Source: Flavobacteriales bacterium (GTDB taxonomy: Bacteria; Bacteroidota; Bacteroidia; Flavobacteriales_F; PHOS-HE28). From it: a DNA stretch of 64,000 nt. The translations under genes were made by a program, and so were the position numbers. The stretch spans positions 3,576,069-3,640,068 of the forward strand of contig JADJOI010000003.1 in NCBI GenBank assembly GCA_016713875.1, in the 5' to 3' direction. Positions 1-64,000 of the stretch are shown here, one piece after another. Positions within the stretch are counted from its first letter, which is position 1. The number at the start of each line of letters is the position of its first letter. The notes beneath the pieces were generated by a model that did no database searches, had not been told where the DNA came from, and saw nothing but the letters and a program-made list of their open reading frames with translations.

Positions 1-556
1 ATCGATCGCTGGATCCACTACGCGGGCTGGTGCGACAAGTACCAGGCGCTCTTCAGCAGCGTGAACCCCACGAACAGTTCGCACTTCAACTTCAGCGTGC
101 AGGAACCCACCGGTGTGGTGGGCGTGATGGCTCCTGCCGATAGCGCGTTGCTCGGGCTGGTGAGCGTGATCGCGCCGGTGATCGCGGGCGGCAACACGTG
201 CATCGTTGTGGCAAGCGAGAACATGCCCTTGCCTGCCGTCACCTTCACCGAAGTGCTGGCTACGAGCGATCTGCCCGGCGGCGTTGTGAACCTGATGTCA
301 GGTTTCCGCAGCGAGTTGCTCAAGCCGCTCGTTGCGCACATGGACATCAACGCGCTAGTCGTGGCGGGTGTTTCCAAAGAGGAGCGCGATGCTCGACAAT
401 GAAGCTACCTGCAACCTGAAGCGCATGGTGTACCCGAAGGTGAGCGATTGGAGCAGCGACGATGCGAGAAGCCCCTACATGATCCTCGACACGCAGGAGG
501 TGAAGACCACCTGGCATCCGATCGAGCGCGGGCAGGGAGGGGGTGGGGGGTATTGA
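1..556 (+). pseudogene. aldehyde dehydrogenase family fragment (window starts mid-gene; truncated/frameshifted)
   Basis: Frame 1 (1-402) has the ALDH NAD-binding region (PVIAGGNTCIVVASENMPLP, GGVVNLMSGFRSELLKPLVAHMDINALVV) but stops after ~130 aa. A second frame (368-556) carries an ALDH-like C-terminal tail ending TTWHPIERGQGGGGGY*. Most of the catalytic domain is missing. Confidence 0.5.
508..556 (+). repeat. 48-bp direct repeat, copy 1 (3' end of the ALDH reading frame)
   Basis: cacctggcatccgatcgagcgcgggcagggagggggtggggggtattga; repeated at 1288-1335 with 4 mismatches. Confidence 0.85.
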
Positions 557-569
557 TCTCTTGACCTTC

Positions 570-878
570 ATGCCCAAGCTTTACGAGTACTTCGGAATGG
601 TGTTCCTGATGTTCAGCAATGAACACAGCCCCATCCATGTACATGTTCGGTATGGCAGCTACGAGTCAGTGATCGAGTTGATCATGCTTGAAGGGGAGTT
701 GGTAAAGGTCGTGTTCAGGAAGCTGGGCAATAAACGAGCGCTCCCGGTCGCTCAGCAATGTGAGGCGGAACTGTTCGTTCGTGCCAAGGCGAAGGACATC
801 ATCCGCAAGTGGAATGATTACTTTGTGTTGAACAAGCGGGTCACGCCCGAACACATCACCAAACGCATCAAGGGATGA
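570..878 (+). CDS. DUF4160 domain protein
   Basis: MFSNEHSPIHVHV motif typical of DUF4160. Overlaps the downstream DUF2442 gene by 4 bp. Confidence 0.7.
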   Translation: MPKLYEYFGMVFLMFSNEHSPIHVHVRYGSYESVIELIMLEGELVKVVFRKLGNKRALPVAQQCEAELFVRAKAKDIIRKWNDYFVLNKRVTPEHITKRIKG

Positions 879-1246
879 CCATCCCAGAGAAGGTCCATAT
901 CAAGAGCGCCAAATACGTGGGCGACTACCGCATCGCGTTCCGCTTCACGGATGGTCATACCACCGAGGTCGATTTCCACGCCTTCCTTACGGCACCAGGC
1001 CAGAACCCCATGGCCACACAGTTCCTGGATGTGACCCGGTTCAAGGGCTTTCACATCGAACAACGTGCGGACATCGTCTGGGGTGATTGGGAGATGTGTT
1101 TCCCATTGGCTGCTTTGTATGTTGGTGATCTTGGCGTGGATTCCCTCGGAAAGAAGCGGGGGGCACGCGTTGGCACCGGCCCACGCCGCTCGATAGGCCG
1201 TCGCAGTGGAGTGAGGAGGAAGACCACAAAAGCTGCGGTGAAATGA
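875..1246 (+). CDS. DUF2442 domain protein (partner of DUF4160)
   Basis: IKSAKYVGDYRIAFRFTDGHTTEVDF pattern. Conserved DUF4160-DUF2442 gene pair with ATGA overlap. The C-terminal extent is uncertain. Confidence 0.6.
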   Translation: MTIPEKVHIKSAKYVGDYRIAFRFTDGHTTEVDFHAFLTAPGQNPMATQFLDVTRFKGFHIEQRADIVWGDWEMCFPLAALYVGDLGVDSLGKKRGARVGTGPRRSIGRRSGVRRKTTKAAVK

Positions 1247-1287
1247 GTGAGAGCGGGTCTTCCAACAACACGCTGGGAACCACGATC

Positions 1288-1335
1288 ACCTGGCACCCGA
1301 TCGAGCGGGGGCAGGGAGGGGGTGGCGGATATTGA
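1288..1335 (+). repeat. 48-bp direct repeat, copy 2 (orphan ALDH 3' end including stop)
   Basis: Encodes ...TWHPIERGQGGGGGY* again, without an upstream gene body. Confidence 0.85.
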
Positions 1336-1339
1336 GCAC

Positions 1340-1675
1340 ATGGAGCTCCTTGGTTGGTCCGACTTCGAGAAGGTCCATCTGTGCGTGGGCACCGTGCTTT
1401 CCGCGGAGGGCCTGCCCAATGCGCGCAGGCCGGCCTACGTCCTCACCATCGACTTCGGACCGCACGGGGTGAAGCGCAGTAGCGCGCAGATCACGGTACA
1501 CTACACCAAGGACGAACTGGTGGGACGACAAGTGGTGGCGGTGATCAACTTCCCGCCCAAGCAGGTCGGCAGCGTGATGAGCGAATGCCTGATCACTGGA
1601 TTTCCAGATGCGAACGGCGATATCGTGCTCACCGCCGTGGAGCGGCCGCTGCCGAACGGGGCCCGGTTGGCGTGA
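1340..1675 (+). CDS. tRNA-binding protein (CsaA/EMAP-like)
   Basis: MELLGWSDFEKVHLCVGTVLSAEGLPNARRPAYVLTIDFGP...RQVVAVINFPPKQVGSVMSECLITGF matches the CsaA/tRNA-binding OB fold. Confidence 0.75.
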   Translation: MELLGWSDFEKVHLCVGTVLSAEGLPNARRPAYVLTIDFGPHGVKRSSAQITVHYTKDELVGRQVVAVINFPPKQVGSVMSECLITGFPDANGDIVLTAVERPLPNGARLA

Positions 1676-1740
1676 GCCATCGAACTTCCTCCATGGCATG
1701 GCCGTTGAACGGTTCGCGGGCCTTCCCGCGCGGACGACCC

Positions 1741-3066
1741 ATGCGCCCCTTCCTCACCCCGACGCTCCTGCTGTTGACCCTGGCCGTTGAGGCGCAAGTA
1801 CCGGCCAACGGGCGCCGCATCGGCTACCTGATGAACACGGCGGAGGATGGGAACACGGGAGCGGCGCTCGGGCTGGCGGAGGCGGCCTGTGTGGAAGGCG
1901 CGCACAAGACCCTCCTGTGGTCGGCCGTTCAGCCCGCCATCGGTACCTGGGATGCGGGGGAGCTGATGGCCCTGGACCTGCTGAACCTGCAGTCCGCGGT
2001 GCAGAGCGTGCCCCGTTCGCTGCAGATCGCCGTCACCAATACGGCCCGGAACGAGGTCCCGGTCGAGTTGAACGCCTATCCCTATGATCATCCGGCCATG
2101 GTGGCGGCCTTCACGGTCTATCTCGATACGCTCTTCGCCCACATCCCCGACATGCCCTTGGTGTACCTGAACATCGGCATGGAGAGCGACATCATGTGGG
2201 GAGGGGACGCCCTGCAGTACCAGCGCTTCGGGAACTTCCTGGCGCAGGTGGTCCCCCATGCGAAGCAGCGCTACCAGGCCTTGCACGGCACGGACCTGAG
2301 CGTGGGCACCACCATGACCTGGGCGGGCCTCACCAATCCGGTGAGCGCCGCGTTGTGCCAGGGGTTGAACGCCGGGCTGGACCACATCAGCCTCACCTAC
2401 TACGGGGTCGTCTTCGGCTTCACGGTGAAGCCGCCGGGCCAGGTGATCGCCGACCTGGATGCGCTGATGGCGCTCTACCCCGGGAACAAACCGGTGGTGG
2501 TGCAGGAGTGCGGATACCCCACCAGTGTGTTCAACGCCAGCAGCGAAGCGCTGCAGAGCCAGTTCGTCAGCGCGATGTTCACCGCGTGGGACCACCACTG
2601 GAGCCGGATCCCCTACCTGTCGGTGAGCATGCTGACGGATGTGGACAGCACCGCGGCGGTGGAGCTGGCGACCTACTATGGTCTGACGACCACGCCCTAT
2701 GTGGAGTTCCATCGCACGCTTGGCCTGCGTAGCTGGCCCGGCAGTGGTGCCCTGAAGCCGGCGTACGAGACCCTGCTGTGCGAGCTGCGCGACCGCGGCT
2801 TCTGCGCCACCACCTGCACGGCCTCGGTGCCGGACGGGACGGACGTGGCGGAGCCCGACTACCAGCTGGTGGTGGACCCGATCGCGGGCACGGTGCGCGT
2901 CATCACGGCACCAGGGCCTTCGCGGCCCGTTCGGGTGCATGCGGCGGATGGCCGCGTGGTGGCGAGAGGCCGGACGGGAGAGTCCGTCGCGCTCGGGGCC
3001 GGGGCGATGGGCGTGCTGTTGCTGGAGGTGGAGGGGCTTGGTGTGCGGCGGTTCGTGCTGAACTGA
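1741..3066 (+). CDS. secreted TIM-barrel glycosidase-like protein with T9SS C-terminal sorting domain
   Basis: Signal peptide MRPFLTPTLLLLTLAVEAQ. C-terminus ...RVHAADGRVVARGRTGESVALGAGAMGVLLLEVEGLGVRRFVLN is a Por/T9SS CTD pattern. The family call is tentative. Confidence 0.55.
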   Translation: MRPFLTPTLLLLTLAVEAQVPANGRRIGYLMNTAEDGNTGAALGLAEAACVEGAHKTLLWSAVQPAIGTWDAGELMALDLLNLQSAVQSVPRSLQIAVTNTARNEVPVELNAYPYDHPAMVAAFTVYLDTLFAHIPDMPLVYLNIGMESDIMWGGDALQYQRFGNFLAQVVPHAKQRYQALHGTDLSVGTTMTWAGLTNPVSAALCQGLNAGLDHISLTYYGVVFGFTVKPPGQVIADLDALMALYPGNKPVVVQECGYPTSVFNASSEALQSQFVSAMFTAWDHHWSRIPYLSVSMLTDVDSTAAVELATYYGLTTTPYVEFHRTLGLRSWPGSGALKPAYETLLCELRDRGFCATTCTASVPDGTDVAEPDYQLVVDPIAGTVRVITAPGPSRPVRVHAADGRVVARGRTGESVALGAGAMGVLLLEVEGLGVRRFVLN

Positions 3067-3088
3067 GCCGATCGCCGTTCTTCGCAGC

Positions 3089-3532
3089 ATGGAGCTGGGG
3101 CCGATGTGGGAGGGCCTGGGGTTGCCGGGCCTGTTCCTGGCGAGCTTCCTGGCGGCCACCATCCTGCCCTTCAGCAGCGAGGCGTTGTTGGCGGCCATGG
3201 CGATCGGACCGTGGTCGTGGCCGGCGCTGTGGCTGACGGCGAGCATCGGGAACACACTTGGCGGATTGAGCAGCACGGGCCTGGGCCGGCTGGGTCGTCG
3301 ACTCACTTGGCAGGGCGTGCAGGCTGGCGCATCATCCGGCCCATGGACCATGCGCATCCGCCGCTGGGGGCCTTGGGCGGCCCTGCTCACCTGGCTTCCT
3401 GTCGTGGGTGATGCGATCGCGGTGGCCCTGGGCGTGGTCGGTGCTCCCTGGGGGCCCACCGCGCTGCTGATGTTCGTGGGCAAGGCGGCGCGCTATGCCG
3501 TGGTGCTGGGGGCGATGCGTGCGATGGGCTGA
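3089..3532 (+). CDS. DedA/YqaA family membrane protein
   Basis: LFLASFLAATILPFSSEALLAAMA ... LTWLPVVGDAIAVALG is a SNARE-associated/YqaA pattern. Confidence 0.65.
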   Translation: MELGPMWEGLGLPGLFLASFLAATILPFSSEALLAAMAIGPWSWPALWLTASIGNTLGGLSSTGLGRLGRRLTWQGVQAGASSGPWTMRIRRWGPWAALLTWLPVVGDAIAVALGVVGAPWGPTALLMFVGKAARYAVVLGAMRAMG

Positions 3533-3536
3533 GGGG

Positions 3537-4292
3537 TCACGCGCGGCGGTGGCCGTTCATGCGCTCCTCGAGGAACCACCATTTGGGCGTGTCCTTGCGC
3601 GCCCGTGCGCGCTGCCACATCACCACCAGCCGGTCCTGCAGCAGTTCGGTCGCCTCCTCCACGCTGTCCGCCACGAAGACGAACTCCAGCTCCTTGCGGC
3701 CGATGGTGCCTTCGGCCACCATGCGATCGATCTGCTGCAGCATGGGCCCCCAGTAATCCCTTCCGTAGAGGAGGATCGGGAAGTCCTTCACCTTGCCGGT
3801 CTGGATGAGGGTGATGGTCTCGAAGAGCTCATCGAGGGTGCCGGCGCCGCCGGGCATCACCACGAAGCAGATGCTGTACTTCACGAGCAGCACCTTGCGG
3901 ACGAAGAAGCGCTCGAAGGTGAGGCTGACGTCGAGGTAGGGGTTGGGCTTCTGTTCGTGGGGCAGGACGATGTTGCAGCCGATGCTGCGCGCGCCCACGT
4001 CGCGGGCGCCGCGGTTGGCGGCCTCCATGATGCCCGGCCCACCGCCCGTCATGATGCTGAAGCCCACCTGGCCGATGCGCCGGGCCAGCTCGCGGGCCGC
4101 CTCGTAGTAGGGGTGGTCCTCCTGGAAGCGTGCGCTGCCGAAGAAGGTGACGCAGGGGCCCACGAAATGCAGCTTGCGGAATCCGCGGATGAACTCCCGC
4201 AGGATGGAGACCATGCTCTTGAGCTCCTTCCACCGCGAGCGCGGGCCTTCCAGGAAGCGGAGGTCGATGTGCTGCGGGTCCCCGATCGGCAT
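3537..4292 (-). CDS. LOG family protein (cytokinin riboside 5'-monophosphate phosphoribohydrolase / TIGR00730)
   Basis: VTFFGSARFQEDHPYYEAARELARRIGQVGFSIMTGGGPGIMEAANRGA ... PGGAGTLDELFE. Confidence 0.8.
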   Translation of the reverse strand: MPIGDPQHIDLRFLEGPRSRWKELKSMVSILREFIRGFRKLHFVGPCVTFFGSARFQEDHPYYEAARELARRIGQVGFSIMTGGGPGIMEAANRGARDVGARSIGCNIVLPHEQKPNPYLDVSLTFERFFVRKVLLVKYSICFVVMPGGAGTLDELFETITLIQTGKVKDFPILLYGRDYWGPMLQQIDRMVAEGTIGRKELEFVFVADSVEEATELLQDRLVVMWQRARARKDTPKWWFLEERMNGHRRA

Positions 4293-4351
4293 GGTCGGCG
4301 AAGGTAGGTCTGTGGGAAGGTGTGCTATGTTCACGCCCTCAACCACCGCCG

Positions 4352-5593
4352 ATGCGCCGCACGACACTCGCCTTCCCCCTGCTCATCTCCCTTCCGCTGC
4401 TCGCCCAGCCCCAGCTCGACAACCCCGGCTTCGAGTCCTGGCAGAACGTGGGCACCGGCACCGAGGAGCCCACCGAATGGAGCTCGGTGAAGACCAGCGA
4501 CGGCGGTACGCTGATCAACAACCTGGCGCCGCAGATGGTGTGGCGCAGCAGCGATGCGCACAGCGGGTCGTACTCGGTGAACATCCGCACGGTGTCGTCC
4601 TTTCTGGGCCCCGCCACCGGCCTGCTCACCAACGGACGCGTGCATGCCGAACTACAGGTGGAGAACAGCTACGTGTTCACCGACACGCTGAACGGGGACT
4701 GGAGCACGGCGTGCGCCTCGCGGCCGGACAGCCTGATCGGCTGGTACAAGTACACCCCGCAGCCGGGCGACCAGGCGGTGATCGGTGTGCTGATGCATGT
4801 GGATGATGCCAAGCTGCCGGCCTTCGGGACTGAACTGAACTGGGTGGGCGGTGCGGACTGGACCTCGGCGAGCGCCACGGTGGGCGCATGGACGCGTTTC
4901 GCCACGCCCTTCGTGTACACGGACAACCGCGAGCCCGAGCACATCCTGATGATCATGACCAGCGGTGACAGCACCTCGAGCCAGGTGGGCACGGAGGTGT
5001 GGTTCGACGACCTGGCCATGATCTACAATCTGGCCGCTGTGCCGGACGCGGCGGTGGCCTATGTGACGGCGCAGGATGGGTTCGACCTGAACGTGGCGTA
5101 CAGCACGGGCGGCGTGCCCACGGCGGCCCTGGACTTCACTGCCGAACTGAGCGATGCGAACGGTGATTTCAGCGCCCCGGTGGCCATCGGCACGCTGAAC
5201 AGCGACCAGCCCACGGGTGTGATCGCCTGCACCGTTCCGGCCGGCACGGTCCCGGGCACGGGGTACCGCATCCGCGTCACCACCCCCTCGCCCTATTACG
5301 CGCCGATCGATTCGGGCATCGTGGTGGAGGTGAGCACGGGGATCGCCCTGAGCTCGGTGCCGCAGGATTGGCGGGTCTGGGCCGATGCCGAGGCGCTGTG
5401 GCTTGATCTGCGCGGAAGCGCGCTTCAGGCCGAGCGGTTCGAGGTGGTGGATGCCCGCGGGGCGCTGGTGGCCGCAGGCCGGGCGACGCCCGGGATGCTG
5501 CGCCCGGTGGTGACCTCCGGTATACCCGGCCTGTACGTGGTGCGGCTCCACCATGCCGATGGCGTGGCCTCCGTGCGGCTGATCCGGTCGTGA
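4352..5593 (+). CDS. T9SS-sorted secreted protein (PCMD-like N-terminal domain)
   Basis: Signal peptide, LDNPGFESW start, C-terminal ...PGLYVVRLHHADGVASVRLIRS Por CTD. Confidence 0.55.
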   Translation: MRRTTLAFPLLISLPLLAQPQLDNPGFESWQNVGTGTEEPTEWSSVKTSDGGTLINNLAPQMVWRSSDAHSGSYSVNIRTVSSFLGPATGLLTNGRVHAELQVENSYVFTDTLNGDWSTACASRPDSLIGWYKYTPQPGDQAVIGVLMHVDDAKLPAFGTELNWVGGADWTSASATVGAWTRFATPFVYTDNREPEHILMIMTSGDSTSSQVGTEVWFDDLAMIYNLAAVPDAAVAYVTAQDGFDLNVAYSTGGVPTAALDFTAELSDANGDFSAPVAIGTLNSDQPTGVIACTVPAGTVPGTGYRIRVTTPSPYYAPIDSGIVVEVSTGIALSSVPQDWRVWADAEALWLDLRGSALQAERFEVVDARGALVAAGRATPGMLRPVVTSGIPGLYVVRLHHADGVASVRLIRS

Positions 5594-5681
5594 GCGCGCC
5601 GGGTGCGGATCTGATAACGAATTGTTAAAGGCGCTGCGTCCGGAAGGGCGGTGCGGTACGTTCGCGGCCGCTCCGTACCTC

Positions 5682-5987
5682 ATGGCCTCCCGCCACCGAT
5701 TGAACCTGCTGATCGCCTGCACGCTGCTGCTGGCGCTCCAGTTCATCCTTCCCCCTGCCACGCGGGCCGGGCATGGAGCGCCGATGACGGAGCTGAGCCT
5801 CCCCGTGGCGGAGGATGTCTTCGGCGACTCCGACCCGGGCGAAGCCTTCGGATCCTCATCCCCCCTGTTCCTGGCGCTCCTGCTGGGGCAGCGGTCGGAC
5901 GGAACCACGGGACCGCGGCTGAGCGACGCGGACAGGCCGGGCTACGCGATGATGCCGGTCACGGGCCTGCAGCCGTCGGCGCCCTGA
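5682..5987 (+). CDS. hypothetical small secreted protein
   Basis: Only a signal-peptide-like N-terminus (MASRHRLNLLIACTLLLAL). No family recognised. Confidence 0.2.
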   Translation: MASRHRLNLLIACTLLLALQFILPPATRAGHGAPMTELSLPVAEDVFGDSDPGEAFGSSSPLFLALLLGQRSDGTTGPRLSDADRPGYAMMPVTGLQPSAP

Positions 5988-6232
5988 TCCTCTTGTTCTC
6001 CCGGCCAAGAGCCGGGCATGGTGCCTAGCAAGAGGCAGAGCACCATGGAGCACGCTGTGCGGCCCTCTGTGCCCGGCGCTGCATCGGCCCATCGGAGCAC
6101 GCCCTTGGGGCTGCCCCTCCTGTTCATCGATCACGATCCTCCCACACCATGTTCCATGTCGTCGGCCCATCGGCCCATCCCATCGTTCTTCCGCTGGTCC
6201 AAGGGCTGCTGTCCGCATGCCCTCCCCGGGCG

Positions 6233-7336
6233 GTGCGGCCACCGTCCGTGCACGCGGCCGTGCTGCTCACTGCCTGGCTTCCGCTCCTCGCCGGATGCGG
6301 AGGGCACGCGGACGAGGGGGGCCACGAGGGCCATGCCCAGGGACGGTATCCGGCCACCACCGCCTTGTACACCGATACCGTGGTCCAGAAGGACTATGTG
6401 TGCCAGATCCACTCCGTCCAGCATATCGAGATGAGGGCGTTGGAGAGGGGCTATCTGCAGGACATGCTGGTGGACGAAGGCCAGCAGGTGAAGGAGGGCC
6501 AGCTGATGTTCCGGATCCGGCCGGTGCTTTACCAGGCCGAGGTCCAACGGGCGAAGGCCGAGGCGGAGTTCGCGGAGATCGAGTTCCGCAACACCAAGGC
6601 GCTGGCGGACAGCAATGTGGTCTCGGCCAACGAGCTGGCCCTGGCCAAGGCGCGGTATGACAAGGCGCTCGCGGAGCTGAACGCGGCGCAGGCCCACCTG
6701 GGCTTCACGGAGATCACCGCCCCGTTCAGCGGCATCGTCGGCCGTTTCCACGTGCGGAAGGGCAGTCTGCTGGACGAAGGGGAGCTGCTCACCGAACTGT
6801 CCGACAACAGTGAGATGTGGGTCTACTTCAACGTGCCCGAGGCCGAGTACCTGGAATACAGGAAGCGCTCCCTGGCCGGCACGGGCACGAAGCTCACCCT
6901 GCGGATGGCCAACGGAGAGCTCTTCGACCGGCCGGGGGAGATCACGGCCATTGAGTCGGACTTCAACAATGCCACCGGCAACATCGCGTTCCGGGCCACC
7001 TTCCCCAATCCCCAGGGCCTCCTGCGGCATGGGGAGACAGGCAGCATCCTGATGGATTCGCGCCTGAACGGCGTGCTCCTCATCCCGCAGAAGGCCACCT
7101 TCGAGGTGCTCGATCACCGCTACGTGTTCGTGGTGGACAGGTCGGACACGCTGCGCACCAGGCGCATCGAGGTGGGTCCGGAGCTTCAGCACGTGTTCGT
7201 GGTGGAGCAGGGGCTCACGAAGGATGACCGGTTCCTGCTGGAAGGTCTGCGGAAGGTGAAGGACGGGGACAAGGTGGAGGTCGAGCTCCTGCCCCCGGAT
7301 TCCGTGATGGACCACCTCGAGCTGTACGCGGAGTAG
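6233..7336 (+). CDS. efflux RND transporter periplasmic adaptor subunit (membrane fusion protein)
   Basis: Lipobox LLAGC after a GTG at 6233 (alternative ATG at 6149 gives an implausibly long leader). HlyD/AcrA-like coiled-coil and beta-barrel motifs (ITAPFSGIVG, NGVLLIPQKA). Confidence 0.8.
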   Translation: MRPPSVHAAVLLTAWLPLLAGCGGHADEGGHEGHAQGRYPATTALYTDTVVQKDYVCQIHSVQHIEMRALERGYLQDMLVDEGQQVKEGQLMFRIRPVLYQAEVQRAKAEAEFAEIEFRNTKALADSNVVSANELALAKARYDKALAELNAAQAHLGFTEITAPFSGIVGRFHVRKGSLLDEGELLTELSDNSEMWVYFNVPEAEYLEYRKRSLAGTGTKLTLRMANGELFDRPGEITAIESDFNNATGNIAFRATFPNPQGLLRHGETGSILMDSRLNGVLLIPQKATFEVLDHRYVFVVDRSDTLRTRRIEVGPELQHVFVVEQGLTKDDRFLLEGLRKVKDGDKVEVELLPPDSVMDHLELYAE

Positions 7337-7358
7337 CGGACCGAACACCTCCTGGACC

Positions 7359-10300
7359 ATGTTCAAGAACTTCATCCAGCGGCCCGTCCTGGCCATCGTC
7401 ATCTCGGTGCTGATCCTCTTCGTGGGCGGTCTGGCCATGGAACAGCTGCCCACCGCCCAGTTCCCGGAGATCGCGCCCACCACCGTCAACATCTTCATCG
7501 CCTACCCGGGAGCGAGCGCGGACGTGCTCACCAAGAGCACCATCATCCAGTTGGAGACGGCGATCAACGGCGTGCAGGACATGCGCTACATCGCCAGTGA
7601 TGCCACAAGCGCGGGTGAGGGCACCATCCGGGTGATCTTCGAGCCAGGCACCGACCCCGACGAGGCCGTGGTGCGCGTCAAGACGCGCGTGGACCAGGTG
7701 ATGCCCAACCTGCCCCTGCTGGTGCAGCGCGAAGGGGTGATCATCACGCCGGTGCAGCCCAGCATGCTGATGTACGTGAACCTGTACGGCAACGGGGAGG
7801 ACGCGGACGAGCTCTTCCTGTACAACTATGCGTTCACGCAGCTGATCCCGGAGATCCAGCGGATCACCGGCGTGGCGCAGGCCCAGATCCTGGGCAGCCG
7901 CAAGTACGCCATGCGCGTATGGTTGAAACCGGACCGTATGCGTGCCTACTCCATCAGCGCGGAGGAGGTGATGAAGGCCATGGAGGAGCAGAGCCTCATC
8001 GCACGCCCCGGCCGTCTGGGTCAGAGCTCCGGGATCAACGCTCAGTCGCTGGAGTACGTGCTGGTCTACCAGGGCCAGTTCAACAAACCGGAGCAGTATC
8101 GCGACATCATCGTCCGCGCCAACGAGGAGGGGGAACTGATCCGCCTGCGTGATGTGGCCGACGTGGAGCTCGGCAGCGAGTTCTTCGACATCTACTCCAA
8201 TCTGGACGGACGGCCCTCGGCGTCCATCGTGCTGAAGCAGACCCTGGGCAGCAACGCCAGCGATGTGATCGCGCAGGTGAAGGAGAAGTTGAAGGAGCAG
8301 GCCGAGTTCATGCCGCCGGGCGTGGACTACAAGGTGAGCTACGACGTCAGCACCTTCCTTGACGCGTCGATCGAGCAGGTGCTGCACACCCTCCGCGATG
8401 CGTTCATCCTGGTGGCGCTCGTGGTCTTCCTGTTCCTGGGCGACTGGCGCAGCACGCTCATCCCCATCCTCGCGGTCCCGGTGTCGCTCATCGGCGCCTT
8501 CTTCGTGATGCAGCTGTTCGGGCTGTCGATCAACCTGATCACGCTCTTCGCCCTGGTGCTGGCCATCGGCATCGTGGTGGACAACGCCATCGTGGTGGTG
8601 GAGGCCGTGCATGCGAAGATGGAGGCGGACCATCAGCTCACCCCGTACACGGCGGTGAAGCAGGTGATGGGCGAGATCGGCGGCGCCATCATCGCCATCA
8701 CGCTGGTGATGGTCTCGGTATTCATCCCCATCTCGTTCATGACCGGTCCGGTGGGGGTCTTCTACCGCCAGTTCTCCATCACGATGGCAGGCTCCATCGT
8801 GATCAGTGCCGTGGTGGCGCTCACGCTCACACCGGTGCTGTGCGCCATGCTGATGAAGCCTCATGACGGCGCGCCCAGGAAGTCCATCCTCGATCGCGGC
8901 ATCGACGCGTTCAACCGGTGGTTCGAACGCCTCACGGGCCGCTATGTGGCCGTGCTGGACCGGATCGTCGTGCGGCGTCTGCTCACCTTCGGGCTGCTCG
9001 CCGGGTTCTGCGCGGCCATCTACCTGAGCAACGAGGTCCTTCCGGCCGGCTTCATCCCGAGCGAGGACCAGGGCACCATCTACGCGATCGTGCAGACTCC
9101 GCCGGGATCCACCCTGGAGACCACCAACGAGGTGGCGCGCGAGCTGCAGCGCATCTGCGACGAGATCCCCGAAGTGGCGTCGGTATCGTCGCTGGCCGGC
9201 TATGAGATCATGACCGAGGGCCGGGGGTCGAACGCGGGCACCTGCCTGATCGATCTCAAGCCTTGGAACGAGCGGGAGAAGGATGTGAACGAGGTGATGG
9301 AGGAGCTGGAGGAGCGGACCAGGGACCTCGGCGCCGTGATCGAGTTCTTCGAACCGCCCGCAGTGCCCGGCTTCGGCTCGTCCGCCGGCTTCTCACTGCG
9401 CATGCTGGACAAGACCAACGGCACCGACTACCATGAGTTCGAGCGGATCAACAACGCGTTCATGGACGCACTTCGGCAGCGCAAGGAGCTCACCGGTCTG
9501 TTCACCTTCTATGCGGCCAACTTCCCGCAGTACGAGATGATCGTCGACAACGACATGGCGATGCAGAAGGGTGTGTCCATCGGCAAGGCGGTCGAGAACC
9601 TCAACATCCTCATTGGCAGCACCTACGAGCAGGGTTTCATCCGGTTCGGGCGCTTCTTCAAGGTGTACACCCAGGCTGGACCGGAGTACCGGCGCTATCC
9701 TTCGGACCTCAGCGGGCTCTTCGTGAAGAACGAGAGCGGGGAGATGGTGCCCTACTCCTCGTTCATGCGCTTCGAGAAGCGTCTGGGCCCCAACGAGATC
9801 ACGCGGTACAACATGTACAACTCGGCCACCATCCGCGGGCTTTCCGTGGAGGGGTACACGAGCGGCGATGCGATCAAGGCCATCCAGGAGGTGGCCCGGG
9901 AGTCCCTGCCACGCGGCTACGACATCGCTTGGGAGGGCCTGTCGTTCGACGAGGCCCGGCGCGGCAACGAGGCGCTCTACATCTTCATCGTGGTGCTCAT
10001 CTTCGTGTACCTGGTGCTGGCCGCGCAGTATGAGAGCTTCGTGCTGCCGTTGGTGGTGATCCTCTCGCTCCCCGTGGGCGTCCTGGGTTCTTTCCTGATG
10101 CTGAAGGCGATGGGGCTCGCCAACGACGTGTACGCGCAGATCGGCATCATCATGCTGATCGGTCTGCTGGGCAAGAACGCGGTGCTGATCGTGGAGTTCG
10201 CGGTGCAGAGGCAGCGCGAAGGGTCCACGGTGCGGGAGGCGGCGATCGAAGGTGCCAAGGCCCGCTTCAGGCCCATTCTCATGACCTCGTTCGCCTTCGT

Positions 10301-10598
10301 GGCCGGTCTGATCCCGCTGGTGCTGGCCAGCGGGGCGGGCGCCATCGGCAACCGCACCATCGGCTCCTCCTCGCTGGGTGGCATGCTCGCGGGCACCGTG
10401 GTCGGTGTGCTGGTGATCCCCGGCCTGTACTATGTCTTCGCCACCTTGATCCAGGGCCGCAAGCTCATCAGCGATGAACGCGATGAACCGATGTCCGAAC
10501 AGTTCGTGCGCCACGCCCAGGAGGAGGTGGAGTCGAGGGAGACGATCCGCACGCTCAAGGAGCGGGTGAGCGACCTGTTGAAACGCAAGAAGGACTGA
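7359..10598 (+). CDS. efflux RND transporter permease (HAE1/AcrB family)
   Basis: 1079 aa. MFKNFIQRPVLAIVISVLILFVGGLAM N-terminus and 12-TM AcrB architecture. Intact. Confidence 0.9.
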   Translation: MFKNFIQRPVLAIVISVLILFVGGLAMEQLPTAQFPEIAPTTVNIFIAYPGASADVLTKSTIIQLETAINGVQDMRYIASDATSAGEGTIRVIFEPGTDPDEAVVRVKTRVDQVMPNLPLLVQREGVIITPVQPSMLMYVNLYGNGEDADELFLYNYAFTQLIPEIQRITGVAQAQILGSRKYAMRVWLKPDRMRAYSISAEEVMKAMEEQSLIARPGRLGQSSGINAQSLEYVLVYQGQFNKPEQYRDIIVRANEEGELIRLRDVADVELGSEFFDIYSNLDGRPSASIVLKQTLGSNASDVIAQVKEKLKEQAEFMPPGVDYKVSYDVSTFLDASIEQVLHTLRDAFILVALVVFLFLGDWRSTLIPILAVPVSLIGAFFVMQLFGLSINLITLFALVLAIGIVVDNAIVVVEAVHAKMEADHQLTPYTAVKQVMGEIGGAIIAITLVMVSVFIPISFMTGPVGVFYRQFSITMAGSIVISAVVALTLTPVLCAMLMKPHDGAPRKSILDRGIDAFNRWFERLTGRYVAVLDRIVVRRLLTFGLLAGFCAAIYLSNEVLPAGFIPSEDQGTIYAIVQTPPGSTLETTNEVARELQRICDEIPEVASVSSLAGYEIMTEGRGSNAGTCLIDLKPWNEREKDVNEVMEELEERTRDLGAVIEFFEPPAVPGFGSSAGFSLRMLDKTNGTDYHEFERINNAFMDALRQRKELTGLFTFYAANFPQYEMIVDNDMAMQKGVSIGKAVENLNILIGSTYEQGFIRFGRFFKVYTQAGPEYRRYPSDLSGLFVKNESGEMVPYSSFMRFEKRLGPNEITRYNMYNSATIRGLSVEGYTSGDAIKAIQEVARESLPRGYDIAWEGLSFDEARRGNEALYIFIVVLIFVYLVLAAQYESFVLPLVVILSLPVGVLGSFLMLKAMGLANDVYAQIGIIMLIGLLGKNAVLIVEFAVQRQREGSTVREAAIEGAKARFRPILMTSFAFVAGLIPLVLASGAGAIGNRTIGSSSLGGMLAGTVVGVLVIPGLYYVFATLIQGRKLISDERDEPMSEQFVRHAQEEVESRETIRTLKERVSDLLKRKKD

Positions 10599-12043
10599 TG
10601 CACGAGATCCCCATGCCACGACCGACCGAGCTTCTGACCCGTATCGGCCTTTTCGCCGTGCTTGCGCTCTCCTCCTGCGTACCGGCGTTGAAGGTGCGCG
10701 AGGTGCGCCGGGACATGCCCGGCACGTACGGGGCCGGCAGCGACAGTATCAGTTCCGCAGCGACGCCTTGGGCGCAGTTCCACAGCGATCCCGATCTGCG
10801 GGCCCTGATCGACACAGCGCTGGCGAACAACCAGGAGCTCAACATCATGCTGCAGGAGATCGAGGTGCTCCGCAACGAGGCCCGCGCCCGCAAGGGCGAG
10901 TATCTGCCCTTCGTGGGGTTCGCCGCAGGCGCCGGGATCGAGAAGGCCGGAGAGCACACCCGGAACGGCGCCGTGGAGCGTTCCTTGAACATCGTGGAGG
11001 ACACGCCGTTCCCGGAGCCGTTGAGCGACCTCGGGTTCGGCTTGAGGGCCTCCTGGGAGCTCGACGTGTGGAAACGCTTCCGCAACGCGAGGAAGGCCGC
11101 CACGCTGCGCTATCTGGGCGGGATCGAGGGGCGCAACTTCATGGTGACGAACCTGGTGGCGGAGATCGCGAACAGCTACTATGAACTGCTGGCCTTGGAC
11201 GCCCAGATGTCGATCCTCCGCGCCAACATCACCATCCAACAGGACGCGTTGGAGGTGGTGAAGCTGGAGAAGGAGGCCGCGAAGGTCACCGAACTGGCGG
11301 TGCGGCGCTTCGAGGCCGAGGTGCTCAAGAACCGGAGCGATCTGTTCGACATCCAGCAGCGCATCGTCGAGACGGAGAACCGCATCAATTTCCTGGTGGG
11401 GCGCTACCCACAGCCGGTGCAGCGGGCTTCCGTGGGAGCGCTGGACCTGGTCCCCGCCGCGTTGTCCAGCGGACGGCCCGGAGACCTGCTCACGCATCGT
11501 CCGGACATTCGAAGGGCCGAGCTCGAACTGGAAGCGGCGAAGCTGGATGTGCGATCGGCCCGGGCCTGCTTCTATCCCTCCGTGGGCATCAAGGCGGGGG
11601 TCGGCTTCAACGCGTTCGATGCAGCCCTGCTGCTCGAGTCACCCGCCTCGCTGGTGTACTCCGTGGCGGGCGACCTGGTGGCACCCTTGGTCAACAGGAA
11701 CGCCATCAAGGCGATGTACGCCACCGCGAACGCCCGGCAGCTGCAGGCGGTGCATGCTTATGAGCGGACCGTGCTGGGCGCTACCGTGGAGGTGATGAAC
11801 CAGCTATCGCGGGTCGCCAACCTGGAGAACAGCTATGCCCTGCGGAAGCAGCAGGTGGACGCCCTGGGCGCCTCGATCACCATCTCGGGCAACCTGTTCC
11901 GTTCCGCACGAGCGGACTACATGGAGGTGCTGCTCACCCAGCGCGATGCGTTGGAGTCGCGCTTTGAGCTCGCGGAGACCCGGAAGCAGCGGATGAACGC
12001 GATGGTGAACCTCTACCAAGCGCTGGGTGGGGGCTGGAGGTAG
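10598..12043 (+). CDS. efflux transporter outer membrane factor (TolC/NodT family lipoprotein)
   Basis: Lipobox LALSSC. OEP repeats and the NLYQALGGGW C-terminal motif. Confidence 0.85.
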   Translation: MHEIPMPRPTELLTRIGLFAVLALSSCVPALKVREVRRDMPGTYGAGSDSISSAATPWAQFHSDPDLRALIDTALANNQELNIMLQEIEVLRNEARARKGEYLPFVGFAAGAGIEKAGEHTRNGAVERSLNIVEDTPFPEPLSDLGFGLRASWELDVWKRFRNARKAATLRYLGGIEGRNFMVTNLVAEIANSYYELLALDAQMSILRANITIQQDALEVVKLEKEAAKVTELAVRRFEAEVLKNRSDLFDIQQRIVETENRINFLVGRYPQPVQRASVGALDLVPAALSSGRPGDLLTHRPDIRRAELELEAAKLDVRSARACFYPSVGIKAGVGFNAFDAALLLESPASLVYSVAGDLVAPLVNRNAIKAMYATANARQLQAVHAYERTVLGATVEVMNQLSRVANLENSYALRKQQVDALGASITISGNLFRSARADYMEVLLTQRDALESRFELAETRKQRMNAMVNLYQALGGGWR

Positions 12044-12077
12044 CCGACTATCCGCACATGCGTGAGGCGGTCGCATC

Positions 12078-13526
12078 TCAATGCACGACCACACGGGCCG
12101 TGGCCCTTGCCCCGGAGCCATCGCGCCAGGTGACCAGGAACACACCCGCTCCGGGCGGTCGAAGCTCGAGCGCGTTCCCGGTCAGGGTCCAACGCCCCAG
12201 GGTTCGCCCGAGCACGTCTCTGACCTCGATCGAAGCCGGTCCCGACGACCGTCCCGAGCGGATGGTGAGGAGGCCACCGCGCTCCACCGGGTTGGGCCCC
12301 ACGTTGAACGCGAGCTCTTCACCGCGCTCCTCCACGCCGACGCTGAGTGCGCACTGGGCGAATTGCGGGTTCAGCCAGTCGATGTCCCCGTCGGTGTAGC
12401 ACCGCAAGGGTCCGTTGAGCTCGCCATCGCAGGCCCCGAAGATCCACGGGAACAGGAAGGGGGAGGGACCTAGCCGCTCCACGATGGAGCCATCGCACAA
12501 CGATGCGGTGCCGGCGTTCTGGGTGGCCTGCACCGCCACCTCCAGCGTTCGCAGAGTGAGACCATCGATCACGGTGCTGCCCGTGTCCGTGACGGTCCAG
12601 GTGAGCGTGTCGCTGTTGATCCAGGAGTCTCCGTGATCGGCCCGCATGCTCCAGCTGTCGCCGATATCGGCCCCGATCACGAAGAGCGTCTGAAAAACTA
12701 CTGTCCGCCCCGCACCAGAAGAGCACCGAATCGCCCATGGTGGTGACGAACCGGTGGAACGGCATGCAACCCCCGGATCCTGCGTGGGCTCCAGGATGGA
12801 GCACGTGAGTCCGTCGATGACCGTGTCCCCTACGCATTCGATGACCATTAACCCGCTGTCCGGCGCGAAGGCGAAACGCTGCGTGTAGGTCCAGGTGGCG
12901 CCCACGGGGGCGAAGACGGTGGAGGTCGGTGGTGGTTCGCAATCGTTCGATCCGGGACGCAGATAGGTGCCCAGGTCATCATCCGTGTAGCAGCGCAGCG
13001 GCCAGGGGGGGATCACATCGCAGAAGGCGGCCAGCCAGGGGAACAGGAACAGGGTGTCGCCGATGTGCTCGACCAGCACGCCGCTGCTCTGGGCCCAGGC
13101 CCCCTGTGTGTCGGTCGCTTCAACGTTCAGGGTCCGCAGGGTCTGCCCGTTCACCGTGGTGAGGCCGGTGGACAGCACGGTGTAGGTCACGGTCACCGGG
13201 CCGTTCACCCACACATTCCAGCTCTCGCCGGGCTGCGCGTTCCACCGGTACAACTCGAAGAACTGGGGGAGGAAAAGGTCGTCCGACCAGAACACCGTGT
13301 CGCCGTTCTGGTAGGTGTAGGCGCGTGACTGCCAGCAACCGGTGAAGAACGAACCTTCGATGATGGAGCAGGGGTGGCCGTTCAGGGTGGTATCACCTAC
13401 GACGGTCATGGTGTACGGGACAGCCCAGTGGTCGTAGGTCCATTGAGCCCCGGGTGGGGCGAACTGGGCCTGTACCAGGAAGGTCACGAACAGGCCGATC
13501 GAGGCAAGGAGCTGGCGCATGACCAA
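12078..13526 (-). CDS. T9SS-sorted secreted protein with internal tandem duplication
   Basis: Signal peptide. Two ~190-aa repeats (GDTVIDG...CDG...PLRCYTDD). C-terminal ...GAGVFLVTWRDGSGARATARVVVH CTD. Paralog of 30544-31416. Confidence 0.6.
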   Translation of the reverse strand: MVMRQLLASIGLFVTFLVQAQFAPPGAQWTYDHWAVPYTMTVVGDTTLNGHPCSIIEGSFFTGCWQSRAYTYQNGDTVFWSDDLFLPQFFELYRWNAQPGESWNVWVNGPVTVTYTVLSTGLTTVNGQTLRTLNVEATDTQGAWAQSSGVLVEHIGDTLFLFPWLAAFCDVIPPWPLRCYTDDDLGTYLRPGSNDCEPPPTSTVFAPVGATWTYTQRFAFAPDSGLMVIECVGDTVIDGLTCSILEPTQDPGVACRSTGSSPPWAIRCSSGAGRTVVFQTLFVIGADIGDSWSMRADHGDSWINSDTLTWTVTDTGSTVIDGLTLRTLEVAVQATQNAGTASLCDGSIVERLGPSPFLFPWIFGACDGELNGPLRCYTDGDIDWLNPQFAQCALSVGVEERGEELAFNVGPNPVERGGLLTIRSGRSSGPASIEVRDVLGRTLGRWTLTGNALELRPPGAGVFLVTWRDGSGARATARVVVH

Positions 13527-13569
13527 CTGACGGGCAATGGGGTCGCAACGCTGCCTGAAGGCATTCGGA

Positions 13570-14136
13570 TCAGTCCACCTTCACCACCACGTTCCCGATC
13601 TTCTGACCGGTCTCCACATACCGTGTCGCCTCCACAAGTTCATCGAAGCCCACCACACGATCGATCAGCGGTCGCAAAGTGCCCGCCTCGGCCATGTTCC
13701 GGAAGTGATCCACGTCGGCACGGCTGATGCTGGGAAGCGGGAATAGCACCCGCGGCCCCTTGCGCAGGCCGCCGATGAGTGCCAGGAAGACGTTCTCGCC
13801 GCGCGGACCGAGCTCCGTGCTGATGTAGCAACCCTTTTCGGTGAGCAGGTGCTTGCACAGGGTGAAGCGGCTCTTTCCGACCGCGTCGAAGACCAGATCA
13901 TAAGGTCCAGGTATCGTGCGGAAGTCGGTGGTGGTGCGGTCGATCACGGCGTGTGCCCCCAGCGCCTTGATGCGGTCCACGTAGGGCGTCGAGCACACGG
14001 CGGTCACCTTGGCGCCGAGCGATACTGCGAGTTGCACCGCTCCCGAGCCGATGGCACCCGTGGCCCCGTTCACCAGCACCCGGCTGCCTGCACCATGCTG
14101 CCATCCCCGCGGAACCGCGTGGTCAGGTATCGGCCC
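13570..14136 (-). pseudogene. zinc-type alcohol dehydrogenase/quinone oxidoreductase (MDR) C-terminal fragment, N-terminally truncated
   Basis: Starts at the Rossmann motif RVLVNGATGAIGSGAVQLA. The in-frame upstream sequence reaches a stop after ~19 codons. The GroES-like domain is absent. Confidence 0.6.
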
Positions 14137-14601
14137 TCATCTGCCCGCCCAGGGCACGGGCGCGCACTGCCCGGCTTCCCATGCGAGCATGCCGTGCACG
14201 CGCTCCACGCGCTCAAGCTGCTGCTCTGTGGCCACGGCCTGCACGCGCTGGAAGATCTCGCGCTCCTCGAAGCGGATATGCGAATCAAGCTCTTCCTCGA
14301 TGCCGGAGAGCTCGCTGGGCGCGTCATCATCTGCCAGGAACAGGCGCGTGAGGCGCCGGTGCTGGGCCAGCGCCACCTTCACCAGCGGGTCATCGGCCCC
14401 GAGGACCGGGAATATGGCCTCCTCCTCCACGGCGAAATGCGGCAGCAGCTGCTCGCGGAAATAGCGGGCGCACCGCTGCTTCACCCCAGCCGGATCGGTG
14501 CCAGCGGTTAGTTCTTTCCGGATGTACCAGCACAGCAGCAGGCCATCGTGGTGCTCGCGGCTCATGGGCCGCAGCAGCGCATGCCGCTCAAGCGGCGGCA
14601 T
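14137..14601 (-). CDS. hemerythrin domain protein
   Basis: HFAVEEEAIFP and HIRFEEREIF H-x-x-x-E motifs. Start uncertain (14565 or 14601). Confidence 0.55.
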   Translation of the reverse strand: MPPLERHALLRPMSREHHDGLLLCWYIRKELTAGTDPAGVKQRCARYFREQLLPHFAVEEEAIFPVLGADDPLVKVALAQHRRLTRLFLADDDAPSELSGIEEELDSHIRFEEREIFQRVQAVATEQQLERVERVHGMLAWEAGQCAPVPWAGR

Positions 14602-15320
14602 GGCCCAACTGCTTCTCCAAGGCGATCGCTCGTGGGAAGAGGATGTTGTTCTCCAGGTGGATGTGCAGATGGAGGTCCTGCTCGAACTCCTTGAGCATAC
14701 CATGGCCGTGTAATAGGTGGCGCAGCCATCGGGCGGGTTCTGGTAGCCGTTGCTCAGCTCAGCGATGCGGCGGAAGCGCTCACCCTCGGTCTCATGCTCG
14801 TCCATCATCATGTGCACGGGGTTCTCCACCGTGCCGAAGGGTGGCATGGGCGCGGGCTCGCCGGTCTTCTCGGCCTGCTCCAAGCGCACGATGAAGGGGA
14901 AGAGGATGAGCTCCTCCTTCTTCATGTGCGCGGCCATACCATGGCGCATTCGTTGAACTCCGTAGCGATGTCGAAGAGCTCGGGGTGGCGATCGCCGTGA
15001 ACCCGGCAGAGCTTCTCGAGGAACTGCTGGATGGTGGGGGTGCGGGCCTCGATGTACCGATGGTGCACGCGCTCGATATGCTCCACCAGCCTGCCCAGGC
15101 TCCAGGTCTTGAAGTCGCTATCGGCCGCCGTGTCGCGGTTGAGCACCTCGTGGATCTCCTGCTCGATGACCTTCTGGTCGATGCCCTTGGTGCGGCAGGC
15201 CTCCTCCAAGGAGCGGCCGCCCTTGCAGCAGAAGTCGATGCCATGGGCGTTGAAGACGGCTGCGGTGCGGAAGTCATCGGCCACGATGGAGCCAATGGTG
15301 CTGGTGGGTGCGATTTGCAT
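14588..15320 (-). pseudogene. iron-sulfur cluster repair di-iron protein (RIC/YtfE/ScdA family), two frameshifts
   Basis: N-terminal domain HGIDFCCKGGRSLEEACRTKG in one frame; HMKKEELILFPFIV...MMMDEHETEGE in a second; FEQDLHLHIHLENNILFPRAIALEK terminus in a third. Confidence 0.7.
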
Positions 15321-15414
15321 GGATTGGTTCTTAATTGCGCCAAATGAACGGGCATGCATGGCCGCTTTAGCTGACGCTCGTCAGGACCTTCGGTCATGAA
15401 CTTGTCACGAACGC

Positions 15415-17070
15415 GCTATTCCTTGACCACGATGAGCTGGCTGCGCTGAGCCGCGCCCATGAGCGTAACGCGGTACAGGCCGGCCGGCAAGCCGCGCAGG
15501 TCGATCTTGGCCTGCTGCGCCGCCATTGCCGTTCTGCTTCACCACCAACCGACCGAGCGCGTCGTTCACTTCCAAGCTTACCAGCGCGAATTCGGAGCGA
15601 ACCACCACTTGGCCGCTCGTGGGATTCGGGAACGCGTTCGCACCGCCGCTGGTCGGTTCACTGACTCCAAGCGACGGGTCCTGCACGATGTACTGCAGCA
15701 TCATCATGTTGTCCTCATGCAGCAGGTTGTGGCAGTGGTACATGAAGGGCCATCCGTCGGTGACCTCGCCGAAGCGCATCACCAGCTTCACCGTCCCCAA
15801 GCGGTCCACCAGCACCACGTCCTTGGGCCCTTGCTCCCAGGCGGGCGGCGGCGCACCGTTGCGCTCCAGCACGGTGAACGACACGCCGTGGATGTGCATG
15901 GGGTGCGCCATGTTCGAGTTGTTCACGATGTTCCACACCTCGACGGTGTTGAGCTGCATGGTGTCGTTCACCACGTCGATGTCGAACATGAGGCCGTCGA
16001 TCATGAACATGCCCATGCCCACCATGCCCATGCCGGTGATGGTCTTGGTGCGCGTGCGGATGCTCTCTGATTCCGAAGGCATGGGCACGTTGAGCAGCGC
16101 GGGAGGAATAGCGATGATGGGGTCAACTGTGGGGGCGGTGACGCGGATGCGCAGCACCGGGAAGCTCACGCCGTTGAGGATGCTGCTCTCCCACATCATG
16201 TTGCCCGAGCCGGGCACGGTGTTCGGCAATTCGTCGCCGTAGCTCATCAGCAGCAGGCTGTCGCCTTCCATGCCGGTGAGGTCCAAGAGCACCTCAGCGC
16301 GCTCGCCGTTGCTCAGCCAGAGGCGATCGGTGGCGGTGGGCGCGGGCAGCAGTCCACCATCGCCGGCGATCACGTGCAGGTCCTGGCCGTTGTCGAGGCC
16401 CAGCGGATAGATGCCGCGTTGGATCCGTTGAGCAGGCGCAGGCGCACCACTTGCGCGGGGCATTCCAGGTAGGCGTTCGGCGTGCCGTTCACCAGCACCG
16501 AATCGCCGAAGGGATAGAAGGCGAAGTCGCCGCTGGGGAGGAATTTGCGGTCCTGGATCACCACGGGGAAATCGTCCACGCCGTAATCGCGGGGCAAGGC
16601 GAGCTGTTCTTCCTCTTCATCACGCACGACGATGAAGCCGGCGATGCCGAAGTTGGCCTGCTCCGCCGTGAGCTCGTGCGGATGCGGATGGTACCAGTAT
16701 GTGGCCGCCGGGGTCTTCACCACGAACTCCGCCATGAACGAATCGCCGGGGTCGATGATCCGCCGAGGGCCGCCGTCCATCTCACCGGGCACGTGCATGC
16801 CATGCCAGTGCATGCTGGTCATCTCCGCCAATTCGTTGTGGATGCGGATACGCGCCGTGTCACCACGATGCAGGATCAACGTGGGGCCGAGGTACTCGGC
16901 GCTCGCGCCCAGGTGCTCGTGTTGATACCGGGGTAGAATTGGTGCACGTGCTCGTCGGTCACCAGGTCGAAGGTGTCCAGGTCTAGGGCGGGCGGAATGG
17001 CGAGCGGGTTCTGCGCGGCGAGGGTCAATGAAAGGACCAGTGCGGGCAGCGTGCGGATTCGGGCGATCAT
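15415..17070 (-). pseudogene. multicopper oxidase (CopA/CueO-like) with T9SS C-terminal domain, at least 3 frameshifts
   Basis: Signal peptide frame (MIARIRTLPALVLSLTLAAQ) shifts to the HWHGMHVPGEMDGGP frame, then the HPMHIHG...MYHCHNLLHEDNMMM frame, then the LYRVTLMGAAQRSQLIVVKE* CTD frame. Confidence 0.75.
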
Positions 17071-17469
17071 GGGTGCAGGTATTCGCCGCCGAAGGTATCC
17101 AGTGGTGGCGGGCAGGCGCCTGCTGTCGATCAGCTGCCAGCGGTGCCGGTGGCCGCCGCGCGCATCTATCTTCTTAGCCCCGACTTTGACGAGAATGATG
17201 GCGATCCGAAGAACCCCAGCCCCCGTGGGCGGGCTGGTGCCCCTGGGCCCAAGGCGTGTGGCCCATCGCGTGGCGCGGCCCGCATGCCGTGCTCAAATGG
17301 GTGTACACAATACATGCGAAGCCGCCCATGGTGGCTTGCGCATCCATTGGAATGTGAGCCAGGCCGACATCGTGCGCGCCATGGAGGCGCACGCGGCCTT
17401 CAGCCGGGCGCCTCCGTGCAGCTCGGCCCACTGGTGCGCCGGCGCATCCTGCAACGCAAGTGGAGCTTC

Positions 17470-17560
17470 GAGCGCGGCAGCTTCTTCTACCGCATCGAGG
17501 GCGCACGGCCCGGACGCGAATGGAGCATGGGCGAGCAGGAGCCCCTGGAGCGGCTGAAAG
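17470..17560 (+). repeat. ~90-bp direct repeat, copy 1
   Basis: ttcgagcgcggcagcttcttc...gaatggagcatgggcgagcagga...ctggagcgg; about 85% identical to 18012-18100. Confidence 0.8.
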
Positions 17561-17680
17561 CGGTGGAAGAAGCGTGAAGCGGTGACCCCGGCTCACGCGC
17601 CCAATGCACGCAACGCCTCATACACCCGTTGCGTGGGCAGGTGCTCATTTGCTCACCTGCATGCGCATGGCAGGAGCGCG

Positions 17681-17983
17681 ATGATCGCGCACCTTGCGCC
17701 CATGCCCGCATGGCTCAGCGAAGCACCGCGGTCCATCACGCTCCGCGTGCATGTGCAGCCCGGCGCCAAGCGCACCGAGGTGGCTGGCACGCATGGCGAT
17801 GCGCTCAAGATCCGCCTGGCCGCTCCGCCGGTGGATGGGCAGGCGAACGAAGCGCTCCTCTCCTATCTAGCGGAGCAATTCGGCGTGCCCAAGCGGCAGG
17901 TGGAATTGGTGAGCGGGCACGCGAGCCGCAGCAAGCGCGTGCTGGTGATTGAACCTGTGCACAGGCCGGATCGGGGGTGGTGA
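17681..17983 (+). CDS. DUF167/YggU family protein
   Basis: ITLRVHVQPGAKRTEVAGTHGDALKIRLAAPPVDGQANEALLSYLAEQFGVPKRQVELVSGHASRSKRVLV. Confidence 0.75.
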   Translation: MIAHLAPMPAWLSEAPRSITLRVHVQPGAKRTEVAGTHGDALKIRLAAPPVDGQANEALLSYLAEQFGVPKRQVELVSGHASRSKRVLVIEPVHRPDRGW

Positions 17984-18011
17984 AGCCGCCTGTCTGCGCA
18001 GGCCGTGCCGC

Positions 18012-18100
18012 TTCGAACGCGGCAGCTTCTTCGGCCGCATCCAAGGCGCGAGGCCCGGACGCGAATGGAGCATGGGCGAGCAGGAATTGCTGGAGCGGTT
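18012..18100 (+). repeat. ~90-bp direct repeat, copy 2
   Basis: See 17470-17560. Confidence 0.8.
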
Positions 18101-18809
18101 GAAGGCGGGGAAGAACCAGCGATCGCGTGCGCGATGTCACGGTGAAGAATAGTCATGATCGAGCCCGGATGCTTCGTTGACAACGGCCCTGCGAGATATC
18201 GTTCCGATCGCGACTAATGCTGCTCACCATCAATACTGCCATGCCGCGCCCACGCCCCTTCCCGCATTGCTCGTGCTCACGACAGCAACTTGTGCCACCT
18301 CCGCGCAGCGCTTCCCGGCGGCAGCAAAGTGCAGTACGGCGAGAAGGATGGCGCGCCCTACCTGGCGCAATGGACCGATGGCGCCTCGGTGCCCATCGCG
18401 GTGACCGCCGGTGTGGCGCCCGCGAAAGGAGAAATCGAGGGCGTGTGCGCCGATGTGTAACGCGACCTCTTCGGCGGCTGAATCCGCTGGCGTCACCACG
18501 CTCCACCAGGTCTTCAACGCCGACCTCAACCCTATTGGGTTCATGGTGGAGAAGCCGCTGGGCAACCTCTTCGATCATATCGCGGGGAAGATGAGGGAGG
18601 CGCATGGGTAGGAAGCAAGGGCACGGGGGCGCCGAAGACGGAGAGCCCGCTGCGGTTGAGAAGCAGTGCCATACACGGATGCAAGACCCGATGATCCTGG
18701 TCACGGTATGGAGCATCCGGGCGGGGTGCTACATTCCGGCCCGCAAGCGCTTCGCGACGCGCGCGGCCACCGCCCATGCCTTGATCCATGAAGACAGCCT
18801 CGCACACCC

Positions 18810-19509
18810 ATGGAGAACACCAGGATCCTGATCGTTGAGGATGAGCCGGATGTCCTGCAGTTCATCCGCCAGGGGCTGGAGGAGCATGGGTTCACGGTGG
18901 ATTTCGCCTATGATGGCGAATGCGGGAAGAAACTCGCGCTGTCCAGGAACTACGACCTGATCGTGCTCGACCTGATCATCCCGCAGCTCAACGGGCTCGA
19001 GCTGTGCCGCACCCTCCGCGAACGCGGGCTGGAATCCAAAGTGCTCATGCTGACGGCGCTGGGCACGCTGGATGACAAGCTCGAAGGCTTCGAGGCCGGG
19101 GCGGACGACTACCTCATCAAGCCCCTTCGAGTTCCCTGAGCTGCTGGCCCGCGTGAACGCGCTCCTGAAGCGCACTGCGCACACGGCCCCGGCGGCGGCA
19201 GCGCCGCAGAACATCCTGCGCGTAGCCGACCTGGAGATCAACTGCGACTCGAAGCGGGCGAGGCGAGGAGGCGAAGAGATCGCGCTCACAGCCAAGGAAT
19301 TCGGCCTGCTGGAGCTGTTGGTGCGCAACAAGAACCGCGTGGTGAGCAAAGTGGAGATCGCCGAGAAGATCTGGGACATCCACTTCGACCGGGGCACCAA
19401 CGTGATCGAGGTGTACATCAACTTCATTCGGAAGAAGGTGGACAAGGGTCATCCGGTGAAGCTGCTGCACACCGTGGTGGGCATGGGCTACGTCATCAAG
19501 GATGCATGA
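18810..19509 (+). pseudogene. OmpR-family response regulator, 1 frameshift
   Basis: Receiver domain (ILIVEDEPDV...DLIVLDLIIPQLNG) shifts frame at a C-run near 19125 into a winged-helix domain (LTAKEFGLLELLVRNKNRVVSK...VVGMGYVI). Confidence 0.75.
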
Positions 19510-19512
19510 GGC

Positions 19513-20933
19513 ATGAAGATCAAGACCCGGTTCACCCTGCTCTTCGCCTTCGTGGTGGGCGCGATCCTCTTCTTCTTCTCCTATGCCATCTATTACTTCT
19601 CACAGGATTACCGGCAGAAGGATTTCGAGCTGCGGCTGCGCGATCGGGCAGTGGAGGTGCTCGAGTCGGTGAAGAGCGAAACGGCGCCCGCGCAGCGCAA
19701 CGAGGAGGACAACCCCCATGCGCTGATCGGCGAACGCTCGCCATCCATGCCACCGATGGCCGGTTGCTGTTCGGCGAAGCGATACCCCTGCCCGCCGCCA
19801 TGGGCCTTGCGAGGGTGCATGAGCAGAGTCCCTACACCTGGGCCGAGAAGGACCGAAGGGAGGGCATCGCTTTCCTGCACACCTATGATGGCGTCGAGCA
19901 TGTCATCATCTCCACCGCCTACGACCGGCACGGGTGGAACTACATCGACAACCTCAAGCGCATCCTCATCGTCCGTCCGATCATCCTCATGCTCATCATC
20001 TTCATCAGCGGCTACGTGTTCGTGAGCTTCTTCCTCAAGCCCATTTCGACATGGTGAAGCAGGTGGACCGACCACCCACAGCAACCTCAGCCATCGGCTC
20101 ACGGCTGCGCATCCGCATGACGAGATCGGGCAGCTCACCGCCACCTTCAACCGCATGCTCGACCGGCTCGAGTCAGCCTTCAACGTGCAGAAGCGCTTCG
20201 TATCGAATGCCTCGCATGAGCTCCGCAATCCGCTCACGGCCATCGGCGGCAAGATCGATGTGGCGCTGATAAAGGACCGCGGCACCGAGGAATACAAAGA
20301 GACCCTCAAGGCCATCTCGGTCCACATCCGAAGCCTCAGCGCGCTCACCAACAACCTGCTTGAACTGGCCAACAGCGATGTGGAGACGCTCTTCCAGAAC
20401 CTGGAGGAGGTGCGGGTGGACGAGGTGCTTTGACCTGCCGCGAGAACCTGCTCAAGCAGAACCCCGACTATCGCGTGGACATCCGCTTCGAGGGCATCAG
20501 CGACGATGGGGCCGACCTGCTGTGCAAGGGCAAGAGCAAGCTGCTGGAGACCGCCTTCATCAACATGGCCGAGAATGCCTGCAAGTATTCCGAGGACCGC
20601 ACGGTGCGTATCCGCGTCACCGCTGACAAACGCAACATCATCCTGTTCTTCACCGACCATGGCATCGGCATGCCGGAGGAGTACCTGAAGCACCTCTTCG
20701 AGCCTTTCCACAGGGGTCGCAACGTGCATGGTGTCTCCGGCAAGGGCATCGGGCTGGCGCTGGTCAAGGGCATCATCAAGCTGCACTCCGGGAAGATCTT
20801 CGTGCAGTCCAAGGTCAACCGCGGCACCACCATTGAGATCGCGCTGCCCAAGATGGCCTGGAGCCGCTGGCCGGTCTTTAAGGCGGTTTTAACGAGGCGC
20901 GCGTTGAAGGCCGACCGAGGCGCTGATCTTTAA
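19513..20933 (+). pseudogene. sensor histidine kinase, at least 4 frameshifts
   Basis: TM N-terminus; then the HisKA motif FVSNASHELRNPLTAI and HATPase motifs (NMAENACKYS, DHGIGMPEEYLKHLFEPFHRG, GKGIGLALVKGII) spread over 4 frames. Confidence 0.75.
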
Positions 20934-20981
20934 TGAGGCTTAATGCCATGCTAAGCGGGCTTTAAGGAGGCGGTTCCAGCT

Positions 20982-22113
20982 TTGTCGGGCCGGATGACCC
21001 TCGCCGAGTTCCACAGCCACCTGTTGCCGCGCCTGCGTGCGGAGATCGCCCAGTTGTTCCCGGCCCATTTCGCCTTGGTGATGGCCACGGGCATCGTCTC
21101 CATAGGCGCTTACCAGTTGGGCATGCCCATGGCGGCTCAAGTGTTGTTCGGCTTCAACAAGACAGCCCACCTTATTCTGTGGCTGATGCTCCTGCTCCGG
21201 CTCATCTTCTACAGCGACCGGTTCCTTCGGGACATCTCCGATCACGCCGGAGCCCGGCTTCCTCACCGTGGTGGCCGCCACCAATGTGCTGGGCAGCCAG
21301 TACGCCATCATCGCCGAAGACCCTGGGCCGGCACGCTGGCTCTATTACCTCGGCTTCGCGCTCTACGTGGCCATCATCTACTTCTTCTTCGTGATGATCA
21401 CCGTGAAGCGGGGCAAGCCAACGCTCGAGATGGGGATCAATGGGGTGTGGCTGCTCATGGTGGTGTCTACCCAATCGGTAGTCGTCCTAGGGACCCAACT
21501 GGCCGACCTGCTCTCTTCATCTCCAAGGAAGCGGCCTTGTTCATCTCGATGCTCCTGTTCTTCATCGGATGCATGCTCTACATCATCGCGATCCCTGATC
21601 TTCTACCGCCTCACCTTCTTCGAGATGAGGGCCGAGGAGTGCGCCCCGCCGTTCTGGATCAGCATGGGTGCGGTGGCCATCACCACCCTCGCCGGGGCTA
21701 CTTTGATCAACGCCGCATCCCAGTGGGAGCTGCTGGCCGCTCAAGCATTCATCACCGGCCTCACGCTACTGTTCTGGGGTTTCGGCACCTGGTGGATCCC
21801 GATCATCATCGTGCTCGGGATGTGGCGCCATCTGTACCGCCTGATTCCCATGAGCTACCACCCGCAGTACTGGGGCATGGTATTCCCGATCGGCATGTAC
21901 ACGGTATGCACCTACAGGCTTGCCCAAGCGCTGGAACTCCACTTCCTGCTGCCCATCCCGCAAGCGCTGGTGTACATGTCGCTGTTCGCATGGGCCACCG
22001 TAATGACCATGTGGCTGCGCCTGACCTTGGAGAACTCGCTCTCATTCACCTCAAAACGAGCAAGCCATGAACACGCCCTTCACCACCATCGAGACCCGGC
22101 ACACACCAGTTGA
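20982..22113 (+). pseudogene. TDT family transporter (TehA/Mae1-like), at least 2 frameshifts
   Basis: LFPAHFALVMATGIVSIGAY then a frame switch to VAATNVLGSQYAII...WWIPIIIVLGMWRHL. Confidence 0.65.
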
Positions 22114-22128
22114 ACCGATCAGCCGGCT

Positions 22129-22928
22129 AAAGGAGATGACCGTGCCCGACTTCGAGTCAGTGCCCGGATCCCCGCACGCGCACTATTACGGAGAGGTGGG
22201 CTCCTATCCTTCGACATCAAGCATGTGCGCTACGGGCCCATGAGCGCCGTGCCTTCCATCGTGGGCGACATCCGCGAAGGGGTCAACGGCTCGGTCATTA
22301 AGCTCGAGTTCGACATCGAGGAGCACTACACCATGACCAAGCGGATGTACGGCGCTACGTTGATTCCGTTGAGCCTCATCTTCATCCTGCTGAGCGTGCT
22401 GATGCACTGGGGAACCGAGTACCAATGGCAGAGCCTGACTGCCTCTGGATCCTTCCTGGCGATGTCCCTGCTCATCATCTGGTTCGCCAAGGTCTCCTCA
22501 AGAGCATCCGCAAGAAGGAGCTCGGAGAGTACATAGAGGCCGTGGATGGGCATGTCATGGTGAACACGAGCCTGGGCGACCACAGGCACTCCCTGGAGCT
22601 GAGCCCCCGCCTGAGGCGCTACATCGATCCGGTGCCGGTCGGTCGGTGCCTGCACCATGCGCTGACGTTGGCAGAACGCTTCATGTGGGGCGAGAGCCAG
22701 CAGCAAGCATGGAGACGGCCTGGAAGAACCGGTCGATCACCACTGCGAATTGAGGATGTGAATAAGAGAGCAGGCCGTGCCTTTCCTCACTTCTTCACCG
22801 CCGCTGCCGCAGACTCTAGACTTTGTCCCGCGCTTAGGGTTCAGACCATAGCGAAGAAGGGCCACCGAAGAGGACTGAGCTGGGCTTGGGCAGGGCTATC
22901 GGCTCTTAAACCCACGGTGGGCGGTTAA
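22129..22928 (+). pseudogene. hypothetical membrane protein, frameshifted
   Basis: Three consecutive frames give one continuous-looking protein (MTVPDFESVPG... / ...DIKHVRYGPMSAVPSIVGDIREG...LIIWFAK / GLLKSIRKKELGEYIEAVDGH...). No family assigned. Confidence 0.3.
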
Positions 22929-22934
22929 TCGATC

Positions 22935-24113
22935 GTAGGTCGGGGGTCTTGATCCCCACCATTGAGAAGGAGTGCTTGCGGCCTCTCGCTCACATGCGGG
23001 AACCGCACCATGGACCTGTTGGAGCCCTTCGAGGAACTGGAAGACCCGCGCATCGACCGCACCAAGCGGTATCCGCTGAGCTCGCTCTTGCTGCTGATCC
23101 TCTCGGCGGTGCTCAGCGATTGCCAGGGAGCCAGCGAGATCGCCCACTTCGGCCTGGCCAAGCTCGATTGGTTCAAACGCCACGGCCACTTCACGGATGA
23201 CAAGGTGCCATCGCACGACACGATCGGCGACCTGCTCCGGCGGCTCGATCCGGTGGCCTTCGCCGCCTGCTTCGCCCGGTGGACGGCCCGCGTGTGCCAG
23301 ATCACCGAAGGAGAGCTGGTGGCCAGTGATGGCAAGCGCTTGCGCGGCAGCTACGATCGGCTCGATGGCAAGGAGGCCATCCACATGATCAGCGCATGGA
23401 GCCACCAGAACCAGCTTGTGCTGGGGCAACTGCAAAGTGGATGGCAAGACCAACGAGATCACGGCCATCCCCGCATTGCTTGAAATGCTGGAGTTGAAGG
23501 GTGGTGAGCATCGATGCCATGGGTTGCCAGAAAAAGATCGCAGCACTGATCCAGGAGCGCAAGGCCGACTATCTCCTGGGCTTGAAGGAGAACCAGCCCG
23601 AACTGCTCGAAGAGGTCGCCCTTGCCTTCGTCCATCACAAGACCCACAGCCACGACCAGCAGGACACCAAAGGCCATGGTCGCGTGGAAACACGCGGATG
23701 CGCGAAGTGATCGACGATCCTACGTGCTCTCCGATGCGGCGCATTGGACCGGCTTGCGTTCACTGGTGCGCGTCCAGGCCATCACCCACCGGGTGATCGA
23801 GAGCAAGACCACCAGCCAGACCCGCTACTACCTCTCCAGCCTCAAGACCGATGCACGCAGGTTCAACGCCCTGATACGCGCCCATTGGGGCATCGAGAAC
23901 TCGCTGCACTGGGTCTTGGACGTCACCTTCCAGGAAGACGCCTCCCGCGTGCGGAAGGACCACGCCGATCGCAATCTGGCCACCATCCGCCGATGGGCCC
24001 TCAACCTCTGTAAACTGGACCGGACACCCAAGCTCACCATGAACCTCAAGCGCAAGCAGGCCTCCTACTCAGATGCCTTCCGTGAGCAACTCCTAAGGAT
24101 TAAGACCCGATAG
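22935..24113 (+). mobile_element. ISAs1-family insertion sequence (degraded)
   Basis: Imperfect terminal inverted repeats tcgggggtcttgatcccc (left) and ggattaagacccga (right). The internal transposase matches ISAs1/H-repeat-associated proteins. Confidence 0.7.
23010..24113 (+). pseudogene. ISAs1-family transposase, at least 3 frameshifts
   Basis: MDLLEPFEELEDPRIDRTKRYPLSSLLLLILSAVL...DGKRLRGSYD; then DGKTNEITAIPALLEMLELKG, MGCQKKIAALIQERKADYLLGLKENQPEL, and THRVIESKTTSQTRYYLSSL...HWGIENSLHWVLDVTFQED in different frames. Confidence 0.75.
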
Positions 24114-24129
24114 CCCTGACAGAGCACCA

Positions 24130-24716
24130 TCACACTATCGGATGCCATCGTCGCGGCGGACATTGTGCAGCAAGCTTTCCGCGCGATCGGGCAAGAGGAT
24201 AGCGCCTACACGTACTTGCATCGCATGGTATGGCTGCAGGACAGCCTGACCAACGTGAACAACTTGTACAAGGTGCAAGGCATGACCTTCGAGCAGGAAC
24301 TGAAGGACCACGAGGATGCCAAATTGAAAGCCGAAGCCTCCGCCGCCCGCTCCCGCAACATCCAGTTCGGCATCATCGCCCTCATCGTTCTCACACTGGG
24401 CATCTTCCTGCTGGTGTTCAGCCGTACGGCGGTCGTTGGCGCCAAGGCCATCAAGAACCTCTCGCCGATCGCGCTGCTGCTCTTCTTCGAGTTCATCAAT
24501 CTGCTGCTGCATCCGTTCTTGGACCGCATCACCAACCACTCACCGATCCTGATGCTGTTGTGCATGGCCGCGATCGCAGGGGCTGCTGATCCCGCTGCAC
24601 CACCGCATGGAGAAGCTCATCACCAATATGCTTGTATCGAAGAACAACCGCGTACGATTGGAGGCGGCGAGAAGGACGATCGAGGAGTTGGAGTCCAACA
24701 CCGACAGCGCCCAATG
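24130..24716 (+). pseudogene. TPR/transmembrane paralog A: 5'-truncated by the IS, 1 frameshift
   Basis: Reading frame is open from the IS right end. Contains the conserved TM and C-terminal module (RSRNIQFGIIALIV...FFEFINLLLHPFLDRITNHSPILMLLCMAAIAG). An extra G near 24585 shifts the ...LLIPLHHRMEKLITNMLVSKNNRVRLEAARRTIEELESNTDSAQ* tail. Confidence 0.65.
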
Positions 24717-24720
24717 AGGA

Positions 24721-26146
24721 AGTACATCACGATCGCCCGGCCGGTCGTCTTTGTGTTAGCAAGCATGGTTCACCTCGTGCTATCTGCGCAGCAGTTCGTC
24801 AGTCAACCGCGGTTCGATTCCTTGCGAACGCGCTATGACTTGTCACGGCCGCCGCAAGAGCGTTATTGGATCACCAGCAACCATCGGTGGGCATGTTGGA
24901 ACAGAGGGCTCAAGCAGGAGGCCCGACAGTCTGCCAAAGAGGAGCTTGAACTTGCCGAGCAACTGCAGGTGGACACTTTGCTCGCCAACGCCTACGACGA
25001 CCTGAGCGGAAGCTTTATCGGTTCATCGGAAAGCGCGCTGCAATTGAAGTACTCGCAGAAGGCGCTGGAACATGCGAATGCTTCGGGAAGCCATGACTAT
25101 ATCGGCACCGTGCAGAAGGGCTTTGCCTCCATCTATAAGCCGTTGGGAGACTTTCCCCTGGCCAGACTACTTGAGGAAGGCGTTGACCAACCTGCGCCGA
25201 CCATCGCAGATCAATCGGGCGTGTTGTCATATGAGCGATTGTTTCAGGTTGATGGGGCAAGCCGATTCCGCGCTGTACTGGGCGCAGCGGTCGAACATTG
25301 TGACCAACCCGGCTGAGGATACGTACGGCTACGCGCTCGTATTATGTGCCTTGGGCGGCCTATGCGGCCAAGGGCGAACGCGACTTGGCCGAGGTGCATT
25401 TCAAGCGTTGCATCGAGGTGGCTGAGTCGTTCAAGGTGATGGTTCCGCTCTATGCAGCGCTGGTTGCCCGTGGGCGCATGAAGCTGGAGGCGGAGGACGT
25501 GGAGGGAGCGATCGCCGATGGCCGACGGGGCTTGAAGGTGAGCCAGGACGGGGACGATCTGGTCGGTATGATCGAGTCAACAGAGCTGCTGCGTGATGCC
25601 TTCAAACGCATTGGTCGCCTCGATAGCGCATTCCACTTCTTCACATTTAAAGCGGCCTATGACGACAGTTTGAGGAACGTGACCAACCTGAACAAGCTAC
25701 AGAACATGGCCTTCGAGCAGGAGCTGAAGGATCGAGAGGATGCGAAGCTGAAGGCCGAAGCCGCAGAGGCCCGCTCCCGCAACATCCAGTTCGGCATCAT
25801 CGCCCTCATCGTGATCACGCTGGGCATCTTCCTGCTGGTGTTCAGCCGAACGGCGGTGGGGGCGCCAAGGCCATCAAGAACCCTCTCGCTCATCGCGCTG
25901 CTGCTCTTCTTCGAGTTCATCAATCTGCTGCTGCATCCGTTCTTGGACCGCATCACCAACCACTCGCCGATCCTCATGCTGCTTTGCATGGCCGCCATAG
26001 CAGGGTTGTTGATCCCACTGCACCACCGCATGGAGAAGCTCATCACCAACATGCTTGTATCGAAGAACAACCGCGTACGATTGGAAGCGGCGCGGCGGAC
26101 GCATCGAAGAGTTGGAAGCAAGGCCAACAGACACGGGCCCGAGATG
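24721..26146 (+). pseudogene. TPR/transmembrane paralog B, at least 3 frameshifts
   Basis: Signal peptide MRKYITIARPVVFVLASMVHLVLSAQ. The TPR-like body is spread over 3 frames. Conserved TM/C-terminal module at 25700-26100. The tail RRT(I)EELE is shifted. Confidence 0.6.
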
Positions 26147-26185
26147 ATGGGAATGATGCGTAACACACCTCAAGGACGATCGATC

Positions 26186-27917
26186 ATGAAGGTGGTCCGG
26201 CTGCTCTGTGCGGTTGTCATCATGAGCACCATCGGAGATCTGCGTGCACAGCCTTTCGATACGATTCAAACGCGGTTCAGCACGCTGCCGTTGGAAGAAC
26301 TGATCGTACGGGAAAAAAGCGACCACCGACGCGCGTGAGAAGGTCGCGCTGCTCTCCAGGCTCGTAATGAAGTACCTGTACCTCAACAAGCAGGACGAAT
26401 GCACGAGCACCTCGATCCGCACGCTTGAGGTGGCCGAACCCACCAGGAACGACACGCTTATCGGCAGGGCGCATCTGGCCATCGGGTCGGCATTCACCAT
26501 CGCCAATGACGTGAACGGGGCATTGAAGCATTACAACTTATCGCTCGACCACTACACAAGTGCTGGTGACAGTATTTGGATGGGCGCGGTGTGCAAGGAG
26601 CTCGCCGTGCTCTATCAACGCGTGGGCGACAATGATGGCTCCATGCGCTACATGCGCAAAGCGCTGGCTTTGGGCATGCCCCCCGGGATCCGTTCGCGAG
26701 GGCTGTCAACAATAGCCCGGGTCTTCATGGACCGTGGCGAGCTCGATTCCGCGCTGTACTACACCAAGCAAGTGGAAATGGTCGGTTCACCAGGCGTGGA
26801 CCCATGGACCTACACGTATTCGAACGGTGCGCTTGCCGCAGTGTATGCGGCCCGGAAAGAGAACCATCTGGCCGAGCTGCATTTCAAGCGCACGATCGCC
26901 GCTGCTGATTCGTTCCAACTACCGCTTCCCCTCGTTCAGTTCGCTTCGGAGTATGCTTCCTTGCTCATGGAACAGGGCCGCACAGCGGAGGCGCAATCCA
27001 TCGCGCAATTGGCTTTCCGAGCCGCAGAAGGGGTGAGCAACCCAGGGATGGCGCAGAGAGCTGCCGAAGCCCTGGCCGATGCATACCATGCGAACGGCAG
27101 GACGGATAGCGCGTTCCATTACGCGAAGCTCTGCATCTCATTTCGCGACAGCGTTATCTCCACGCAGAACCGCAGCCAGCTCCAGAGCCAGCTCTTCGCG
27201 CAGCAGCTCAAGGACATGGAGGATGCCAAATTGCGCGCGGAGGAAGTCGCGACCCGCTCCCGCAACATCCAGTTCGGCATCATCGCCCTCATCGTTATCA
27301 CGCTGGGCATCTTCCTGCTGGTGTTCAGCCGCACGGCGGTGGTCGGCGCCAAGGCGATCAAGAACCTTTCGCTCATCGCGCTGCTGCTCTTCTTTGAGTT
27401 CATCAATCTACTGGTGCATCCTGTACTGGGTGAACTCACGCACCACTCGCCGTTGCTGATGCTGCTGTGCATGGCCGCCATCGCCGCGTTGCTCATCCCG
27501 CTGCACCACCGCATGGAGAAGCTCATCACCAACATGCTCGTGAGCAAGAACAACCGGGTGCGGTTGGAGGCGGCGCGGCGGACGATCGAGGAGTTGGAGG
27601 GGGCGGGGAAGGGGAGGCCGATGCGGCGGGTTGAACACGGACTGGTCGTGCTCCACTGTCGAGCAATCAGGGATCACAGTTCCCGTTCGAACTGCGGAGC
27701 GAAATGCTCCTCTCAACGGGCTGCGATCGCATCCAACCGTTCGAGAATGCGGCGCAGCAGCACCACGGTCTCCTCACTGGCCGCTGAGGAAGGACTGGTT
27801 TGTTCAGGTTCGCGCCCATGCTTCAAGGCTTCGCGCTGTGCCAGGATCCGGTCGCGGAACTCGTGCGCGTCGATGATGCCGATCAACCGCATGTCGTGCG
27901 CTTGTCCCTGGCTCTGA
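26186..27917 (+). pseudogene. TPR/transmembrane paralog C, frameshift near 26320 and unresolved 3' end
   Basis: Signal peptide MKVVRLLCAVVIMSTIGDLRAQ in one frame; MKYLYLNKQDE...TPR body...RSRNIQFGIIALIVITLGIFLLVF...LHHRMEKLITNMLVSKNNRVRLEAARRTIEELE in the next. The ORF then overruns into the opposite-strand gene, which is likely spurious. Confidence 0.6.
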
Positions 27918-28252
27918 CCGGCCGTCTCGAACTTCAGGATGCTCAGGTTGAAGTGCTTGAGCAGAGGACCCTCCACGAAAGTCACATCCTGGATGTTCTC
28001 CAACGGGATCGTCTTCTCGATCTGGAACAGGATGCCCTTGCGGTAGCGCAGCAGCTTCGGCCCCAACTCGCATTCCAACTTATCGAAGTAATGGCGGGCC
28101 CACCATTGACCCACACCAAGCACCCAGATCACGGCCAGCGGAATGCACACGACCGTTGCAGCAAGGAATAGGGCGACCTGAAGCACCAGGTACGGTCGTA
28201 TGAGCGGGTTGAAGCGCGCGCGTAGCGGTTCGGGCGGGGTAACGTCGGTCAT
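27713..28252 (-). CDS. bacterial PH domain (bPH_2/YdbS-like) membrane protein
   Basis: Two TM helices then GILFQIEKTIPLENIQDVTFVEGPLLKHFNLSILKFETAG. Only the last 179 aa of the 341-aa track ORF are credible. Confidence 0.65.
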   Translation of the reverse strand: MTDVTPPEPLRARFNPLIRPYLVLQVALFLAATVVCIPLAVIWVLGVGQWWARHYFDKLECELGPKLLRYRKGILFQIEKTIPLENIQDVTFVEGPLLKHFNLSILKFETAGQSQGQAHDMRLIGIIDAHEFRDRILAQREALKHGREPEQTSPSSAASEETVVLLRRILERLDAIAAR

Positions 28253-28339
28253 GCGCCTTTTCGTGTTTCTGTGGTGGCCAATGCCGAATGTACCGGTTCC
28301 CACCAGTCGGGTCGCTTGTTGTCCGCTAGCCTTGCACTG

Positions 28340-28440
28340 AAGAGGATCGTTGAAAGCGGCGAGAAGGACGATCGAGGAGTTGGAGTCCACCTCCGCCACG
28401 GCTTCTGCGGATGAAAGGGCGGGAAAGGGTGAGGCGCCGT
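28340..28440 (+). repeat. orphan 3' end of the TPR/TM paralog family (…AARRTIEELESTSATASADERAGKGEAP*)
   Basis: Shares aagaaggacgatcgaggagttggag with the 3' ends at 24670, 26095 and 27580. No gene body upstream. Confidence 0.6.
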
Positions 28441-28479
28441 AGATCCGGTCAGTGGTACTATGCCCGTGCCGTTGGTGGT

Positions 28480-30308
28480 TCAGCGACAGCTCGAGGATCG
28501 ATCCGCCCTCAGCGGGTTCGTGAGGCTGCCTGCACCAGATGCGTCTTGAAGCAGCAGGATCGCATGCGCCGATCCCGGTTCGTCCGTGTCGATGGGATCT
28601 GCTTCGGAAACGTTGTACCACGTCGAGTGGACCGTCGAAGCACTTCCGGGAAGGACACCAGCGGCCATCCGATCGCGTGCGCGCTGGATGGTTTCCTCGC
28701 GCCATGCGCCTGCCGGGTGCCACGGTGTGATCGTGCAAGCGGCGATCCCATCGTGCTTCATGGCGAAAGGCAATGCGCGTTCACCGGTCGGTTCAAACGA
28801 TGGTTCGCTATCAAGCACGATGTCAGGAACGACACCCTCCAGTTGCACACTGGTCCCCGATGGTCGGAAGAAGAGGCCCACGGTGATCTTGGCGGAACCA
28901 GTGGAGGTCACTGCGCCATCAGCATCAGCGATCGGCGCGAGGGGCACCATGTTCTGGATGGTGCCTTTGCCGTAGGTCCGAGGTCCACCCAGCACCACGG
29001 CGCGCTTGTGGTCCTGCAAGGCGGCCGCGAAGAACTCAGAGGCCGATGCGCTGTGCTCGTTCACGAGCACGACGAGCGGTCCTCGATAGCGGGCCCGCTC
29101 CGGGGTCGTCGAAAGCACGCGCACGGTGCCGTCACGGGGCAAGGCGCTGCGCGACGGGTCCCGCATCGAGAAAGAGGCCGAGGATGTGGATGGTCTCGCT
29201 CATGCTGCCGCCCTGGTTGTCGCGCAGGTCGATGGCGAGGCCGCCGATCCCTGCGTACAGGAGGGTGTCGAGCAGTTCCGCGACGTCCTGGGAACAGCGC
29301 GGCGCGCTCCCGCCGGACAGGTCGGTATAGAAGCGCGGCAAGGTGATCACACCGATGGGTGGACCGGCACCACGCACCACACATGCCCGCGCCTGGCCCG
29401 CCGCAGGGTGGATGAGCGCGCGTTCCAGGACCACGGTCCGTTGTTCGCCGTCCGCCTGGCGAAGGATCAGCTCCAGCGTGCTTCCGGCCGGGCCACGAAG
29501 CAGGTCCACCGTTGCGTCGATGGAAAGACCAGGCACCGGCACGGGTGCGGCGTTCAGCTCGCGCACCGTCAGCAGCTCATCGCCCATGGCCAATGCACCG
29601 CCCAACGCCGCGGGGCCGCCGGGTTCCATCGACCCGATGCGGATGCGGCCATCGGTGCTCGACAGCGTGACACCGATGCCGACGAAGCTCTGCGTCATCG
29701 CATGGTCGAAGCCCGTACGCTCTTCCGCCGACAGGTAGGTGCTTTGTGCGTCATGCACGTTCGCCAGCGTGCCAAGGAAAAGGTCCATGCGTTCTTCACG
29801 TCCGCGCTCGATCCGGGCGCGCAGGTCGTTCTGTGCGCGGGCCCGCACAAGGGCCCTGGCCTCATCTGCGGAACCGCCCAGGGCAGCACGGACCTCCGAG
29901 CTGCGTTCGGCGAGTCGGCAATGCCAGCGTCGGTCCGGTTCTGCGTGCGCAGTGGGCGTGCCGTCCCCATCGACCAGTGCCAGGGCGCAACAGACCGGCG
30001 TACATCAGGCTGTCGCAGCGATGCACGAACGATGGCACACCGTGCGCCAGTTGGTCATCGATGTGCAAGCGATCGCTGGCCAGAATTTCGCGCTCTGGCG
30101 CTGAGAGATAGAGGGTGTCCGGGTCAAGGGTGCGCAGGTAGCTGTCGAAGACGTCCGCTGAGAACCGGTCGTCGATGGCTCGTGGCGCGAAGTGCCGCTC
30201 CCGCAGGATCGTCATCAGCTCGGCGATGCGCGCGCTGTCGGCGTCCAGTTGCGCGGGGCAGAAAGTGCAGCAGGACAGGCAAAGAGCGAATCCCGTGATG
30301 CGTAGCAT
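28480..30308 (-). pseudogene. S41 family C-terminal processing peptidase, at least 2 frameshifts
   Basis: N-terminus ELMTILRERHFAPRAIDDRFSADVFDSYLRTLDPDTLYL. PDZ region; GVITLPRFY...DLRDNQGGS; LVVLVNEHSASASEFFAAALQDHKRAVVLGGPRTYGKGTIQ. Spread over three frames. Confidence 0.75.
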
Positions 30309-30419
30309 GATCCGAAGGTATCGGCAGTGGCATGCGTGGGATCCAAGGAACTGTTAATGGCCGGTTGCTGTTAGTGGTAACGGAGCGGGTTGCTGCATGA
30401 AGGCGAAAGTCAGCGCGCA

Positions 30420-30490
30420 TCTCTCCAAAGGCTGGAGTCGGTAAGAAGGACGATCGAGGAGTTGGAAGGTGGGCCGCGCAAGGACTAACC
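30420..30490 (+). repeat. second orphan 3' end of the TPR/TM paralog family (…RRTIEELEGGPRKD*)
   Basis: Same 24-bp core gtaagaaggacgatcgaggagttgga. Isolated. Confidence 0.55.
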
Positions 30491-30543
30491 CCATATCGCG
30501 TCCCAAAGCCCCTCGATGATATCGGGGTCTTGAGCCTCCGTTG

Positions 30544-31416
30544 TCAACGGACCATGACGCGCTCAACGAACCATTCACCTCGACCCGAACTGAACTGCAA
30601 GACATACGCGCCTGGGCGATCGAACGTAATGACCTGTTCGCCACGGACGGTCTGCGCGCTCAATTGCCGTCCGGTCGCGTCGAAGACGGTCATGGAGCCT
30701 TCAACCCCAGTAATGAAGACCGGCTCTCCGCGGGAGGCCAGGGAAGGTCTGATCCACGATCCGGCCTCTTCACGCTCTCCGATCCCGACCCCCAGCGTGC
30801 ATTGCGCGACCAATGGGTTCTGCCAGGTGATATCCGTATCCTCATAACACCGAAGACCCGCGAAGACCTCGCCATCGCAGACGCCATAGAGCCAGGCGAA
30901 CGGCGCGATCAGATTTCCGAGCCGCTCCGTGACCGTACCTCCGAAACCGAAGCTGGACCACTGCCTGGACTCCACGCTCACTTCCAGGCTGCGCAGCGAA
31001 AGTCCATCCACCCAGATCAGGCTCGTATCCAGCACGGTCCAATCGAGTGTATCCTGCTGACCGATCTGCACCACCGGAGTGGACCACACATCACCGATGG
31101 CCGCGTTCCATCGAAAGACCAGATGATGCTGGCCTGTGCTTGATCCGAAGTAGAACAGGGAGTCCTGCGACTCCGAGAGGAACTGGGCAAGTTGATGACA
31201 GCCGAACCAACCCTCGTTGATCTGGAGCTTCTTGCATATTCGGCCCTCGATGAGCGTGTCGCCCGTCACCTCGATCACCATCAGGGCGGTATCTGGACCG
31301 CCCCAATGAGCCTGCTTGTAGGTCCATTTCGCACCGGTCGGAGCGAACGTCGTCTGCGCATGCATCGAGGTCGCGACAAGAGCGGCGCTGAGCGTGAGGA
31401 TCTGCCCGTTGGTCAT
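30544..31416 (-). CDS. T9SS-sorted secreted protein (paralog of 12078-13526)
   Basis: Signal peptide MTNGQILTLSAALVATSMHAQ. FAPTGAKWTY and CDGE..LRCY motifs shared with 12078-13526. C-terminal ...GAYVLQFSSGRGEWFVERVMVR. Confidence 0.6.
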   Translation of the reverse strand: MTNGQILTLSAALVATSMHAQTTFAPTGAKWTYKQAHWGGPDTALMVIEVTGDTLIEGRICKKLQINEGWFGCHQLAQFLSESQDSLFYFGSSTGQHHLVFRWNAAIGDVWSTPVVQIGQQDTLDWTVLDTSLIWVDGLSLRSLEVSVESRQWSSFGFGGTVTERLGNLIAPFAWLYGVCDGEVFAGLRCYEDTDITWQNPLVAQCTLGVGIGEREEAGSWIRPSLASRGEPVFITGVEGSMTVFDATGRQLSAQTVRGEQVITFDRPGAYVLQFSSGRGEWFVERVMVR

Positions 31417-31494
31417 GGCATGGTGAAGATAGACCAACTGGACGCGTTTCCAGGGCGAAGTGCTGCCCGGGATCAGGCCGGACCCCCCCACCCC

Positions 31495-31620
31495 CTCCAA
31501 CGCCACCTTCGCCCCATGCACAGCCTGCCCCGCGCATTTGGCGGGGTTCTTCACGACCTGTCCCGCCTTAGCGGGATCCAGCACGCTGATCCGCAAGGTG
31601 CCTGACACATCGCGGACGTT
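31495..31620 (-). repeat. mfd 3'-end-like fragment F5 (orphan, hairpin-containing)
   Basis: Minus-strand translation ...GTLRISVLDPAKAGQVVKNPAKCAGQAVHGAKVALEGVGG is homologous to the Mfd C-terminus (KFKVYEKAGTLRVSVQD...). Contains the stems ccccgcgcatttggcgggg and tcccgcc..gcggga. Confidence 0.7.
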
Positions 31621-31630
31621 CGGGAGCCTT

Positions 31631-32002
31631 TAGAGCAGATGCAGCGTGAGTTCGTTCTTGAGCTTCTTGAAGTGCTTGTCTTCCGTGACGAGCGGTACTC
31701 CGGAGCCGGATGGCGGTCGCCGCGATCAGCGCATCGGCGAGTTTCATTCGATAACGAGCACGGAAGTCCATGGCTGCTGACTTGATCCCGTCGTCGAGGT
31801 CCACGATCTTGATGAATGCCAGGTCGGCGGTCACTTTCGCACGCTCATGGGCCGTGTAGCCATGAAAGCCGAGTATTTCGATCTCGGTGACGAAGGAGAC
31901 GTGGATGATCGTGTCTTCGAGCAGCGGCGTTGTGCGCGCATCGCCGTCCCAGTGGTGGATCAATACGTTGGTGTCGACCAGCAACGACTTAGCGGTCATC
32001 AC
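31631..32002 (-). pseudogene. vapC: PIN-domain toxin VapC, 1 frameshift near 31690
   Basis: MMTAKSLLVDTNVLIHH...ADALIAATAIRL, then a frame switch to PLVTEDKHFKKLKNELTLHLL*. Confidence 0.65.
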
Positions 32003-32213
32003 GCATGGTCTTCAAATACTCCTTCATACGCTCCGCTATGCCGGGGATCATCCCGGAGGAGCGCTTGGCATCGTAGCCTTTCTGCTTCTGCCGTTTGGAT
32101 GTTGTTCTCGGGGTCGTCTTTCGTGCGTATACGGCCTGCGGGTCGCTCACCACGGTAAGCGCCTTCTCCGAAGTCTGCTTGGGTTTCTTTGGTCGCTTTG
32201 AGCTGGTGGCCAT
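31989..32213 (-). CDS. vapB: VapB-type antitoxin (small basic protein overlapping vapC start)
   Basis: 74 aa. Ends MIPGIAERMKEYLKTMRDDR with a 14-bp overlap of the vapC start codon region. Confidence 0.45.
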   Translation of the reverse strand: MATSSKRPKKPKQTSEKALTVVSDPQAVYARKTTPRTTSKRQKQKGYDAKRSSGMIPGIAERMKEYLKTMRDDR

Positions 32214-32261
32214 GGATCGAAGATAGGTCAGGCCACCTCCTTCACCCCCACCACACTCTCC

Positions 32262-32395
32262 ATTGCCGCCTTCGCCCCTTCGATGTTCTTCACGACCTGT
32301 CCCGCCTCGGCGGGATCCTGCACGCTGATCAGCATCGTTCCCGCCTTCTCGTACACCTTGAATCGGCATGGTTTGCCCTCGGCAAGTTCTCAAGT
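32262..32395 (-). repeat. mfd 3'-end-like fragment F4
   Basis: Encodes ...RFKVYEKAGTMLISVQDPAEAGQVVKNIEGAKAAMESVV...* ; ~85% nt identity to F3 over the core. Confidence 0.7.
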
Positions 32396-32413
32396 GTGAA
32401 TGACCGGCAGGCC

Positions 32414-32977
32414 TCACCGGCGGATCTCGAATCCAGTCTCCGTCGATACAGTGTCAACCATTGGTGCAAGTCGGATCCGATCCTTACGGGTAAAGACCGT
32501 GTCAACTCCCCATTCACCCAACTCACCTGTATTCATCGAAACAACGAGTGTGTCGTTAGTCTCCACGAGGAACGCGCTGCGTTCATAGACGCCGCCATGG
32601 TCGTCGTTCTCGATGAGGGAGAACCAATGGGGCTGCTTCGAGCATCCATCGAAGAGGGTGAGCGTCAGATACCGCACCGCATGGTCGCACTCGGGAGAGC
32701 TGTTCAGCACGAGGAGTCCGATGCGAGATTCTCTTATGATGACCTTGCCTATGACCCACGCAGAATCACTTTCCGTCATTCTCCTGTCGTGGAGGGCATG
32801 GAACCCTTCCGCATCCAGGCGGATCCAACTCGGGTCGATCGCCTTGTCAACGTAATCCAGATCGAAGTGGCGTTCCGATATCTCGGGAACGAGCAAGAGC
32901 ACTTCGCAAAGGTCCTGTGGGGATGAGGGTAGGCGAGAAGCACAAGGTTGACCGAGCACGAGCGGCACACAGGTCAA
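32414..32977 (-). CDS. hypothetical protein (cargo between F3 and F4)
   Basis: Open frame with non-biased composition (…SAWVIGKVIIRESRIGLLVLNSSPECDHAVRYLTLTLFDG…). No family recognised. Start uncertain. Confidence 0.35.
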   Translation of the reverse strand: MTCVPLVLGQPCASRLPSSPQDLCEVLLLVPEISERHFDLDYVDKAIDPSWIRLDAEGFHALHDRRMTESDSAWVIGKVIIRESRIGLLVLNSSPECDHAVRYLTLTLFDGCSKQPHWFSLIENDDHGGVYERSAFLVETNDTLVVSMNTGELGEWGVDTVFTRKDRIRLAPMVDTVSTETGFEIRR

Positions 32978-33079
32978 TTAGGACAGGTAGGGCTTCATGC
33001 CAACTGGTTCAAGTATTGGTTGAACGATCTACGGCCCAAGTTCTTATGCTGCAACGTTCACCTCAACAACCGATTCCAT

Positions 33080-33270
33080 CGCCGCCTTCGCCCCTTCGAT
33101 GTTCTTCACGACCTGTCCCGCCTCGGCGGGATCCTGCACACTGATCCGCGACGTCCCCGCATTCTCGTACACCTTGAACCGTCGTGGTTGCGCCTGCGCG
33201 GCGCGCAGCAGCGCGTTGAAGCCAATGGCCTCAAAGAAGCCATACTTCCGGTCGGCAAAGGCTTCAGGCC
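33080..33270 (-). repeat. mfd 3'-end-like fragment F3 (longest)
   Basis: Encodes AFADRKYGFFEAIGFNALLRAARAQPRRFKVYENAGTSRISVQDPAEAGQVVKNIEGAKAAMESVVEVNVAA*. Aligns with Mfd ...GDGFNAVLRAVQAQPGKFKVYEKAGTLRVSVQDTKTLHEAKEVLGAVLVVPA*. Confidence 0.75.
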
Positions 33271-33563
33271 GCCTTGGCTGTCGCCAGTGGGATCTCCGCC
33301 AACTCCTTGCCTTTTCCTTTGAGCTCTTCTTCGATATCGAAATCGTCCTGTAACCCCAGCCAGAACTTGGCCGAATTACCGAAGTACTTGGAGAGGCGCA
33401 GGGCGGTATCCGCTGTGACGCGACGCTCGCCCTTGATGATCTGAGATACGCGCGTTTGCGGGATACTGATGTCCTTGGCCAGGCGGTAGGCCGTGATGCC
33501 CATGGGTACGAGGAACTCCTCTTCGAGCACAGTGCCGGGGTGGATGTTCGGGAGCTTCTTCAT
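33264..33563 (-). CDS. higA: HigA family antitoxin (XRE HTH)
   Basis: MKKLPNIHPGTVLEEEFLVPMGITAYRLAKDISIPQTRVSQIIKGERRVTADTALRLSKYFGNSAKFWLGLQ. Confidence 0.75.
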   Translation of the reverse strand: MKKLPNIHPGTVLEEEFLVPMGITAYRLAKDISIPQTRVSQIIKGERRVTADTALRLSKYFGNSAKFWLGLQDDFDIEEELKGKGKELAEIPLATAKAA

Positions 33564-33574
33564 GGGTGCTGATC

Positions 33575-33865
33575 TTAATGGTAGTCGATGATCTCCACTT
33601 CGTAGGCGTTGCCGCTTTGCCACTTGAAAATGATGCGCCACTGGTCGTTGATGCGCACGCTATAGAAGTCCTTCAGGCGGCCAGCCAGTTTCTCCAAGCG
33701 GTTGGCGGGTGGGACGCGCAGATCGGCGATGTCTTGGGCGTTGTTGATCATCCGGAGCTTTCTTCTGGCCGTTTCCTGGATCGTCGAAGGCAGTTTCCGC
33801 TGTGGATCACCGTTCCAGATCCCTTCTGTCACCTTCGATCCGAACGACCTGATCATGTCCGGCAA
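33575..33865 (-). CDS. higB: HigB-like toxin (RelE/ParE superfamily)
   Basis: ...RLKDFYSVRINDQWRIIFKWQSGNAYEVEIIDYH is a HigB C-terminal signature. Sits upstream of higA as usual for higBA. Confidence 0.7.
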   Translation of the reverse strand: MPDMIRSFGSKVTEGIWNGDPQRKLPSTIQETARRKLRMINNAQDIADLRVPPANRLEKLAGRLKDFYSVRINDQWRIIFKWQSGNAYEVEIIDYH

Positions 33866-33904
33866 ATATACTATCGCGTGGCGTCACTAGCAACTGCCAC
33901 CCCA

Positions 33905-33950
33905 CCACCCCACCACTCCCTCCATCGCCGCCTTCGCCGCGTGGATGATC
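33905..33950 (-). repeat. mfd 3'-end-like fragment F2 (short; tail only)
   Basis: Encodes ...IIHAAKAAMEGVVG..., matching the AAKAAMESVVG tails of F3 and F4. Confidence 0.5.
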
Positions 33951-33968
33951 TGACCGAAGTAAAGTGGC

Positions 33969-35005
33969 CTAGGTCTTCTTTCGTGTTGCGGACCTCCCCA
34001 TGGTAAGCGCTTTCCTTGCGCTCAACGGTGTTACGACCTTCTTGCCAGTACGAGCCTCCAATTCCAAGCGCGCCACCTTGGCCACGTTCCCACCTTGTCG
34101 CGCCACTTCTTTGTTGTCCTCGAAGGTCTCGGGCTCGGTGGCTTGTGAAATGTCCTTCGCGGATGCCTCGGCAAGCATGTTCAGGATCAGTTCCGTGTTG
34201 GTCATATTGTCGCGGAGGTTCTCCTTCTTCAGGCCCTTGAGCACCTTGTACTCCTTCGTGCTGTTCCCGCTCCACGCCTTGGTGATTATGTCCGTGAGCG
34301 TCGCGAAGTGCATGCCTTCCTTCATCCCGCGTTTCCTCCATTCATCGGTCAGCTCCTTGCGGATCTCGATGCTCTGTAGGGAGGTTCAAAGCACATCGTT
34401 CCGGCGGCGATGTATTGAAGTAGAGTATCAGTGATGCTTGCTCCCGTTCGACCATACGGCGTTGCTCCTAGGCCGGATACTTCGTTCCAGTATCCTTGCC
34501 TCGGAGCGCCTTGTCTGGTCATACGATAGCTGTGCACGCCATCCGTTCGATGTGCTTTGAACCTCCCTGGCCGCTGGTTGATCCAACTCTCCGAGTAGCC
34601 CAGCCGCAGGTATTGTTCAAGCGCACGGTCGATGGTGATCTCCGGATCCGCCATTTCATCCATCCGCTCCGATGCCACTTGTGCCAGCCATAGTTTGAAC
34701 GGCTCGGCCTTGGGTGAAGGGATGGATTGGATCAGCCGGAAGAGCTGCTCGGTGTCGGCCACATCGGTGAGGCGGAGCTTGCCGTCGTCGGCGGGCAATT
34801 TCAACTGTCCGATTTTATCGGACAGTTGGCTGCCTTCCTTCACTAGCTTGGTCTTCAGGTCGTTCCAGTACTTGCGAGGGCGCTCGTTACCGGTGAGGGC
34901 CGCTATCACATCGATGATGGAGAAGAACCACTTCTCCTGCTCCCCGTCCCACACGGTGCGAACCTGCTTCTCCTCGAAGACCTTGATGGCGTTCTTGTCG
35001 GTCAT
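33969..35005 (-). pseudogene. DinD-like / Bro-N domain DNA-damage-inducible protein, at least 2 frameshifts
   Basis: N-terminal part KVFEEKQVRTVWDGEQEKWFFSIIDVIAALTGNERPRKYWNDLKTKL (Bro-N/DinD-like). C-terminal part HFATLTDIITKAWSGNSTKEYKVLKGLKKENLRDNMTNTELILNMLAEA aligns with E. coli DinD residues ~150-200 but lies in a separate ORF. Confidence 0.55.
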
Positions 35006-35059
35006 GATAGGAGCAAGGTAGGGACTGCAAACGCTGCGGCGTTAAGCAGCGACGGTAAT

Positions 35060-35235
35060 GCCCACAACGGATTCCAACGCGTCCTTCGCCGCGTGCACAG
35101 CCTGCCCCGCGCATTTGGCGGGGTTCTTCACATCCTGCACACTGATCCTTAAGGTTCCCGCCTTCTCGTACACCTTGAAGCGTCGCGGTTGCGTCCCGCG
35201 ATTCGCCATCTCGCCTTGCTCGATCGCAAATCACT
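35060..35235 (-). repeat. mfd 3'-end-like fragment F1 (78 bp downstream of the real mfd stop)
   Basis: Encodes ...MANRGTQPRRFKVYEKAGTLRISVQDVKNPAKCAGQAVHAAKDALESVVGITVAA*. Confidence 0.75.
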
Positions 35236-35311
35236 GGATTTCGCCCTCGGTCGCTTTTGCGCCTGCGGTCCATGCCTTCGGCATTGCTCAACTTGCACCG
35301 GGCGCACTGCG

Positions 35312-38300
35312 CTAAGCGGGAACGACCAGCACTGCTCCCAGCACTTCTTTGGCCTCGTGCAAGGTCTTGGTGTCTTGAACACTTACCCTCAACGTACCGG
35401 CCTTTTCATACACTTTGAATTTCCCGGGTTGAGCCTGTACTGCTCTGAGCACCGCATTGAACCCATCCCCCTCGAAGAAGGGATGCTTCTGATCCGCAAT
35501 GAAGGTGCCGATGAGCGTGCCCTTCTTCAGCACCATCTTCGCCAGGCCCATGCGTTGGCCCAGCCAGCGGAGGCGGATGCCTTCCAGCAGTTCGTTCACC
35601 AGTTGCGGGATCGGACCGAAGCGATCGGTGACCTCCGTGGTGAACTTCTGCAGTTCCGCTTCGTCCTTGATGTCGTCCAGTCGGCGGTAGAGCGCGAGGC
35701 GTTCGGCGGTCTCGCTCACGTAGCTGTTGGGGATCAGCATCGTCAGGTCGGTCTCGATGATGCAGTCGTCGCTCTGGTCGCGACGTGATCCGCGGGCCAG
35801 CGCGTGGCTGCCTTCCTGCGCGTCGTCGAAGAGGTCCTTGAAGTGCTGGTCCTTCAGTTCGCGCACGGCCTCTTCGAGGATCTTGTGGTAGGTCTCGAAG
35901 CCGATGTCGTTGATGAAGCCGCTCTGCTCCGCGCCGAGCAGGTCGCCCGCGCCGCGGATGTCGAGGTCCTTCATGGCGATGTGGATGCCGCTGCCCAGGT
36001 CGCTGAACTGCTCGATCGCTTGCAGACGCTTGCGTGAGAGGTCAGGCAGCAAATGTGGACTTGGGGCCAGCAGGTAGCAGTACGCCTTCTTGTTGCTGCG
36101 GCCCACACGTCCGCGCAGTTGGTGCAGATCGCTAAGGCCAAAGTTCTGCGCTTCGTTCACGATGATGGTGTTGGCGTTCGGGATGTCGAGGCCGTTCTCC
36201 ACGATGGTCGTACACACGAGCACGTCGGTGTTGCCCTCGATGAAGTCGAGCATCACCTCTTCCAGCTTGTGCCCTTCCAGTTGACCGTGCCCCACGCCCA
36301 CACGCGCGCCGGGCACCAGCTTGCGGATCATGTCGGCGATGAACTCGATGTTCTTCACCTTGTCGTGCAGGAAGTACACCTGGCCGCCGCGTGAGAGTTC
36401 GTACTCGATCGCGCCACGGATCGTCACCTCATCGTACGGCTGCAACATCGTGGCCACCGGATAACGGTTCGGCGGCGGCGTGCTGATGATGCTGAGGTCG
36501 CGCGCGCCCATGAGACTGAACTGCAACGTGCGCGGGATGGGCGTGGCAGTGAGGGTGAGCGTGTCCACCGTGGCGCGCAGGGTCTTCAGCTTGTCCTTCA
36601 CGTTCACGCCGAACTTCTGCTCCTCGTCGATGATCAGCAGGCCGAGGTCCTTGTACACCACGTCCTTGCTCACCAATCGGTGCGTGCCGATGAGGATGTC
36701 GATCTTCCCTTCCTTCAGGTCTTTCAGGATCTGCGTTTGCTGCGCCGAAGAGCGGAAGCGGTTGATGTAGTCCACGCGCACGGGCAGGCCCTTCATGCGC
36801 GCCGAGAAGCTCTTCCAGTGTTGCAGCGCGAGGATGGTTGTTGGCACCAGCACCGCCGCCTGCTTGCCGTCGCACACCGCTTTGAACGCGGCGCGTATGG
36901 CAACTTCTGTCTTGCCGAAGCCCACATCGCCGCAGACCAGTCGATCCATGGGCACGCCCTTCTCCATATCGCGCTTCACGTCCTGCGTGGCCTTCAACTG
37001 GTCGGGCGTGTCCTCGTAGATGAAGCTCGCCTCCAACTCGTGCTGCAGGTAGTTGTCCGGCTGGAACGCGAAGCCCGGCTTGCTCTTGCGCTGGGCGTAG
37101 AGCTTGATCAGGTCGAAGGCCAGTGCCTTCACTTTCGCCTTGGTCTTTTCCTTCAGGTTCTTCCACGCGGGTGAACCGAGCTTGCTCACAGGCGGCGCAT
37201 TGCCACCTTCTTCACCGCTGTACTTGCTCACGCGGTGCAGGCTGTGGATGCCCACGTAGAGGATGTCGTTGTCGCGGTACTTCAGGCGGATCGCTTCCTG
37301 CATGCTTCCGCCGGCATCGATCGTTTCCAGTCCGCTGAACACACCAACGCCGTGATCGATGTGTACCACGAGGTCGCCGGGCTTCAGTTGCGTCAGCTCC
37401 TTCAGGGTGAGCGCCTGCGAGTTCTTACGGAAGCCCTCCTTCAGCCGGTAGCGGTGGTAACGCTCGAAGATCTGGTGGTCGGTGTAGAGCGCCAGCTTCA
37501 GCTCGGGATCGATGAAGCCCTCGTGCAGGTCGAGCACCAGCGGCGTGAAGGCCACCTCGTGCTCCATGTCGTTGAAGATGGTGTACAGCCGTTCGCTCTG
37601 CTTCGCGCTGTTGCACGCGATGAGATTCGTGTAGCCCGCGTTCTGCTTGTTGTGCAGGTCGCCGCTGAGCACCTTGAACTCCTTGGCGAACGTCGGTTGA
37701 GGCCGTTGCTGGAAGTCCACCACCACTTGCGCCTTACTGTCTTGCGTCGCGTTCCCGTCGCGTCGTTGCGCCGCTGCGGTTACTGCCTTCTCTGTGTCCT
37801 CTGCGTCTCGGTGGTGAATGGATCGCCCCCAGAACACCTTCCTGAACCCCAACGTCCCCTTGATCAACTCACCGTCCGTCGCCAGCAGCTCGTTCGGCGT
37901 GGGATGTTTCTCCTTCTCGGAAAGTCGCTCGTACGCTTCGCCCAGCAACTTCAACTGCTTTGTTGCCGCATCGCCGATGGCTTGCAGATCGCGGAGCCAG
38001 ATCACTGCATCCTCGGGTAGTTGCGCGAAGAAGTTCTGCTGGCGCGCGGTGTCCTCGTCCTGGAGGTCGGGCACGATCACCGCTTCGGCGAGGAACTCCA
38101 CGGTCAATTGGTCCTGCGGATCAAAGCGGCGCACGCTTTCCACGGTGTCGCCGTACAGCTCGATGCGGTAAGGCTTGTCGCTGCCGTAGCTGAACACGTC
38201 CACGATGCCGCCGCGGATGCTGAACTGCCCCGGCTCGTACACGAACTCCACGCGACTGAAGCCGGTCTCGTCCAACCACTCTTGCAGCGTGTCGATCGGC

Positions 38301-38860
38301 AGCTCCTCGTGACGCTTCACGGTGAGCGTGTTGCTCATCATCTCCTCCTGGCCCATCACGAGCGGCACCAGTGCTTCGGGGTAGGTGACGATGATGAGCT
38401 TGTTGGTGATCGGTGAATGGGAGTTGGTGAATGGGGAATGCGCATTCGCACCATTCGCCATTCGCCATTCGATATTCACCCTCATCAACGCTTCCAACAC
38501 TTCCGTCCTTGTGACGCGTTCACCGTCGTGGTGGCCTTCCGGATCGTACGGCGATCGCGAGGGTGCGGGATAGAAGAGCATGTCTTCATCCTTCTTCGCA
38601 TGACGGCCATCCTTGTCCTTGCCACGTAGCGCTTCCAGGTCGTTGATGAAGTAGGCCGCTTCTTCCTTGTCGGTGAGCACGAACACATGCACGCCGCCGC
38701 GCTGCTCGATGACCGACGCGGCGATCAGCGCTTGCGCCGAACCGATGGTGCCCGCGATCTGCACGCGCGCGGAATCTGGTTGCAGGCCTTCGGCGATGCG
38801 CGCGACGCGTGGGTCGTTGCGGTAGAGGGTGAGTAGGTCGGGGAGGGAGGTCAAAGGCAT
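35312..38860 (-). CDS. mfd: transcription-repair coupling factor
   Basis: 1182 aa, intact. UvrB-interaction region, DEAD/DEAH helicase motifs (GDVGFGKTEVA, LIIDEEQKFG), TRCF domain. Confidence 0.95.
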   Translation of the reverse strand: MPLTSLPDLLTLYRNDPRVARIAEGLQPDSARVQIAGTIGSAQALIAASVIEQRGGVHVFVLTDKEEAAYFINDLEALRGKDKDGRHAKKDEDMLFYPAPSRSPYDPEGHHDGERVTRTEVLEALMRVNIEWRMANGANAHSPFTNSHSPITNKLIIVTYPEALVPLVMGQEEMMSNTLTVKRHEELPIDTLQEWLDETGFSRVEFVYEPGQFSIRGGIVDVFSYGSDKPYRIELYGDTVESVRRFDPQDQLTVEFLAEAVIVPDLQDEDTARQQNFFAQLPEDAVIWLRDLQAIGDAATKQLKLLGEAYERLSEKEKHPTPNELLATDGELIKGTLGFRKVFWGRSIHHRDAEDTEKAVTAAAQRRDGNATQDSKAQVVVDFQQRPQPTFAKEFKVLSGDLHNKQNAGYTNLIACNSAKQSERLYTIFNDMEHEVAFTPLVLDLHEGFIDPELKLALYTDHQIFERYHRYRLKEGFRKNSQALTLKELTQLKPGDLVVHIDHGVGVFSGLETIDAGGSMQEAIRLKYRDNDILYVGIHSLHRVSKYSGEEGGNAPPVSKLGSPAWKNLKEKTKAKVKALAFDLIKLYAQRKSKPGFAFQPDNYLQHELEASFIYEDTPDQLKATQDVKRDMEKGVPMDRLVCGDVGFGKTEVAIRAAFKAVCDGKQAAVLVPTTILALQHWKSFSARMKGLPVRVDYINRFRSSAQQTQILKDLKEGKIDILIGTHRLVSKDVVYKDLGLLIIDEEQKFGVNVKDKLKTLRATVDTLTLTATPIPRTLQFSLMGARDLSIISTPPPNRYPVATMLQPYDEVTIRGAIEYELSRGGQVYFLHDKVKNIEFIADMIRKLVPGARVGVGHGQLEGHKLEEVMLDFIEGNTDVLVCTTIVENGLDIPNANTIIVNEAQNFGLSDLHQLRGRVGRSNKKAYCYLLAPSPHLLPDLSRKRLQAIEQFSDLGSGIHIAMKDLDIRGAGDLLGAEQSGFINDIGFETYHKILEEAVRELKDQHFKDLFDDAQEGSHALARGSRRDQSDDCIIETDLTMLIPNSYVSETAERLALYRRLDDIKDEAELQKFTTEVTDRFGPIPQLVNELLEGIRLRWLGQRMGLAKMVLKKGTLIGTFIADQKHPFFEGDGFNAVLRAVQAQPGKFKVYEKAGTLRVSVQDTKTLHEAKEVLGAVLVVPA

Positions 38861-38874
38861 CGCTGTTGAATCAC

Positions 38875-39804
38875 CTATTTCGAGTTCGATTGCGTAGTCA
38901 GATGGTCTTCTAGAATGACTCCCGGAGGAAATGAGAAGAGTAGTTCTCGGTACTCAGAAAGAACTGCTTGCTCTCGTGACTTTTTCCAGATTTCTACAAA
39001 GCCGTTGAGCACGTCTCTGTTCCAAGCGGCCACATAACGACTGGCCTGCTCAATGGCGAGGATATTGTAGGCTACAGCATGAGTCTTTGTACTGCCAGTC
39101 CAATCTGTGTTCTCCGGGATTGACCAGTATAGTCGTTGGCTCGAAAGAGGGAACACGAAATTCCTGAACACATCTTCATTCCTCTTGGGCGTATTACGAT
39201 ATATGACTGGATGATCACCAAGCACTAAGAATGGGATGTCCATCTGGCCAACGTGCGAGTATGCTGGTTGTTCGAACGCCTTGCCGGACTCGAAGTACTT
39301 GAGAAATTGCTCTGCTGAAAGGAAGGATCTTTCGAGTTGTATTCCATCCAAAATTCCTAGAATACGTGCTGGGTCTTCACGGATGGAAGGGTCATCAGAC
39401 AATGCGAACTTGAGTCTGTCAAATGCCTTAACAGCGAAATGGCTGTCTCGTTGAGGTGACCTAACCCATTGTGTTGCGACGAAACCGAGCGCCCCCAGCA
39501 TACGGTCCTGTGTGAGAAGGCCAGTTGCCGTTGGCTCAGTTGCCAAGGCATTCAAACGTGCTGCGGTAAGTGTTTCATTCTTTTGGTAGATGGTTTCGGG
39601 TAAGGAGGCTGGGATGTCCCCCATCATCACAGTGTTCCGATCCCATTCAAAGAACAGTTGCTTGGGAGAGAATGCCTTGCGTTCGACCTTTCCAGTTTTC
39701 TTGTCAAAGCGATAGAGCTTCCCATCCGGATTACAGAAGTTGGCCTGGAAGGACTCAGGGATGTAATGATGCCTATGTGAGTCAGGGGTATTCATCGACG
39801 CCAA
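38875..39804 (-). CDS. DUF4238 domain protein
   Basis: N-terminal HHYIPESF motif characteristic of DUF4238. 309 aa, intact. Confidence 0.6.
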   Translation of the reverse strand: MASMNTPDSHRHHYIPESFQANFCNPDGKLYRFDKKTGKVERKAFSPKQLFFEWDRNTVMMGDIPASLPETIYQKNETLTAARLNALATEPTATGLLTQDRMLGALGFVATQWVRSPQRDSHFAVKAFDRLKFALSDDPSIREDPARILGILDGIQLERSFLSAEQFLKYFESGKAFEQPAYSHVGQMDIPFLVLGDHPVIYRNTPKRNEDVFRNFVFPLSSQRLYWSIPENTDWTGSTKTHAVAYNILAIEQASRYVAAWNRDVLNGFVEIWKKSREQAVLSEYRELLFSFPPGVILEDHLTTQSNSK

Positions 39805-39861
39805 AATGCCCGAAACCCGGTGCCGGGGATTCCGGGCATCGGGTTCGGGAGCGGAACAAAG

Positions 39862-40338
39862 TTACGGAGACGGGTAGCGCGGCACCTCGTTCACTCCGCT
39901 CACGTGCGACGAGATGGCCCGCCAGTGGCCATCGGTGCGGATGAACACGTTGCTGGACCAATAGGTGGTCTCCGAGGTATCCGTGAGCATGTGCCCAACG
40001 CCGGTGACGATGGCCGTGCCGTTCGGCCACTGCTGCAAGCGCTTGATCTCGTAGCGGAACGAGTCCACGCTCCAGGTATGGGTCCTTATCCACTCCAACT
40101 CATCCTGCTTGCGGTAGACGTGCCCTTCGGCATCGACCATCTCGAAGTCAGGATGCAGGATCCGGTCCAGGAGCACGGTATCCTGTTCACGATACGCTTT
40201 AGGCCATTCCACTTCCTTGAGGCGGCGTAGCTCTGCGGCCGTGGCATCGGATGGTGGAATTCCGGTATCGGCCCCATCGTGTACGCGTGAACATGCCGAC
40301 AGGAGGATGACCGAACAGGCGAGGGCGTAGGCGCGCAT
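39862..40338 (-). CDS. NTF2-like (SnoaL/DUF4440-type) lipoprotein
   Basis: Lipobox LLSAC. About 130-aa NTF2-fold-like body. Confidence 0.45.
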   Translation of the reverse strand: MRAYALACSVILLSACSRVHDGADTGIPPSDATAAELRRLKEVEWPKAYREQDTVLLDRILHPDFEMVDAEGHVYRKQDELEWIRTHTWSVDSFRYEIKRLQQWPNGTAIVTGVGHMLTDTSETTYWSSNVFIRTDGHWRAISSHVSGVNEVPRYPSP

Positions 40339-40583
40339 CCTTGTTCAATTCAGGCCGTGCATGATGAGCGGATCGTTCCGGTACCGGCCTATTCAGCGTG
40401 AGCCTCCGTCGTCGGTCCACTGCGTCCAGGCGCCACGGTTCGAGCTGTTGCGCACGGGGCCCACTGCGGCCAGCGCCCTCTTGTTGTGCAGCGCCTTCCG
40501 GAAGGGGCGATCCGAGACGCTGCCGCCGTTGGGGAGCGCCACAAAGGTGGTGAACGGAAGGAAGCACAGGGATACGCGCATGG

Positions 40584-41546
40584 TCAGGCCTTCATCGCCT
40601 GCTCCACCATGTTCCGGCTGCCGATGTAGAGCGGGCAGCGCTGGTGCAGCTCGGTGGGCTTCAGGTCGAGGATGCGGGTGGTGCCATCGGTGGCCATGCC
40701 GCCGGCCTGTTCCACCAGGAAGGCGAGCGGGTTGGCCTCGTACAGCAGGCGCAGCTTGCCCTTCGGGGCCTTGGTCGTTCCGGGGTAGAGGTAGATGCCG
40801 CCCTTGAGCAGGTTGCGGTGGAAGTCGGCCACCAGGCTGCCGATGTAGCGCGCGCTCATCCTTTTCTGCTTGCAGGCGTCGATGTAGGTGCGTACGCCAT
40901 CGCTGAACTCGACCCAGTTGCCTTCATTGATCGAATAGATCTTGCCGTCGGCGGGCGTCCGCATGTCAGGGTGGCTCAGGCAGAAGGTGCCGATGCTGGG
41001 GTCGAGCGTGAAGCCGTTGACGCCGTGGCCGGTGCTGTAGACGAGCATGGTGCTGCTGCCGTACACGATGTAGCCTGCGGCCACCTGCGTCGTCCCGGGC
41101 TGCAGGAAGTCCTCCAGGGTGGCCTTGGGGCCGGTGCTGATGCGCTTGTAGATGCTGAAGATGGTGCCGATGCTCACGTTCACGTCGATGTTGCTGCTGC
41201 CATCGAGCGGGTCCATGGTCACCACGTACTTGCCACCATTGTCGAAATGCACGATGTCGTCGTTCTCCTCGCTGGCCACCGCGCACACCGCCCCCTGGGT
41301 CCTCATCATGCGGATGAAGAGGTTGTTGGCGTAGACATCGAGCTTCTGCTGGGCCTCGCCCTGCACGTTCTCGGTCCCTTCGGCGCCGAGGATGTCGGCC
41401 ATCAGTCCGGCCTTGTTCACTTCGCGGTTCACGATCTTGCCGGCGAGGCGGAAGGCGGTGAGCAGGGAGCTGAGGTCGCCCGAGGCGCCCGGGAACTCGG
41501 CCTGGCGTTCCACGATGAACTCGGAGAGGGTCTTGATCTCGGACAT
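40584..41546 (-). CDS. fbp: class 1 fructose-1,6-bisphosphatase
   Basis: [15 protein letters not shown]..., ...[26 protein letters not shown]..., [21 protein letters not shown]. Confidence 0.9.
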
Positions 41547-41580
41547 GGGGCAAAGATGCGGCACCGCTTTCTTTGCACGC

Positions 41581-42057
41581 ATGGAGGTCACGGTACGTCA
41601 GGCCGAGGAGCGCGATGTGCCGCGCATGTTCGAGCTGGTGAACGAACTCGCGGTCTTTGAACGGGCCCCGGATGAGGTCACGGTCACCTTGGAGCATATG
41701 CTCGACGCCGGGTTCGGCTCCGATCCGGTCTGGGTGGGCTGGGTGGCCGAGGTCGGCGGGGTGATCCAAGGGATGGCGGTCTGTTACGTGCGCTATTCGA
41801 CCTGGAAAGGGCGACGGCTCTATCTGGAGGACATCGTGGTCACGGAGTCGGCGAGAGGTCGGCGTATCGGCGAGAAGCTCTTCTTGGCCTGTGCACGCTA
41901 TGCCGTGGAGAAGAACCATAGCGGCATGCTCTGGCAGGTGCTCGATTGGAATGAGGATGCCCATCGGTTCTACGGCCGGTTCGGGGCCCGCTATTCGAAG
42001 GAGTGGTGGAACGGTTCGTTGGAACTGGACCAATTGAAGAACTTGGCCGCCCGATGA
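41581..42057 (+). CDS. GNAT family N-acetyltransferase
   Basis: ...[52 protein letters not shown]. Confidence 0.75.
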
Positions 42058-43313
42058 AGGTCTTCAAGTTCGGCGGGGCCAGCGTGAAGGACGCGGCCGG
42101 TGTGCGCAACCTGGCGGGCGTGCTGTCCCATTTCCTCCAGGATGACCTGCTCATCGTGGTGAGCGCCATGGGCAAGACCACCAACGCGCTGGAGGAGGTG
42201 GTGTGGGTGTACGGCGAGGGGCGGGACACGCGCCCGATGGTGGAGAAGCTCCGCGCCGCGCACACCGCGGTGCTGGCCGATGTGGCGCCCGGCGACGAAG
42301 CCGCGCAGGCCGCCCTGAACGGCTCGTTCCGCGAGCTGCAGCGCACCCTGGGCCAGCGCTCCAGCGGCCGGGCGGACGAGGACTACGACCAGATGGTGTC
42401 CCTCGGCGAGGTGTGGAGCACGCTGGTGGTGAGCGCTCACCTGAAGCACGCCGGCATCGCCAACACCTGGTTCGACGCGCGGACGGTAGTGCGCACCGAT
42501 GGGCGATATCGAGCGGCGAAGGTGGAGTGGCAGGCCTGCGAGAACCTGGCGACGCGATACCTGAAGCCGCTGTTCGCCGGCCAGCCGGGGCGCGTCCTCA
42601 CGCAGGGCTTCATCGGCCGCACGGCGGAAGGGCGCACCACCACCCTGGGCCGCGAGGGCTCCGACTTCAGCGCCGCCATCTTCGCCTACCTGCTCGATGC
42701 GGAGAGCGTCACCATCTGGAAGGACGTGCCCGGCATGTTCAACGCCGACCCGAAGCGGTTCGCGGACACGAAACTGCTGAGCCACATCAGCTACCGCGAG
42801 GCCATCGAGCTCAGCTACTTCGGCGCCAGCGTGATCCACCCGCGCACGCTGCAGCCCCTCCAGCAGAAGCACATCCCGCTCTACGTCCGTTCCTTCATCG
42901 ACCTCGACGCGCCAGGCAGCACCATCGACGACCGCAGCGAGAACGACTCGCTGATCCCCGCGTTCATCGTGAAGCCCGGGCAGCTGCTGATCAGCATCAC
43001 CCCGCGGGACCTGAGCTTCATCGTGGAGGAGAACCTCAGCGGCATCTTCTGGCTCTTCGCCCAGCGCAACGTGCGCATCGACCTGATGCAGAACAGCGCG
43101 CTGGCCTTCAGCGTGGTGGTGGACGACACGCCGCGCGCGCAGGAACTGATCGCCGAACTGCGCAAGGGCTACGAGGTGCGCTACAACTCCGGCTGCGAAC
43201 TGGTGACCGTGCGCCACTACGATGAGCCGACGCTGGCCGCGCTCACCACGGGCAGGGAGGTGCTGCTGGAGCAGCGCAGCCGCACCACGGCCCGCTTCGT
43301 CCTTCGGTCCTGA
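42054..43313 (+). CDS. aspartate kinase
   Basis: [20 protein letters not shown]...VVSAMGKTTN..., C-terminal ACT domains. 4-bp overlap with the GNAT gene. Confidence 0.85.
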   Translation: MKVFKFGGASVKDAAGVRNLAGVLSHFLQDDLLIVVSAMGKTTNALEEVVWVYGEGRDTRPMVEKLRAAHTAVLADVAPGDEAAQAALNGSFRELQRTLGQRSSGRADEDYDQMVSLGEVWSTLVVSAHLKHAGIANTWFDARTVVRTDGRYRAAKVEWQACENLATRYLKPLFAGQPGRVLTQGFIGRTAEGRTTTLGREGSDFSAAIFAYLLDAESVTIWKDVPGMFNADPKRFADTKLLSHISYREAIELSYFGASVIHPRTLQPLQQKHIPLYVRSFIDLDAPGSTIDDRSENDSLIPAFIVKPGQLLISITPRDLSFIVEENLSGIFWLFAQRNVRIDLMQNSALAFSVVVDDTPRAQELIAELRKGYEVRYNSGCELVTVRHYDEPTLAALTTGREVLLEQRSRTTARFVLRS

Positions 43314-44210
43314 TCACTCGCCCTCCTCCAGGATCCGCAGCACGCGGTCGGGGAAGTCGCTGATGATGCCGTCCACCCCGAGGGCGGTCATCCTGCGGAG
43401 GTCGGCCTCCTCGTTCACGGTCCACACCACCACCTCGATGTTGCGTTCCTGCAGCGACCGCACGGCAGCGGCGTCCACCAGCCCGAACTGGGGGCTGTAC
43501 ACCTCCGGGACATAGCTCAGCCGCGCAAGCTCCGTGTCGGGGTCGGTGCCGGACTCCACCAGCAAGGCGGTGCGCAGGCCCGGGTCCTGGGCGTGCACGG
43601 CCTCCAGCACGGCGGGGTCGAAGCTCTGCACCAGGCAGTTGGCGCCGAGCTGCAGGTCGGTGAGGGTGCGCAGCACGGCGGCGGCCAGGGTGTCCGGTGC
43701 GGGTTGGTAGGTGCCGTACCAGGCCGGGTCGCTCTTGATCTCGATGTTGTAGGAGACGGGCCCCACGCCTTCGGTGAGCGTGAGCTCCTCGATGGCGGCC
43801 ACCACCTCGGCCAGCGTCGGCTTGATGGCGCGGCGGTTGTCCTGGTCGGGGAAGTCCGGATGCGTGAGCGAACCGCAGTCGCAGCGCTGGGCTTCCGCAA
43901 GGGTCATGCGATGGATGTTGAGGGCCAGTCCCTGATCCTCGGTGAGCGGAGCGCCGTCGGGACCGGTGCAGATGCGGTGGTCCATCCAGGGCTCGTGGCT
44001 CACGAGCACGTGCCCGTCGGCCGTGAGCACCACGTCCAGCTCGAGCCAGGTGCAGCCCAGGCGGGCGGCGCGTTGGAAGGCGGCGATGGTGTTCTCGGGC
44101 TCCAGGCCCCGGCAGCCGCGGTGGCCGTGCACTTCGGGTGGTTCTGGAGCGGAGGTCATGCAGGCGGACAGCAGGAGGGTGAGCGCGGGCAGGGCCCTAG
44201 GGTTGGGCAT
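43314..44210 (-). CDS. glycerophosphodiester phosphodiesterase family lipoprotein
   Basis: HGHRGCRGLEPENTIAAFQRAARLGCTWLELDVVLTADGHVLVSHE (GDPD catalytic motif). Confidence 0.8.
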   Translation of the reverse strand: MPNPRALPALTLLLSACMTSAPEPPEVHGHRGCRGLEPENTIAAFQRAARLGCTWLELDVVLTADGHVLVSHEPWMDHRICTGPDGAPLTEDQGLALNIHRMTLAEAQRCDCGSLTHPDFPDQDNRRAIKPTLAEVVAAIEELTLTEGVGPVSYNIEIKSDPAWYGTYQPAPDTLAAAVLRTLTDLQLGANCLVQSFDPAVLEAVHAQDPGLRTALLVESGTDPDTELARLSYVPEVYSPQFGLVDAAAVRSLQERNIEVVVWTVNEEADLRRMTALGVDGIISDFPDRVLRILEEGE

Positions 44211-45132
44211 GGGGGAAGCGGGTGAGGATCTTGTCGGCGAGCACGGCGGCCATCTTGAAGCGGCCTTCGTGGGTGACCCCGGCGATGTGAGGGGTGAGGA
44301 TCACGCGGTCGTGGCGCAGCAGGTGCTCGAGCACCGACGCCTCGGGGCCGGGGTCGAGGCCGGAGAGGTCGGCGCGCTCGAACTCGAGCACGTCGAGGCC
44401 GGCGGCGAGGACCCGGCCGCTGTCCAGCGCATCCAGGAGAGCGGCGGTGTGCAGCACGGGCCCTCGGCTGGTGTTCACCAGGCGGATGGGGCGCGCGAAA
44501 CCCGCGAGGAACGAGGCGTTCGCGTAGTGGTGCGTTTCCGCGGTCAGCGGAAGGTGCAGGCTCACGATGTCGCTCTCGCGATGCAGGGTGGCCAGGTCGC
44601 ACTCCTCGACATGCGGAGGGGTGTGGCCATCGCGGTACTTGTCGTGGCCCAGCACGCGCACCCCGAAGCCCTGCAGGCGATCGGCGAAGGCGAGGCCCAT
44701 GTGGCCCAGGCCGATGATGCCCACCGTGAGGCCGTGGAGGTCGGTGCCGCGGTTCTCCTCGCGGCGCCACTGGCCGGTGTGCACCTGGCGGTCCGCACGG
44801 GGCAGATGCTTCAGCAGCGCCAGCACCAGCAGCAGGGTGTGCTCGGCGACGCCATCGCGATTGCCTTCGGGCGAGTTGATCACCTCCACGCCGCGTGCGG
44901 CGCAGACGGCCGTGTCGATGTTCTCCAGGCCGGAGCCCACACGGGCCACGAAACGCAGGGCGGGGACGCGGTCCAGCACGTCCCGGCCCACGCTCTTGCT
45001 GCGCACCACCAGGCCGGCGCACCGCTCCAGGTCCGCGGCCTCGGGATGGTCGTGCGCGATGCAGGTGTGGCCGGCGGCGGTGAGCCGCTCGGCGAGCACG
45101 GGATGGACCTCGTCCAGGAAGTGGACCCGCAT
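44197..45132 (-). CDS. D-isomer-specific 2-hydroxyacid dehydrogenase (PGDH-like)
   Basis: GIIGLGHMGLAFADRL NAD motif, RGPV...LDV, HIAGVT. Confidence 0.75.
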   Translation of the reverse strand: MRVHFLDEVHPVLAERLTAAGHTCIAHDHPEAADLERCAGLVVRSKSVGRDVLDRVPALRFVARVGSGLENIDTAVCAARGVEVINSPEGNRDGVAEHTLLLVLALLKHLPRADRQVHTGQWRREENRGTDLHGLTVGIIGLGHMGLAFADRLQGFGVRVLGHDKYRDGHTPPHVEECDLATLHRESDIVSLHLPLTAETHHYANASFLAGFARPIRLVNTSRGPVLHTAALLDALDSGRVLAAGLDVLEFERADLSGLDPGPEASVLEHLLRHDRVILTPHIAGVTHEGRFKMAAVLADKILTRFPHAQP

Positions 45133-45134
45133 GG

Positions 45135-46502
45135 TCAGTGGAAGAGGTCGTACATGACGTGGCCCACGGAGAAGTAGGTGAGCAGGCCGAAGATGTCGTT
45201 GAGCGTGGTGACGAAGGGCCCGGTGGCCAGGGCGGGGTCCACCTTGATGCGGTCGAGCACCAGGGGGATGAGGGTGCCGAAGAGGGCGGCGGTGAGGATC
45301 ACCGTGCAGAGGGCGATGCTGACGGTGTAGCTGAGGGCCTGGCTTTGGCGGAGGGCGAGGTTGACGGCGAAGATGAGGGTGCCACAGATGACGGCGGTGA
45401 GCACGGCCACCCGTAGCTCCTTCCACAGGCGGGCCCCTACGCGCATGTTCTGCAGGGTACCGGCGGCGAGGCCCTGCACCACGATGGCGCTGGACTGTAC
45501 GCCCACGTTGCCCGCAGTGGCGGCGATGAGCGGCATGAAGAAGGCCATCTTCGGGTCGATGCGGAGCTCTTCCTCGTAGAGGCCGATGATCTGGGAGCTG
45601 AGCACGCCGCCGGCCAGGCCGATGAGCAGCCAGGGCAGCCGCGCACGCGTCTGCACCAGCGGGCTGTCGGTGGCGTCCACGTCCTCGCTGATGCCGCTGG
45701 CGAGCTGGTAGTCCTCGGTGGCCTCCTCCTGCATCACGTCCATCACGTCGTCGAAGGTGATGCGGCCCACGAGCCGGCCGTCCTTGTCCACCACGGGCAG
45801 CACCACCACGTCGTACTTCTTCATGAGGTTCACCACCTCCTCGGCGTCGGTATCCACGCGCACATGGACGACATCGGTCTCGCAGATGTGCTTGATGAGG
45901 GTGCGCGTGCTCTCGGCCGAGAAGAGGAGCTCCTTCAACGGAAGGATGCCCACCAGGCGGTCGTCCTTGTCCACCACGTACACGGTGTAGACGTGGTCCG
46001 CCTCGCGGGCCTGCTGGCGCATCTCCACGATCGCACGGGCCACGGACGCGTCGGCGCGGACGCTCACGAGCTCCTTGGCCATCAGGGCGCCGGCGGTGCC
46101 CTCCTGGTAGCGGAGCAGTTCCTCGATGTCGTCGGCCTGCTCCGCGTCGTCCAGCAGGTCCAGCACCTCCTTGGCCTTCTCCTCGGGGAGGTCGGCCATC
46201 ACGTCGGCGGCGTCGTCCGATTCGATGTGGCCGATCACCTTGTCGGCGATCTCCTGGCTGGTGAGCCCTTCGAGCAGGCGTTCGCGCAGGTCCTCGTCGA
46301 GCTCCAGGATGGCCTCGGCGGCGGTCTCCTCCTCCAGCAGGCGCAGCACGTAGCGCGCCTCGTCGAGCGTCAGGCGGCCGAGCAGGCCCCCGATGTCGGA
46401 GGGGTGCAGCTCACTGACCACGGCCAGGATGTCCTGGTCGCGGCCCACCTCCACATCGCCCCGGATGCGGTCCAGAAGGCCTTTGGTGAGCTCGAACGAC
46501 AT
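45135..46502 (-). CDS. mgtE: magnesium transporter MgtE
   Basis: N-terminal MgtE_N, tandem CBS, and TM region with the PLIAATAGNVGVQSSAI motif. Confidence 0.9.
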   Translation of the reverse strand: MSFELTKGLLDRIRGDVEVGRDQDILAVVSELHPSDIGGLLGRLTLDEARYVLRLLEEETAAEAILELDEDLRERLLEGLTSQEIADKVIGHIESDDAADVMADLPEEKAKEVLDLLDDAEQADDIEELLRYQEGTAGALMAKELVSVRADASVARAIVEMRQQAREADHVYTVYVVDKDDRLVGILPLKELLFSAESTRTLIKHICETDVVHVRVDTDAEEVVNLMKKYDVVVLPVVDKDGRLVGRITFDDVMDVMQEEATEDYQLASGISEDVDATDSPLVQTRARLPWLLIGLAGGVLSSQIIGLYEEELRIDPKMAFFMPLIAATAGNVGVQSSAIVVQGLAAGTLQNMRVGARLWKELRVAVLTAVICGTLIFAVNLALRQSQALSYTVSIALCTVILTAALFGTLIPLVLDRIKVDPALATGPFVTTLNDIFGLLTYFSVGHVMYDLFH

Positions 46503-46566
46503 GCCGGCGGGTGGTCCATGGAGGCCCCTGAAGCGGGGCGTTCAAAGCTACGAAGGGGCGGGCGGC

Positions 46567-47340
46567 TCACACGGTGGCGGGGCCGGCGGCGGCGGCGAGC
46601 GCCACGAAGGCGTCCACCGGCAGCTGTTCGGCGCGGCGCGGGGCGAGGTCCGCGGGCAGGCCGCCTTCCAGCCCGGGGAAGTGGCGCAGGGCGTTGGCCA
46701 GGGTCTTGCGCCGCTGGTTGAAGGCGGCTTTCACCAGGCGGTGGAAAATGCCCTCGTCGCAGGCGAGCCGTGCGGTGGCGTTGCGCCGCAGGCGGATCAC
46801 CGAGCTGCGCACCTTGGGCGGCGGGATGAAAGAGCCGGGCTCCACGTGGAAGAGGAGCTCCACATCGTAGTACGCCTGCGCCAGCACGCTGGTGATGCCA
46901 TACACTTTGCTGCCATGCCCGGCGCGGATGCGGTCGGCCACCTCCTTCTGGAACATGCCCACCACCTCGGTGCAGCGGTCGCGGTGCTCCAGCACCTTGA
47001 AGATGATCTGTGTGCTGATGTTGTAGGGGAAGTTGCCAATGACGGCGAAAGGGCCGTCGCCCAGCGCGTTCAGGTCGAGCCGCAGGAAGTCGCCCTCGAT
47101 GAGCCGCAGCTCCGGATGGTGCGCACGGAGGTGGGCCAGGCTCTCGGTGTCCACCTCGATGCAGACGAGGTCGATGTCCGTGCGAGGGATCAGGTGCCTG
47201 GTGAGCGCTCCGGTGCCGGGCCCCACCTCCAGCACCCGGCGGTAGCCGCCGTGGTGGGTGAGGGCGTCGGCGATGCGCGCGGCGATGGCGTCCTCCTTCA
47301 GGAAGTGCTGGCCCAGGTGCTTCTTGGGGCGGACGTGCAT
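46567..47340 (-). CDS. rsmA: 16S rRNA (adenine1518/1519-N6)-dimethyltransferase RsmA/KsgA
   Basis: KKHLGQHFLKEDAIAARIADAL...VLEVGPGTGALT...VIGNFPYNISTQII. Confidence 0.9.
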   Translation of the reverse strand: MHVRPKKHLGQHFLKEDAIAARIADALTHHGGYRRVLEVGPGTGALTRHLIPRTDIDLVCIEVDTESLAHLRAHHPELRLIEGDFLRLDLNALGDGPFAVIGNFPYNISTQIIFKVLEHRDRCTEVVGMFQKEVADRIRAGHGSKVYGITSVLAQAYYDVELLFHVEPGSFIPPPKVRSSVIRLRRNATARLACDEGIFHRLVKAAFNQRRKTLANALRHFPGLEGGLPADLAPRRAEQLPVDAFVALAAAAGPATV

Positions 47341-47356
47341 GGGGCGGTGGCGCGGA

Positions 47357-47665
47357 TCACGCGGTGTGCAGCACCTGCAGCAGGGTGCGGAAAGCGGCGA
47401 AGCGGCCTCCGTAGCGCTTCTGCGTTTCGGCCTGCAGGCGCGGGGCGTGCTCGTCGCGGTACCGCTCGTAGGTGGCCATGTCGGCGCAGGTGTACTGCAC
47501 GGCATAGGTGAGGCCGCCGTTCTCCTCGGCCAGCACACGCAGGATCCGGCTGTCGAGGAAGAGGCCGGTGGCCATCACCTCGGGCACATGCACGCTGTGC
47601 ATCCACCGCAGCCAGTCCTCGGCCACGTCGGCATCGACGTTGACGGTGACGTTGTAGATGATCAT
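47357..47665 (-). CDS. DUF4286 family protein
   Basis: MIIYNVTVNVDADVAEDWLRWMHSVHVPEVMATGLF... is a DUF4286 pattern. Confidence 0.55.
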   Translation of the reverse strand: MIIYNVTVNVDADVAEDWLRWMHSVHVPEVMATGLFLDSRILRVLAEENGGLTYAVQYTCADMATYERYRDEHAPRLQAETQKRYGGRFAAFRTLLQVLHTA

Positions 47666-49521
47666 TGGGGCGGGGTGGTGCCGCCGTCGGCCGGATCGGT
47701 GTCCGGGGCATCGCCGCGCAACCGGCGGAACCGGGCGCGGGCCTCGGGCACGAAGATGCTGCCGGGCTGCTCGAACAGGAGCTTCTCGTAATACTGTCTG
47801 GCCTTCTCGGGGTCCTTCAGCTGGTCCTCATGCAGGCGGCCCAGTTCGAAGAGGGCGTTGTCCACCAGGATGGCGAGCGGGTGTTCGGCCACGATCCGTT
47901 CAAGATAGGAGGCGGCCTCGGCGTGCGCCTTGCGGTCGCGGGCGATGCGGTGGCGCAGGAACAGCACGTCGTCCGCGATGCCGTCCATGGGAAAGGCCCG
48001 GTCGAGGGTGTCGAGCACGGCGATGGCTTCGGGGTAGCGGCGCTGGAAGGTGAGCAGGTCCGCCTGGGCGTAAAGGGCGAGCGGCGTGCTGTTGCTGTCC
48101 GCGCCGATGTGGTCGCTGATCAGCAGGCTCAGCTCCATGGCGTCGTTGGCGATGAGCTTCGAGGTGGAGGCCTTGAGCACATCGAGCTGGCCCTTGGCCC
48201 ACAGGAAGTCGCCGGCGTAGAAGCTCACCTTGGCGTTGCGCAGGCGGGCCTCGTGGCCGAGGGGGTCGTACTTGAAGTCGAGGTCCACCTGGCTGTAGAG
48301 CAGCGAGGCCTCCCAGATGTCGCCATCGAAGAGGTGCACATCGGCCAGGGCGAGCTTGATGCGTCCGCGGGTGGCGGCATCGATGTCGGGCAGGTCCAGG
48401 GCCTGATCCAGCAGGGCGGAGGCGGCGGCGCGGTCGTTGAGGTAGTAGGCCTGCACCCGGGCGAGGTCCTCCATCAGGTCCACGGTGCTCTTGTTGCGGC
48501 CCAGCTCATCGAGGGTGACCTCGTAGCGGGTGCGCAGGGCCGCGAGGTCGGCGGCGGGGGGCTCGGCCATCGTGGTGAGGCGGGCCATTTCGGTGCGCAC
48601 CTGGCCCATGCGGGCCTTGGCGTACAGGCCATCGCGTCGGCCCAGGCCCACCACATGGTCATAGCACTTCATGGCGGTGGCGTGCTCGCCGTTGCTCAGG
48701 GCGATCTCCGCCAGGTCCATCAGCCGCGTGCCGCCCTCGTCGAAGCGCTTGTCCAGTGCCTTGCATTGCACGAAGGCGCCGTCCAGGTCCTTTTGTTGGA
48801 TGTACATCCAGATGAGCAGCTCCTGGTGGATGGAGCGTTCGGGGTTGCGCTGGATGCGCCGCAGCAGTTCGGTGCGGAGGGCCTCGGTGGCGGCATCGCG
48901 GCGGGTGAAGTCGATGGCGCGGGAAAGGCCGTTCTGCACCGCCTGGATGTAGCCCTCGTTCACCGCGAGCAGGTCCAGGTAGGCGCTGGTCATGGCGGGC
49001 ACATCGCCCTTCAGGGCGTACAGGTTGGCGATCTCGAACTGGAAGCCGGGGCCGTCCTTCAACAGGCGCTGCCCGCGCTGGTAAGCCTCCAGGGCCAGGT
49101 CGTGCTCGTTGTGCCGGGTGAAGGCGTTGGCCACCTGGCGGATGCTGTTCTGTTCGGGGCGCATGCCGCGCAGCACCTTCTCGAACTGTTGCCGGGCCTT
49201 GTCCTCCTCGCCGGCCAGGCGCAGCACCATGCCCAGGTCCACCGCGTAGCGCGGGTCGCTGTCGCGCTTCATCTGTTCGCGGGCCAGTTTCTCGGCACGC
49301 GGCAGGTCCTTCAGGGCCACATAGCTCTTGTAGAGCTGCTCGTAGTAGAAGGGCGTGGGCTGCTTGCGGTAGAGGCGTTCGTAGTAGAGGATGGCCTTCT
49401 CGTGGTCGCCGGACTGGAAGTACTGGGCGGCCAGCTGCTCGTCGGTCCCGTCCTGGGCCTGCGCGGACGCCGCCGCCGCAGTGAGCAGCAGCGCGAACAG
49501 GATGGGCCGCGGCAGCTTCAT
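47662..49521 (-). CDS. tetratricopeptide repeat protein (secreted)
   Basis: Signal peptide MKLPRPILFALLLTAAAASAQA. Multiple TPR-like helical repeats. The upstream 160 aa of the track ORF are rejected. Confidence 0.65.
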   Translation of the reverse strand: MKLPRPILFALLLTAAAASAQAQDGTDEQLAAQYFQSGDHEKAILYYERLYRKQPTPFYYEQLYKSYVALKDLPRAEKLAREQMKRDSDPRYAVDLGMVLRLAGEEDKARQQFEKVLRGMRPEQNSIRQVANAFTRHNEHDLALEAYQRGQRLLKDGPGFQFEIANLYALKGDVPAMTSAYLDLLAVNEGYIQAVQNGLSRAIDFTRRDAATEALRTELLRRIQRNPERSIHQELLIWMYIQQKDLDGAFVQCKALDKRFDEGGTRLMDLAEIALSNGEHATAMKCYDHVVGLGRRDGLYAKARMGQVRTEMARLTTMAEPPAADLAALRTRYEVTLDELGRNKSTVDLMEDLARVQAYYLNDRAAASALLDQALDLPDIDAATRGRIKLALADVHLFDGDIWEASLLYSQVDLDFKYDPLGHEARLRNAKVSFYAGDFLWAKGQLDVLKASTSKLIANDAMELSLLISDHIGADSNSTPLALYAQADLLTFQRRYPEAIAVLDTLDRAFPMDGIADDVLFLRHRIARDRKAHAEAASYLERIVAEHPLAILVDNALFELGRLHEDQLKDPEKARQYYEKLLFEQPGSIFVPEARARFRRLRGDAPDTDPADGGTTPPQ

Positions 49522-50069
49522 GGCGTGGTGCCCGGCGGGGCCAGCAGTTCGGCGATGGCGCGGTGGTGGGCCTCCCACTCGCGCTGGCAGGTGCCCACGC
49601 TGCGGGTGACGGTGGTGGCGCTCTTCTCCAGCTGGTCCAGCATCAGGCGTTCCTGCTGCAGGTAGGTGGTGCGCGGGCCTTCCGGCAGCAGGTCGCGGCC
49701 GATGTCGTGGCGCAGGTCGGTGAGCTGGGTGCGGCTGCGGTCCAGCTCGGCGCGCAGCTCCGGCGTCTGCTTGCGCACGCGGCCCAGGGAGCGGTCCATG
49801 GCGCGGTAGTAGTTGCCGATGGGCACGGCCTGTTCCTTGGCCAGGGTGTCCTTCAGCAGCTCCTCCAGCGCGGTGCGCTGGCTGCGGAACACCGAGTCCA
49901 TGTGGTCGTAGGCGGCCAGGTCGATGGTGTCCACGAGCTGCTTCAGGCTGTCGGCGCGGCGGAGCATGGCGTCCACCTCGGCCAGCAGCTCGGGGTGGGC
50001 GTTGCGGGTGCACGCGCCCAGCGTGAGGATGAACGCGGCCAGGAGGGCGATCGGTGCGCGGCGCGTCAT
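49518..50069 (-). CDS. hypothetical lipoprotein
   Basis: Lipobox LTLGAC. Coiled-coil-like body. No family assigned. Confidence 0.4.
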   Translation of the reverse strand: MTRRAPIALLAAFILTLGACTRNAHPELLAEVDAMLRRADSLKQLVDTIDLAAYDHMDSVFRSQRTALEELLKDTLAKEQAVPIGNYYRAMDRSLGRVRKQTPELRAELDRSRTQLTDLRHDIGRDLLPEGPRTTYLQQERLMLDQLEKSATTVTRSVGTCQREWEAHHRAIAELLAPPGTTP

Positions 50070-51340
50070 CGGGTGATGCGGTCGAAGCCGGTGTAGGGCT
50101 GCAGGGCCTTGGGGATGTGGATGCCGTCGGGCGTCTGGTTGTTCTCCAGCAGGGCGGCGACGATGCGGGCCAGGGCCAGGGCGCTGCCGTTCAAGGTGTG
50201 TGCCAGGCGGGGCTTCTTGTCCTCGCCGCGGAAGCGCAGTTTCAGGCGGTTGCTCTGGAAGGTCTCGAAGTTGCTGATGCTGCTCACCTCCAGCCAGCGC
50301 TGCTGGGCGGCGCTGAACACCTCCATGTCGTAGGTGAGCGCGCTGGCGAAGCCCATGTCGCCGCCGCAGAGCAGCAGCTGGCGGAAGGGCATCTCCAGGT
50401 CGCGCAGCAGTCCTTTCACGTGCTCCACCATCTCCTCCAGCGCGGCGTAGCTGTCCTCGGGTCGCTCCACGCGCACGATCTCCACCTTGTCGAACTGGTG
50501 CACGCGGTTGAGGCCGCGCACATGGGCGCCGTAGCTGCCGGCCTCACGGCGGAAGCAGGGGGTGTAGCCCACGTTGCGGATGGGCAGCCGGTCGGCGTCC
50601 ACGATCTCGTCGCGGTACAGGTTGGTGATGGGCACCTCGGCGGTGGGGATCAGGTAGAGGTCGTCCACCGTGGCGTGGTACATCTGGCCCTCTTTGTCCG
50701 GCAGCTGGCCAGTGGCGTAGGCGCTGGCGGCGTTCACCAGGTGCGGCGGGATGATCTCGCGGTAGCCGGCGGCGGTGGCGCGGTCCAGGAAGAAGGCGAT
50801 GAGGGCACGCTGCAGCCGGGCGCCCTGGCCGCTGTACACCGGGAAGCCGGCGCCGGTGAGCTTCACGCCCAGGTCCATGTGCAGGATGCCGTACTCCTCT
50901 CCCAGTTCCCAGTGGGGCTTGGCGCCGGGGCCCAGGTCGGGGATGGCGCCTTCCTGCACCACCACCACGTTGTCCTCCGGTGTGCGCCCGGCGGGAACGC
51001 GGTCGGCGGGGGCGTTGGGCAGGGTGAGCAGGTGGTCGGTGAGGGCGCGTTCGGCGGCCTCCATCGCGGAGCGCAACGGGTCCATGCCCTCTTTAAGCGC
51101 GGTGCTGCGGGCCTTGGCGGCTTCGGCCTCGGCCTTTTGGCCGGCCTTCATCAGCTCACCGATGCTGCGGCTCAGGGTATTGATCTCGGCCTGGCGGTCG
51201 TCCACGGCCACCTGGGCGGCGCGGCGCGCCTCATCCAGTTGGCGGGCGTGCTCCAGCGCGGCGCGGGCATCGATGTGGCGTTTCGCGAGGCGACGTTCGG
51301 CCTCGTCGGCCTGGGTGCGCAGGAAGGACAGTTCGAGCAT
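50066..51340 (-). CDS. serS: serine--tRNA ligase
   Basis: MLELSFLRTQADEAERRLAKR N-terminal coiled coil. Class II motifs (FRREAGSYG, GLNRVHQFDKVE). Confidence 0.9.
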   Translation of the reverse strand: MLELSFLRTQADEAERRLAKRHIDARAALEHARQLDEARRAAQVAVDDRQAEINTLSRSIGELMKAGQKAEAEAAKARSTALKEGMDPLRSAMEAAERALTDHLLTLPNAPADRVPAGRTPEDNVVVVQEGAIPDLGPGAKPHWELGEEYGILHMDLGVKLTGAGFPVYSGQGARLQRALIAFFLDRATAAGYREIIPPHLVNAASAYATGQLPDKEGQMYHATVDDLYLIPTAEVPITNLYRDEIVDADRLPIRNVGYTPCFRREAGSYGAHVRGLNRVHQFDKVEIVRVERPEDSYAALEEMVEHVKGLLRDLEMPFRQLLLCGGDMGFASALTYDMEVFSAAQQRWLEVSSISNFETFQSNRLKLRFRGEDKKPRLAHTLNGSALALARIVAALLENNQTPDGIHIPKALQPYTGFDRITR

Positions 51341-51534
51341 GCGGGCGTGGGGCGGTGAGCGGACAAAGGTAGCGGGTGGGGTGGGGCGGGGCCATCTGAT
51401 CCCGTGCCGTGGCGACCGTGCTTTGGGGCGGATGCTGCAGAATGGAACGAGGAGCGGCCACCTTGGGCTGCGGAAGGATCCCGAACTTTCCGCTGTCCAT
51501 CTCGGCCGAGGTGAAACGCAATGTGAAGAACGGA

Positions 51535-53051
51535 TGCGCTCGATCGCATGCATGGCGATGATCGTTCTGGCGGGCACCATGGGGGTGCCCGCCCAGAACG
51601 GCTTTGTCGTGCATTTTGATCAGGTCCAGGACGGTAGTCCGGGGGACGGTGTAAGCATTTTTGAAACTGATAGCGGGTATTTGCTCTTCTCCCACCAGAT
51701 TTCGCACGACGGCTCGGGCAAGACCCACCTCTTTGTGCGCAAGCTGGATGCACAGGGGCAGTTCGTGCATGAACGGGAGTATGCCTTCGGGGATCCCAGG
51801 CATTATGCCTTCGGGCAGGTCTCTCCGGTCTGTCGGATGGATACCGGCGGCTTCGCCAGCATCGTGCTGGAGGGCTCTGACTTCTGGGCGCATTCGTACC
51901 TCTATCGGTTCAATGAGGATGGGGATACGACCGATCGGAAGTTCCTCTTCACGTATGATCCTTCCGATTCCCTCACCCACTTCTTCCACCAGACCAGGCC
52001 AACCGCAGATGGAGGTTTCATCGCCGCTGGCTTCTTCGATCCGCCGGCGATCGCGGATGGTGCGCGTGCCTTTGCGGTGCGGTTGAACACCGATGGCGAT
52101 ACCCTGTGGACGCGGCGCTATGGCCAAGCGGATCAATCCACCCTGGCCTACTCATGTGCAGAGATACCTGGAGGCGGGTTTGTACTAACTGGCGTCAACT
52201 ACAGGCTGGGCGTGAATGATGAGCAGTTCCTGATCCGCACGGATACAATGGGCAACCTGCTTTGGTGGAGACAGTTCGGGGAAGATGCCACGGGGGTCTT
52301 TGCCGTGCGCATGGCACCGGACAGCACGATCATCACGGCGGGTGAATACCGGGAGGATAACTGGCCCAACTACTGGCAGCAGGTAATGTTCACCAAGTGG
52401 GATGCACAAGGCGACATCGTCTGGCAGAAGCGCTCGCACTACCACTACCTCGCCTCGCCGCTCGACATGGAGGTGCTGCCCGATGGTTCGTTCGTGAGCT
52501 GCATCCACGTCTTCCTGGGGCTCACGCACATCGCCAAGTTCAGCGCGGCCGGTGACAGCCTCTGGAGCCGGACCTATTCGGCGTTCGTCGACCTTCACAA
52601 TCCTCGGGACATCAGCCTCACCTCGGATGGTGGTTTCATCAGCACCGGCTGGGTCTATCAGGATAATACGGGCGGGCACCCGGGGCTTCAGACCGCCTAC
52701 GTGATCAAGATCGACAGCCTGGGCTGCGTGGTGCCGGGCTGCCATCTGGTGGGTGTGCAGGAGTATGAGGTCAGCCTACAGGAGCGGCTGCGGCTGTGGC
52801 CCAACCCCGCCACGGAGCAAGTGCGTCTGGAGCTGGAGCTGCCGCCTGGGTACAGGCCCACGGGCGCGGTGCAGGCCGTGCTGCTGGACGCCTCGGGCCG
52901 GGAGGTGCTGCGGGAGACCGTACCGCTGAACGGATCCTCCCTCTCGCACCTTCTCCCCCTCACGCCCTTCGCCCCCGGCCTCTACCACCTGCATCTGGCG
53001 GATGGGAAGCGCTGGTTGGCGGGGGGCAACGTGGTGGTTTCACCGCCGTAG
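51535..53051 (+). CDS. T9SS-sorted secreted protein (beta-propeller-like repeats)
   Basis: Signal peptide. Repeated D/G-rich strands. C-terminal ...LWPNPATEQVRLELELPPG...GLYHLHLADGKRWLAGGNVVV CTD. Confidence 0.55.
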
Positions 53052-53210
53052 CCTTGGCGGAGGGGGGGTGTCACCGCCGTCGCCCAAGCCGCATCCGGGC
53101 CTGCGACATGGTGGTGTTTGAACCAGGGTGGGGCGGGGCCGACGACCTCACGCCCCGGAACGCGAACGACCTCCGGGGTCGCCGGAGGTCGTTCAGCCGG
53201 GAGGTCGGGA

Positions 53211-53480
53211 TCAGGCCTTGGCCGTCTCGGCGGGGATCACGCTGACGAAGCTGCGTTCGCCGCGCTTGGTGCGGAACTCCACCACGCCGTCCACGAGGGC
53301 GTAGAGGGTGTGGTCCACACCGATGCCCACGTTCTTGCCGGGGTGGTGCTTGGTGCCGCGCTGGCGGACCAGGATGTTGCCGGCCGTGGCCTGTTGGCCG
53401 CCGTAGATCTTCACGCCGAGGCGTTTGCTGTGGCTTTCGCGACCGTTGCTGGTGCTGCCTTCACCTTTCTTGTGTGCCAT
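53211..53480 (-). CDS. rpmA: 50S ribosomal protein L27
   Basis: [29 protein letters not shown]... Confidence 0.95.
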
Positions 53481-53527
53481 GGCTGTCGGGGTCTTTCAGG
53501 GTCGGCCGTTGGCGGGCCGGGGAATGA

Positions 53528-54052
53528 TCACTTCTTGCTGTCCTTCTTGGGGGCGGCTTTCTTGGCCGGGGCCTTCTTGGCGGGCGCCGCCTTCTTGGCC
53601 GGAGCGGCCTTCTTGGCGGGGGCGGCCTTCTTGGCTGCGGCCTTGGTCGCCTTGGGGGCGGCCTCCTTCTTCGCCGGGGCCTCGGCCTTCACGGCCTTGG
53701 GGGCGGGGGCGGTGCTCTTGCTGGCGTCGAACTTCTCGCCTTTGCCGAGGATGGCCTCGATCCACAGTTCGGTGATGGCCTGGCGGTGGCCGTTCATCTT
53801 CTGGTAGCCCTTGCGGCGCTTCTTCTTGAACACCAGCACGGTGTCGCCCTTGCTGTGCGCGAGCACCTTGGCGGCCACACGGGCGCCCTCCACGGTGGGG
53901 GTGCCCACGCTGACGGTGGAGCCATTGCTCACCAGCAGCACCTGGTCCAGTTCCACGTGCTTGCCGGCCTCGGCTTCGAGGCGGTGCACCTTCAGCTTCT
54001 GGCCGCCCTGCACCTTGTATTGCTGGCCGAGGATGTTGACGATGGCGTACAT
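53528..54052 (-). CDS. rplU: 50S ribosomal protein L21 with Lys/Ala-rich C-terminal extension
   Basis: MYAIVNILGQQYKV... L21 core (~105 aa) followed by ~70 aa of APAKKAAPAKKAAPAKK encoded by 15-bp tandem repeats. Confidence 0.85.
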   Translation of the reverse strand: MYAIVNILGQQYKVQGGQKLKVHRLEAEAGKHVELDQVLLVSNGSTVSVGTPTVEGARVAAKVLAHSKGDTVLVFKKKRRKGYQKMNGHRQAITELWIEAILGKGEKFDASKSTAPAPKAVKAEAPAKKEAAPKATKAAAKKAAPAKKAAPAKKAAPAKKAPAKKAAPKKDSKK

Positions 54053-54149
54053 GTTCTCCGAAATGGGCTGCGAAAGTAGTGTGAAATCCGGATCTGGACG
54101 AAGGGGTAGAGGTCTTGTGGGGATAAGAGACTGGGAGACAGGGGGGTTT

Positions 54150-54215
54150 GTGGCGAGTAGGGAGTGGCGAGTGGCGAGTGGCGAGTAGCGAGTAGGGAGT
54201 GGTGAGGGATGCGGC
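54150..54215 (+). repeat. 21-bp GC-rich tandem repeat (short downstream block)
   Basis: gtggcgagtagggagtggcgagtggcgagtggcgagtagcgagtagggagtgg. Confidence 0.8.
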
Positions 54216-54216
54216 C

Positions 54217-54636
54217 TCAACGGAGAAAGTAGGGGGTGGAGAGGTTGAACCAGAGTCCAAGCAGGGCCATCGCACCTGGGATATTGCGCCAGCCGGTGGT
54301 CTTGGTCTTGATGTAGGTCCGCAGGAGCCGGGCAGTCTGGTCCTGTAGGGCCATCATGCGGTCGATCTGATCCGGCGGGAAGTACTTCCTGCGGCGGGCA
54401 AGATGGAGCATGGAGCAAACTTCATTGCAGGAGCCCTTGGCGATCCAGAGGTAGCGGAGCTGATGGGCCTTCGTAGGCATTTCGTGGCCTTCTGCGATGT
54501 TGTTGCAGATGGACAGGGATGCACGGAATAACTGGTCCCTGAAGCCCCAGTTCTTGTTCTCGGATAGCGCGATGTCCACGGCCTCGTTCAAGTCCATGGC
54601 CCGCTGCCAGGCGATCGACTCTTCAAAGCTCTTCAT
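54217..54636 (-). CDS. four-helix-bundle protein (PF05635 / TIGR02436; Avd-like, formerly '23S rRNA intervening-sequence protein')
   Basis: MKSFEESIAWQRAMDLNEAVDIALSENKNWGFRDQLFRASLSICNNIAEG...AKGSCNEVCSMLHLARR matches the TIGR02436 pattern. Confidence 0.7.
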   Translation of the reverse strand: MKSFEESIAWQRAMDLNEAVDIALSENKNWGFRDQLFRASLSICNNIAEGHEMPTKAHQLRYLWIAKGSCNEVCSMLHLARRRKYFPPDQIDRMMALQDQTARLLRTYIKTKTTGWRNIPGAMALLGLWFNLSTPYFLR

Positions 54637-54639
54637 GGG

Positions 54640-55360
54640 TGGGTGGGGATGGGTCGGGTTACGAGTAGCGAGTACCGAGTGGCGAGTAGCGAGTAGCGAG
54701 TACCGAGTGGCGAGTAGTGAGTACCGAGTGGCGAGTAGTGAGTACCGAGTGGCGAGTAGTGAGTACCGAGTGGCGAGTAGTGAGTACCGAGTGGCGAGTA
54801 GCGAGTAGCGAGTGGCGAGTAGTGAGTACCGAGTGGCGAGTAGTGAGTACCGAGTGGCGAGTAGTGAGTACCGAGTGGCGAGTAGTGAGTACCGAGTGGC
54901 GAGTAGTGAGTACCGAGTGGCGAGTAGCGAGTACCGGTGGCGAGTAGTGAGTGCCGAGTGGCGAGTAGTGAGTACCGAGTGGCGAGAAGCGAGTACCGAG
55001 TGGCGAGTAGTGAGTAGCGAGTGGCGAGTAGTGAGTACCGAGTGGCGAGTAGTGAGTACCGAGTGGCGAGTAGTGAGTACCGAGTGGCGAGTAGTGAGTA
55101 CCGAGTGGCGAGTAGTGAGTACCGAGTGGCGAGTAGCGAGTACCGAGTGGCGAGTAGTGAGTACCGAGTGGCGAGTAGTGAGTACCGGTGGCGAGTAGCG
55201 AGTACCGAGTGGCGAGTAGTGAGTACCGAGTGGCGAGTAGTGAGTACCGAGTGGCGAGTAGTGAGTACCGAGTGGCGAGTAGCGAGTACCGAGTGGCGAG
55301 TAGTGAGTACCGAGTGGCGAGTAGCGAGTACCGAGTGGCGAGTACCGAGTGGGTTGCTGG
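54640..55360 (+). repeat. 21-bp tandem satellite, ~34 copies (unit tggcgagtagtgagtaccgag with gcg/gtg variants)
   Basis: Perfectly phased 21-bp periodicity over ~720 bp. The track ORFs (TRYSLLATRYSLL.., SSEYRVASSEYRV..) are translations of the repeat. Confidence 0.9.
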
Positions 55361-55404
55361 ATGCACCTCAACGCCAAGGTAAAGGGCCTCCTTGAAATGC
55401 GATC

Positions 55405-55445
55405 GCGAGTGACGATGGCGGACTCGCCACGCGTCACTCGCGACT
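55405..55445 (-). terminator. stem-loop downstream of metK (11-bp perfect inverted repeat cgcgagtgacg…cgtcactcgcg)
   Basis: Located ~25 bp after the metK stop on the minus strand. The loop contains ggactcgccac, related to the GTGGCGAGT repeat core. Confidence 0.5.
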
Positions 55446-55466
55446 CGATACTTGGGTCAGGGAAGC

Positions 55467-56726
55467 TTACAGCTTGAACGCCTTTTTCACCGCGGCCACG
55501 GCATTGAGCTCCTCCCAGGGGAACAGCTTCACCTTCACGGTGGCTTTCTGACCGGCGTTGCTGAAGGTCTTGGTCACCTCCTTGCACTCGCGGCCCATGT
55601 GCCCGTAAGCGGCGGTCTCGCTGTAGATGGGGGTGCGGAGCTTGAAGCGCTGCTCGATGAAGTACGGGCGCATGTCGAACTCCTTCAGGCCGCCCACCAC
55701 CTGGGCGATCCGGCCGTCGCTCATCTTCACCTTGCTGGTGCCGTAGGTGTTCACGTAGAAGCCCACGGGCCTGGCCACGCCGATGGCGTAGGCCACCTGC
55801 ACCAGGCATTCGTCGCACACGCCGGCCGCCACCAGGTGCTTGGCCACGTGGCGCGCCGCGTAGGCCGCGCTGCGATCCACCTTGCTGGGGTCCTTGCCGC
55901 TGAAGGCACCGCCGCCGTGCGCGCCCTTGCCGCCGTAGGTGTCCACGATGATCTTGCGGCCGGTGAGGCCGGTGTCGCCGTGCGGGCCGCCGATCACGAA
56001 CTTGCCGGTGGGGTTGATGTGGTAGGCGATGTCCTTGCCGAAGAGGGCCTGCACCCGCTTGGGCAGCTTCTTCATTACGCGGGGGATCAGCACCTCGATC
56101 ACGTCCTTCTTGATGCGCGCCAGCATCTTCGCCTCGCTGTCGAAGTCGTCATGCTGGGTGCTCACCACGATGGCGTCGATGCGCTTGGGCGTGTGGTCGT
56201 CGTTGTACTCGATGGTCACCTGGCTCTTGGCGTCGGGGCGCAGGTAGGGCATCTTGCTGTTCTTCTCACGGCGGATGGCGGCGAGCTCGCGGAGCAGCAG
56301 GTGGCTGAGCTCGAGCGGCAGCGGCATGAACGTATCTGTGTCGCGGCAGGCGTAGCCGAACATCATGCCCTGGTCGCCGGCGCCCTGTTCCTCGGGCTTC
56401 TTGCGCTCCACGCCCTGGTTGATGTCGGGGCTCTGCTCGTGGATGGCGCTCAGCACACCGCAGCTGTGCGCCTCGAACATGTACTCGCTCTTGGTGTAAC
56501 CGATACGCTCGATCACCTCGCGGGCGATCTGCTGCACATCGAGGTAGGCGTTGCTCTTCACCTCGCCGGCCAGCACCACCTGTCCGGTGGTCACCAGGGT
56601 TTCGCAGGCCACCTTGCTCTGCGGGTCGAACGCGAGGAAGTGGTCGATGAGGGCATCGCTGATCTGGTCGGCGACCTTGTCGGGGTGGCCTTCGCTGACG
56701 GATTCGGAGGTGAAGAGGTAGGGCAT
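55467..56726 (-). CDS. metK: methionine adenosyltransferase
   Basis: [25 protein letters not shown]..., [19 protein letters not shown]. Confidence 0.95.
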
Positions 56727-56887
56727 GGGGCTTGGACTAAGCGGCGGCAAAGAACGGGGTTTCGCCGGGATGCGCCGACCCTGCGCACGGTCGTGGCTTC
56801 AAAGGGGGCCTGTTGGTAAGCCGTCCGTCCGGGCCCGGGACAAGGCCGTTGCGCCCCATCTACTTTTGCCCCATCGAACCTTTCGCC

Positions 56888-57478
56888 ATGTTCCGCTCCC
56901 TGCTCGCCGCCGGCCTTCTGTGGGCCCTGACCCCCGATCACGCACACGCCCAAGCCTTCCAGGCCGGCGACAACGCCGTGGGGGTGGGCGTCGGGGTGGG
57001 CGGCAACTACTACCGCTATGGCAGCTACTACGGGTTCCGCCCCACGCTCTCTCTGATGTACGACCGCGGAACGGCCATCCCGGTGGGCCCAGGCGTCCTT
57101 GGCATCGGCGGCTATTTCTCCTATACCAACCGGCGCATTTACGAGGACTATCTCTACTGGGTGGAGGACAAGCGCTACGACTTCTGGAGCTTCGGCTTCC
57201 GCGGCACCTACCACTGGAACAGTTGGCACAAGGTGGAGAACTGGGATGTGTACGCGGGCATCGGCCTGGGCTTCACCGTCACCACGTACTCCGACCGGTC
57301 CACGTATTCCTCCACGTATTACGAGAACCTCTACCGCCGGAACTTCAACGCGCGGAGCCCGGTGCGTTCCTCGGTCTTTGTTGGCACGCGCTACTACTTC
57401 ACGAACTTCCTGGGCGTGTTCGCCGAGGTGGGTTACGACACGTCCTTCCTCACGGCGGGGCTGCAGCTGAAGTTCTGA
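56888..57478 (+). CDS. outer-membrane beta-barrel protein (OmpW/porin-like, aromatic-rich)
   Basis: Signal peptide MFRSLLAAGLLWALTPDHAHAQ. Alternating Y/F/G beta-strand pattern. C-terminal LQLKF. Confidence 0.5.
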   Translation: MFRSLLAAGLLWALTPDHAHAQAFQAGDNAVGVGVGVGGNYYRYGSYYGFRPTLSLMYDRGTAIPVGPGVLGIGGYFSYTNRRIYEDYLYWVEDKRYDFWSFGFRGTYHWNSWHKVENWDVYAGIGLGFTVTTYSDRSTYSSTYYENLYRRNFNARSPVRSSVFVGTRYYFTNFLGVFAEVGYDTSFLTAGLQLKF

Positions 57479-57490
57479 GGGGGCGGCGAC

Positions 57491-58399
57491 TCACCCCTTG
57501 GTGAGCTCCTTGAACACCTCTTCCAGGCCCCGCGTGCTCTTCTGCAGGGTGAGCACCTTGCGGCCGTGGTCCACGGCGAACTGGAACACGGCGGGCCGCA
57601 CATCCTGCTCGCGAGCATGGCCGATGGCCCACCGCACCGGGCTCTCCTGGCGCGCATGCACCACGCCGGGGATGGCCAGTAGCTGCCGCATCTCCACGCC
57701 ACCGTCGAACTCCACCTCCAGCACCTCGAGGTCGCGCTGGGCGCTGCGCAGCCGGTCGGCCCGGTCGTCGGCCACGATGCGGCCGCGGTCGATGATGATC
57801 ACCCGTTCGCAGATGGCCTCCACCTCCTGCATGATATGCGTGCTGAGGAGCACGGTCTTCTCGCGTCCCACGGTGCGGATGAGGCCGCGCACCTCTTCCA
57901 GCTGATTGGGGTCGAGGCCGCTCGTGGGCTCGTCGAGGATGAGCACCTGCGGGTCATGGATCAGGGCCTGGGCCAGGCCCACGCGCTGGCGGTAGCCCTT
58001 GCTGAGCGCGCCGATGCGCTTGTGCTGTTCACGCTCCAGGCCCACCAGACCGATCATCTCCCGCACCCGGGCCTCCTTCCCCTTCAGCCCGTGGATGCCG
58101 GCCACGAACTCCAGGTACTCGCGCACATACAGGTCCACGTACAGCGGATTGTGCTCCGGCAGGTAGCCCACGTTGCGCCGCACCTGCATGCTGGCCGAGC
58201 GGATGTCGTGCCCGCACACGCTGGCCTCGCCGCTGGTGGGCGGCAGGTAGCAGGTGAGCACCTTCATCATGGTGCTCTTGCCCGCGCCGTTGGGTCCCAG
58301 GAAGCCCACCACGCCCGCCTTCGCCAGCTCGAAGCTCACGTCGTCCAGCGCCTTCTGCGGGCCGTAGAGCTTGGTGATGCCGCGGACGGAGATGGACAT
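57491..58399 (-). CDS. ABC transporter ATP-binding protein (GldA-like)
   Basis: Walker A GPNGAGKST, signature LSKGYRQRVGLAQAL, Walker B LILDEPTSGLD. Confidence 0.8.
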   Translation of the reverse strand: MSISVRGITKLYGPQKALDDVSFELAKAGVVGFLGPNGAGKSTMMKVLTCYLPPTSGEASVCGHDIRSASMQVRRNVGYLPEHNPLYVDLYVREYLEFVAGIHGLKGKEARVREMIGLVGLEREQHKRIGALSKGYRQRVGLAQALIHDPQVLILDEPTSGLDPNQLEEVRGLIRTVGREKTVLLSTHIMQEVEAICERVIIIDRGRIVADDRADRLRSAQRDLEVLEVEFDGGVEMRQLLAIPGVVHARQESPVRWAIGHAREQDVRPAVFQFAVDHGRKVLTLQKSTRGLEEVFKELTKG

Positions 58400-58580
58400 G
58401 GGGTGTAAAGGTATCCTTGGGTGGTCAGCGAGGGATAATGTGTGAATGTGGAGATGTGGCAGCCACCTCAAGGGTTGACCTGCGTGGAGCATGCGACCTC
58501 ACCCTGGCACGAACCTGAAGCCACATTCCTTTCATGTTCACATTTCCACATTGCAGCGCGTTCCCACCGATCTTCGCACC

Positions 58581-59603
58581 ATGCCCACCGGCCTTGTGAT
58601 GCGCTCCACCGGCAGCCGCTACCTGGTGCGTGGCGACGACGGCACGCTGCACGAGTGCGTGGCCAAGGGCAACCTGCGGATCAAGGGGTGGAAGAGCACG
58701 AACCCGGTGGCGGTGGGCGATCGGGTGGACTTCAGCCCGCAGGAGGATGCGGACCACCCGGGCGCCATCACCGACCTGCACGACCGGCGCAACTACCTGG
58801 TGCGGCGCAGCGTGAACCTGAGCCACCACAAGCATGTGATCGCCGCCAATCTGGACCAGGCGCTGCTGATCGTGACGGTGGCGCGCCCGCGCACCTCCAC
58901 GGGCTTCATCGACCGCTTCCTGGTGACCGCCGAGGCTTACCAGGTGCCGGTGGTGCTGGTGGTGAACAAGGTGGACGACCTGGCCGACGACGAGATGGAG
59001 GACCTGGCGGAGCTGGTGGACACCTACCAGCAGGCGGGCTATCGGGTGCTGATGACCTCGGCGCGGACCGGGGCCGGGGTGGACGATGTGCGGGAGCTGC
59101 TCGCCGGCCGGGTGACCTTGGTGGCCGGGCACAGCGGGGTGGGGAAGAGCACCCTCATCAACAGCATCGATCCGGCGCTCGACCTGCACACCGCCGTCAT
59201 CAGCGAGGCCAGTGAGAAGGGCCAGCACACCACCACCTACGCCGAGATGTTCGAGCTGGGAGTGGCGAGTGATGAATTGCGAGTGGCGAGTGATCAGCCG
59301 GCTGACACTCGCCGCTCGTCACTCGCCACTCAGGCCGTGATCCCACCGACCTTCATCATCGACACCCCCGGCATCAAGGGCTTCGGGCTGGTGGACCTGG
59401 AGGCCGAGGACATCGGCGATCAGTTCCCCGAGATCTTCCGGTTGAAGGGCGGTTGCCGCTTCAACAACTGCCTGCACAAGGACGAACCCGGCTGTGCGGT
59501 GCGCGCCGCGGTGGAGGCTGGAGAGCTGGCCGGAAGCCGCTACAGCAGCTACCGCGACATGCTCGAGGGCATCGATGAGGAGAGTCCTTACCGACTGGAT
59601 TGA
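58581..59603 (+). CDS. rsgA: ribosome small-subunit-dependent GTPase A, carrying a 26-aa in-frame palindromic insertion
   Basis: OB domain; G motifs (VVNKVD, GHSGVGKSTLIN, DTPG); C-terminal zinc-finger CLHKDEPGC. Insertion GVASDELRVASDQPADTRRSSLATQAV lies between HTTT and IIDTPG. Confidence 0.85.
   Translation: MPTGLVMRSTGSRYLVRGDDGTLHECVAKGNLRIKGWKSTNPVAVGDRVDFSPQEDADHPGAITDLHDRRNYLVRRSVNLSHHKHVIAANLDQALLIVTVARPRTSTGFIDRFLVTAEAYQVPVVLVVNKVDDLADDEMEDLAELVDTYQQAGYRVLMTSARTGAGVDDVRELLAGRVTLVAGHSGVGKSTLINSIDPALDLHTAVISEASEKGQHTTTYAEMFELGVASDELRVASDQPADTRRSSLATQAVIPPTFIIDTPGIKGFGLVDLEAEDIGDQFPEIFRLKGGCRFNNCLHKDEPGCAVRAAVEAGELAGSRYSSYRDMLEGIDEESPYRLD
59259..59332 (+). repeat. 74-bp imperfect palindromic (MITE/REP-like) element inside rsgA
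   Basis: gagtggcgagtgatgaattgcgagtggcgagtgatcagc | gctgacactcgccgctcgtcactcgccactc. The arms are reverse complements. Core GTGGCGAGT is shared with the 21-bp satellite. Confidence 0.8.
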
Positions 59604-59614
59604 ACCCGTGAACG

Positions 59615-60424
59615 ATGCGCATCCCCGTCATTCCCCTGCTCGTCCCCGTCATGGGGCTCTGGTCCTGCACCGCTCAGCGCCCGGTGGCCGAGGATGCCGA
59701 GGCCGCTGCGGCAAGAGAGCTCGTGGCCCAGAACGTGAACGCCGCCCTCTACCAGAACGCTTCGGCCGAGGTGGCCTGGTTGTACGAGCAGGGATATGCC
59801 TACGCCCGGCTGAAGCTCGACGCCAACCTCGCCATGCCCGATAGCCTGCCACCGGCCGTGATCGTGGACGTGGACGAGACCGTGCTCGACAACAGCCCGT
59901 ACGAACTCGAGAACATCCGTGCGGGGCGCGGCTACAGCCCGGAGACCTGGAAGGCCTGGACCGCGCGGGCCGAGGCCAAACCCCTGCCCGGTGCACTGGA
60001 CTTCCTGAACCACACGGTCTCCCACGGTTGCAGCGTGTACTACATCACCAACCGCGATGCCGATGAGAAGGAGGTGACCATCGCCAACCTCGCCGGGCTA
60101 GGATTCCCCATGGCGGACAAGGAACATGTGCTCACCATGCAGGGCACCAGCGACAAGACGGCCAGGCGTGATTCGGTGCGGCGCACCCATCGTGTGGTGC
60201 TGCTGGTGGGCGATCAGCTCACCGATTTCGAACAGGTGTTGAAGGACCGGAGTGCTGGTCAGGGACTGCCGGGCATGTACATGATGTCCGGCCAACTGTC
60301 GCAGTATTTCATCCTCCTGCCCAATGCCACCTATGGGTATTGGCGCGACGGCATCACCGGCAAGGGAAGTGCGGTGGAGAAGCGCGACCGGGTGCGGTCC
60401 TTCATCCAGCAGCGCGAGCACTGA
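59615..60424 (+). CDS. 5'-nucleotidase, lipoprotein e(P4) family (class B acid phosphatase, HAD)
   Basis: Lipobox LWSC. DVDETVLDNSPY HAD motif I, YITNR, LLVGDQLTDF. Confidence 0.8.
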   Translation: MRIPVIPLLVPVMGLWSCTAQRPVAEDAEAAAARELVAQNVNAALYQNASAEVAWLYEQGYAYARLKLDANLAMPDSLPPAVIVDVDETVLDNSPYELENIRAGRGYSPETWKAWTARAEAKPLPGALDFLNHTVSHGCSVYYITNRDADEKEVTIANLAGLGFPMADKEHVLTMQGTSDKTARRDSVRRTHRVVLLVGDQLTDFEQVLKDRSAGQGLPGMYMMSGQLSQYFILLPNATYGYWRDGITGKGSAVEKRDRVRSFIQQREH

Positions 60425-60426
60425 CC

Positions 60427-60879
60427 ATGAGGGCCGTGCTGCAGCGGGTATCCGGAGCGTCGGTGCACATCGGCGGGGCCGAGCACGCGCGCATCGGTCG
60501 TGGTCTGCTGGTGCTGCTGGGCGTGGAGGTGGGCGACACCGCTGCGGAGGCCGAGTGGCTGTGCGGCAAGATCGCCCGCATGCGGATCTTCCCCGATGCG
60601 GACGGGGTGATGAACCTCGACATCACCCAGGTCGGTGGGGAGGTGCTCCTGGTGAGCCAGTTCACCCTCCAGGCGAGCACCGCCAAGGGCAACCGCCCGA
60701 GCTACATCCGCGCGGCCCGGCCTGAAGAGGCGGTACCGCTTTATCTGCGCGTCAAGCAACTGCTCACCGAGGCTGTGGGCCGACCGGTGCGCACCGGTGA
60801 GTTCGGCGCGGACATGCAGGTGGAGCTGGTGAACGACGGCCCGGTCACCATCCTCATCGACAGCCGGCTCAGGGAGTAA
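60427..60879 (+). CDS. dtd: D-aminoacyl-tRNA deacylase
   Basis: MRAVLQRVSGASV...VSQFTLQASTAKGNRPSY...NDGPVTILIDS (SQFTL and NxGPxT motifs). Confidence 0.9.
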   Translation: MRAVLQRVSGASVHIGGAEHARIGRGLLVLLGVEVGDTAAEAEWLCGKIARMRIFPDADGVMNLDITQVGGEVLLVSQFTLQASTAKGNRPSYIRAARPEEAVPLYLRVKQLLTEAVGRPVRTGEFGADMQVELVNDGPVTILIDSRLRE

Positions 60880-62640
60880 GGCTGCGGTCCACCAGCACGC
60901 GGGCGGTCCGTCGGTCGTCGCCGCCACCCACCACGAGCAGGTGCAGGCCCTGGGCGTGGCGGTCGAGCACCACTTCGGAACGGCCCGGGCCGGCGGGGCG
61001 CCGAAGGAAGGCCACGGCACGCCCGAGCGCGTCGAACACCTCGATCGGCGATCCGTGGCAGGCCACGGAAAAGCGCCCGGCGGACGGATTGGGCACCACG
61101 TCCACGAGGGGAGCGGACCATTCCGCGCTTACCGTGGGGCCGGTGGCGATGGTGCCGTCGTGATGCATGATCCGCAACCGATAGAAGTTGGTGCCGGTGA
61201 CGGGACGGAGATGCGTCAACGCGTATTCGGTCTCCTGCGCAGGACCACCGGAAGCCTGCACCTCGCTCACCGTGGTCCAGGCCTCGGGCCCGGTGCCGTG
61301 GTCGATCAGGAAGGAGCGCACCCCTTCCTCGCTGGAGGTGTGCCAGGCGAGGGCGATGCCCGCCTCGACCGGGTCGGCCGTGAAGCCGGTGAGCGTGATA
61401 GGCAGCACGATGGGGTCGCAGCTCACCGTGGCGGTGCCGCCGAACTCCAGGGGCACCAGGGTGGTCACGCTGCTCCAGTTGCTGAAGCAGATGATGTACT
61501 GCTGACCGGCCAGCACGTTGAGCGGCGGCTCGAAGTTGCCGGCATCACCGCCGGGCGGGGTGGTGGCCGCAAGCCCGGTGCCGCCGAAGGCCACCTCGTT
61601 CCAGTTGCAGCGGATCGGCGCGAGGGTGTTGGCGGAGATCGCGGAGCAGGTCCCTGGCGTGTAGGGGTACATGATCCAGTCGTAGAAGCCGGCCTGGCTG
61701 CCGAGCCCGCCGAAGGTGAACTCCAGCGATCCACTGCCGCTGATGTTGACCACCATCCAGGTGCTGTTGAGCTCGTTGTTGCGCAGGCAGCCCCAGTTGT
61801 CGCTGCCCCAGGTGCTGAAGGCCAGGTCGCCCAGCAACAGGTCCGGATTGCCCAGGGAGCCGAGCGGCGGGATCTCATTGAGGCTGCCGATGCCGTTGGG
61901 GTCGATCTGGAAGGCGTAGTTCGTGCAGATGTTTACGGCTTGCGGGCAATCGCTGGCCGTCACCGGCCCGCTGCTGATCGAGCAATTCGTGGTGGGGCTC
62001 AGGTCGATCACCTGCTGGCCGATGCTGCCGGTGGCCAGGGTGCCCGAGCCCACCGTGGTGCCGCCGCTGTTGGTCAGGGTCCAGGTGGCGCCGTTCCATC
62101 CATCGCCGAAGGAGTCGAACATCTGCATCACGAAGCAGCCGGTGTCCAGGCAAAGCACCTGGGAACTCGGGGCGAAGCCGGTGCCCACGATCTGCACGCC
62201 GCTCACCAGGTTCCAGCTCACCTCGGTGGGGAAGCTGCCGCCGCTGACCGTGAGCGTGTAGTTGCTGCAGTTGGCGCCACCGCACCCGCCGCCGAGGTTC
62301 ACCTGCGCGGTGCCGAAGGACCCGTTGGCCAGCGTTCCGGAGCTGACGATCGTGTTCGCCGGCTGCACGCGGACCACGAAGCTGGCGCCGTTCCAGCCAT
62401 CGCCGAAGAGATCGTACATGTACATGGTGTAGCAGCCGGCCGGCAGGCACACGCTCACCGTCTGGGGGGCGAAGCCCGTGGCCACCGTGACGCCCAGGTC
62501 GTTCACCAGCTCCCAATCGATCTCGAAGTCCCAGGTGCCACCACCTACGGTGATGGTGTAGTTCGTGCACTGCGCGGACGCGCCCTCCGCCCCGATCCCC
62601 AGCAGGAGCGCGGCGACCAGGAGGGTCCGCAGGGTCTTCA
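60869..62640 (-). CDS. T9SS-sorted secreted protein with two GDGWNG-containing repeat domains
   Basis: Signal peptide MKTLRTLLVAALLLGIGAEGASAQ. Duplicated C(T)NYT..DxFGDGWNGA..modules. C-terminal ...FYRLRIMHHDGT... then VVPNPSAGRFSVACHGSPIEVFDALGRAV CTD. Confidence 0.55.
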
Positions 62641-63012
62641 TCGCTCGGCGGGGGCCTGATCGCAGGTGCGGGGATCGAGGTGCCGGAAGGGTCCGATGCC
62701 GTCCAGCGGCGTGCGCCGATAACAACGCAGGCTCATGCCCAGCGGCGCGATCGACTGGTCGAGCTGGGCCTGGGTGACAGGGCTGCCAGGGCTCAGGTGA
62801 AGCAGCAGGTTGCGCGTGTTGTGGTCCACGCGGCCCATCTCGACGCCGGGCAGTTGGCGGATGAGGACGGCGGCCTGATGGGCATGCTGCGGGCTGCGCA
62901 CACCATCGACCACCGCCTGCACCTGATCGCGCTCCTCCTGCGCCGCCGCCGGCAGGGAGATGCACAGCACAAGCGCGATCCACACACCTTTGTGCAAAAC
63001 CCGGCTGATCAT
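62638..63012 (-). CDS. small secreted protein, heavy-metal-associated-like
   Basis: Signal peptide MISRVLHKGVWIALVLCISLPAAAQ. Otherwise weak. Confidence 0.3.
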   Translation of the reverse strand: MISRVLHKGVWIALVLCISLPAAAQEERDQVQAVVDGVRSPQHAHQAAVLIRQLPGVEMGRVDHNTRNLLLHLSPGSPVTQAQLDQSIAPLGMSLRCYRRTPLDGIGPFRHLDPRTCDQAPAER

Positions 63013-63049
63013 GGCGGTGGAAGATACGAGTTCGGGACTAAGGAGCACG

Positions 63050-63379
63050 ATGACGCTCCGCAGCCTTCAGACCGAGGTGGACCAGTGGGTCGGCACCGTG
63101 GGGGTGCGCTACTTCGATCCGCTCACCAACATGGCCATGCTCGCCGAGGAGGTGGGCGAGGTGGCGCGGATCCTCGCGCGGCGTTATGGAGAGCAGAGCG
63201 AGAAGGAGAGCGACCGGGCAAAGGACCTCGGCGAGGAGCTGGCCGATGTGCTGTTCGTGATGCTGTGCCTGGCCAACCAGACCGGCACGGACCTGGGGGC
63301 GGCGTGGGAACGCCGCATGGTGGCGAAGACCGCACGCGATGCCGAACGGCACCGGAACAATCCGAAGCTGAAGGGCTGA
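63050..63379 (+). CDS. MazG-like nucleotide pyrophosphohydrolase
   Basis: LQTEVDQWVGTVGVRYFDPLTNMAMLAEEVGEVARIL...EELADVLFVMLCLAN (EExGE and EELAD motifs). Confidence 0.75.
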   Translation: MTLRSLQTEVDQWVGTVGVRYFDPLTNMAMLAEEVGEVARILARRYGEQSEKESDRAKDLGEELADVLFVMLCLANQTGTDLGAAWERRMVAKTARDAERHRNNPKLKG

Positions 63380-63391
63380 CCCCCTGCGCCC

Positions 63392-63766
63392 TCACCAGGG
63401 CGTTTCCAGGTCCTTGGCCACGTAGGTGTGGTCGCGCACCGTCCACACACTGCCGGTGGGCTTGCGCAGGGCGAGGCCATCGGAGCGGCCCAGGCGGCGC
63501 AACAGCGCGATGGGCGTCAGCAGCGCGAAGAAGACCGCGCTGAGGAGCACGCGTCCGTTGAACCAGCCCAAGGCGAGGGCCAGCTTCATCCAGCCGCGGT
63601 GCACCAGGCGGGCCAGCGGTGGCAGCAGCAGGCCGATGAGGCCGGCGCACACGGCCACCACCAGCATCCACGGTTTGTGGAAGATGAAGTGCAGCACCAG
63701 GAAGCCCGTGGTGATGACCAGCATGCTGGCGTCGGTGCGTTCCTCGGGGTGGGCCGGGGCGCTCAT
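63392..63766 (-). CDS. SxtJ-like small membrane protein
   Basis: Two TM helices. Immediately follows the DUF5989 mini-protein, as in DUF5989-SxtJ pairs. Confidence 0.45.
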   Translation of the reverse strand: MSAPAHPEERTDASMLVITTGFLVLHFIFHKPWMLVVAVCAGLIGLLLPPLARLVHRGWMKLALALGWFNGRVLLSAVFFALLTPIALLRRLGRSDGLALRKPTGSVWTVRDHTYVAKDLETPW

Positions 63767-63769
63767 GGC

Positions 63770-63919
63770 TCAGAACAGGGTGTAGATGAAGGGGGCCACG
63801 GCCGATCCGCCGCCGATGACGAGCAGCACGCCGAGCAGCAGCAGCACGATGATGACGGGGGCAAGCCACCACTTCTTGCGGCTCCACAGGAAGCCCCAGA
63901 GGTCCTTCAGAAAGTCCAT
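63770..63919 (-). CDS. DUF5989-like small membrane protein
   Basis: MDFLKDLWGFLWSRKKWWLAPVIIVLLLLGVLLVIGGGSAVAPFIYTLF (49 aa). Not in the ORF track (shorter than the track cutoff). Confidence 0.5.
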   Translation of the reverse strand: MDFLKDLWGFLWSRKKWWLAPVIIVLLLLGVLLVIGGGSAVAPFIYTLF

Positions 63920-63923
63920 GCGT

Positions 63924-64000
63924 TCAGTGCGTCAGGTGTTGCGGAAAGCGGGCCGAAAGGTAGGCGGTGAGCCGTTCCGCGCACAGGGCTGCGACCGCGG
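63924..64000 (-). CDS. 3' end of an upstream gene (partial; unidentified)
   Basis: Open frame ending ...LTAYLSARFPQHLTH* at 63924-63926. Runs off the window. Confidence 0.3.
   Translation of the reverse strand, partial: AVAALCAERLTAYLSARFPQHLTH

Follow-up and report, generated by a model that had tools for sequence, protein, structure and literature searches.

Duplicated gene ends around an apparently promoter-less dhiTA-type cassette behind an ALDH-like gene in Flavobacteriales, and the same signature at other genes

Integrases that target the ends of genes leave a hallmark, namely a second copy of the gene's 3' end that differs from the first mainly at synonymous sites, as in tRNA and tmRNA islands and in e14 and phage 21 at icd. 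Integron arrays are composed of promoter-less, co-oriented and tightly packed small cassettes, many of them toxin-antitoxin (TA) modules, with a repeat unit after each and the newest cassette beside the anchoring site. The orphan toxin-immunity arrays behind cdiA, rhs and mafB are thought to come about by homologous recombination, adding new modules and displacing old ones, and exchange at the minimal mobile elements of Neisseria and at the so-called core defence hotspots is likewise attributed to homologous recombination. To our knowledge, neither a duplicated gene end nor mini-ORFs have been described for these last two, and a literature search on gene-end duplication around TA cassettes returned nothing relevant.

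The locus analysed here lies at the beginning of a stretch of 64,000 nucleotides from a Flavobacteriales bacterium, hereafter called the window (Table 1). Compared with 3'-end integrative elements (tRNA/tmRNA islands, tycheposon-type arrays, e14 and phage 21), it has in common an intact target gene, the displaced 3' end as a direct repeat downstream, mostly synonymous differences between the copies and arrays formed by repeated use of the site; however, no integrase is found in or near the inserts, which are gene pairs of 0.6-0.8 kb without an element backbone, the limits of the repeat follow inter-species conservation, and the second copy is a translated-looking mini-ORF. The resemblance to integrons concerns the promoter-less and packed small cassettes, each followed by a repeat unit, and the position of new cassettes at the anchoring site, whereas here no IntI or attI was found among the annotated neighbours and the repeat is the coding end of a host gene instead of a structured attC. 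In the cdiA/rhs/mafB arrays, conserved fragments of the upstream gene are also repeated along an array of small modules, but in those arrays the repeated part is the 5' homology that comes with a new C-terminal toxin domain for that protein, while here an entire gene 3' end is repeated, stop codon included, and the modules are independent genes. Finally, variable cargo at a fixed place between conserved genes, without mobility genes, is shared with the Neisseria elements and the core defence hotspots.

Table 1. Features of the window (positions in nucleotides from its first letter)
Feature	Position	Strand	Remarks
ALDH-like gene, 3' part	1-556	+	Pfam Aldedh match; 320 aa in other assemblies; frameshifted in the window
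Tail copy 1 (T1)	509-556	+	Functional last 15 codons and stop of the ALDH-like gene; lies in the 75-nt block 482-556
DUF4160 gene (DhiT-like predicted toxin)	570-878	+	PF13711, 40.5 bits (cut-off 23); profile positions 1-65 of 65
DUF2442 gene (DhiA-like predicted antitoxin)	875-1246	+	PF10387, 25.2 bits (cut-off 23.9, narrow margin); basic C-terminal tail
Mini-ORF, 30 codons	1243-1335	+	MSESGSSNNTLGTTITWHPIERGQGGGGGY, then stop; contains T2; stop 4 nt upstream of the CsaA-like ATG
Tail copy 2 (T2), core	1288-1335	+	44/48 identical to T1; 1262-1287 is the decayed 5' part of the original duplication
CsaA-like tRNA-binding-domain gene (tRNA_bind)	1340-1675	+	PF01588
76-nt gene-end repeat	17465-17540 and 18010-18085	+	FERGSFFYRIEGARPGREWSMGEQE..; 91% identical; brackets the DUF167/YggU gene 17582-17983
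mfd array	30544-38860	-	mfd 35312-38860 and four extra C-terminal coding ends
Extra mfd tails	35042-35209; ~33044-33240; ~32228-32376; ~31483-31608	-	Found by peptide motif search
Cassettes between mfd tails		-	Bro-N + 118-aa gene; HigB/HigA; 187-aa gene; antitoxin-like + PIN

The 0.73-kb interval between the two tail copies holds the DUF4160 and DUF2442 genes, with the toxin gene first and an ATGA overlap at 875-878. Both domains score above their Pfam cut-offs. The initial annotation described this insert as a DUF4160/DUF2442 pair, and its view of the pair as a TA-like module agrees with published work, in which DUF4160/DUF2442 corresponds to dhiTA, working as a type II TA in Dickeya dadantii 3937 (PMC8198452); further papers likewise treat DUF4160/DUF2442 as TA (PMC12724237, PMC12065111). 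The pair in the window is thus best assigned to the dhiTA type II family, sharing with the Dickeya system both domains above threshold, the toxin-first order and the 4-nt gene overlap (given there as a distance of -3; PMC8198452). Unlike it, Dickeya dhiTA is expressed from an autoregulated promoter of the operon, located no more than 100 bp upstream (PMC8198452), while the DUF4160 ATG of the window lies 13 nt past the ALDH stop, leaving apparently no space for a separate promoter, and no sigma-70-like match was found in 300-1800 by a scan whose model excludes Bacteroidota-type promoters. Expression of the cassette probably depends on the host operon.

In sequence alignment, the two tail cores form a direct repeat of 48 nt with 44 identical positions (blastn-short E = 1.2e-14 within the local search), and the initially reported 48-bp duplication of the ALDH 3' end is therefore real, except that its first copy starts at 509 and not at 508. 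Both copies encode TWHPIERGQGGGGGY followed by a TGA stop, and all four mismatches (T/C, C/G, G/C and G/A) are synonymous. On the 5' side of each core, about 20 of 33 positions match in register (~61%, counted by eye), and comparison with the loci of two related species (L057 and L056) shows this segment to be the decayed 5' part of a duplication that once measured ~75-80 nt. The 75-nt block around the first copy is 83-94% identical among 76 species and has sharp edges, as pairwise identity between species falls from 0.83-0.94 in the tail block to at most 0.61 upstream and 0.27 downstream. The limits of the duplication match the edges of this block, the only one conserved between species: the right one is the stop codon, and the original left one lies at about -70 to -80 in most cassette lineages. 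The repeat-bracketed structure is not an assembly artefact, because 13 further assemblies of the same species carry it, with 99.8-99.9% identity over window positions 1-1700.

These 13 assemblies have an intact 320-aa ALDH-like ORF. In the window, frame 1 stops at 402 and frame 2 spans 368-556, due to the loss of two nucleotides (GC) in a GCGCGC run near 383 that is seen in this window's assembly only, and the frameshift is thus specific to the assembly or strain. The gene had been described at first as internally deleted, a description that does not hold, since the ALDH-like proteins constitute a conserved family of 314-341 aa with 77-88% identity, covering positions 15-232 of the 461 of the Aldedh model and having a nearly invariant C-terminus. 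With regard to an empty allele within the species, an exact lookup of the protein retrieved a single 1.4-kb contig, which ends 14 nt past the stop.

Among the ALDH-like loci of 76 related species, the site is empty in four (L018, L040, L044 and L060), where the ALDH stop is followed after 2-4 nt by the CsaA-like gene and only one tail is present, as had been expected for relatives lacking the insert; the CsaA-like gene is accordingly the native downstream neighbour. A second tail occurs in 16 of the 76 loci, at a distance of 0.58-1.37 kb from the first, and in all 16 it is separated from it by an insert; no locus with two tails and no insert, the arrangement expected if the repeat had predated the gene pair, was found among them. 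Eight of these inserts are DUF4160/DUF2442 pairs, seven combine a small protein with PIN and one is another PIN pair, each consisting of one to three small genes that begin 3-53 nt from the stop and are linked by ATGA to the second tail, with no other element debris. The duplication is therefore a property of the site and not of the DUF4160/DUF2442 cassette, because three unrelated cassette types share it. Three other loci (L047, L054 and L090) contain a B-type cassette, or part of one, with no second tail detected.

The cassette and its second tail are kept as a unit with unrelated sequence beyond, as seen in L028 and L064 and in the window and L056. The DUF4160 protein of the window is 97% identical to that of L056, and its cassette sub-lineage, defined by a shared ATGAGT junction, is nearest to those of L056 and L057, whose ALDH genes are not the nearest to that of the window. 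In addition, the second tail has species-specific variants in common with the first, which suggests ongoing exchange. The divergence of the cassettes between species largely follows that of ALDH, a pattern that fits both a long history of vertical inheritance and exchange between related species. A recent horizontal transfer is not supported, as the cassette is not more conserved than the host gene and its identity tracks ALDH identity; among the same-species assemblies, no transfer, excision product or presence/absence polymorphism was seen.

The mini-ORF that contains the second tail begins with an ATG overlapping the DUF2442 stop (ATGA at 1243-1246) and is annotated as a gene in three of ten contig annotations (L005, L006 and L009). 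Equivalent ATG mini-ORFs are present at 14 of 15 second tails of other species, against a background of 3.4%. Because ATGA overlaps tie the mini-ORF to the cassette genes, the ALDH-like gene, the toxin and antitoxin genes, the mini-ORF and the CsaA-like gene apparently form one tight, co-translated chain. Differences between T1 and T2 are mostly synonymous and some of them are natural alleles, with a pN/pS of 0.135 (p = 1.5e-5), so T2 is not under neutral decay. The tail also has a strong codon bias (GGT GGG GGT GGG GGG TAT TGA, with 72 TAT versus 4 TAC) that puts a G-run directly ahead of the next start, indicating a constraint at the nucleotide level. In most loci the next ATG lies 3-19 nt 3' of the second tail, whereas in L056 and L057 this distance is 40-57 nt and, at the mfd site of L177, 57 nt separate the tail from the next gene. 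Given such distant tails, and others with a further cassette behind them, translational coupling cannot be the general reason for the retention of tails.

The signature had initially been noticed at mfd too, and this is borne out by an array with four extra tails, the last of which adjoins a 290-aa host gene (30544-31416). A search downstream with mfd's own 3' end gave no match, owing to the divergence between the functional tail and the copies. In L177, the mfd site carries a 3.7-kb McrBC insert and a displaced tail; the insert brought a different mfd end (GSKEVV, stop), and the native end (GVTA, stop) was kept beside the downstream gene. The protein database contains 112 clusters of Mfd-tail fragments, and a profile search, as a test of a foreign-allele origin of the mfd tails, retrieved only fragments of 29-107 aa and no full-length Mfd. 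With the DUF167 locus at 17.5 kb, three loci in the window show a duplicated gene end. Relatives have the signature at a VOC gene as well, and it recurs at distant DUF4160 pairs behind other genes (14 of 54 versus 9 of 226 controls, Fisher p = 4.5e-6). Over all loci, repeat lengths vary from 44 to 151 nt, and in L106 the repeat does not end at the stop but continues through what looks by eye like a terminator hairpin and ends with it, as an mRNA would. The target genes number at least six and their tails are unrelated; related PIN cassettes stand behind different genes, ALDH in other species and mfd here. A junction sequence shared by L102 and L177 was considered as a recombination site and discarded, being a Flavo-1-like repeat below the Rfam threshold that does not occur in the window.

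The window thus presents an apparently promoter-less dhiTA-type cassette in an insertion hotspot directly past the ALDH-like stop and ahead of the CsaA-like gene, where the upstream tail completes the ALDH-like ORF and the downstream tail retains the native CsaA-like junction. Regarding the common insertion mechanism proposed initially, the recurrent pattern at several genes stands, while the mechanism itself is what we infer. The observations point to a recurrent and hitherto undescribed route by which genes acquire small cassettes at their ends, with apparently no recombinase gene nearby. Our preferred reading, to which we give a little less than an even chance, is that promoter-less cassettes are gained and lost at conserved gene tails through homology. 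A DNA molecule composed of tail and cassette would recombine with the chromosomal tail, either by a Campbell-type single crossover of a circle or by two crossovers using both tail copies as arms, and either route would duplicate the homologous segment on both sides. Repeated addition would then build arrays such as that of mfd, whereas recombination between two tails would remove a cassette exactly and bring back the empty site, a loss opposed by toxin-antitoxin addiction; selection for translation into the next gene may help to keep the second copy as an ORF.

Several lines of evidence argue for this homology-driven reading. A process limited by homology predicts repeat limits at the edges of the conserved block, as seen, and the four species with one tail and no insert, together with the 16 two-tail loci that are always filled, are consistent with addition and loss. 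The same holds for the duplication common to three unrelated cassette types, the conservation of cassette and tail as a unit, the species-specific variants shared by the tails, the mostly synonymous differences, the different mfd end supplied by the L177 insert beside the native one, the frequency of mini-ORFs at second tails and the generality of the pattern, from the three window loci to the VOC gene and the distant DUF4160 pairs. No recombinase domain was found in the insert, in the mfd cassettes or, for any of the assemblies, among the genes with Pfam annotation up to 8 kb away from the ALDH site; nor were inverted repeats found at the insert ends, attC-like hairpins when each strand of the two tails and of the mfd tail was folded by itself (z-scores -1.5 to +1.0), or viral contigs with the tail pattern, the cassette or a toxin relative. 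Against it, a segment of 48-80 nt with 90-95% identity is short for RecA-type recombination, neither transfer nor an excision product nor polymorphism within the species was observed, and the three B-type loci have no detectable second tail. Furthermore, it accounts for how cassettes spread and are lost but not for the first insertion at a new target gene, and tails must at times be acquired de novo, because related PIN cassettes follow different genes. A wider reading, which we consider possible but doubtful, takes conserved gene ends as attachment sites of a cassette platform driven by homology and independent of recombinases, integron-like without an integrase, in which small TA and defence cassettes lacking promoters, each with a copy of the last 15-50 codons of the host gene, would be added at the stop, excised and shuffled through recombination between such copies, expressed by read-through and followed by a mini-ORF that relays ribosomes, at several genes (ALDH-like, mfd, VOC and others) in Flavobacteriales and, for the DUF4160 pairs, in other lineages.

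Among the alternatives, a duplication made in situ by illegitimate insertion, whose second copy was kept for translation initiation or coupling of the next gene and is translated to pass on ribosomes, is unlikely yet survives best. It accounts for the native ALDH-CsaA junction of 2-4 nt, for the ATGA-linked mini-ORF that stops 4 nt ahead of the CsaA-like ATG, for the mini-ORFs and short distances at most other second tails, for the biased codons with their G-run and for the window's second copy, which is intact over its 3' 48 nt only, as well as for the better conservation of the second tail than of the neighbouring linker (98% versus 79% in L049/L086). However, it leaves unexplained the boundary match with the conserved block in several cassette lineages, and neither the internal mfd tails, kept although another cassette comes next, nor the distant tails of L056, L057 and L177, nor the absence of a second tail in L047, L054 and L090 fit it; besides, a pure RNA or coupling constraint would not give the codon-aware pN/pS. 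This explanation and homology-driven addition are compatible and not mutually exclusive.

It is improbable that the locus is the remnant of an integrase-bearing element with a replacement end, whose repeats would be attL and attR and whose later deletions would have spared only the addictive TA pair. The direct repeats do correspond to the 3' end of the target gene, in an attL/attR-like manner and with the mostly synonymous differences typical of gene-end integrases, L177 has a replaced mfd end and a 3.7-kb McrBC insert, and the arrays look like decayed tandem islands. This explanation is nevertheless opposed by the lack of recombinase domains within the scope given above, by the 16 loci holding one to three packed small genes and no other debris, by the absence of tail and cassette from viral contigs and by the unrelated tails of at least six target genes, which would demand equally many integrase specificities.

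A target-site duplication from a transposition-like or staggered-break insertion, in which two nicks at a distance of 50-150 nt would be followed by fill-in around a captured piece of DNA or cDNA, is very improbable, for although it would give direct repeats at the insert flanks without extra sequence, a variable length as in target-primed or end-joining captures and a repeat like that of L106, no terminal inverted repeats, transposase or reverse transcriptase domain were found in the insert or the mfd cassettes, several independent cassette lineages have their right limit precisely on the stop and their left one where the conserved block begins, and the copies differ by allele-like, mostly synonymous changes instead of having been identical at first.

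Other known systems were considered and rejected. An integron with attC sites does not agree with the non-significant tail folds and the absence of IntI among annotated neighbours, nor a transposon or insertion sequence with the missing terminal inverted repeats and transposase and the unfixed duplication length. A diversity-generating retroelement was discarded as there is no RT domain nearby and the repeat differences are not adenine-specific, and a phage vehicle because no viral contigs carry tail or cassette. Unlike in an orphan toxin-immunity array of the cdiA/rhs type, the tail copies end in their own stop and the cassettes are separate genes.

Little is understood of how chromosomal TA and small defence modules that lack mobility genes move, and the signature described here, with its cassette at the stop, its second copy of a conserved gene end and its ATG mini-ORF, can be searched for genome-wide and tested by experiment. 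It also makes it possible to explain and annotate the short 'hypothetical proteins' called from tail copies, which amount to 112 clusters for mfd alone. If the tails act as homology arms, the places where accessory genes land could be predicted from conserved gene ends, and arrays such as that of mfd would be a new kind of cassette store.

Both copies of a 48-nt direct repeat, which is the conserved 3' coding end (tail) of an ALDH-like gene, encode TWHPIERGQGGGGGY followed by TGA; they are identical at 44 of 48 positions (local search, E = 1.2e-14), all four differences being synonymous. They enclose a cassette of two genes sharing an ATGA overlap, the toxin-like DUF4160 and the antitoxin-like DUF2442. 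The same structure is present in 13 other assemblies of this wastewater Flavobacteriales species, at 99.8-99.9% identity over window positions 1-1700, and is therefore no assembly artefact. The duplicated ALDH end described in the initial annotation is confirmed.

Features of the window and of comparison loci (L numbers, loci fetched from other assemblies or species)
Feature	Position	Strand	Remark
Tail, first copy	509-556		
Tail, second copy	1288-1335		
DUF4160 gene	570-878		between repeat copies; PF13711, 40.5 bits
DUF2442 gene	875-1246		between repeat copies; PF10387, 25.2 bits (cut-off 23.9)
Mini-ORF	1243-1335		contains second copy; annotated as gene in three contig annotations
tRNA_bind/CsaA-like gene	1340-1675		downstream of second copy
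76-nt gene end	17465-17540, 18010-18085		flanks DUF167 gene
Three segments of ~300 + 220 nt	24240-30480		78-84% identity; spacing 1424 and 1483 nt
Putative TPR protein gene	26367-27917		
49-nt motif	24658, 27564, 28350, 30432		encodes LEAARRTIEELE
mfd	35312-38860	-	then four further copies of its own C-terminal coding end
L21 ribosomal protein gene	53528-54418	-	
ORF	54217-55818	-	23S_rRNA_IVP domain; adjoins L21 gene
7-nt tandem array	54117-55460		GAGTAGC/GAGTGGC/GAGTACC; 21-nt super-period; within and beside the preceding ORF
TA pairs	L011 1-918		same species, outside window, ~7 kb upstream of ALDH-like gene; PIN_3/VapC50_C, Unstab_antitox-like + ParE
TIMP (PF00965) gene	L095 4729-5214		lipoprotein-like
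Flavo-1-like repeat	L102 1679-1758	-	directly 3' of second tail
Flavo-1-like repeat	L177 3148-3250		directly 3' of mfd stop
McrBC-type restriction system	L177 3242-6838	opposite to mfd	McrC-like 347 aa; McrB-like 849 aa, EVE and nSTAND3 matches
DUF4160/DUF2442 cassette	L109 3367-4238		between two fragments of ...FEVGGQYRRNM* gene end
Tandem DUF4160/DUF2442 cassettes	L131 601-2474		MarR-like regulator gene copies in between

The pair had also been proposed as a toxin-antitoxin (TA)-like module, and by its domains and gene order it can be assigned to a known family, dhiTA, experimentally a type II TA system in Dickeya dadantii (PMC8198452) and implicated in Thermus plasmid persistence (PMC12724237); DUF4160 is also among the effector domains of the Menshen system (PMC12065111). 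The window pair differs from dhiTA in having no space for its own promoter, with 13 nt between the ALDH stop and the toxin ATG, and neither a sigma-70-type promoter match (window 300-1800) nor a plus-strand terminator-like site was found at the ALDH-cassette locus.

The suggestion that the ALDH gene is internally deleted does not hold. The window frameshift is a 2-nt GC loss within a GCGCGC run near 383, and other assemblies of the species lack this loss and carry an intact 320-aa ORF. The protein belongs to a conserved family in Flavobacteriales MAGs (314-341 aa, 77-88% identity among the best 120 hits) that spans only positions 15-232 of the 461 of the Aldedh model and ends in a nearly invariant ILDTQEVKTTWHPIE[RK]GQGGGGGY, so that the short form is its normal architecture. 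Although the half of the Aldedh fold that holds the catalytic site is missing from the family, its C-terminus, ...TTWHPIE[RK]GQGGGGGY, is invariant (window 482-556; loci L016-L095). The final 75 nt of the gene have a mean pairwise identity of 0.83-0.94 in a comparison of 76 species; further upstream the value does not exceed 0.61, and directly past the stop 0.27. Codons in this block show a strong bias for a genome of 64% GC (GGT GGG GGT GGG GGG TAT TGA, with TAT in 72 species vs TAC in 4), thus placing a G-run right ahead of the next gene's start. On the sense strand, GGGCAGGGTGGGGGTGGGGGG, this run adjoining the next gene resembles a G-quadruplex or a Shine-Dalgarno sequence.

Orthologous ALDH loci were fetched from 80 species, and the tail could be located in 76. 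The predicted empty site, a single tail with the CsaA-like ATG 2-4 nt past the stop, was found in four species (L018, L040, L044 and L060); in others the gap between the two genes reaches 4.3 kb, indicating that the ALDH 3' site is an insertion hotspot. A second tail occurs in 16 of the 76 loci, 0.58-1.37 kb downstream of the first, always with an insert between the tails, and the arrangement named initially as refuting, both copies with nothing inserted, was not seen. At least three unrelated types of insert occur: DUF4160/DUF2442 in eight, a 57-68-aa basic protein with a PIN protein in seven and a different PIN pair in one, with a TIMP-like lipoprotein gene additionally present in two. As unrelated inserts share it, the duplication is a property of the ALDH site rather than of the DUF4160/DUF2442 cassette. 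The TIMP-match gene (161-164 aa) is seen again 3' of the ALDH stop in L095, L024, L028, L039, L061, L063, L084 and L085, usually as the first gene there and without a second tail; L028 and L063 differ in having it behind a DUF4160/DUF2442 cassette. Small accessory modules abound in the surrounding region: the TA pairs of L011 and three glyoxalase/VOC genes form a cluster just upstream of the ALDH-like locus.

The signature claimed at mfd is also present, as its four extra tail copies enclose Bro-N plus 118-aa, HigB/HigA, 187-aa and antitoxin-like plus PIN cassettes, the final copy abutting the next host gene. A profile of these tails matched 112 protein clusters of 29-107 aa, each a C-terminal piece of Mfd that runs to the natural stop. 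The mfd site of a different species (L177) holds the 3.7-kb McrBC system; the functional end reads GSKEVV*, and the displaced end, GVTA*, sits 57 nt ahead of a 290-aa gene with 65% identity to the gene closing the window array. Within the 0.87 Mb of related loci, DUF4240 and RelE-like inserts are framed in this way by the end of a VOC/glyoxalase gene, and a ParE-type pair is close by. Among 80 metagenomic DUF4160 loci (four at 75-97% identity to the window toxin, others at 41-52%), a flanking direct repeat was detected at 14 of 54 testable loci but in only 9 of the 226 placements that served as controls (Fisher p = 4.5e-6). In one clear case the pair follows a gene ending ...FEVGGQYRRNM*, which by eye looks methylmalonyl-CoA-mutase-like; the duplication spans 151 nt, and its second copy lies in an ORF starting over the DUF2442 stop. 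In another, the gene's C-terminus appears TypA/BipA-like by eye, and the second copy of its end is also inside an ATG mini-ORF. At L109, the upstream gene differs from the ...FEVGGQYRRNM* gene, so either the cassette travelled with its own tails or the host gene has since disappeared. In L131, one MarR-like copy is intact and one has a ~264-nt internal deletion, the repeat unit being larger than a gene tail. Separately, the ~100-nt repeat is similar to the Rfam Flavo-1 RNA motif but, at 29.8 bits, falls short of the gathering score of 42; it is absent from the window and occurs also in L016, L022, L075 and L100. The repeated segments at 24240-30480 look like tandem paralogous genes.

The right boundary of the ALDH duplication is the stop codon in almost all cases, and the apparent left boundary varies between q70 and q115 when the final 150 nt are numbered. 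The window, L056 and L057 form one cassette sub-lineage with a common junction, ATGAGT, in which the left boundary shifts by decay on the 5' side; the original lay ~70-80 nt ahead of the end in most lineages, and these limits coincide with the sharply bounded 75-nt block. In 14 of 15 cases, the second tail lies inside an ATG-initiated mini-ORF of 25-33 codons, comparable ORFs occurring at 3.4% of arbitrary stop codons in the same loci. Its ATG is within an ATGA motif in seven cases, including the window, overlapping the final cassette gene's stop at the loci checked (window, L026 and L064), and its stop is 3-19 nt from the next ATG in most loci. At 11 loci, first and second tails differ by 32 synonymous and 14 non-synonymous changes (pN/pS 0.135), where 28.5 non-synonymous would be expected even if the second tail alone drifted (p = 1.5e-5); some of the non-synonymous ones are natural family alleles, such as R/K and A/F. 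The second tail is usually nearest to the first of its own genome, both having species-specific variants in common, and in the sister species L049/L086 it is 98% identical vs 79% for the adjoining linker. It is therefore no neutral remnant. Nor is it obligatory, as a complete or partial PIN-type cassette occurs in L047, L054 and L090 with no second tail detected.

Cassette identity tracks ALDH identity between species (84.7% for both in L028/L064; 84.1% vs 82.9% for L056/L057) and does not exceed it, so very recent transfer is not indicated. On the ALDH tree both cassette types have a scattered distribution, the window cassette is nearest to those of L056/L057, whose ALDH genes are not nearest to its own, and cassette plus second tail are conserved even where the following sequence is unrelated. 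These patterns would fit, without proving, a unit that related genomes exchange now and then and frequently lose.

Recombination via the conserved tail is the favoured explanation, at slightly less than even probability. The main rival, selection for translational coupling alone, is compatible with it and considerably less probable. An integrase-borne element shrunk to its TA pair has a low probability: no recombinase domain is present in the cassettes or among the Pfam-annotated genes within 8 kb of the ALDH site, all 16 species loci have clean, tightly packed inserts, and the pattern concerns no fewer than six unrelated gene ends. Transposons (no inverted repeats or transposase, variable duplication length), integrons (no hairpin or integrase) and DGRs (no RT, no adenine bias in tail differences) were excluded or weakened, as was a phage vehicle, the tail and the cassette being found on no viral contig. 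The flanking architecture is a variant of gene-end-targeting islands and cassette arrays, and no description of gene-end duplication around TA cassettes was found in a literature search. The common insertion mechanism at gene ends proposed initially is partly supported. The anatomy, its recurrence at several genes, the empty sites, the match of the repeat limits to the conserved block and the non-neutral state of the second tail are shown; we infer how recombination proceeds, in which direction events ran and what the mini-ORF does. By tail recombination, a molecule with tail and cassette would join the chromosomal tail, duplicating the homologous block; recombination between tails would then delete the cassette precisely and homogenise the copies, and TA addiction together with the need for translation into the next gene may slow cassette loss.

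Follow-up and report, generated by a model that had tools for sequence, protein, structure and literature searches.

The segment at 14157-32390 of the window (the whole 64,000-nt stretch of contig JADJOI010000003.1 analyzed here) is very probably a poorly corrected long-read consensus lying inside an otherwise well-polished contig, with an underlying genome that has intact genes. At least 13 genes that are broken in the window are full-length in reference assemblies of the same species, namely those for RIC, the multicopper oxidase, the response regulator, the histidine kinase, SLAC1/TDT, hyp182, hyp127, hyp80, TPR473, TPR482, bPH_2, S41 and PIN. The changes are local, restricted to a single assembly and error-like in their spectrum. 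A preliminary description of the same DNA had placed a cluster of broken genes at 13570-35005, between an intact RND operon and an intact mfd, and had read it as either a decaying accessory island or a low-coverage or misassembled stretch.

Reference assemblies and comparison

More than 30 same-species contigs from independent samples were recovered, including short-read metagenome contigs (megahit, SPAdes and Logan contigs, from at least 8 samples) and three MAGs (GCA_963853025.1, GCA_016717445.1 and GCA_016703685.1). They are 99.8-100% identical to the window in the flanks and cover its positions 598-56500, having a depth of 1-10 references per differing site, which falls to 1-2 across 24.6-27.5 kb and to 1 over much of that part. 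The window was read for premature stops or loss of frame in the frame that the same-species gene has in its intact form, and contigs of related species (~80-88% DNA identity at best) were used only for synteny and orthologue frames. The comparison with orthologous regions, proposed earlier as a check, also took in 37 related loci, and it places the region in the accessory genome and almost all the breaks in the window only. An extra 1049-nt IS piece, present in GCA_963853025.1 alone, is the only structural difference between the references and the window. The S41 fragment, used as a query in a homologous-protein search, gave 2 distant hits only, and no match was found in Rfam and tRNA scans of the window.

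Extent of the private differences

At all 122 differing sites of the 18.2-kb zone, every covering reference (1-10 per site) stands against the window allele. The first private difference, at 14157, marks the start of the zone, within which private indels end at 31702 and private substitutions at 32390; the divergence of the window from the references in this zone is about 0.7%. Private indel bases amount to 3.24 per kb in the zone, against 0.15 upstream and 0.08 downstream (Fisher p = 2e-24). The defects are thus local, as had been described, and the frameshift density is not uniform across the contig. The upstream 13.6 kb contain 2 private indel bases, as do the downstream 24 kb, where both lie within a 21-nt tandem array.

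The flanking genes are intact, including the 3.2-kb ORF of the RND operon and the 3.5-kb mfd, and a single private substitution, at 7484, was found in the flank with the RND pump and outer-membrane factor. The upstream flank is not entirely free of errors, however: the hypothetical 480-aa gene has a pair of compensating indels, after which the frame is back within 86 nt and the ORF still open, and this pair is a sporadic residual error outside the zone. On the other side, the sequence from 32391 to 35700 shows no difference from several references. The cluster of broken genes is real in this sequence, but the zone of errors is 14157-32390, narrower than the 13570-35005 first given.

Table 1. 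Coordinates, strand and state of the features in and around the error-rich zone (L numbers denote contigs and loci of the comparison set)
Feature	Position	Strand	State
RND pump (1079 aa) and outer-membrane factor (481 aa)	7359-12043	+	Intact; ORFs; Pfam ACR_tran and OEP on identical proteins in references L001-L010
RND pump ORF	7359-10598	+	1079 aa
Hypothetical 480-aa gene	12078-13520	-	Compensating private indel pair, +A 12693 / -C 12779
ADH_zinc_N C-terminal fragment (169 aa)	13570-14079	-	169-aa ORF identical in L001-L005, L010 and L132; 0 private differences
Error-rich zone	14157-32390	.	122 window-private sites, ~101 events (59 indel bases, 67 substitutions)
RIC (ScdA_N + hemerythrin; 244 aa in references)	14588-15320	-	Two identical TGGCCA to TA-CCA miscalls, 14698-14700 and 14937-14939
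Multicopper oxidase, T9SS tail (551 aa in references)	15416-17070	-	Private indels 15520, 16415, 16910/11
Response regulator (232 aa) and histidine kinase (450 aa)	18810-20862	+	Full-length in 9-10 references; window breaks +C 19122, -T 19738, -G 20048, 20070 and 20432, +G 20860
SLAC1/TDT transporter (374 aa) and hyp182	20994-22614	+	Window-only breaks; 9 and 3 private indel bases
ISAs1 transposase, real pseudogene	23010-24113	+	Three ORFs (165, 97 and 119 aa) in all strains; gene calls in L132-L135; window adds private indels 23434, 23499, 23695
TPR/TM paralog array	24165-27634	+	473-aa and 482-aa copies intact in L132, frameshifted in window (reference depth 1-2); N-terminal truncation of 183-aa copy real
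bPH_2 (248 aa) and S41 C-terminal processing peptidase (599 aa)	27713-30308	-	Full-length in 5-7 references; window breaks +TA 28456-7, +C 28529, +G 29136, -GC 29985
hyp346	30544-31584	-	Intact in window; substitutions only
PIN/VapC (122 aa in references)	31630-31999	-	Private +G at 31702
hyp162, HigA (99 aa), HigB (93 aa)	32414-33856	-	Intact; same sequence as references
Bro-N gene, as 218-aa and 118-aa ORFs	33969-35005	-	Pfam Bro-N; split by 191-nt MITE-like insert
MITE-like insert	34378-34568		191 nt; perfect 21-nt terminal inverted repeats; 100% identical in L142-L150
Five mfd 3'-end remnants	31483-31602, 32241-32376, 33057-33192, 33908-33951, 35073-35193	-	Separate one- or two-gene cassettes; identical in same-species references
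mfd (1182 aa), downstream flank	35312-38860	-	Intact; 0 indels vs 6 references

Broken and intact genes

Every gene that the preliminary description listed as disrupted is disrupted in the window sequence and, reading in the intact same-species frame, bPH_2, hyp127 and hyp80 are disrupted as well. When the zone genes are read in the reference frame, the breaks in the window coincide exactly with private indels; the C-run near 19125, given earlier as an example, is one of them, a CCCC run having gained a C at 19122. The statement that nearly every recognisable gene of the range is frameshifted or truncated goes too far, since at least nine genes within 13570-35005 are intact in the window (hemerythrin154, PF1765-like, hyp75, hyp346, hyp74, hyp162, HigB, HigA and hyp118).

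Error spectrum

Indels and substitutions occur in the zone at a ratio of ~1:1 (59 indel bases and 67 substitutions), against 38 substitutions and 2 indels in the natural polymorphism of the flank. Changes in the length of existing runs account for 36 of the 59 indel bases (61%), about 40% being of other kinds. A T of the references is a C in the window at 25 sites, compared with 3 changes from A to G (binomial p = 2.7e-5), and TGATC became CGATC at 9 of 44 sites, while GATCA became GATCG at 0 of 41 (p = 0.003). The motif TGGCCA is miscalled at 4 of its 17 sites in the zone, two of them in the identical way (TA-CCA), and at none of 28 in the flanks.

The private substitutions in 14.2-27.1 kb carry no imprint of selection, with codon positions in the proportion 11:16:13 and a synonymous to non-synonymous ratio of 10:30, as compared with 10:3:19 and 22:10 for the flank polymorphism. 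The pattern is mixed in 27.6-32.4 kb, and in the block at 27176-27296 third codon positions make up 9 of 12 substitutions and synonymous changes 10 of 12; the private substitutions in this block and in part of 27.6-32.4 kb look like real polymorphism.

Errors at methylation motifs and in homopolymers are the main errors of nanopore consensus sequences (PMC6591954). As in residual nanopore errors, the zone is rich in indels that are tied to run lengths and has recurrent motif- and strand-specific miscalls, its rate of about 0.7% is inside the range reported for unpolished consensus, and its frameshifted ORFs disappear against short-read data. It differs from them in its motifs, GATC and TGGCCA and not Dcm-type CCWGG (0 of 62 sites altered), and in being limited to an 18-kb stretch of a clean contig, which points to a local failure of coverage or polishing and not to general sequence quality. 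The sequencing platform was most likely of the nanopore type.

Here it is proposed that the consensus took on ~100 small errors of three kinds: indels that alter run lengths, miscalls in or beside GATC and TGGCCA, two motifs that are probably methylated, and strand-specific calls of C for T. Between them, these errors would disrupt 13 or more genes. A long-read depth that was low or came from one strand, combined with failed short-read polishing, may have left the errors in place, in a segment that perhaps only some members of the sampled population have. The pipeline behind two of the same-species MAGs used Racon with --include-unpolished at the Illumina step (PMC8012365).

Alternative explanations

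Real lineage-specific decay, in which one strain would have gathered ~100 true mutations in an accessory segment after relaxed selection, is highly improbable. The region does resemble decaying genomic islands in being accessory and core-flanked and in the truncated genes, IS remnant and MITE insertion that all strains share; the ADH, ISAs1, TPR and Bro-N remnants are real and shared, and a species-specific insertion has its left edge 77 nt before the start of the zone. However, the bulk of the disruptions, those of at least 13 genes, are absent from the population, the cargo being intact in every other assembly, and none of the covering same-species assemblies has the changes despite their near-identity in the flanks. 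The spectrum is also non-biological, with as many indels as substitutions, a bias to one strand and identical compound miscalls repeated at the same motifs. Decay would further require local hypermutation, up to ~0.7% divergence, only in 18 kb beside near-identical flanks. Of the decaying accessory island first suggested, the accessory and horizontally acquired nature and a few real remnants in all strains hold, and the decay of the at least 13 genes does not.

A structural misassembly is just as improbable; here, a chimera of strains or paralogs would have caused the breaks through wrong joins or mis-polishing derived from paralogs. Repeats are present (three TPR paralogs, five mfd remnants and a 104-nt repeat), short-read contigs often end within the region, and the second TPR paralog of the window has bases like those of the third at 25813-25819. 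Against this, the zone is collinear end to end with the references in single HSPs, save for the 1049-nt IS piece in GCA_963853025.1, the defects are 1-2-nt changes with no junctions, and most errors are in unique sequence (the genes for the multicopper oxidase, histidine kinase and SLAC1). Gene conversion or mis-polishing driven by paralogs was likewise rejected as the main cause, both on account of this unique sequence and because the block at 27176-27296 is unlike the other paralogs and not derived from them. A low-coverage or misassembled stretch is an apt description in the sense of error (private changes with a long-read error signature) and not in the sense of a wrong structure.

Slightly less probable still is that the ~100 changes are real products of a local, strand-biased and motif-linked mutagenesis of the 18-kb accessory segment in one strain (T to C next to GATC, TGGCCA lesions and small indels), which would have inactivated the cargo and left the flanks untouched. 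That the window is right and the references are wrong is the least credible of all: some references are themselves MAGs, but they come from different samples, assemblers and technologies, the window alleles occur in none of them, and full-length ORFs with complete Pfam architectures are found in the references and not in the window. The accord among independent short-read assemblies already contradicts this reading. The GC content, also suggested for comparison with the core, was discarded as a discriminator, as its range in the zone (0.58-0.66) coincides in part with that of the flanks, and in mfd itself it is about 0.60.

With a poorly corrected consensus as the preferred reading, the window taken at face value would pass for a decaying island, and pseudogenes would wrongly be seen in a copper/nitrosative-stress module, in a two-component system and in the genes for a transporter, a protease and toxins. 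The comparison supplies an explicit list of positions that need correction. When frameshifts in a MAG are bunched in one strain-variable segment with clean flanks, this is a sign that polishing has failed there, and independent assemblies should be consulted before genes are declared pseudogenes.

Genuine remnants and the accessory region

The remnants common to all strains are the ADH fragment, the ISAs1 pseudogene, the truncated TPR paralog, the Bro-N gene split by a MITE and the five mfd 3'-end remnants. The MDR-dehydrogenase fragment, listed earlier among the genes split across frames, is truncated and not frameshifted, and is identical in all strains; its match in L041 is a 338-aa orthologue, to which it aligns over residues 165-337 at 87%. 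The gene called DinD-like is also disrupted, but it is a Bro-N gene interrupted in all strains by the inverted-repeat insert; in L035, it is one undivided 306-aa ORF.

The region is accessory, strain-variable and horizontally acquired, and consists of a species-specific ~10-kb stress and two-component module and an array of cassettes at the mfd 3' end. The part at 14.1-24.1 kb has a counterpart in 0 of the 37 related loci, and in two of the related loci (L050 and L020) the RND operon adjoins mfd. As in known hotspots of integration or accretion at gene 3' ends, a small cassette (toxin-antitoxin pairs, Bro-N and hypotheticals) comes after each of five displaced mfd 3' ends, and related species carry other single cassettes directly after mfd; the difference is that the cassette array of the window showed no integrase or recombinase. 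The mfd remnants are closer to the Mfd C-termini of other species than to the resident Mfd.

Frame disruption in the window and status of its genes in same-species assemblies

In the GC-rich window (GC ~0.58-0.70), the RND pump and mfd genes form long open frames, and in the interval between them the third-position GC plot switches frame every few hundred bases, with short open frames throughout. Intact orthologues used as tblastn queries scattered single genes across several window frames, as for the S41 peptidase of the related-species locus L017 (599 aa), which fell in frames -3, -1 and -2 at 30308-28534. The frameshifts of the preliminary description, which had reported about 21 kb of broken genes here, are therefore truly present in the window sequence. 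Its C-run example corresponds to a +C at 19122 in the response regulator and is private, that is, it differs from every covering same-species reference.

An identical copy of the outer-membrane factor protein is encoded on 22 public contigs. Further reference contigs were obtained by exact-protein look-up with hyp75, HigB, DUF4440 and MgtE, and a metagenome scan added others. These independent assemblies, which jointly span 598-56500, comprise short-read contigs (megahit, SPAdes and Logan; eight or more samples) and the MAGs GCA_963853025.1, GCA_016717445.1 and GCA_016703685.1. Their alignments to the window are collinear at 99.1-100%, and all differing columns were tabulated. The reference contig L148 is 100% identical over 33262-35687, as are L150 and L151 over their own spans. 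Gene status was judged against the reference gene calls (see table). A 104-nt direct repeat (86% identical; 17460-17563 and 18005-18108) lies on either side of the PF1765-like gene.

Features of the window and their status in the same-species references ("broken", in the window alone)
Feature	Window position	Length	References	Window
RND pump	7359-10598	1079 aa		long open frame
Outer-membrane factor	10598-12043
ADH_zinc_N C-terminal fragment	13570-14079		all strains (related-species L041 orthologue, 338 aa)	fragment
RIC (ScdA_N + hemerythrin)		244 aa	intact	broken
Multicopper oxidase		551 aa	intact	broken
hyp127, hyp80			intact	broken
Response regulator		232 aa	intact	+C at 19122
Histidine kinase		450 aa	intact	broken
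SLAC1/TDT		374 aa	intact	broken
hyp182			intact	broken
ISAs1 transposase			all strains	three ORFs
TPR paralog	24165-24717		all strains	N-terminally truncated
TPR/TM paralogs		473 aa, 482 aa	intact	broken
bPH_2		248 aa	intact	broken
S41 peptidase		599 aa	intact	-GC 29985, +G 29136, +C 28529
PIN/VapC		122 aa	intact	+G at 31702
hemerythrin154, PF1765-like, hyp75, hyp346, hyp74, hyp162, HigB, HigA, hyp118			unbroken	unbroken
mfd 3'-end remnants (n=5; 31483-35193)	31483-31602, 32241-32376, 33057-33192, 33908-33951, 35073-35193		all strains	remnants
Bro-N gene		218 + 118 aa	all strains (single 306-aa ORF in related-species L035)	split by 191-nt element
191-nt MITE-like element	34378-34568	191 nt	all strains	one copy
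mfd	35312-38860	1182 aa		long open frame

Distribution and signature of the private differences

The zone at 14157-32390 holds 122 private sites (~101 events; 59 indel bases and 67 substitutions), at which the window is contradicted by all covering references (1 to 10 per site). Upstream (598-14156), the private differences number three: one substitution (7484) and two indels that compensate each other (+A at 12693, -C at 12779); downstream (32391-42272) comparison with several references gave five private substitutions and no private indels. Over the downstream side to 56500, 38 substitutions, mostly clustered, and two indels, both in the 21-nt tandem repeat described below, separate the window from the reference L152. 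Indels reach 3.24 per kb within the zone, against 0.15 per kb upstream of it and 0.08 per kb downstream (p = 2e-24).

In mfd, four private substitutions fall within 16 nt (37340-37355; reference CCATGG to window CCGTGA), with 6/6 references against the window and no indel relative to them; this cluster could be micro-recombination or a further motif-linked miscall. The sole two indels relative to GCA_016717445.1 downstream of the zone sit inside a 21-nt tandem repeat (54662-55344; 32.6 copies, 95% match) within a strong GC-skew stretch.

Zone indels are about as frequent as substitutions, and 36 of the 59 indel bases change the length of an existing run, longer or shorter. The substitutions are strongly one-stranded (reference T to window C 25, versus A to G 3; p = 2.7e-5). 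TGATC became CGATC or a close variant at 9/44 zone sites, versus GATCA to GATCG at 0/41 (p = 0.003), and TGGCCA was changed at 4/17 zone sites, two of them to an identical TA-CCA; in the flanks, almost no GATC site and 0/28 TGGCCA sites are altered. Substitutions at 14.2-27.1 kb are distributed 11:16:13 over codon positions, with a synonymous to non-synonymous ratio of 10:30; the corresponding figures for polymorphism in the flank are 10:3:19 and 22:10. Nanopore consensus errors are dominated by two classes, those at methylation motifs and those in homopolymers (PMC6591954). The repeated compound miscalls at one motif, together with the one-strandedness and the missing selection filter, give these differences the look of consensus errors and not of inherited mutations; it is very improbable that a single strain underwent genuine local mutagenesis with a strand bias.

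The broken-gene cluster is no biological feature, and the zone resembles a residual long-read error tract in every respect that could be tested. A decaying accessory island, one of two alternatives proposed earlier, fails because the disruptions are not common to other strains. The other, misassembly, fails in the structural sense because collinearity with the references is kept. The zone starts 77 nt in from the left end of the species-specific insertion described below, and many short-read contigs of other samples terminate within the region. Most economically, long-read depth in the source sample would have been low or one-stranded over this accessory segment and short-read polishing ineffective, which would leave raw long-read consensus (~0.7% error) between polished flanks. 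For two same-species MAGs, the pipeline is stated to have used Illumina polishing via Racon --include-unpolished (PMC8012365).

Shared degenerate features and the accessory region

Five kinds of degenerate feature are common to all strains and are therefore real (see table). The MITE-like element has perfect 21-nt terminal inverted repeats and occurs once in the window and in every fetched locus. The 14.1-24.1 kb segment, which had no counterpart among 37 related Flavobacteriales loci, is a species-specific insertion. This ~10-kb module (14080-24165) lies between the truncated ADH gene and the truncated TPR paralog, has the ISAs1 remnant at its right-hand end, and carries hemerythrin, RIC, a T9SS-tailed multicopper oxidase, the response regulator and histidine kinase, and SLAC1/TDT. 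In GCA_963853025.1, 1049 additional nucleotides (14313-15361 of its locus; window site 22901-22908) include an IS630-type DDE_3 fragment; they are missing from the window and the references L133-L135, indicating strain-level IS variation.

A cassette array at 27.7-35.2 kb sits between a convergent TPR/TM paralog and mfd; in the related loci L030 and L031 this distance is just 76 nt, and in L050 and L020 mfd directly adjoins the RND operon. The five displaced mfd 3'-end copies have 53-64% protein identity to the resident Mfd C-terminus, are identical across all same-species assemblies, and, read along the mfd strand, each precede a cassette of one or two genes (hyp346, VapBC, hyp162, HigBA, Bro-N). 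Related species have one such cassette immediately after intact mfd. The array, a real and separate observation, resembles the product of serial accretion at the 3' end of mfd through one-sided-homology or site-specific insertion; no recombinase was seen.

Next to bPH_2 and the S41 peptidase are remnants (28350-28398 and 30432-30480; motif encoding LEAARRTIEELE) of the 3' end of the TPR/TM paralog, so that both convergent genes flanking the hotspot have had their ends duplicated within it. The TPR paralogs with C-terminal transmembrane segments occur in arrays of 2-5 (window 24165-27634; related loci L015-L051) that adjoin mfd in many activated-sludge Flavobacteriales MAGs; their last ~130 codons are highly conserved (~78-90% DNA identity between paralogs as well as between species), and the N-terminal portions vary. 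Upstream of mfd, the window (38875-39804), GCA_963853025.1 and GCA_016717445.1 carry a DUF4238 gene that is missing from loci L013, L143, L145 and L146, where DUF4440 directly adjoins mfd; this is a second site beside mfd that varies between strains.

What the first reader, a model, noticed from the sequence alone, without database searches (positions are those of the whole stretch)
24130..30490. Tandem TPR/transmembrane paralog family with a shared recombinogenic 3' terminus and two orphan 3' ends
Three tandem paralogs share an almost identical TM and C-terminal module (RSRNIQFGIIALIV(I/L)TLGIFLLVFSRTAV...FFEFINLL(L/V)HP...HHRMEKLITNMLVSKNNRVRLEAARRTIEELE) but have diverged TPR-like N-terminal bodies. 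They are A (5'-truncated by ISAs1), B and C.

The last ~25-30 bp of that module (aagaaggacgatcgaggagttgga) recurs twice more as isolated gene ends with different short tails, at 28340-28440 and 30420-30490. Each sits just upstream of an unrelated opposite-strand gene (S41 peptidase; T9SS protein).

This looks like a cassette-like or C-terminal-switching locus in which the conserved 3' segment acts as a recombination site. It is organised much like the mfd-tail array nearby.
Basis: seen in the sequence. Interest (0 to 1): 0.65.

Follow-up and report, generated by a model that had tools for sequence, protein, structure and literature searches.

The report
Displaced gene-end relics beside a gene-capture hotspot
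The two 'orphan' gene ends are real, but they are decaying leftovers of recombination events that pushed old gene ends downstream when new genes were inserted next to a tandem membrane-protein family. They are not parts of a working switching system.

Summary
Three tandem TPR/transmembrane paralogs are present: A (cut by an ISAs1-family element), B and C. They share a ~450-nt 3' module. Its last ~35-50 nt recur at 28350-28442 (O1) and 30432-30488 (O2).

The broken reading frames in the window are homopolymer assembly errors. Other assemblies of the same species carry intact B, C and S41 genes.

- A sister strain has a complete fourth paralog D exactly where O2 lies, so O2 is D's 3' end.
- A more distant relative has C followed directly by S41. 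The window differs by a 798-bp insertion carrying a PH-domain gene (bPH_2) whose named relatives are proteobacterial. That insertion pushed C's old end (O1) downstream.
- Orphans in three lineages carry amino-acid changes at positions that are invariant in functional genes, so they are decaying.
- Similar 3'-anchored orphans, with unrelated cargo genes, follow these arrays in other species.
- mfd, which converges on the same island, has four or five displaced 3' ends of its own.

Best explanation: C-terminal displacement, as described for Rhs genes, anchored in conserved flanking genes of a gene-capture hotspot. No recombinase, attC-like site or alternative junction was found. The 'recombination site' idea is partly right; 'switching locus' is not supported.

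The parts
22884..24125 (.). ISAs1-family insertion sequence that truncates paralog A. The transposase frame is broken.
   Evidence: 29-nt terminal inverted repeats at 22884-22912 and 24097-24125 (I2). Pfam DDE_Tnp_1_assoc at 22962-23483. DDE_Tnp_1 fragments are called at the same place in L082-L085.
24132..24717 (+). Paralog A: the 3' fragment only (end of the TPR body, the TM module, tail SNTDSAQ*).
   Evidence: Aligns to residues 346-539 of a full-length family gene from L072. No 5' part of A occurs elsewhere in the window. Frames shown.
24714..26147 (+). Paralog B (signal peptide, TPR body, TM module, tail ARPTDTGPR*). The window copy carries assembly indels.
   Evidence: Intact 473-aa gene in L082, L084 and L085.
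26186..27634 (+). Paralog C (tail GAGKGEADAAG*). Its module from about 27150 onward is of different descent from that of the sister strain L080.
   Evidence: Intact 482-aa gene in L082 and L084. The tail is confirmed by L081. Divergence profile against L080. The module is closest to the C orthologue of L078.
27713..28252 (-). bPH_2 (YdbS-like membrane PH-domain) gene. This is captured cargo, probably of proteobacterial origin.
   Evidence: Pfam PF03703, E = 6e-12. Outside this species and a few unnamed metagenome contigs (86-91% identical), the nearest homologues are ~63-73% identical. The only named ones are proteobacterial: Chitinimonas, Pelomonas, Ramlibacter, Ahniella. It is absent from the syntenic locus L078.
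28350..28442 (+). Orphan O1: the displaced 3' end of a family gene (last 12 codons of the module plus a 19-codon tail).
   Evidence: Its tail region is orthologous to the sequence after C's core in L078. The whole tail resembles that of an intact gene in L077. Orthologous copies in L096 and L090 are degenerate.
28480..30308 (-). S41 tail-specific protease gene (TSP_NTD, PDZ, Peptidase_S41). It is syntenic with C in L078.
   Evidence: Intact 599-aa gene in L082 and L086. L078 has C followed by S41.
30432..30488 (+). Orphan O2: the 3' end of paralog D (last ~12 codons plus tail GGPRKD*).
   Evidence: L080 (97.6% identical flanks) has a full-length D. The alignment to the window resumes at 30433 and is identical to D's end from 30442.
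30485..30530 (-). Relic of the 3' end of an unrelated membrane-protein gene 'X' (...DPDIIEGLWDAIWG*), convergent with O2.
   Evidence: The gene is intact in L090 (2-376) and ends ...EPGIIEGLWEAIWG*. L090 341-428 matches window 30520-30433 at 78%.
30544..31608 (-). It is the conserved neighbour of S41 and mfd in L078.
   Evidence: Synteny. No Pfam hit at E<=0.001. The C-terminal sorting-domain look is by eye only.
31470..35230 (-). Array of four or five displaced mfd 3' ends, with PIN, HigB/HTH and Bro-N cargo genes between them. Copies: rep1 31470-31640, rep2 32200-32400, rep3 33030-33290, rep4 33908-33951, rep5 35040-35230.
   Evidence: Self-BLAST. The translations match the mfd C-terminus and are 5'-truncated at different codons. 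Cargo annotation comes from L082. L078 has the neighbouring gene directly next to mfd.
35312..38860 (-). mfd (TRCF), convergent with C. It is the other conserved flank of the variable island. Its present last ~80 nt differ from the end seen in L078 and the orphans.
   Evidence: Pfam calls for the L082 and L083 orthologue. C-terminus. The mfd 3' part is 92.3% identical to L080, against 97.6% in the left flank.

Best explanation
The locus is the left border of a gene-capture hotspot (about 27.6-35.3 kb). The hotspot lies between two convergent conserved anchors: the last gene of a tandem TPR/3-TM family array (C, + strand) and mfd (- strand).

New DNA enters by recombination anchored in the conserved 3' part of a flanking gene.
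- The crossover on that side is homologous. It gives the resident gene a new, foreign version of its 3' end.
- The other junction is made either by a single crossover with a circular intermediate that carries only a short core fragment, or by an illegitimate join.
- The resident's old 3' end is therefore not removed. It is shunted downstream behind the incoming cargo.
- Repeating this leaves a string of 5'-truncated, promoterless gene ends, with cargo genes between them.

O1 is the earlier end of C, displaced when the bPH_2 gene arrived. O2 is what is left of paralog D after the segment 'C module-bPH_2-O1-S41' replaced D's body.

The orphans have no function of their own and are decaying.

Shown: what the orphans are, the structural polymorphism, the decay, and the parallel mfd array.

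Inferred: the order of events and the molecular route (circular intermediate versus homology-facilitated illegitimate recombination).
For: 1. Sister strain L080 is collinear with window 16168-27601. It then carries a full paralog D and rejoins the window at 30433, so O2 is D's end.
2. Window and L080 are nearly identical up to ~27150, which is the start of C's conserved module. From there to 27600 they differ by ~10%, and beyond that they are unrelated. This is what a homologous crossover inside the module would leave.
3. The window's C module is closest to the C orthologue of L078 (91%). It is only 88% identical to L080's C module.
4. L078 has C -> S41(-) -> next gene -> mfd, with no bPH_2 and no O2. 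Its sequence after the core aligns to window 28417 onward. The window therefore has a 798-bp insertion (27619-28416) made of a new tail, bPH_2 and the O1 core.
5. The only named relatives of bPH_2 are proteobacterial, at ~63-69% identity.
6. The unit bPH_2 + orphan is conserved in L096 and L090. What lies beyond the orphan differs between them: S41 in the window, a Reg_prop gene in L090.
7. Six functional gene ends all encode LEAARRTIEELE, with synonymous differences only. All five orphans carry 1-5 replacements, for example LKPARRTIEVLE and IKKRGMIEELE.
8. In other species, orphans are always 3'-anchored and 9-58 codons long. They lie 0.2-2.5 kb downstream of an array gene. Unrelated cargo sits between them in either orientation: ADH_zinc, DUF6090, lactonase, beta-lactamase.
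9. mfd is an unrelated gene, seen once in the window, on the other flank. It has four or five displaced 3' ends truncated at different codons. Its present end differs from the one in L078, and its 3' part is 92% identical to L080 against 97.6% for the left flank.
10. This matches the published model of Rhs C-terminal displacement: core fragments of variable length plus tips plus intervening genes, downstream of the intact gene (PMC2935791). It also matches the model of sequential displacement by homology-facilitated illegitimate recombination (PMC5361080).
Against: - No circular intermediate or alternative junction has been seen.
- The order of events is inferred from only three or four related haplotypes. 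The reverse direction, with L080 derived, cannot be strictly excluded for the left breakpoint.
- For O2 alone, a plain deletion of D's body would also do.
- The 5' limits of the orphans cluster in the last 9-20 codons more tightly than random joins would predict.
- Six orphans in other species share the same K113|N114 junction next to a conserved hairpin element. This hints at something more specific, or at common descent.
- A short duplication made by an illegitimate join inside the anchor region is not something I could confirm from the papers read here.
Confidence: 0.6

Rival explanations
1. Plain in-situ decay. O1 and O2 are the last remnants of two further tandem paralogs. Their bodies were removed by ordinary deletions or replaced by illegitimate insertions. 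No displacement, and no anchoring role for the conserved module, is involved.
For: - O2 is demonstrably the end of a paralog that is intact in L080.
- O1's whole tail resembles that of an intact gene in L077.
- Arrays in other species hold up to five or six members, so extra paralogs are plausible.
- The orphans decay like pseudogenes.
Against: - It does not explain the displaced mfd ends, because only one mfd is present in the window.
- It does not explain why the intact upstream gene carries a module and tail of different descent exactly where the structural difference begins.
- It does not explain why all 10 or so relics are 3'-anchored and none is a 5' piece of the module.
- It does not explain why L078's C continues directly into O1's tail region.
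Confidence: 0.2
2. Site-specific integration. A trans-acting recombinase (integron-like, or like SCC elements at rlmH) uses the 3' ends of the TPR genes and of mfd as attachment sites. The units between the cores are cassettes or eroded integrative elements, and the orphans are attR-type sites.
For: - Direct repeats bracket one- or two-gene units at two different genes in one window.
- The slot between O1 and O2 holds different genes in different lineages.
- A ~75-nt hairpin-containing element lies at the orphan junction in L058, L034 and L050. It is 95% identical to a copy between the mfd stop and the first mfd orphan in the window.
Against: - No integrase or recombinase was seen in the gene calls of L080, L082 and L083 around the locus, nor among 20 further ORFs of the window.
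- The orphan boundaries vary from 9 to 58 codons.
- The mfd end and its nearest orphan (rep5) gave no BLASTN match to each other. By eye they are roughly 75% identical with no long identical stretch.
- No attC-like inverted repeats were found.
- The orphan cores mutate freely.
- The arrangement is the same in 12 contigs.
- Neither the core nor the hairpin element occurs in viral contigs.
Confidence: 0.1
3. Programmed C-terminal switching. The orphans are silent donor cassettes that recombine with A, B or C to change the protein's C-terminal tail.
For: - The tails after ...EELE differ among paralogs and orphans.
- The architecture resembles the orphan CT modules of Rhs and CdiA loci.
Against: - The tails are 7-19 low-complexity residues, with no domain and no conservation.
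- Donor homology is only ~35-50 nt, and it is decaying.
- Only two variants of C's end are on record, and they belong to different strains.
- There is one arrangement in 12 contigs.
- No toxin or immunity content is present.
Confidence: 0.03
4. The repeated segment is a cis-acting element in its own right (promoter, terminator, small RNA or protein-binding site) that overlaps the gene ends. It is kept in the intergenic copies because it serves the neighbouring genes.
For: - O1 lies ~100-130 nt upstream of the bPH_2 start, and O2 lies ~125-180 nt upstream of the S41 start.
- Leu119 and Leu129 use TTG in a genome that otherwise prefers CTG/CTC.
Against: - No Rfam match.
- The fold is no better than shuffled sequence, z = -1.1.
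- No promoter-like or terminator-like site falls on the orphans.
- Synonymous variation in the last 12 codons is like that in the rest of the module.
- The copies upstream of bPH_2 are degenerate in L090 and L096, while the nearer sequence GCCGAATGTACC is conserved.
Confidence: 0.03

Closest known systems
Rhs C-terminal displacement (Jackson et al. 2009, PMC2935791); orphan CT modules of Rhs/CdiA loci (PMC3150448, PMC3967940)
   Same: - An intact gene is followed by dissociated fragments. Each consists of a variable-length piece of the conserved core's 3' end plus a different tip, and intervening genes lie between them.
- New ends are acquired laterally and shunt the old end downstream.
- Recombination is limited to homologous core sequence.
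   Different: - The gene is not an Rhs, YD-repeat or CdiA protein.
- The 'tips' are 7-19 residues with no toxin domain, and there is no immunity gene.
- The cargo consists of unrelated genes in either orientation.
- The same pattern also affects a housekeeping gene, mfd.
- The fragments decay rather than being conserved.
Sequential displacement of T6SS effector-immunity modules in Vibrio cholerae by homology-facilitated illegitimate recombination (Kirchberger et al. 2017, PMC5361080; HFIR: de Vries & Wackernagel 2002 and Prudhomme et al. 2002, as cited there)
   Same: - A conserved upstream sequence acts as the homologous anchor.
- The other end joins illegitimately.
- Old 3' ends and downstream genes are pushed back, and arrays build up.
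- No integrase is involved.
   Different: - There is no selective logic comparable to retaining immunity genes.
- Here the retained pieces are short, non-functional gene ends.
- The mechanism is inferred and was not tested.
Integrative elements that insert into the 3' end of a gene and restore it, such as SCC elements at rlmH/orfX or islands at tRNA and tmRNA genes, including tandem arrays (from my own knowledge, not checked here)
   Same: Direct repeats of a gene's 3' end bracket inserted DNA, and serial insertions give several copies downstream of the intact gene.
   Different: - No recombinase was found.
- The repeat lengths are variable.
- The copies are homeologous rather than sharing an identical core.
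- The units hold only one or two genes.
Integron cassette arrays
   Same: Single-gene units are separated by a recurring short sequence, and newer units displace older ones.
   Different: - No IntI integrase was found.
- No attC imperfect palindromes are present.
- Cargo orientation is mixed.
- The recurring sequence is the coding 3' end of a flanking gene.

Membership tests
Rhs/CdiA-type polymorphic toxin locus with orphan C-terminal modules | Large conserved delivery region (YD/RHS repeats or a filamentous haemagglutinin region) that ends in a demarcation motif (PxxxxDPxGL or VENN) | tested here: not met
   Pfam and NCBIfam find only TPR repeats in B and C. The AF2 model is a TPR superhelix followed by three long helices. 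PDB sequence and fold searches return TPR proteins only.
Rhs/CdiA-type polymorphic toxin locus with orphan C-terminal modules | Variable C-terminal toxin domain followed by a cognate immunity gene | tested here: not met
   The tails after ...EELE are 7-19 residues. The downstream genes are bPH_2, an S41 protease and others of unrelated families, often on the opposite strand.
Rhs/CdiA-type polymorphic toxin locus with orphan C-terminal modules | Dissociated fragments (core 3' piece of variable length plus a different tip) downstream of the intact gene | tested here: met
   O1 and O2 in the window. Orphans of 9-58 codons occur in L002, L027, L034, L058, L059, L061, L063, L077 and L090.
Integron | IntI-type tyrosine recombinase next to the array | tested here: not met
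   None appears in the gene calls of L080, L082 and L083 around the locus or in 20 further ORFs of the window. Not every ORF of the 64 kb was scanned.
Integron | attC sites: imperfect inverted repeats at each cassette boundary, with cassettes in one orientation | tested here: not met
   No inverted repeats lie at the unit boundaries. The core does not fold better than shuffled sequence. Cargo is found on both strands.
Site-specific integrative element with its att site in a gene's 3' end (SCC/rlmH-like, tRNA-island-like) | Recombinase gene within or next to the inserted unit | tested here: not met
   The only mobile-element genes are ISAs1-family transposase fragments, a DDE_3 fragment, and IS3-type (HTH_Tnp_1/rve_3) fragments in L080.
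Site-specific integrative element with its att site in a gene's 3' end (SCC/rlmH-like, tRNA-island-like) | Identical core sequence of fixed extent at both ends of each unit | tested here: inconclusive
   C's end and O1 share 20 identical bases (GGACGATCGAGGAGTTGGAG). However, these are the codons of an invariant peptide. Orphan extents vary. The mfd end and rep5 share no long identical stretch.
Diversity-generating retroelement (template repeat = orphan copy of a gene's 3' end) | Reverse transcriptase nearby, and a hypervariable target region that differs from the template at adenines | tested here: not met
   No RT appears in the gene calls. The supposed variable region encodes LEAARRTIEELE without change in 65 distinct modules. 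The five differences between O1 and C's end do all fall on adenines of O1. However, A's end shares three of those adenines (the AGA AGG arginine codons), and the other two make the single Glu-to-Lys change in O1.
Homology-anchored displacement (a process, not a family): homologous crossover in a conserved flank plus retention of the resident 3' end | The upstream gene's 3' part is of different descent from its 5' part, starting inside the conserved segment | tested here: met
   Window against L080: at most 1 difference per 50 nt up to ~27150, then ~10% divergence through the module. Module affinities. The mfd 3' part is 92.3% identical against 97.6% for the left flank.
Homology-anchored displacement (a process, not a family): homologous crossover in a conserved flank plus retention of the resident 3' end | Direct observation of the intermediate (circle) or of the event itself | not testable with these tools
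   This needs read-level data or experiments.

The most novel reading that the evidence does not exclude
A so far undescribed, trans-acting gene-capture system in these Flavobacteriales inserts small cassettes at the 3' ends of particular genes (the TPR/TM family and mfd), duplicating the gene end each time. On this reading, the ~75-nt hairpin element is its recombination site or a footprint of the agent. That element lies at the K113|N114 junction of TPR orphans in several species, and a 95% identical copy lies at the mfd junction in the window.
Probability: 0.07. Interest if true: 0.75.

Novelty: new variant of a known kind. Interest (0 to 1): 0.35.

Why it matters
Strings of displaced gene ends have so far been described mainly for polymorphic toxin genes (Rhs, CdiA, T6SS effectors). 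There they are usually read as an adaptive reservoir.

Here the same architecture appears at a non-toxin membrane-protein family and at a housekeeping gene. The leftovers are plainly decaying. This argues that displacement is a general by-product of recombination anchored in conserved genes at the borders of gene-capture hotspots.

Such scars record the order of acquisitions, and here that includes a gene whose named relatives are proteobacterial. They can also mislead gene callers: in all assemblies seen, the bPH_2 gene is called 69 codons too long, running antisense across O1.

For the organism itself, the practical message is that this is ordinary genome flux and not a switch.

Tried and rejected
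- Pseudogenisation of B, C and S41: rejected. The indels are assembly errors.
- A nucleotide-level element in the core: rejected. Synonymous entropy is like the rest of the module, Rfam finds nothing, and folding is unremarkable.
- DGR: rejected. The target is invariant and no RT is present.
- Phage or viral origin of the core or of the hairpin element: no exact match in viral contigs.
- Metagenome scan for the hairpin element: one same-species contig (L098, 100% identical to window 33679-35883) and two chance hits. The element is therefore rare, and the lead could not be taken further.
- An nhmmer profile of the element found no further copies near O1, O2 or C's stop.
- Exact look-up of the 179-aa bPH_2 protein failed, because gene callers record a 248-aa version.
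- Naming the TM/C-terminal module: Pfam, NCBIfam, a PDB profile search and Foldseek against the PDB recognise only the TPR part. The afdb50 library was not available.
- The sigma-70 promoter scan is uninformative for Bacteroidota.
- A full reconstruction of the order of events among window, L080, L078, L090 and L096 was attempted but is under-determined with the short contigs available.

Full report
**What is in the window**

The window has 64% G+C. Its relatives are uncultured Flavobacteriales from wastewater and activated-sludge metagenomes.

Three paralogs lie head to tail on the + strand between 24.1 and 27.6 kb.
- A (24132-24717) is only a 3' fragment. It starts right after the right inverted repeat of an ISAs1-family element (IRs 22884-22912 and 24097-24125). 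No 5' part of A exists elsewhere in the window.
- B is 24714-26147 and C is 26186-27634. Both are full genes.
- Each full gene has a signal peptide, a TPR body of about 300 residues and a linker helix. A module with three hydrophobic helices follows, ending ...HHRMEKLITNMLVSKNNRVRLEAARRTIEELE, and then a short variable tail.
- The modules are 84-89% identical in DNA over 405-455 nt. The bodies are far more diverged.

The reading frames of A, B, C and the S41 gene are broken in the window. A 99.2% identical Illumina contig (L081) differs at just these places by single bases, mostly in homopolymer runs. Seven or more other assemblies of the same species encode intact B (473 aa), C (482 aa) and S41 (599 aa). 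The frameshifts are therefore assembly errors.

**The orphans**

The last 35-50 nt of the module recur at 28350-28398 and 30432-30480. None would be expected by chance.
- O1 reads LKAARRTIEELESTSATASADERAGKGEAP* and has an in-frame stop four codons upstream.
- O2 reads LESVRRTIEELEGGPRKD*.
- Between O1 and O2 lies an S41 tail-specific protease gene, also on the minus strand.

**The family**

Pfam and NCBIfam see only TPR repeats. A profile search of PDB sequences and a Foldseek search with an AlphaFold model (pLDDT 83 overall, 60-75 in the module) also return only TPR proteins. The TM/C-terminal module has no named family.

All named homologues come from Flavobacteriales MAGs. In the genome collection the 19-mer GGACGATCGAGGAGTTGGA occurs in about 40 Flavobacteriales loci. 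Nearly always it is at the end of a ~480-aa family gene, in tandem arrays with 1.4-1.5 kb spacing, on one or two contigs per genome. The remaining hits are unrelated genes that happen to encode TIEEL(E/D).

The core is thus the codons of a strongly conserved peptide, but it is restricted to this family and to gene ends. Across 65 distinct modules, synonymous variation in the last 12 codons is no lower than elsewhere in the module. The DNA of the core is therefore not specially constrained.

**What the orphans are**

A sister strain (L080, GCA_016720105.1) is collinear with window 16168-27601 at 97.6% identity.
- It then carries a complete fourth paralog D and rejoins the window at 30433. It is identical to D's end from 30442. 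O2 is therefore D's 3' end.
- The two strains are almost identical up to ~27150, exactly where C's conserved module begins. They differ by ~10% through the module and are unrelated after the core.
- The window's C module is closest to the C orthologue of another species, L078 (91%). It is only 88% identical to L080's C module.

L078 has C -> S41(-) -> next gene -> mfd, without bPH_2 and without O2.
- Its sequence after the core aligns to window 28417 onward.
- The window therefore carries a 798-bp insertion (27619-28416) made of a new tail, bPH_2 and the O1 core.

Apart from the same species and a few unnamed contigs (86-91% identical), bPH_2 has only ~63-73% identical relatives. The named ones are all proteobacterial.

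The unit 'bPH_2 + upstream orphan' is also present in L096 and L090-L093. There the orphan reads LKPARRTIEVLE and IKKRGMIEELE. What lies beyond the orphan differs: a Reg_prop gene in L090, S41 in the window.

Six functional gene ends from these genomes all encode LEAARRTIEELE and differ only synonymously. All five orphans carry 1-5 replacements. The orphans are therefore old, not translated as family C-termini, and decaying.

**The pattern is general**

In other species, 3'-anchored orphans of 9-58 codons lie 0.2-2.5 kb downstream of an array gene. Unrelated cargo sits between them: ADH_zinc, DUF6090, lactonase, beta-lactamase with a putative outer-membrane protein, and a divergent inverted family member. 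No 5'-only pieces of the module were seen in these loci. The loci were chosen by the core, however, so that point is weak.

In the window itself, next to O2 on the other strand, lies a relic of the 3' end of an unrelated gene that is intact in L090.

Most tellingly, mfd (35312-38860, minus strand) converges on C across the variable interval.
- It is followed by four or five displaced copies of its own 3' end (31470-35230).
- These are truncated at different codons and mosaic among themselves. PIN, HigB/HTH and Bro-N genes lie between them.
- In L078 the neighbouring gene abuts mfd directly. The mfd end in L078 resembles the orphans rather than the window's present mfd end.
- The 3' part of mfd is 92.3% identical to L080, against 97.6% for the left flank.
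- Only one mfd is present in the window, so its orphans cannot be dead paralogs.

**Mechanism**

The simplest account covers both arrays. The interval between C and mfd is a gene-capture hotspot, and incoming DNA recombines homologously with the conserved 3' part of a flanking gene.
- The resident gene receives a new 3' end.
- The resident's old end is not deleted but is shunted behind the cargo.

Jackson et al. proposed this for Rhs genes: 'C-terminal displacement' through a single crossover with a circle that carries a core fragment, a tip and any intervening genes (PMC2935791). Kirchberger et al. proposed homology-facilitated illegitimate recombination for T6SS effector arrays (PMC5361080).

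Under this account:
- O1 is C's earlier end, displaced when bPH_2 arrived.
- O2 is the remnant of D after a segment of L078-like descent (C module-bPH_2-O1-S41) replaced D's body.

Shown here: the identities of O1 and O2, the polymorphism, the breakpoints and the decay. Inferred: the direction and order of events and the molecular route.

**What speaks against a dedicated system**

- No integrase, recombinase or reverse transcriptase appears in the gene calls around the locus in three assemblies, or in 20 further ORFs of the window. Those ORFs are efflux, metabolic and housekeeping genes.
- No attC-like inverted repeats are present.
- There is no Rfam match, no unusual fold, and no promoter- or terminator-like site on the orphans.
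- Orphan boundaries vary.
- The arrangement is the same in 12 contigs from several samples, and only two versions of C's end are on record, each from a different strain.
- A switch would in any case exchange only 7-19 unconserved residues.

**An unresolved detail**

In L058, L034 and L050 a ~75-nt element with two small hairpins sits between a remnant of ...ITNMLVSK and the orphan's NNRVRL.... That is the same K113|N114 junction in each. Short forms of the element occur at that junction in L002, L023 and L090.

A 95% identical copy lies between the mfd stop codon and the first mfd orphan in the window, at 35224-35298. The element is rare, is absent from viral contigs and has no Rfam family.

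It may be common descent plus a secondary transfer, or a hint of a more specific agent. I give the latter a low probability.

**Verdict**

The idea that the conserved 3' segment is where recombination happens is partly right, in an evolutionary sense. The idea of a cassette or switching locus is not supported.

This is a new variant of a known kind of scar, C-terminal displacement, here at non-toxin genes. It is of modest interest.

Noticed in passing
window 31470-35230 (minus strand), next to mfd 35312-38860: Four or five displaced, 5'-truncated copies of the mfd 3' end, for example ...FKVYEKAGTLRISVQD.... PIN, HigB/HTH and Bro-N genes lie between them. The present mfd end differs from the one in L078 and from the orphans.
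   Followed up: partly
window 35224-35298 (minus strand); L058 2996-3072, L034 1691-1763, L050 2446-2521: A ~75-nt element with two small hairpins (...GAGCAATGCCGAAGGCATGG...GAAGTCCCGCTTTGCGGGAAAC). In the window it lies between the mfd stop and the first mfd orphan. In other species it lies at the K113|N114 junction of TPR orphans, and the L058 copy is 95% identical to the window copy. It has no Rfam family, is rare in metagenomes and is absent from viral contigs.
   Followed up: partly
window 24575, 25860, 26102, 26320, 27611-27615, 28456, 29135, 29985 (approximate): Single-base indels, mostly in homopolymer runs, break A, B, C and S41 in the window. They are absent from 99.2% identical Illumina contigs. 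The window appears to come from an imperfectly polished long-read assembly, and other apparent pseudogenes in it (for example the SLAC1/TDT gene at 20982-22113) should be read with that in mind.
   Followed up: partly
window 27713-28460 (minus strand): In the other assemblies of this species (L081-L089) the bPH_2 gene is called as 248 aa, running antisense across O1. Homologues are ~180 aa and align from the Met at 28252, so the extension is probably a gene-calling artefact.
   Followed up: partly
window 27713-28252: The only named close relatives of the bPH_2 gene are Beta- and Gammaproteobacteria (63-69% identity). This suggests capture by horizontal transfer into a Flavobacteriales genome.
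   Followed up: partly
window 30485-30530 (minus strand): A relic of the last ~15 codons of an unrelated membrane-protein gene (intact in L090 2-376), tail to tail with O2. Both genes of a former convergent pair are reduced to their ends.
   Followed up: partly
window 34378-34409 and 34537-34568: A 32-nt inverted repeat pair (84% complementary, 127 nt apart) inside the variable island, possibly a small MITE-like element. Window and L080 lose alignment between 34375 and 34572.
   Followed up: no
L080 17368-19587 (between the mfd orphans and mfd): The sister strain carries ~2.2 kb absent from the window at this position. It includes IS3-type fragments (HTH_Tnp_1, rve_3) and further copies of the mfd-end repeat, which shows ongoing turnover on the mfd side.
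   Followed up: no
window 22962-24113: The ISAs1-family transposase is split into several ORFs, including in Illumina contigs of the same species (L084, L085). The element that truncated A is probably itself defective.
   Followed up: no
L082 modules (= window A 24283-24692 and B 25707-26116): The A and B modules are each other's best match (92%), closer than to any module of another genome. This suggests gene conversion or recent duplication within the array.
   Followed up: partly

Follow-up and report, generated by a model that had tools for sequence, protein, structure and literature searches.

The window, a 64,000-nt stretch of a Flavobacteriales bacterium genome, carries on its minus strand, like the array described below, an intact mfd gene (35312-38860) encoding a transcription-repair coupling factor of 1182 residues. 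In L189 and L190 (L numbers designate loci compared with the window), the mfd product contains the UvrB_inter, CarD_TRCF_RID, DEAD, Helicase_C and TRCF domains of Pfam. The gene anchors an array in which copies of its own 3' end alternate with small genes. We located these copies with a 330-nt nucleotide profile built from 42 intact mfd tails of related genomes: nhmmer gave five extra matches in the window, every one located downstream of mfd and on its strand, with E-values from 5e-37 to 4e-4, and blastn found no further mfd-tail copies in the 64 kb. The five matches, F1 to F5, are all 5'-truncated; they confirm the five copies proposed by a first-pass annotation, whose coordinates agree to within about 20-40 nt.

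The mfd stop codon is followed by a 117-nt spacer (35195-35311) without an ORF, and then by F1 (35042-35194; nhmmer 35044-35194, E 3e-23), which extends from profile position ~195-203 to its own stop and whose peptide ends in ...QPRRFKVYEKAGTLRISVQDVKN[PAKCAGQA]VHAAKDALESVVGITVAA*. Next comes a Bro-N/DinD-like gene (cargo 1, 33969-35005; Pfam Bro-N, E 6e-10), split into ORFs of 218 and 118 residues by a 191-nt MITE-like insert with 32-nt inverted ends (34378-34568). The gene is an unsplit 281-residue ORF in L014, and alignment to L014 and L024 leaves a 196-nt gap at the insert, a second copy of which lies in L011; the split is common to all strains. F2 (33877-33951; nhmmer 33909-33951, E 4e-4) is a minimal tail that runs from position ~269 to a frameshifted ...VATDATR* end and precedes a toxin-antitoxin pair (cargo 2, 33264-33865), higB (33575-33865; HigB-like_toxin, E 8e-24) and higA (33264-33563; HTH_3, E 3e-8), also present among the L189 gene calls. 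F3 (33044-33258; nhmmer 33045-33258, E 5e-37), the longest fragment of the window, extends from position 137 (...KYGFFEAIGFNALLRAA...) to a stop and is followed by a hypothetical gene without a Pfam family (cargo 3, 32414-32977; a 187-residue ORF, 162 residues as called in L189). F4 (32228-32373; nhmmer 32230-32373, E 6e-21) starts at position 206 and precedes cargo 4 (31630-32213), composed of a small vapB-like gene (31989-32213) and a PIN-domain vapC (31630-32002; E 4e-13) with a 1-nt frameshift found in the window only, an intact 122-residue PIN protein being encoded in L182, L184, L185 and L189-L192 and the alignments differing in length by 1 nt. Finally, F5 (31488-31606; nhmmer E 1e-5), which begins at position 234, has lost its stop codon and reads into the next ORF (30544-31608), a putative secreted protein of about 346 residues without a Pfam family, whose true start is likely near 31416 and which is also among the L189 gene calls. 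One broken ISAs1 transposase gene lies about 7 kb beyond F5. The Pfam matches bear out the cargo initially annotated: besides the hypothetical gene, they identify Bro-N, HigB and its HTH antitoxin, and a PIN toxin preceded by a small gene.

The copies had been described as diverged, and their identity to the window's own mfd tail is indeed 58-66%, compared to 81-90% for the tails of other genomes. Fragments and their nearest intact tails differ by 0.121, 0.102 and 0.243 changes per site at codon positions 1, 2 and 3, the corresponding values among intact tails being 0.066, 0.039 and 0.230, and several fragments contain stops and frameshifts. The concentration of changes at third positions and their excess at positions 1 and 2 indicate that the fragments are former coding sequence, derived from various lineages and now undergoing some relaxed decay. 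The third-position pattern also shows that the similarity to Mfd is no artefact of GC bias. A generic REP-type repeat resembling mfd by chance could have been another source of the array, given that many unrelated contigs from metagenomes contain GC-rich hairpins with CAGGYYGTG after them, as could an assembly or binning artefact. However, the fragments match the mfd tail along 43-214 nt and show codon-position structure, and within 0.87 Mb of related DNA they are confined to the region after mfd. Moreover, the array order recurs on contigs from at least 10 independent samples, at 99.2-100% identity and including a 1.29-Mb contig, and is therefore no assembly artefact. The profile matches, the codon-position pattern and the independent assemblies refute this explanation, to which we attach almost no probability.

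The live mfd 3' end is itself foreign-looking from profile position ~200 to the stop (35312-35436), with A/T-rich third codon positions and an atypical end, ...SVQDTKTLHEAKEVLGAVLVVPA. Its identity to all other intact tails drops from a median of 79-87% upstream to 72, 63, 57 and 43% in successive bins, and the third-position changes peculiar to it begin, in the alignment, near position 195-205. F1 is clade-typical (84% identity to the live tails of L006, L037 and L043 versus 66% to the window's own) and begins, at ~195-203, where the live tail turns foreign. Judged from the alignments, this coincidence is the footprint that displacement of one gene end by another would be expected to leave. 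The same architecture appears to exist in L054, as judged from peptides and junctions. The 117-nt spacer is not significantly similar to the mfd tail, since 157 of 500 shuffles reach an equal score, and has no homologue in the other loci compared. By eye, it resembles about three degenerate REP-like units (GAGCGGAGCGAAG-TCCCGC-loop-GCGGGA), a unit that is intact in L054 (two tandem copies), L024 and L046.

A search with the mfd C-terminus as query yielded 57 related loci. Of 47 related species loci, 19 have same-strand mfd fragments after mfd, one to three in each, which supports the view that the mfd 3' end is a recurrent insertion point in this Flavobacteriales group. The cassette variation anticipated at first pass is seen between related genomes, which have zero to three fragments and differing cargo, but not at the strain level, since all the sampled members of the window species carry the same array. 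All 35 fragments run to the tail's 3' end (profile position 301 or later) and lack variable lengths of its 5' part: their 5' ends range from beyond the start of the profile, one fragment being a 468-residue partial mfd, to position 277, and cluster near positions 124-153, 191-214 and 264-277. Minimal fragments similar to F2 are found in L007, L011, L022 and L039, and L030 has a match that is not significant (E 0.85).

Each unit of the window, i.e. a fragment and the cargo after it, has a counterpart genome in which this cargo directly follows live mfd: DinD in L014 and L024, higBA in L017, L040 and L036, the hypothetical gene in L006 and L007, vapBC in L028, and the downstream neighbour in L013 and L010. 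F2 is colinear with the live-tail end and higBA of L017, L040 and L053; F3, the hypothetical gene and the start of F4 are colinear with the live tail, the same gene and a fragment in L006 (83%) and L007 (80%); F4 with vapBC is 86% identical to a fragment with vapBC in L015; and the end of F5 with the next gene aligns to the live-tail end with the same gene in L013 and L010. In L013, mfd is followed by the gene for the ~346-residue secreted protein, an S41 peptidase and a TPR protein, with no cassette; as this is the downstream gene order of the window placed right after mfd, L013 represents the unoccupied state. F5 would then be the oldest displaced tail of the window. The last tail codons go with the next cargo (...NVAA* before the hypothetical gene, ...T(D/N)A(I/S/T)R* before higBA), and homology between near-identical tails stops at these last codons. 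The window, L006 and L007 share a homologous junction between the hypothetical gene and the following fragment, while the DNA beyond the fragment differs in all three, which shows that exchange occurs inside tail copies. The unit counterparts and the foreign live tail agree with the original proposal that each incoming piece brings a replacement end and displaces the previous one.

We inspected about 10 kb on either side of mfd in the related loci and one 64-kb window. As initially stated, there is no integrase within the array: neither integrase nor transposase was detected in the window cargo and the ~15 kb scanned beyond the array, save the broken ISAs1 gene, and a visual reading of the translated ORFs elsewhere in the window revealed no integrase or further transposase. 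Nor was any integrase or intact transposase present among some 40 cargo and flank proteins of the other loci, so that the recombinase that the first-pass annotation suggested looking for is missing from the scanned arrays and flanks; no mfd tail was found on viral contigs. Of the two modes of integration that it had envisaged, the Campbell-type, homology-based one is compatible with the data. Site-specific integration with a fixed att crossover is not supported, given that 5' ends vary from ~7 to 277, besides the 468-residue partial mfd, and that recombinase and phage mfd tail are lacking. We also consider it highly unlikely that integrase-bearing islands accreted in tandem at the mfd 3' end and are now integrase-less remnants, in the manner of cis-mobilizable elements at fda or tRNA genes. 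As here, many tyrosine-integrase elements repeat the 3' end of their target gene and leave the gene itself whole, and some inserts at the locus are large (8 kb in L011, 10.9 kb in L055/L030). Yet neither the 19 arrays nor the metagenome contigs found contain an integrase, large inserts included, the repeats have no common crossover start, an mfd-tail attP occurs on no viral contig, and cassettes of ~0.8-1.1 kb would demand total, repeated loss of all mobility genes. With no recombinase found nearby, the gene end itself is probably the homology used for adding or swapping cassettes.

Several fragments contain GC-rich palindromes. H1, TCCCGCCGAGGCGGGA, is found in F3 (33116-33131), F4 (32300-32315) and F5 (31561-31576), three matches versus 0.09 expected by chance, and H2, CCCCGCCAAATGCGCGGGG, in F1 (35105-35123) and F5 (31528-31546). 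In F1, H2 belongs to an in-frame insert of 24 nt that follows GTGAAGAAC at profile position 273 and also exists in F5 and L007, with a 23-nt variant in L005; its L031 counterpart, CCCCGGCTCAAGGCCGGGG, has one compensatory pair. Relative to every live tail, the palindromes are insertions that keep the reading frame (21, 24 or 42 nt); 12 of the 35 fragments contain them, versus none of 49 live tails, in line with the initial description of stem-loops missing from mfd itself. They do not, as had been thought, mark a special pseudo-3'-end repeat but interrupt otherwise ordinary mfd tails at fixed positions, each as a short insert of its own; related palindromes are also seen in genes and spacers of the cassette zone and on unrelated contigs from metagenomes. 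We treat them as small independent inserts that build up in the displaced ends and elsewhere in this zone, REP/RPE-like passengers or repair scars, and not as recombination sites.

If these palindromes, or the conserved last ~45 nt of the mfd tail, were such sites, a host enzyme or a recombinase whose gene lies elsewhere in the genome might insert and excise circular cassettes with one tail copy each, in an integron-like or IMEX-like manner. That all fragments, minimal ones too, retain the same ~45-nt stretch (profile ~265-311) is consistent with this possibility, as are the small, co-oriented, toxin-antitoxin-rich cargo, reminiscent of chromosomal integrons, the presence of palindromes in fragments but not in live tails, and the conservation of stems while loops vary, with the compensatory pair in L031. 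Palindrome insertion sites also fall at two of the clusters of fragment starts, and F1 and the L054 fragment each have palindromic units adjoining their 5' junction. We nevertheless hold it to be unlikely: the 64-kb window and the inspected cassette-zone and flank products of other loci include no recombinase, 23 of the 35 fragments have no palindrome, palindrome presence varies between orthologous fragments (F4 has H1, its L015 orthologue does not; L187 and L017 differ likewise), and palindrome position relative to the cargo is not fixed. In addition, inspection of the tail reveals no integron core or dif-like architecture, folding energies are ordinary for the base composition (z from -1.4 to +0.1) and no Rfam family matches. 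The same clusters (fragment starts at ~200, 264 and 273) and junctions could mean that palindromes drive the process, as break-prone sites (SbcCD-type cleavage, replication stalling) whose repair from a horizontally acquired template yields displacements. Break-initiated copy-and-join predicts that the join in the live gene matches the F1 start, as it does. Nearly all insert lengths are multiples of three (the 23-nt variant of L005 is not), a 33-nt insert deduced from peptides P0011/P0019 and a 24-nt insert in higA included, which suggests that inserts arose or survived in translated genes. However, none of the 49 live tails and only a minority of displaced ends have a palindrome, and the clusters may partly reflect shared junction ancestry or local alignments stopping at inserts; we find a driving role distinctly unlikely.

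On balance, we think it probable that the array is the sediment of successive gene-end displacements at the mfd 3' end. The anatomy of the array, its recurrence, the correspondence of units between genomes, the foreign live tail and the lack of recombinases in cis are observed; how the DNA recombined, what carried it between cells and in which order the events took place we infer. In this clade, species differ in the DNA that follows mfd, so that a piece acquired from a relative would be well anchored on one side only, in mfd. An incoming piece would comprise the 3' part of mfd, its stop and cargo; it would be joined on the left by homologous recombination inside mfd and on the right inside the resident tail, the first time illegitimately, by break repair or homology-facilitated illegitimate recombination. 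This would leave mfd intact with the donor's end, the resident end, cut at the join, being shoved downstream with its followers. Once formed, the arrangement of mfd, cargo and displaced end could spread to other genomes or array positions by double-crossover homologous recombination, the left arm being mfd and the right arm the donor's displaced end paired with the recipient's live tail or another displaced end, with no need for a dedicated recombinase. Repetition would generate the order mfd-F1-cargo-F2-cargo and so on, with the oldest unit next to the original neighbour. In Acinetobacter and Streptococcus experiments, homology-facilitated illegitimate recombination reportedly replaces recipient DNA most often, rather than duplicating the anchor, which makes the founding step the weakest link of the displacement scheme. 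Other points against it are that no event has been caught in the act, the sampled strains all sharing one array, that ~45-nt minimal fragments are poor RecA substrates and yet persist, and that an unbiased illegitimate join does not predict clustered 5' ends, which could reflect preferred break or recombination sites.

Displacement of the same kind has been suggested to shape T6SS effector-immunity arrays and Rhs loci (PMC5361080). Relative to these known displacement arrays, the mfd array is a new variant. With its cargo of toxin-antitoxin modules and genes of defence type, the locus functions as a toxin-antitoxin and defence island.

We made a 330-nt nucleotide profile from 42 intact mfd tails (3' ends) of related genomes, and its matches, together with Pfam and ORF calls, confirmed what the first-pass annotation had reported downstream of mfd: five copies of the mfd 3' end interleaved with small cargo genes, at coordinates accurate within tens of bases. 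The gene itself is an intact ORF of 1182 aa on the minus strand (35312-38860). The five 5'-truncated copies, all on the mfd strand (minus), were recovered at 35044-35194 (F1, E 3e-23), 33909-33951 (F2, E 4e-4), 33045-33258 (F3, E 5e-37), 32230-32373 (F4, E 6e-21) and 31488-31606 (F5, farthest from mfd, E 1e-5), and blastn detected no further mfd-tail copy in the 64-kb window. Between these fragments lie a Bro-N/DinD-like gene (33969-35005), higB and higA (33264-33865) and a small gene with a PIN-domain vapC (31630-32213), all supported by Pfam and ORF calls, as well as a hypothetical gene (32414-32977, ORF call). Type II toxin–antitoxin (TA) pairing was recognized in the cargo by a HigB-like_toxin match (E 8e-24) accompanied by HTH_3, and by a PIN match (E 4e-13) with an overlapping 74-aa gene upstream (Pfam). 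F5 is followed by a gene for a putative secreted protein without Pfam family and, beyond it, by an S41 peptidase gene. Each unit lies between direct repeats of the mfd 3' end.

Several other features of the window were recorded. A MITE-like insert of 191 nt with 32-nt inverted ends (34378-34568) divides the Bro-N/DinD gene into ORFs of 218 and 118 aa in all sampled strains; a second copy is found at locus L011 (17243-17370), immediately upstream of a large partial mfd copy. The vapC (31630-32002) and S41 peptidase (28480-30308) genes are frameshifted in the window; since both are intact in same-species assemblies (122-aa PIN protein, 599-aa peptidase), the breaks are probably sequencing errors. 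Upstream, mfd is adjoined by a low-GC DUF4238 gene (38875-39804) that varies among strains: it is present in the window and in L189, and L190 and L191 have about 60 nt instead, with mfd called 17 aa longer. Insertion therefore takes place at the 5' flank of mfd as well. Between the genes for ribosomal protein L21 and SAM synthetase, a 21-nt unit (...EYRVASS... in translation) is repeated in about 33 tandem copies (54662-55352), with a related 57-nt stretch upstream (54150-54206) and a palindromic copy within an RsgA-like gene (59260-59331). Short direct-repeat pairs, 87-90% identical, occur at 18010-18115/17465-17571, 1284-1335/505-556 and 28350-28398/24658-24706, the last pair having one member at the end of a TPR-sensor paralogue and the other near the S41 peptidase gene.

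The copies are diverged from mfd and from each other, as had been noticed at first reading: the window fragments share 58-66% identity with their own mfd tail, versus 81-90% with the tails of other genomes. When 31 fragments from all loci were compared with their nearest intact tails, per-site differences at codon positions 1, 2 and 3 amounted to 0.121, 0.102 and 0.243, respectively, the corresponding values among intact tails being 0.066, 0.039 and 0.230. Most of the divergence therefore arose while the sequences were coding, and the smaller excess at positions 1 and 2, along with the stops and frameshifts present in several copies, reflects decay following displacement. Judged by these sequence comparisons, the fragments are real former gene ends, of differing lineages of origin. 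The first-pass annotation had itself considered that the Mfd-like translation might be a GC-bias artefact; this reading, like that of a generic REP element, was ruled out by the alignment to the mfd-tail profile, the codon-position pattern and blastn. An assembly artefact was likewise ruled out, the array being present in at least 10 independent assemblies. A short-read contig, L198, contains at 653-1252 a stretch of 600 nt that matches "mfd end + spacer + F1 + Bro-N start" of the window exactly, within unrelated high-GC flanks; it may be a chimera or the same unit in another context and was not relied on.

A search of species-representative genomes with the Mfd C-terminus returned 57 loci, nearly all from MAGs labelled Flavobacteriales. 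Extra fragments were found in 19 of the 47 loci in which the tail is intact and followed by 1 kb or more of sequence (one fragment in 13 loci, two in 5 and three in 1). Every fragment lies downstream of mfd and on its strand, keeps the 3' end of the tail and is truncated on its 5' side. The fragment starts cluster around profile positions 264-277, 191-214, 124-153 and 67-98; fragments reaching past the profile include a 468-aa partial mfd (L011) and a second full tail located 10.9 kb downstream (L055/L030). Searches with fragment peptides yielded about 30 more short ORFs of the displaced-tail kind in public data, and more arrays were found on metagenome contigs (L001-L004, L087, L112 and L187). 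The cargo consists of varied genes of one flavour: HigBA, VapBC/PIN, Bro-N, RhuM, DUF2130, Schlafen/AlbA_2, a MORC-like HATPase, an OLD-TOPRIM protein with a UvrD-family helicase (Gabija-like), AAA_13, HsdM with SNF2 and AIPR, a cytosine methyltransferase cluster and several secreted proteins, two of them with T9SS sorting-domain matches. Gene order 3' of mfd is not conserved in the clade. Within the species, an identical array (99.2-100% identity, at least 10 samples) was present in every sampled strain; no cassette variation was found among these strains, the DUF4238 gene upstream of mfd being the only variable item. The idea that the region downstream of mfd varies among relatives thus held between species (0-3 fragments), and no turnover was seen among the sampled strains of the same species. 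No description of mfd as an insertion hotspot was found in the literature searched.

The relationship between the units became apparent when the window array was compared with all loci by blastn: each "fragment + following cargo" is colinear with a "live mfd tail + same cargo" elsewhere, the live tail being the 3' end of an intact mfd. F1 and the DinD gene have counterparts in L014 and L024, F2 and higBA in L017, L040 and L036 (also L037 and L053), F3 and the hypothetical gene in L006 and L007, F4 and vapBC in L028 (also a fragment of L015), and F5 and the last gene in L013 and L010. In L013, mfd is directly followed by genes for the secreted protein, the S41 peptidase and a TPR protein, which is the window's downstream order; L013 therefore represents the unoccupied state. 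Linkage is seen on both sides of the tail copies. The final codons of the tail are linked to the next cargo (...NVAA-stop before the hypothetical gene, ...T(D/N)A(I/S/T)R-stop before higBA), and in four species with near-identical tails similarity does not extend past the last mfd codons. A fragment's 5' junction, conversely, is linked to the preceding cargo: the window, L006 and L007 share a homologous junction between the hypothetical gene and the fragment, and the sequence past the fragment differs in all three. Exchange therefore occurs within the conserved part of the tail copies.

The live mfd of the window bears a footprint of displacement. It resembles its relatives up to about profile position 190 (median identity 79-87% per bin), and from about 200 its identity to every other intact tail falls to 72, 63, 57 and 43%; past this point, it carries many window-specific A/T shifts at third codon positions and encodes an atypical protein end. 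F1, by contrast with this foreign end, is clade-typical in sequence, and it starts at about 195-203, so that the foreign end and the 117-nt spacer that follows occupy the exact cut site of the native end. L054 appears to have the same arrangement of foreign and displaced ends. We also considered that the mfd–F1 spacer might be a degraded upstream part of the tail, and rejected this since the similarity was not significant. In the locus as a whole, the intact gene precedes a series of displaced 3' ends, all of which open with a conserved vestige.

Serial site-specific insertion, one of the options proposed in the first-pass annotation, would rely on a recombinase and a fixed crossover point. 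The observation that the array encodes no integrase stood: none was detected by Pfam scan in the window array or about 15 kb beyond, where the sole mobile-element gene is an ISAs1-type transposase gene (22962-24113) located about 7 kb past F5 and broken into two parts. Reading the remaining window translations by eye disclosed no recombinase-like ORF, and the Pfam annotation of 10 kb on each side in L189/L190 contained no recombinase. Similarly, there was no recombinase, integrase or transposase among about 40 proteins encoded in the cargo and flanks of other loci, and no site-specific recombinase in the 19 arrays, the metagenome contigs or viral contigs. An integrase or transposase acting in cis was therefore rejected, as was a phage carrier with an mfd-tail attP, no viral contig encoding or containing an mfd tail. 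Moreover, the 5' boundaries of the fragments range from profile position ~7 to 277 and beyond, with no common att core boundary, and such variable starts are incompatible with one fixed att crossover. Site-specific insertion at a fixed att crossover is thus not supported.

The array resembles two known structures. Like tandem accretion at the 3' end of a gene or tRNA, it has units bounded by direct repeats of the target-gene 3' end, an intact target, tandem stacking and accessory cargo. Such accretion, exemplified by ICESt1/CIME at fda and by tRNA-island arrays, includes integrase-less cis-mobilizable elements. The repeats it leaves are att sites, in which a tyrosine or serine recombinase crosses over at a fixed point, and the enzyme is encoded by one or more elements of the array or else by a relative; none of the mfd arrays yielded a recombinase, their repeat length varies between about 45 nt and 1.4 kb, and units of less than 1 kb occur. 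With chromosomal integrons and CALINs, the array shares co-oriented small cassettes, many of them TA pairs, repeated separators of about 50-200 nt that can hold a hairpin, and an apparent entry of new cassettes at the array head. In integrons, IntI adjoins the array, CALINs being devoid of it. Unlike attC sites, with their R''/L''-L'/R' boxes and GTTRRRY core, the mfd repeat is a recognizable end of a protein gene; hairpins are optional, IntI is absent and the anchor is mfd instead of attI. Indeed, the separators align to the mfd coding tail, most of them without inverted repeat, and by inspection no consistent GTTRRRY core is present, the tail end reading GTGGTGGGG or GTTGTTGGGG. With no recombinase found, no fixed crossover and no attC structure, the mfd array falls short of the defining features of accretion arrays and integrons.

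What the array works like is a polymorphic-toxin displacement array. In Vibrio cholerae, T6SS effector-immunity modules undergo sequential displacement with no recombinase involved, and T6SS/Rhs-type arrays are later exchanged as blocks via homologous recombination (Kirchberger et al. 2017, PMC5361080). As in Rhs/CdiA/T6SS arrays (Jackson et al. 2009; PMC5361080), homology is anchored in a conserved gene body, the 3' end is swapped by an incoming module, and the old end is shifted downstream with a conserved vestige, giving rise to strings of orphan ends. The two differ in that the displaced ends of toxin arrays are the functional variable part (toxin tips and immunity genes) and are under selection, whereas mfd, as the anchor, is a housekeeping repair gene with a conserved end that can be dispensed with after displacement, the variable part being independent TA/defence cargo past the stop codon. 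Accordingly, the displaced ends are conserved Mfd tails and not polymorphic toxin domains with immunity genes, the cargo (HigBA, PIN, Bro-N and others) being separate. The mfd displaced ends also bear small palindromic inserts, unlike those of toxin arrays.

By the logic proposed for Rhs/T6SS arrays, we infer serial displacement as the most likely pathway. Because downstream order is not conserved, DNA from relatives has a reliable homology anchor only in mfd. In a founding event, a "donor mfd end + cargo" would join homologously on its left and illegitimately, inside the resident tail, on its right; mfd would remain intact, and the resident end and its old neighbours would be displaced. Afterwards, the structure could be transferred by ordinary double-crossover recombination, with mfd as the left arm and, as the right arm, the donor's displaced end pairing with the live tail or a displaced end of the recipient. 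Displacement followed by homologous spread would explain the polarity, the nested 5' truncations, the linkage patterns, the live-tail footprint, the mosaic of fragments and the absence of a recombinase, and the data are consistent with formation through homologous and illegitimate recombination without a dedicated recombinase. Three points weigh against serial displacement, however: all sampled strains have the same array, so that turnover was not caught; the fragment starts cluster; and homology-facilitated illegitimate recombination does not usually result in a duplicative join such as the founding one.

Among the mfd tails compared, palindromic inserts occurred in displaced copies only. Internal inserts of at least 6 nt relative to the profile were found in 12 of 35 fragments and in none of 49 live tails (Fisher p = 7e-6); protein searches with fragment peptides returned short ORFs only, full-length Mfd evidently not being retrieved by the word index, and are thus silent on inserts in live Mfd. 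One main type is an insert of 21 nt after ...CAGGAT (CCCGCYNNGGCGGGACAGGTC), and the other is 24 nt long after GTGAAGAAC (CCCGCCAAATGCGCGGGGCAGGCT), with 42-nt variants; L031 carries CCCCGGC...GCCGGGG, in which one compensatory pair is different, and more palindromes occur around profile position 250 (TCCGCCGTWCGGCGGA). Insert lengths are nearly all multiples of three, the exception being a 23-nt variant in L005. The window holds three copies of one GC-rich palindrome (H1), all in fragments. Orthologous fragments differ in their palindromes (F4 and its L015 counterpart; L187 and L017), and gain, loss or conversion of these has therefore proceeded separately from the backbone.

REP/RAYT and Rickettsia palindromic elements (RPE) are likewise short and GC-rich, about 16-33 nt long, and occur singly or in tandem, some of them in-frame in coding sequence. 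A similar case is found in higA of L011 (19756) and L039 (11125), where a palindrome of 24 nt (TCCCGYCGYAGCGGGA) is inserted in-frame into the N-terminal part of the coding sequence (MKKSS[SRRSGK]LPNIHP in translation); the window higA is without it. REP-like units of the form GAGCGGAGCGAAG-TCCCGC-loop-GCGGGA were found in the L054 spacer, L024 and L046, and by eye the 117-nt spacer of the window resembles about three degenerate copies of this unit. The mfd-zone hairpins differ from REP/RPE elements in not being dispersed: of the 14 TCCCG..CGGGA hairpins detected across 0.87 Mb of related DNA, 7 lie in displaced mfd tails and most others in the cassette zone. Those in the mfd copies also lack a GTAG-type 5' motif, a start that is the hallmark of RAYT-type REP elements, and no RAYT gene was seen in the 64-kb window and the loci of about 20 kb that were covered. 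As a side observation, the hairpin core recurs in L083, L095, L116, L119 and L121 as the inner stem of longer palindromes that do open with GTAG. The exact 24-mer CCCGCTATGGCGGGACAGGTCGTG, a hairpin variant of the L012 mfd fragment, is also present in L097, L104 and L123 (also L107, L144, L148 and L173), which are metagenomic contigs of low GC (35-42%) where it stands in non-mfd, apparently non-coding contexts, sometimes followed a few bases later by a second similar unit; L097 and the fragment-bearing contig L001 derive from one sample. In L097, L124 and L126, group II intron D1-D4 matches were found close to hairpin matches. A metagenome scan for hairpin+CAGGYYGTG returned mostly unrelated REP-like palindromes, L087 and L112 being the only tail-bearing contigs, and the pattern is therefore too permissive to gauge mfd-tail specificity.

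As to function, a consensus scan flagged none of the hairpins as an intrinsic terminator, none matched an Rfam family, and their folding z-scores (-1.4 to +0.1) are ordinary for their composition. We regard the palindromes as small REP/RPE-like inserts or repair scars tolerated in cast-off DNA. Since they coincide with clusters of fragment starts, and adjoin the 5' junctions of F1 and of the L054 fragment, they may play a part in breakage or recombination. A bolder reading, which we consider improbable, is that the palindrome-bearing displaced ends are working recombination sites of a cassette system without linked recombinase, in which a trans-acting or host enzyme, or structure-induced breakage, captures and shuffles TA/defence cassettes; if true, it would describe an integron-like platform built on the end of a housekeeping gene.

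If serial displacement is right, a conserved housekeeping gene acts as a one-sided landing pad and its cast-off ends as portable homology arms, through which TA and anti-phage cassettes would spread without mobile-element machinery. The assembly and exchange of defence islands without a recombinase would then be easier to understand in lineages whose gene order around the hotspot varies. Same-strand, 5'-truncated copies of the 3' end of a core gene would provide a hotspot signature that is searchable in genomes and metagenomes and whose stack keeps the order of acquisition, and the small in-frame palindromes may be relevant to the targeting of breaks or recombination.
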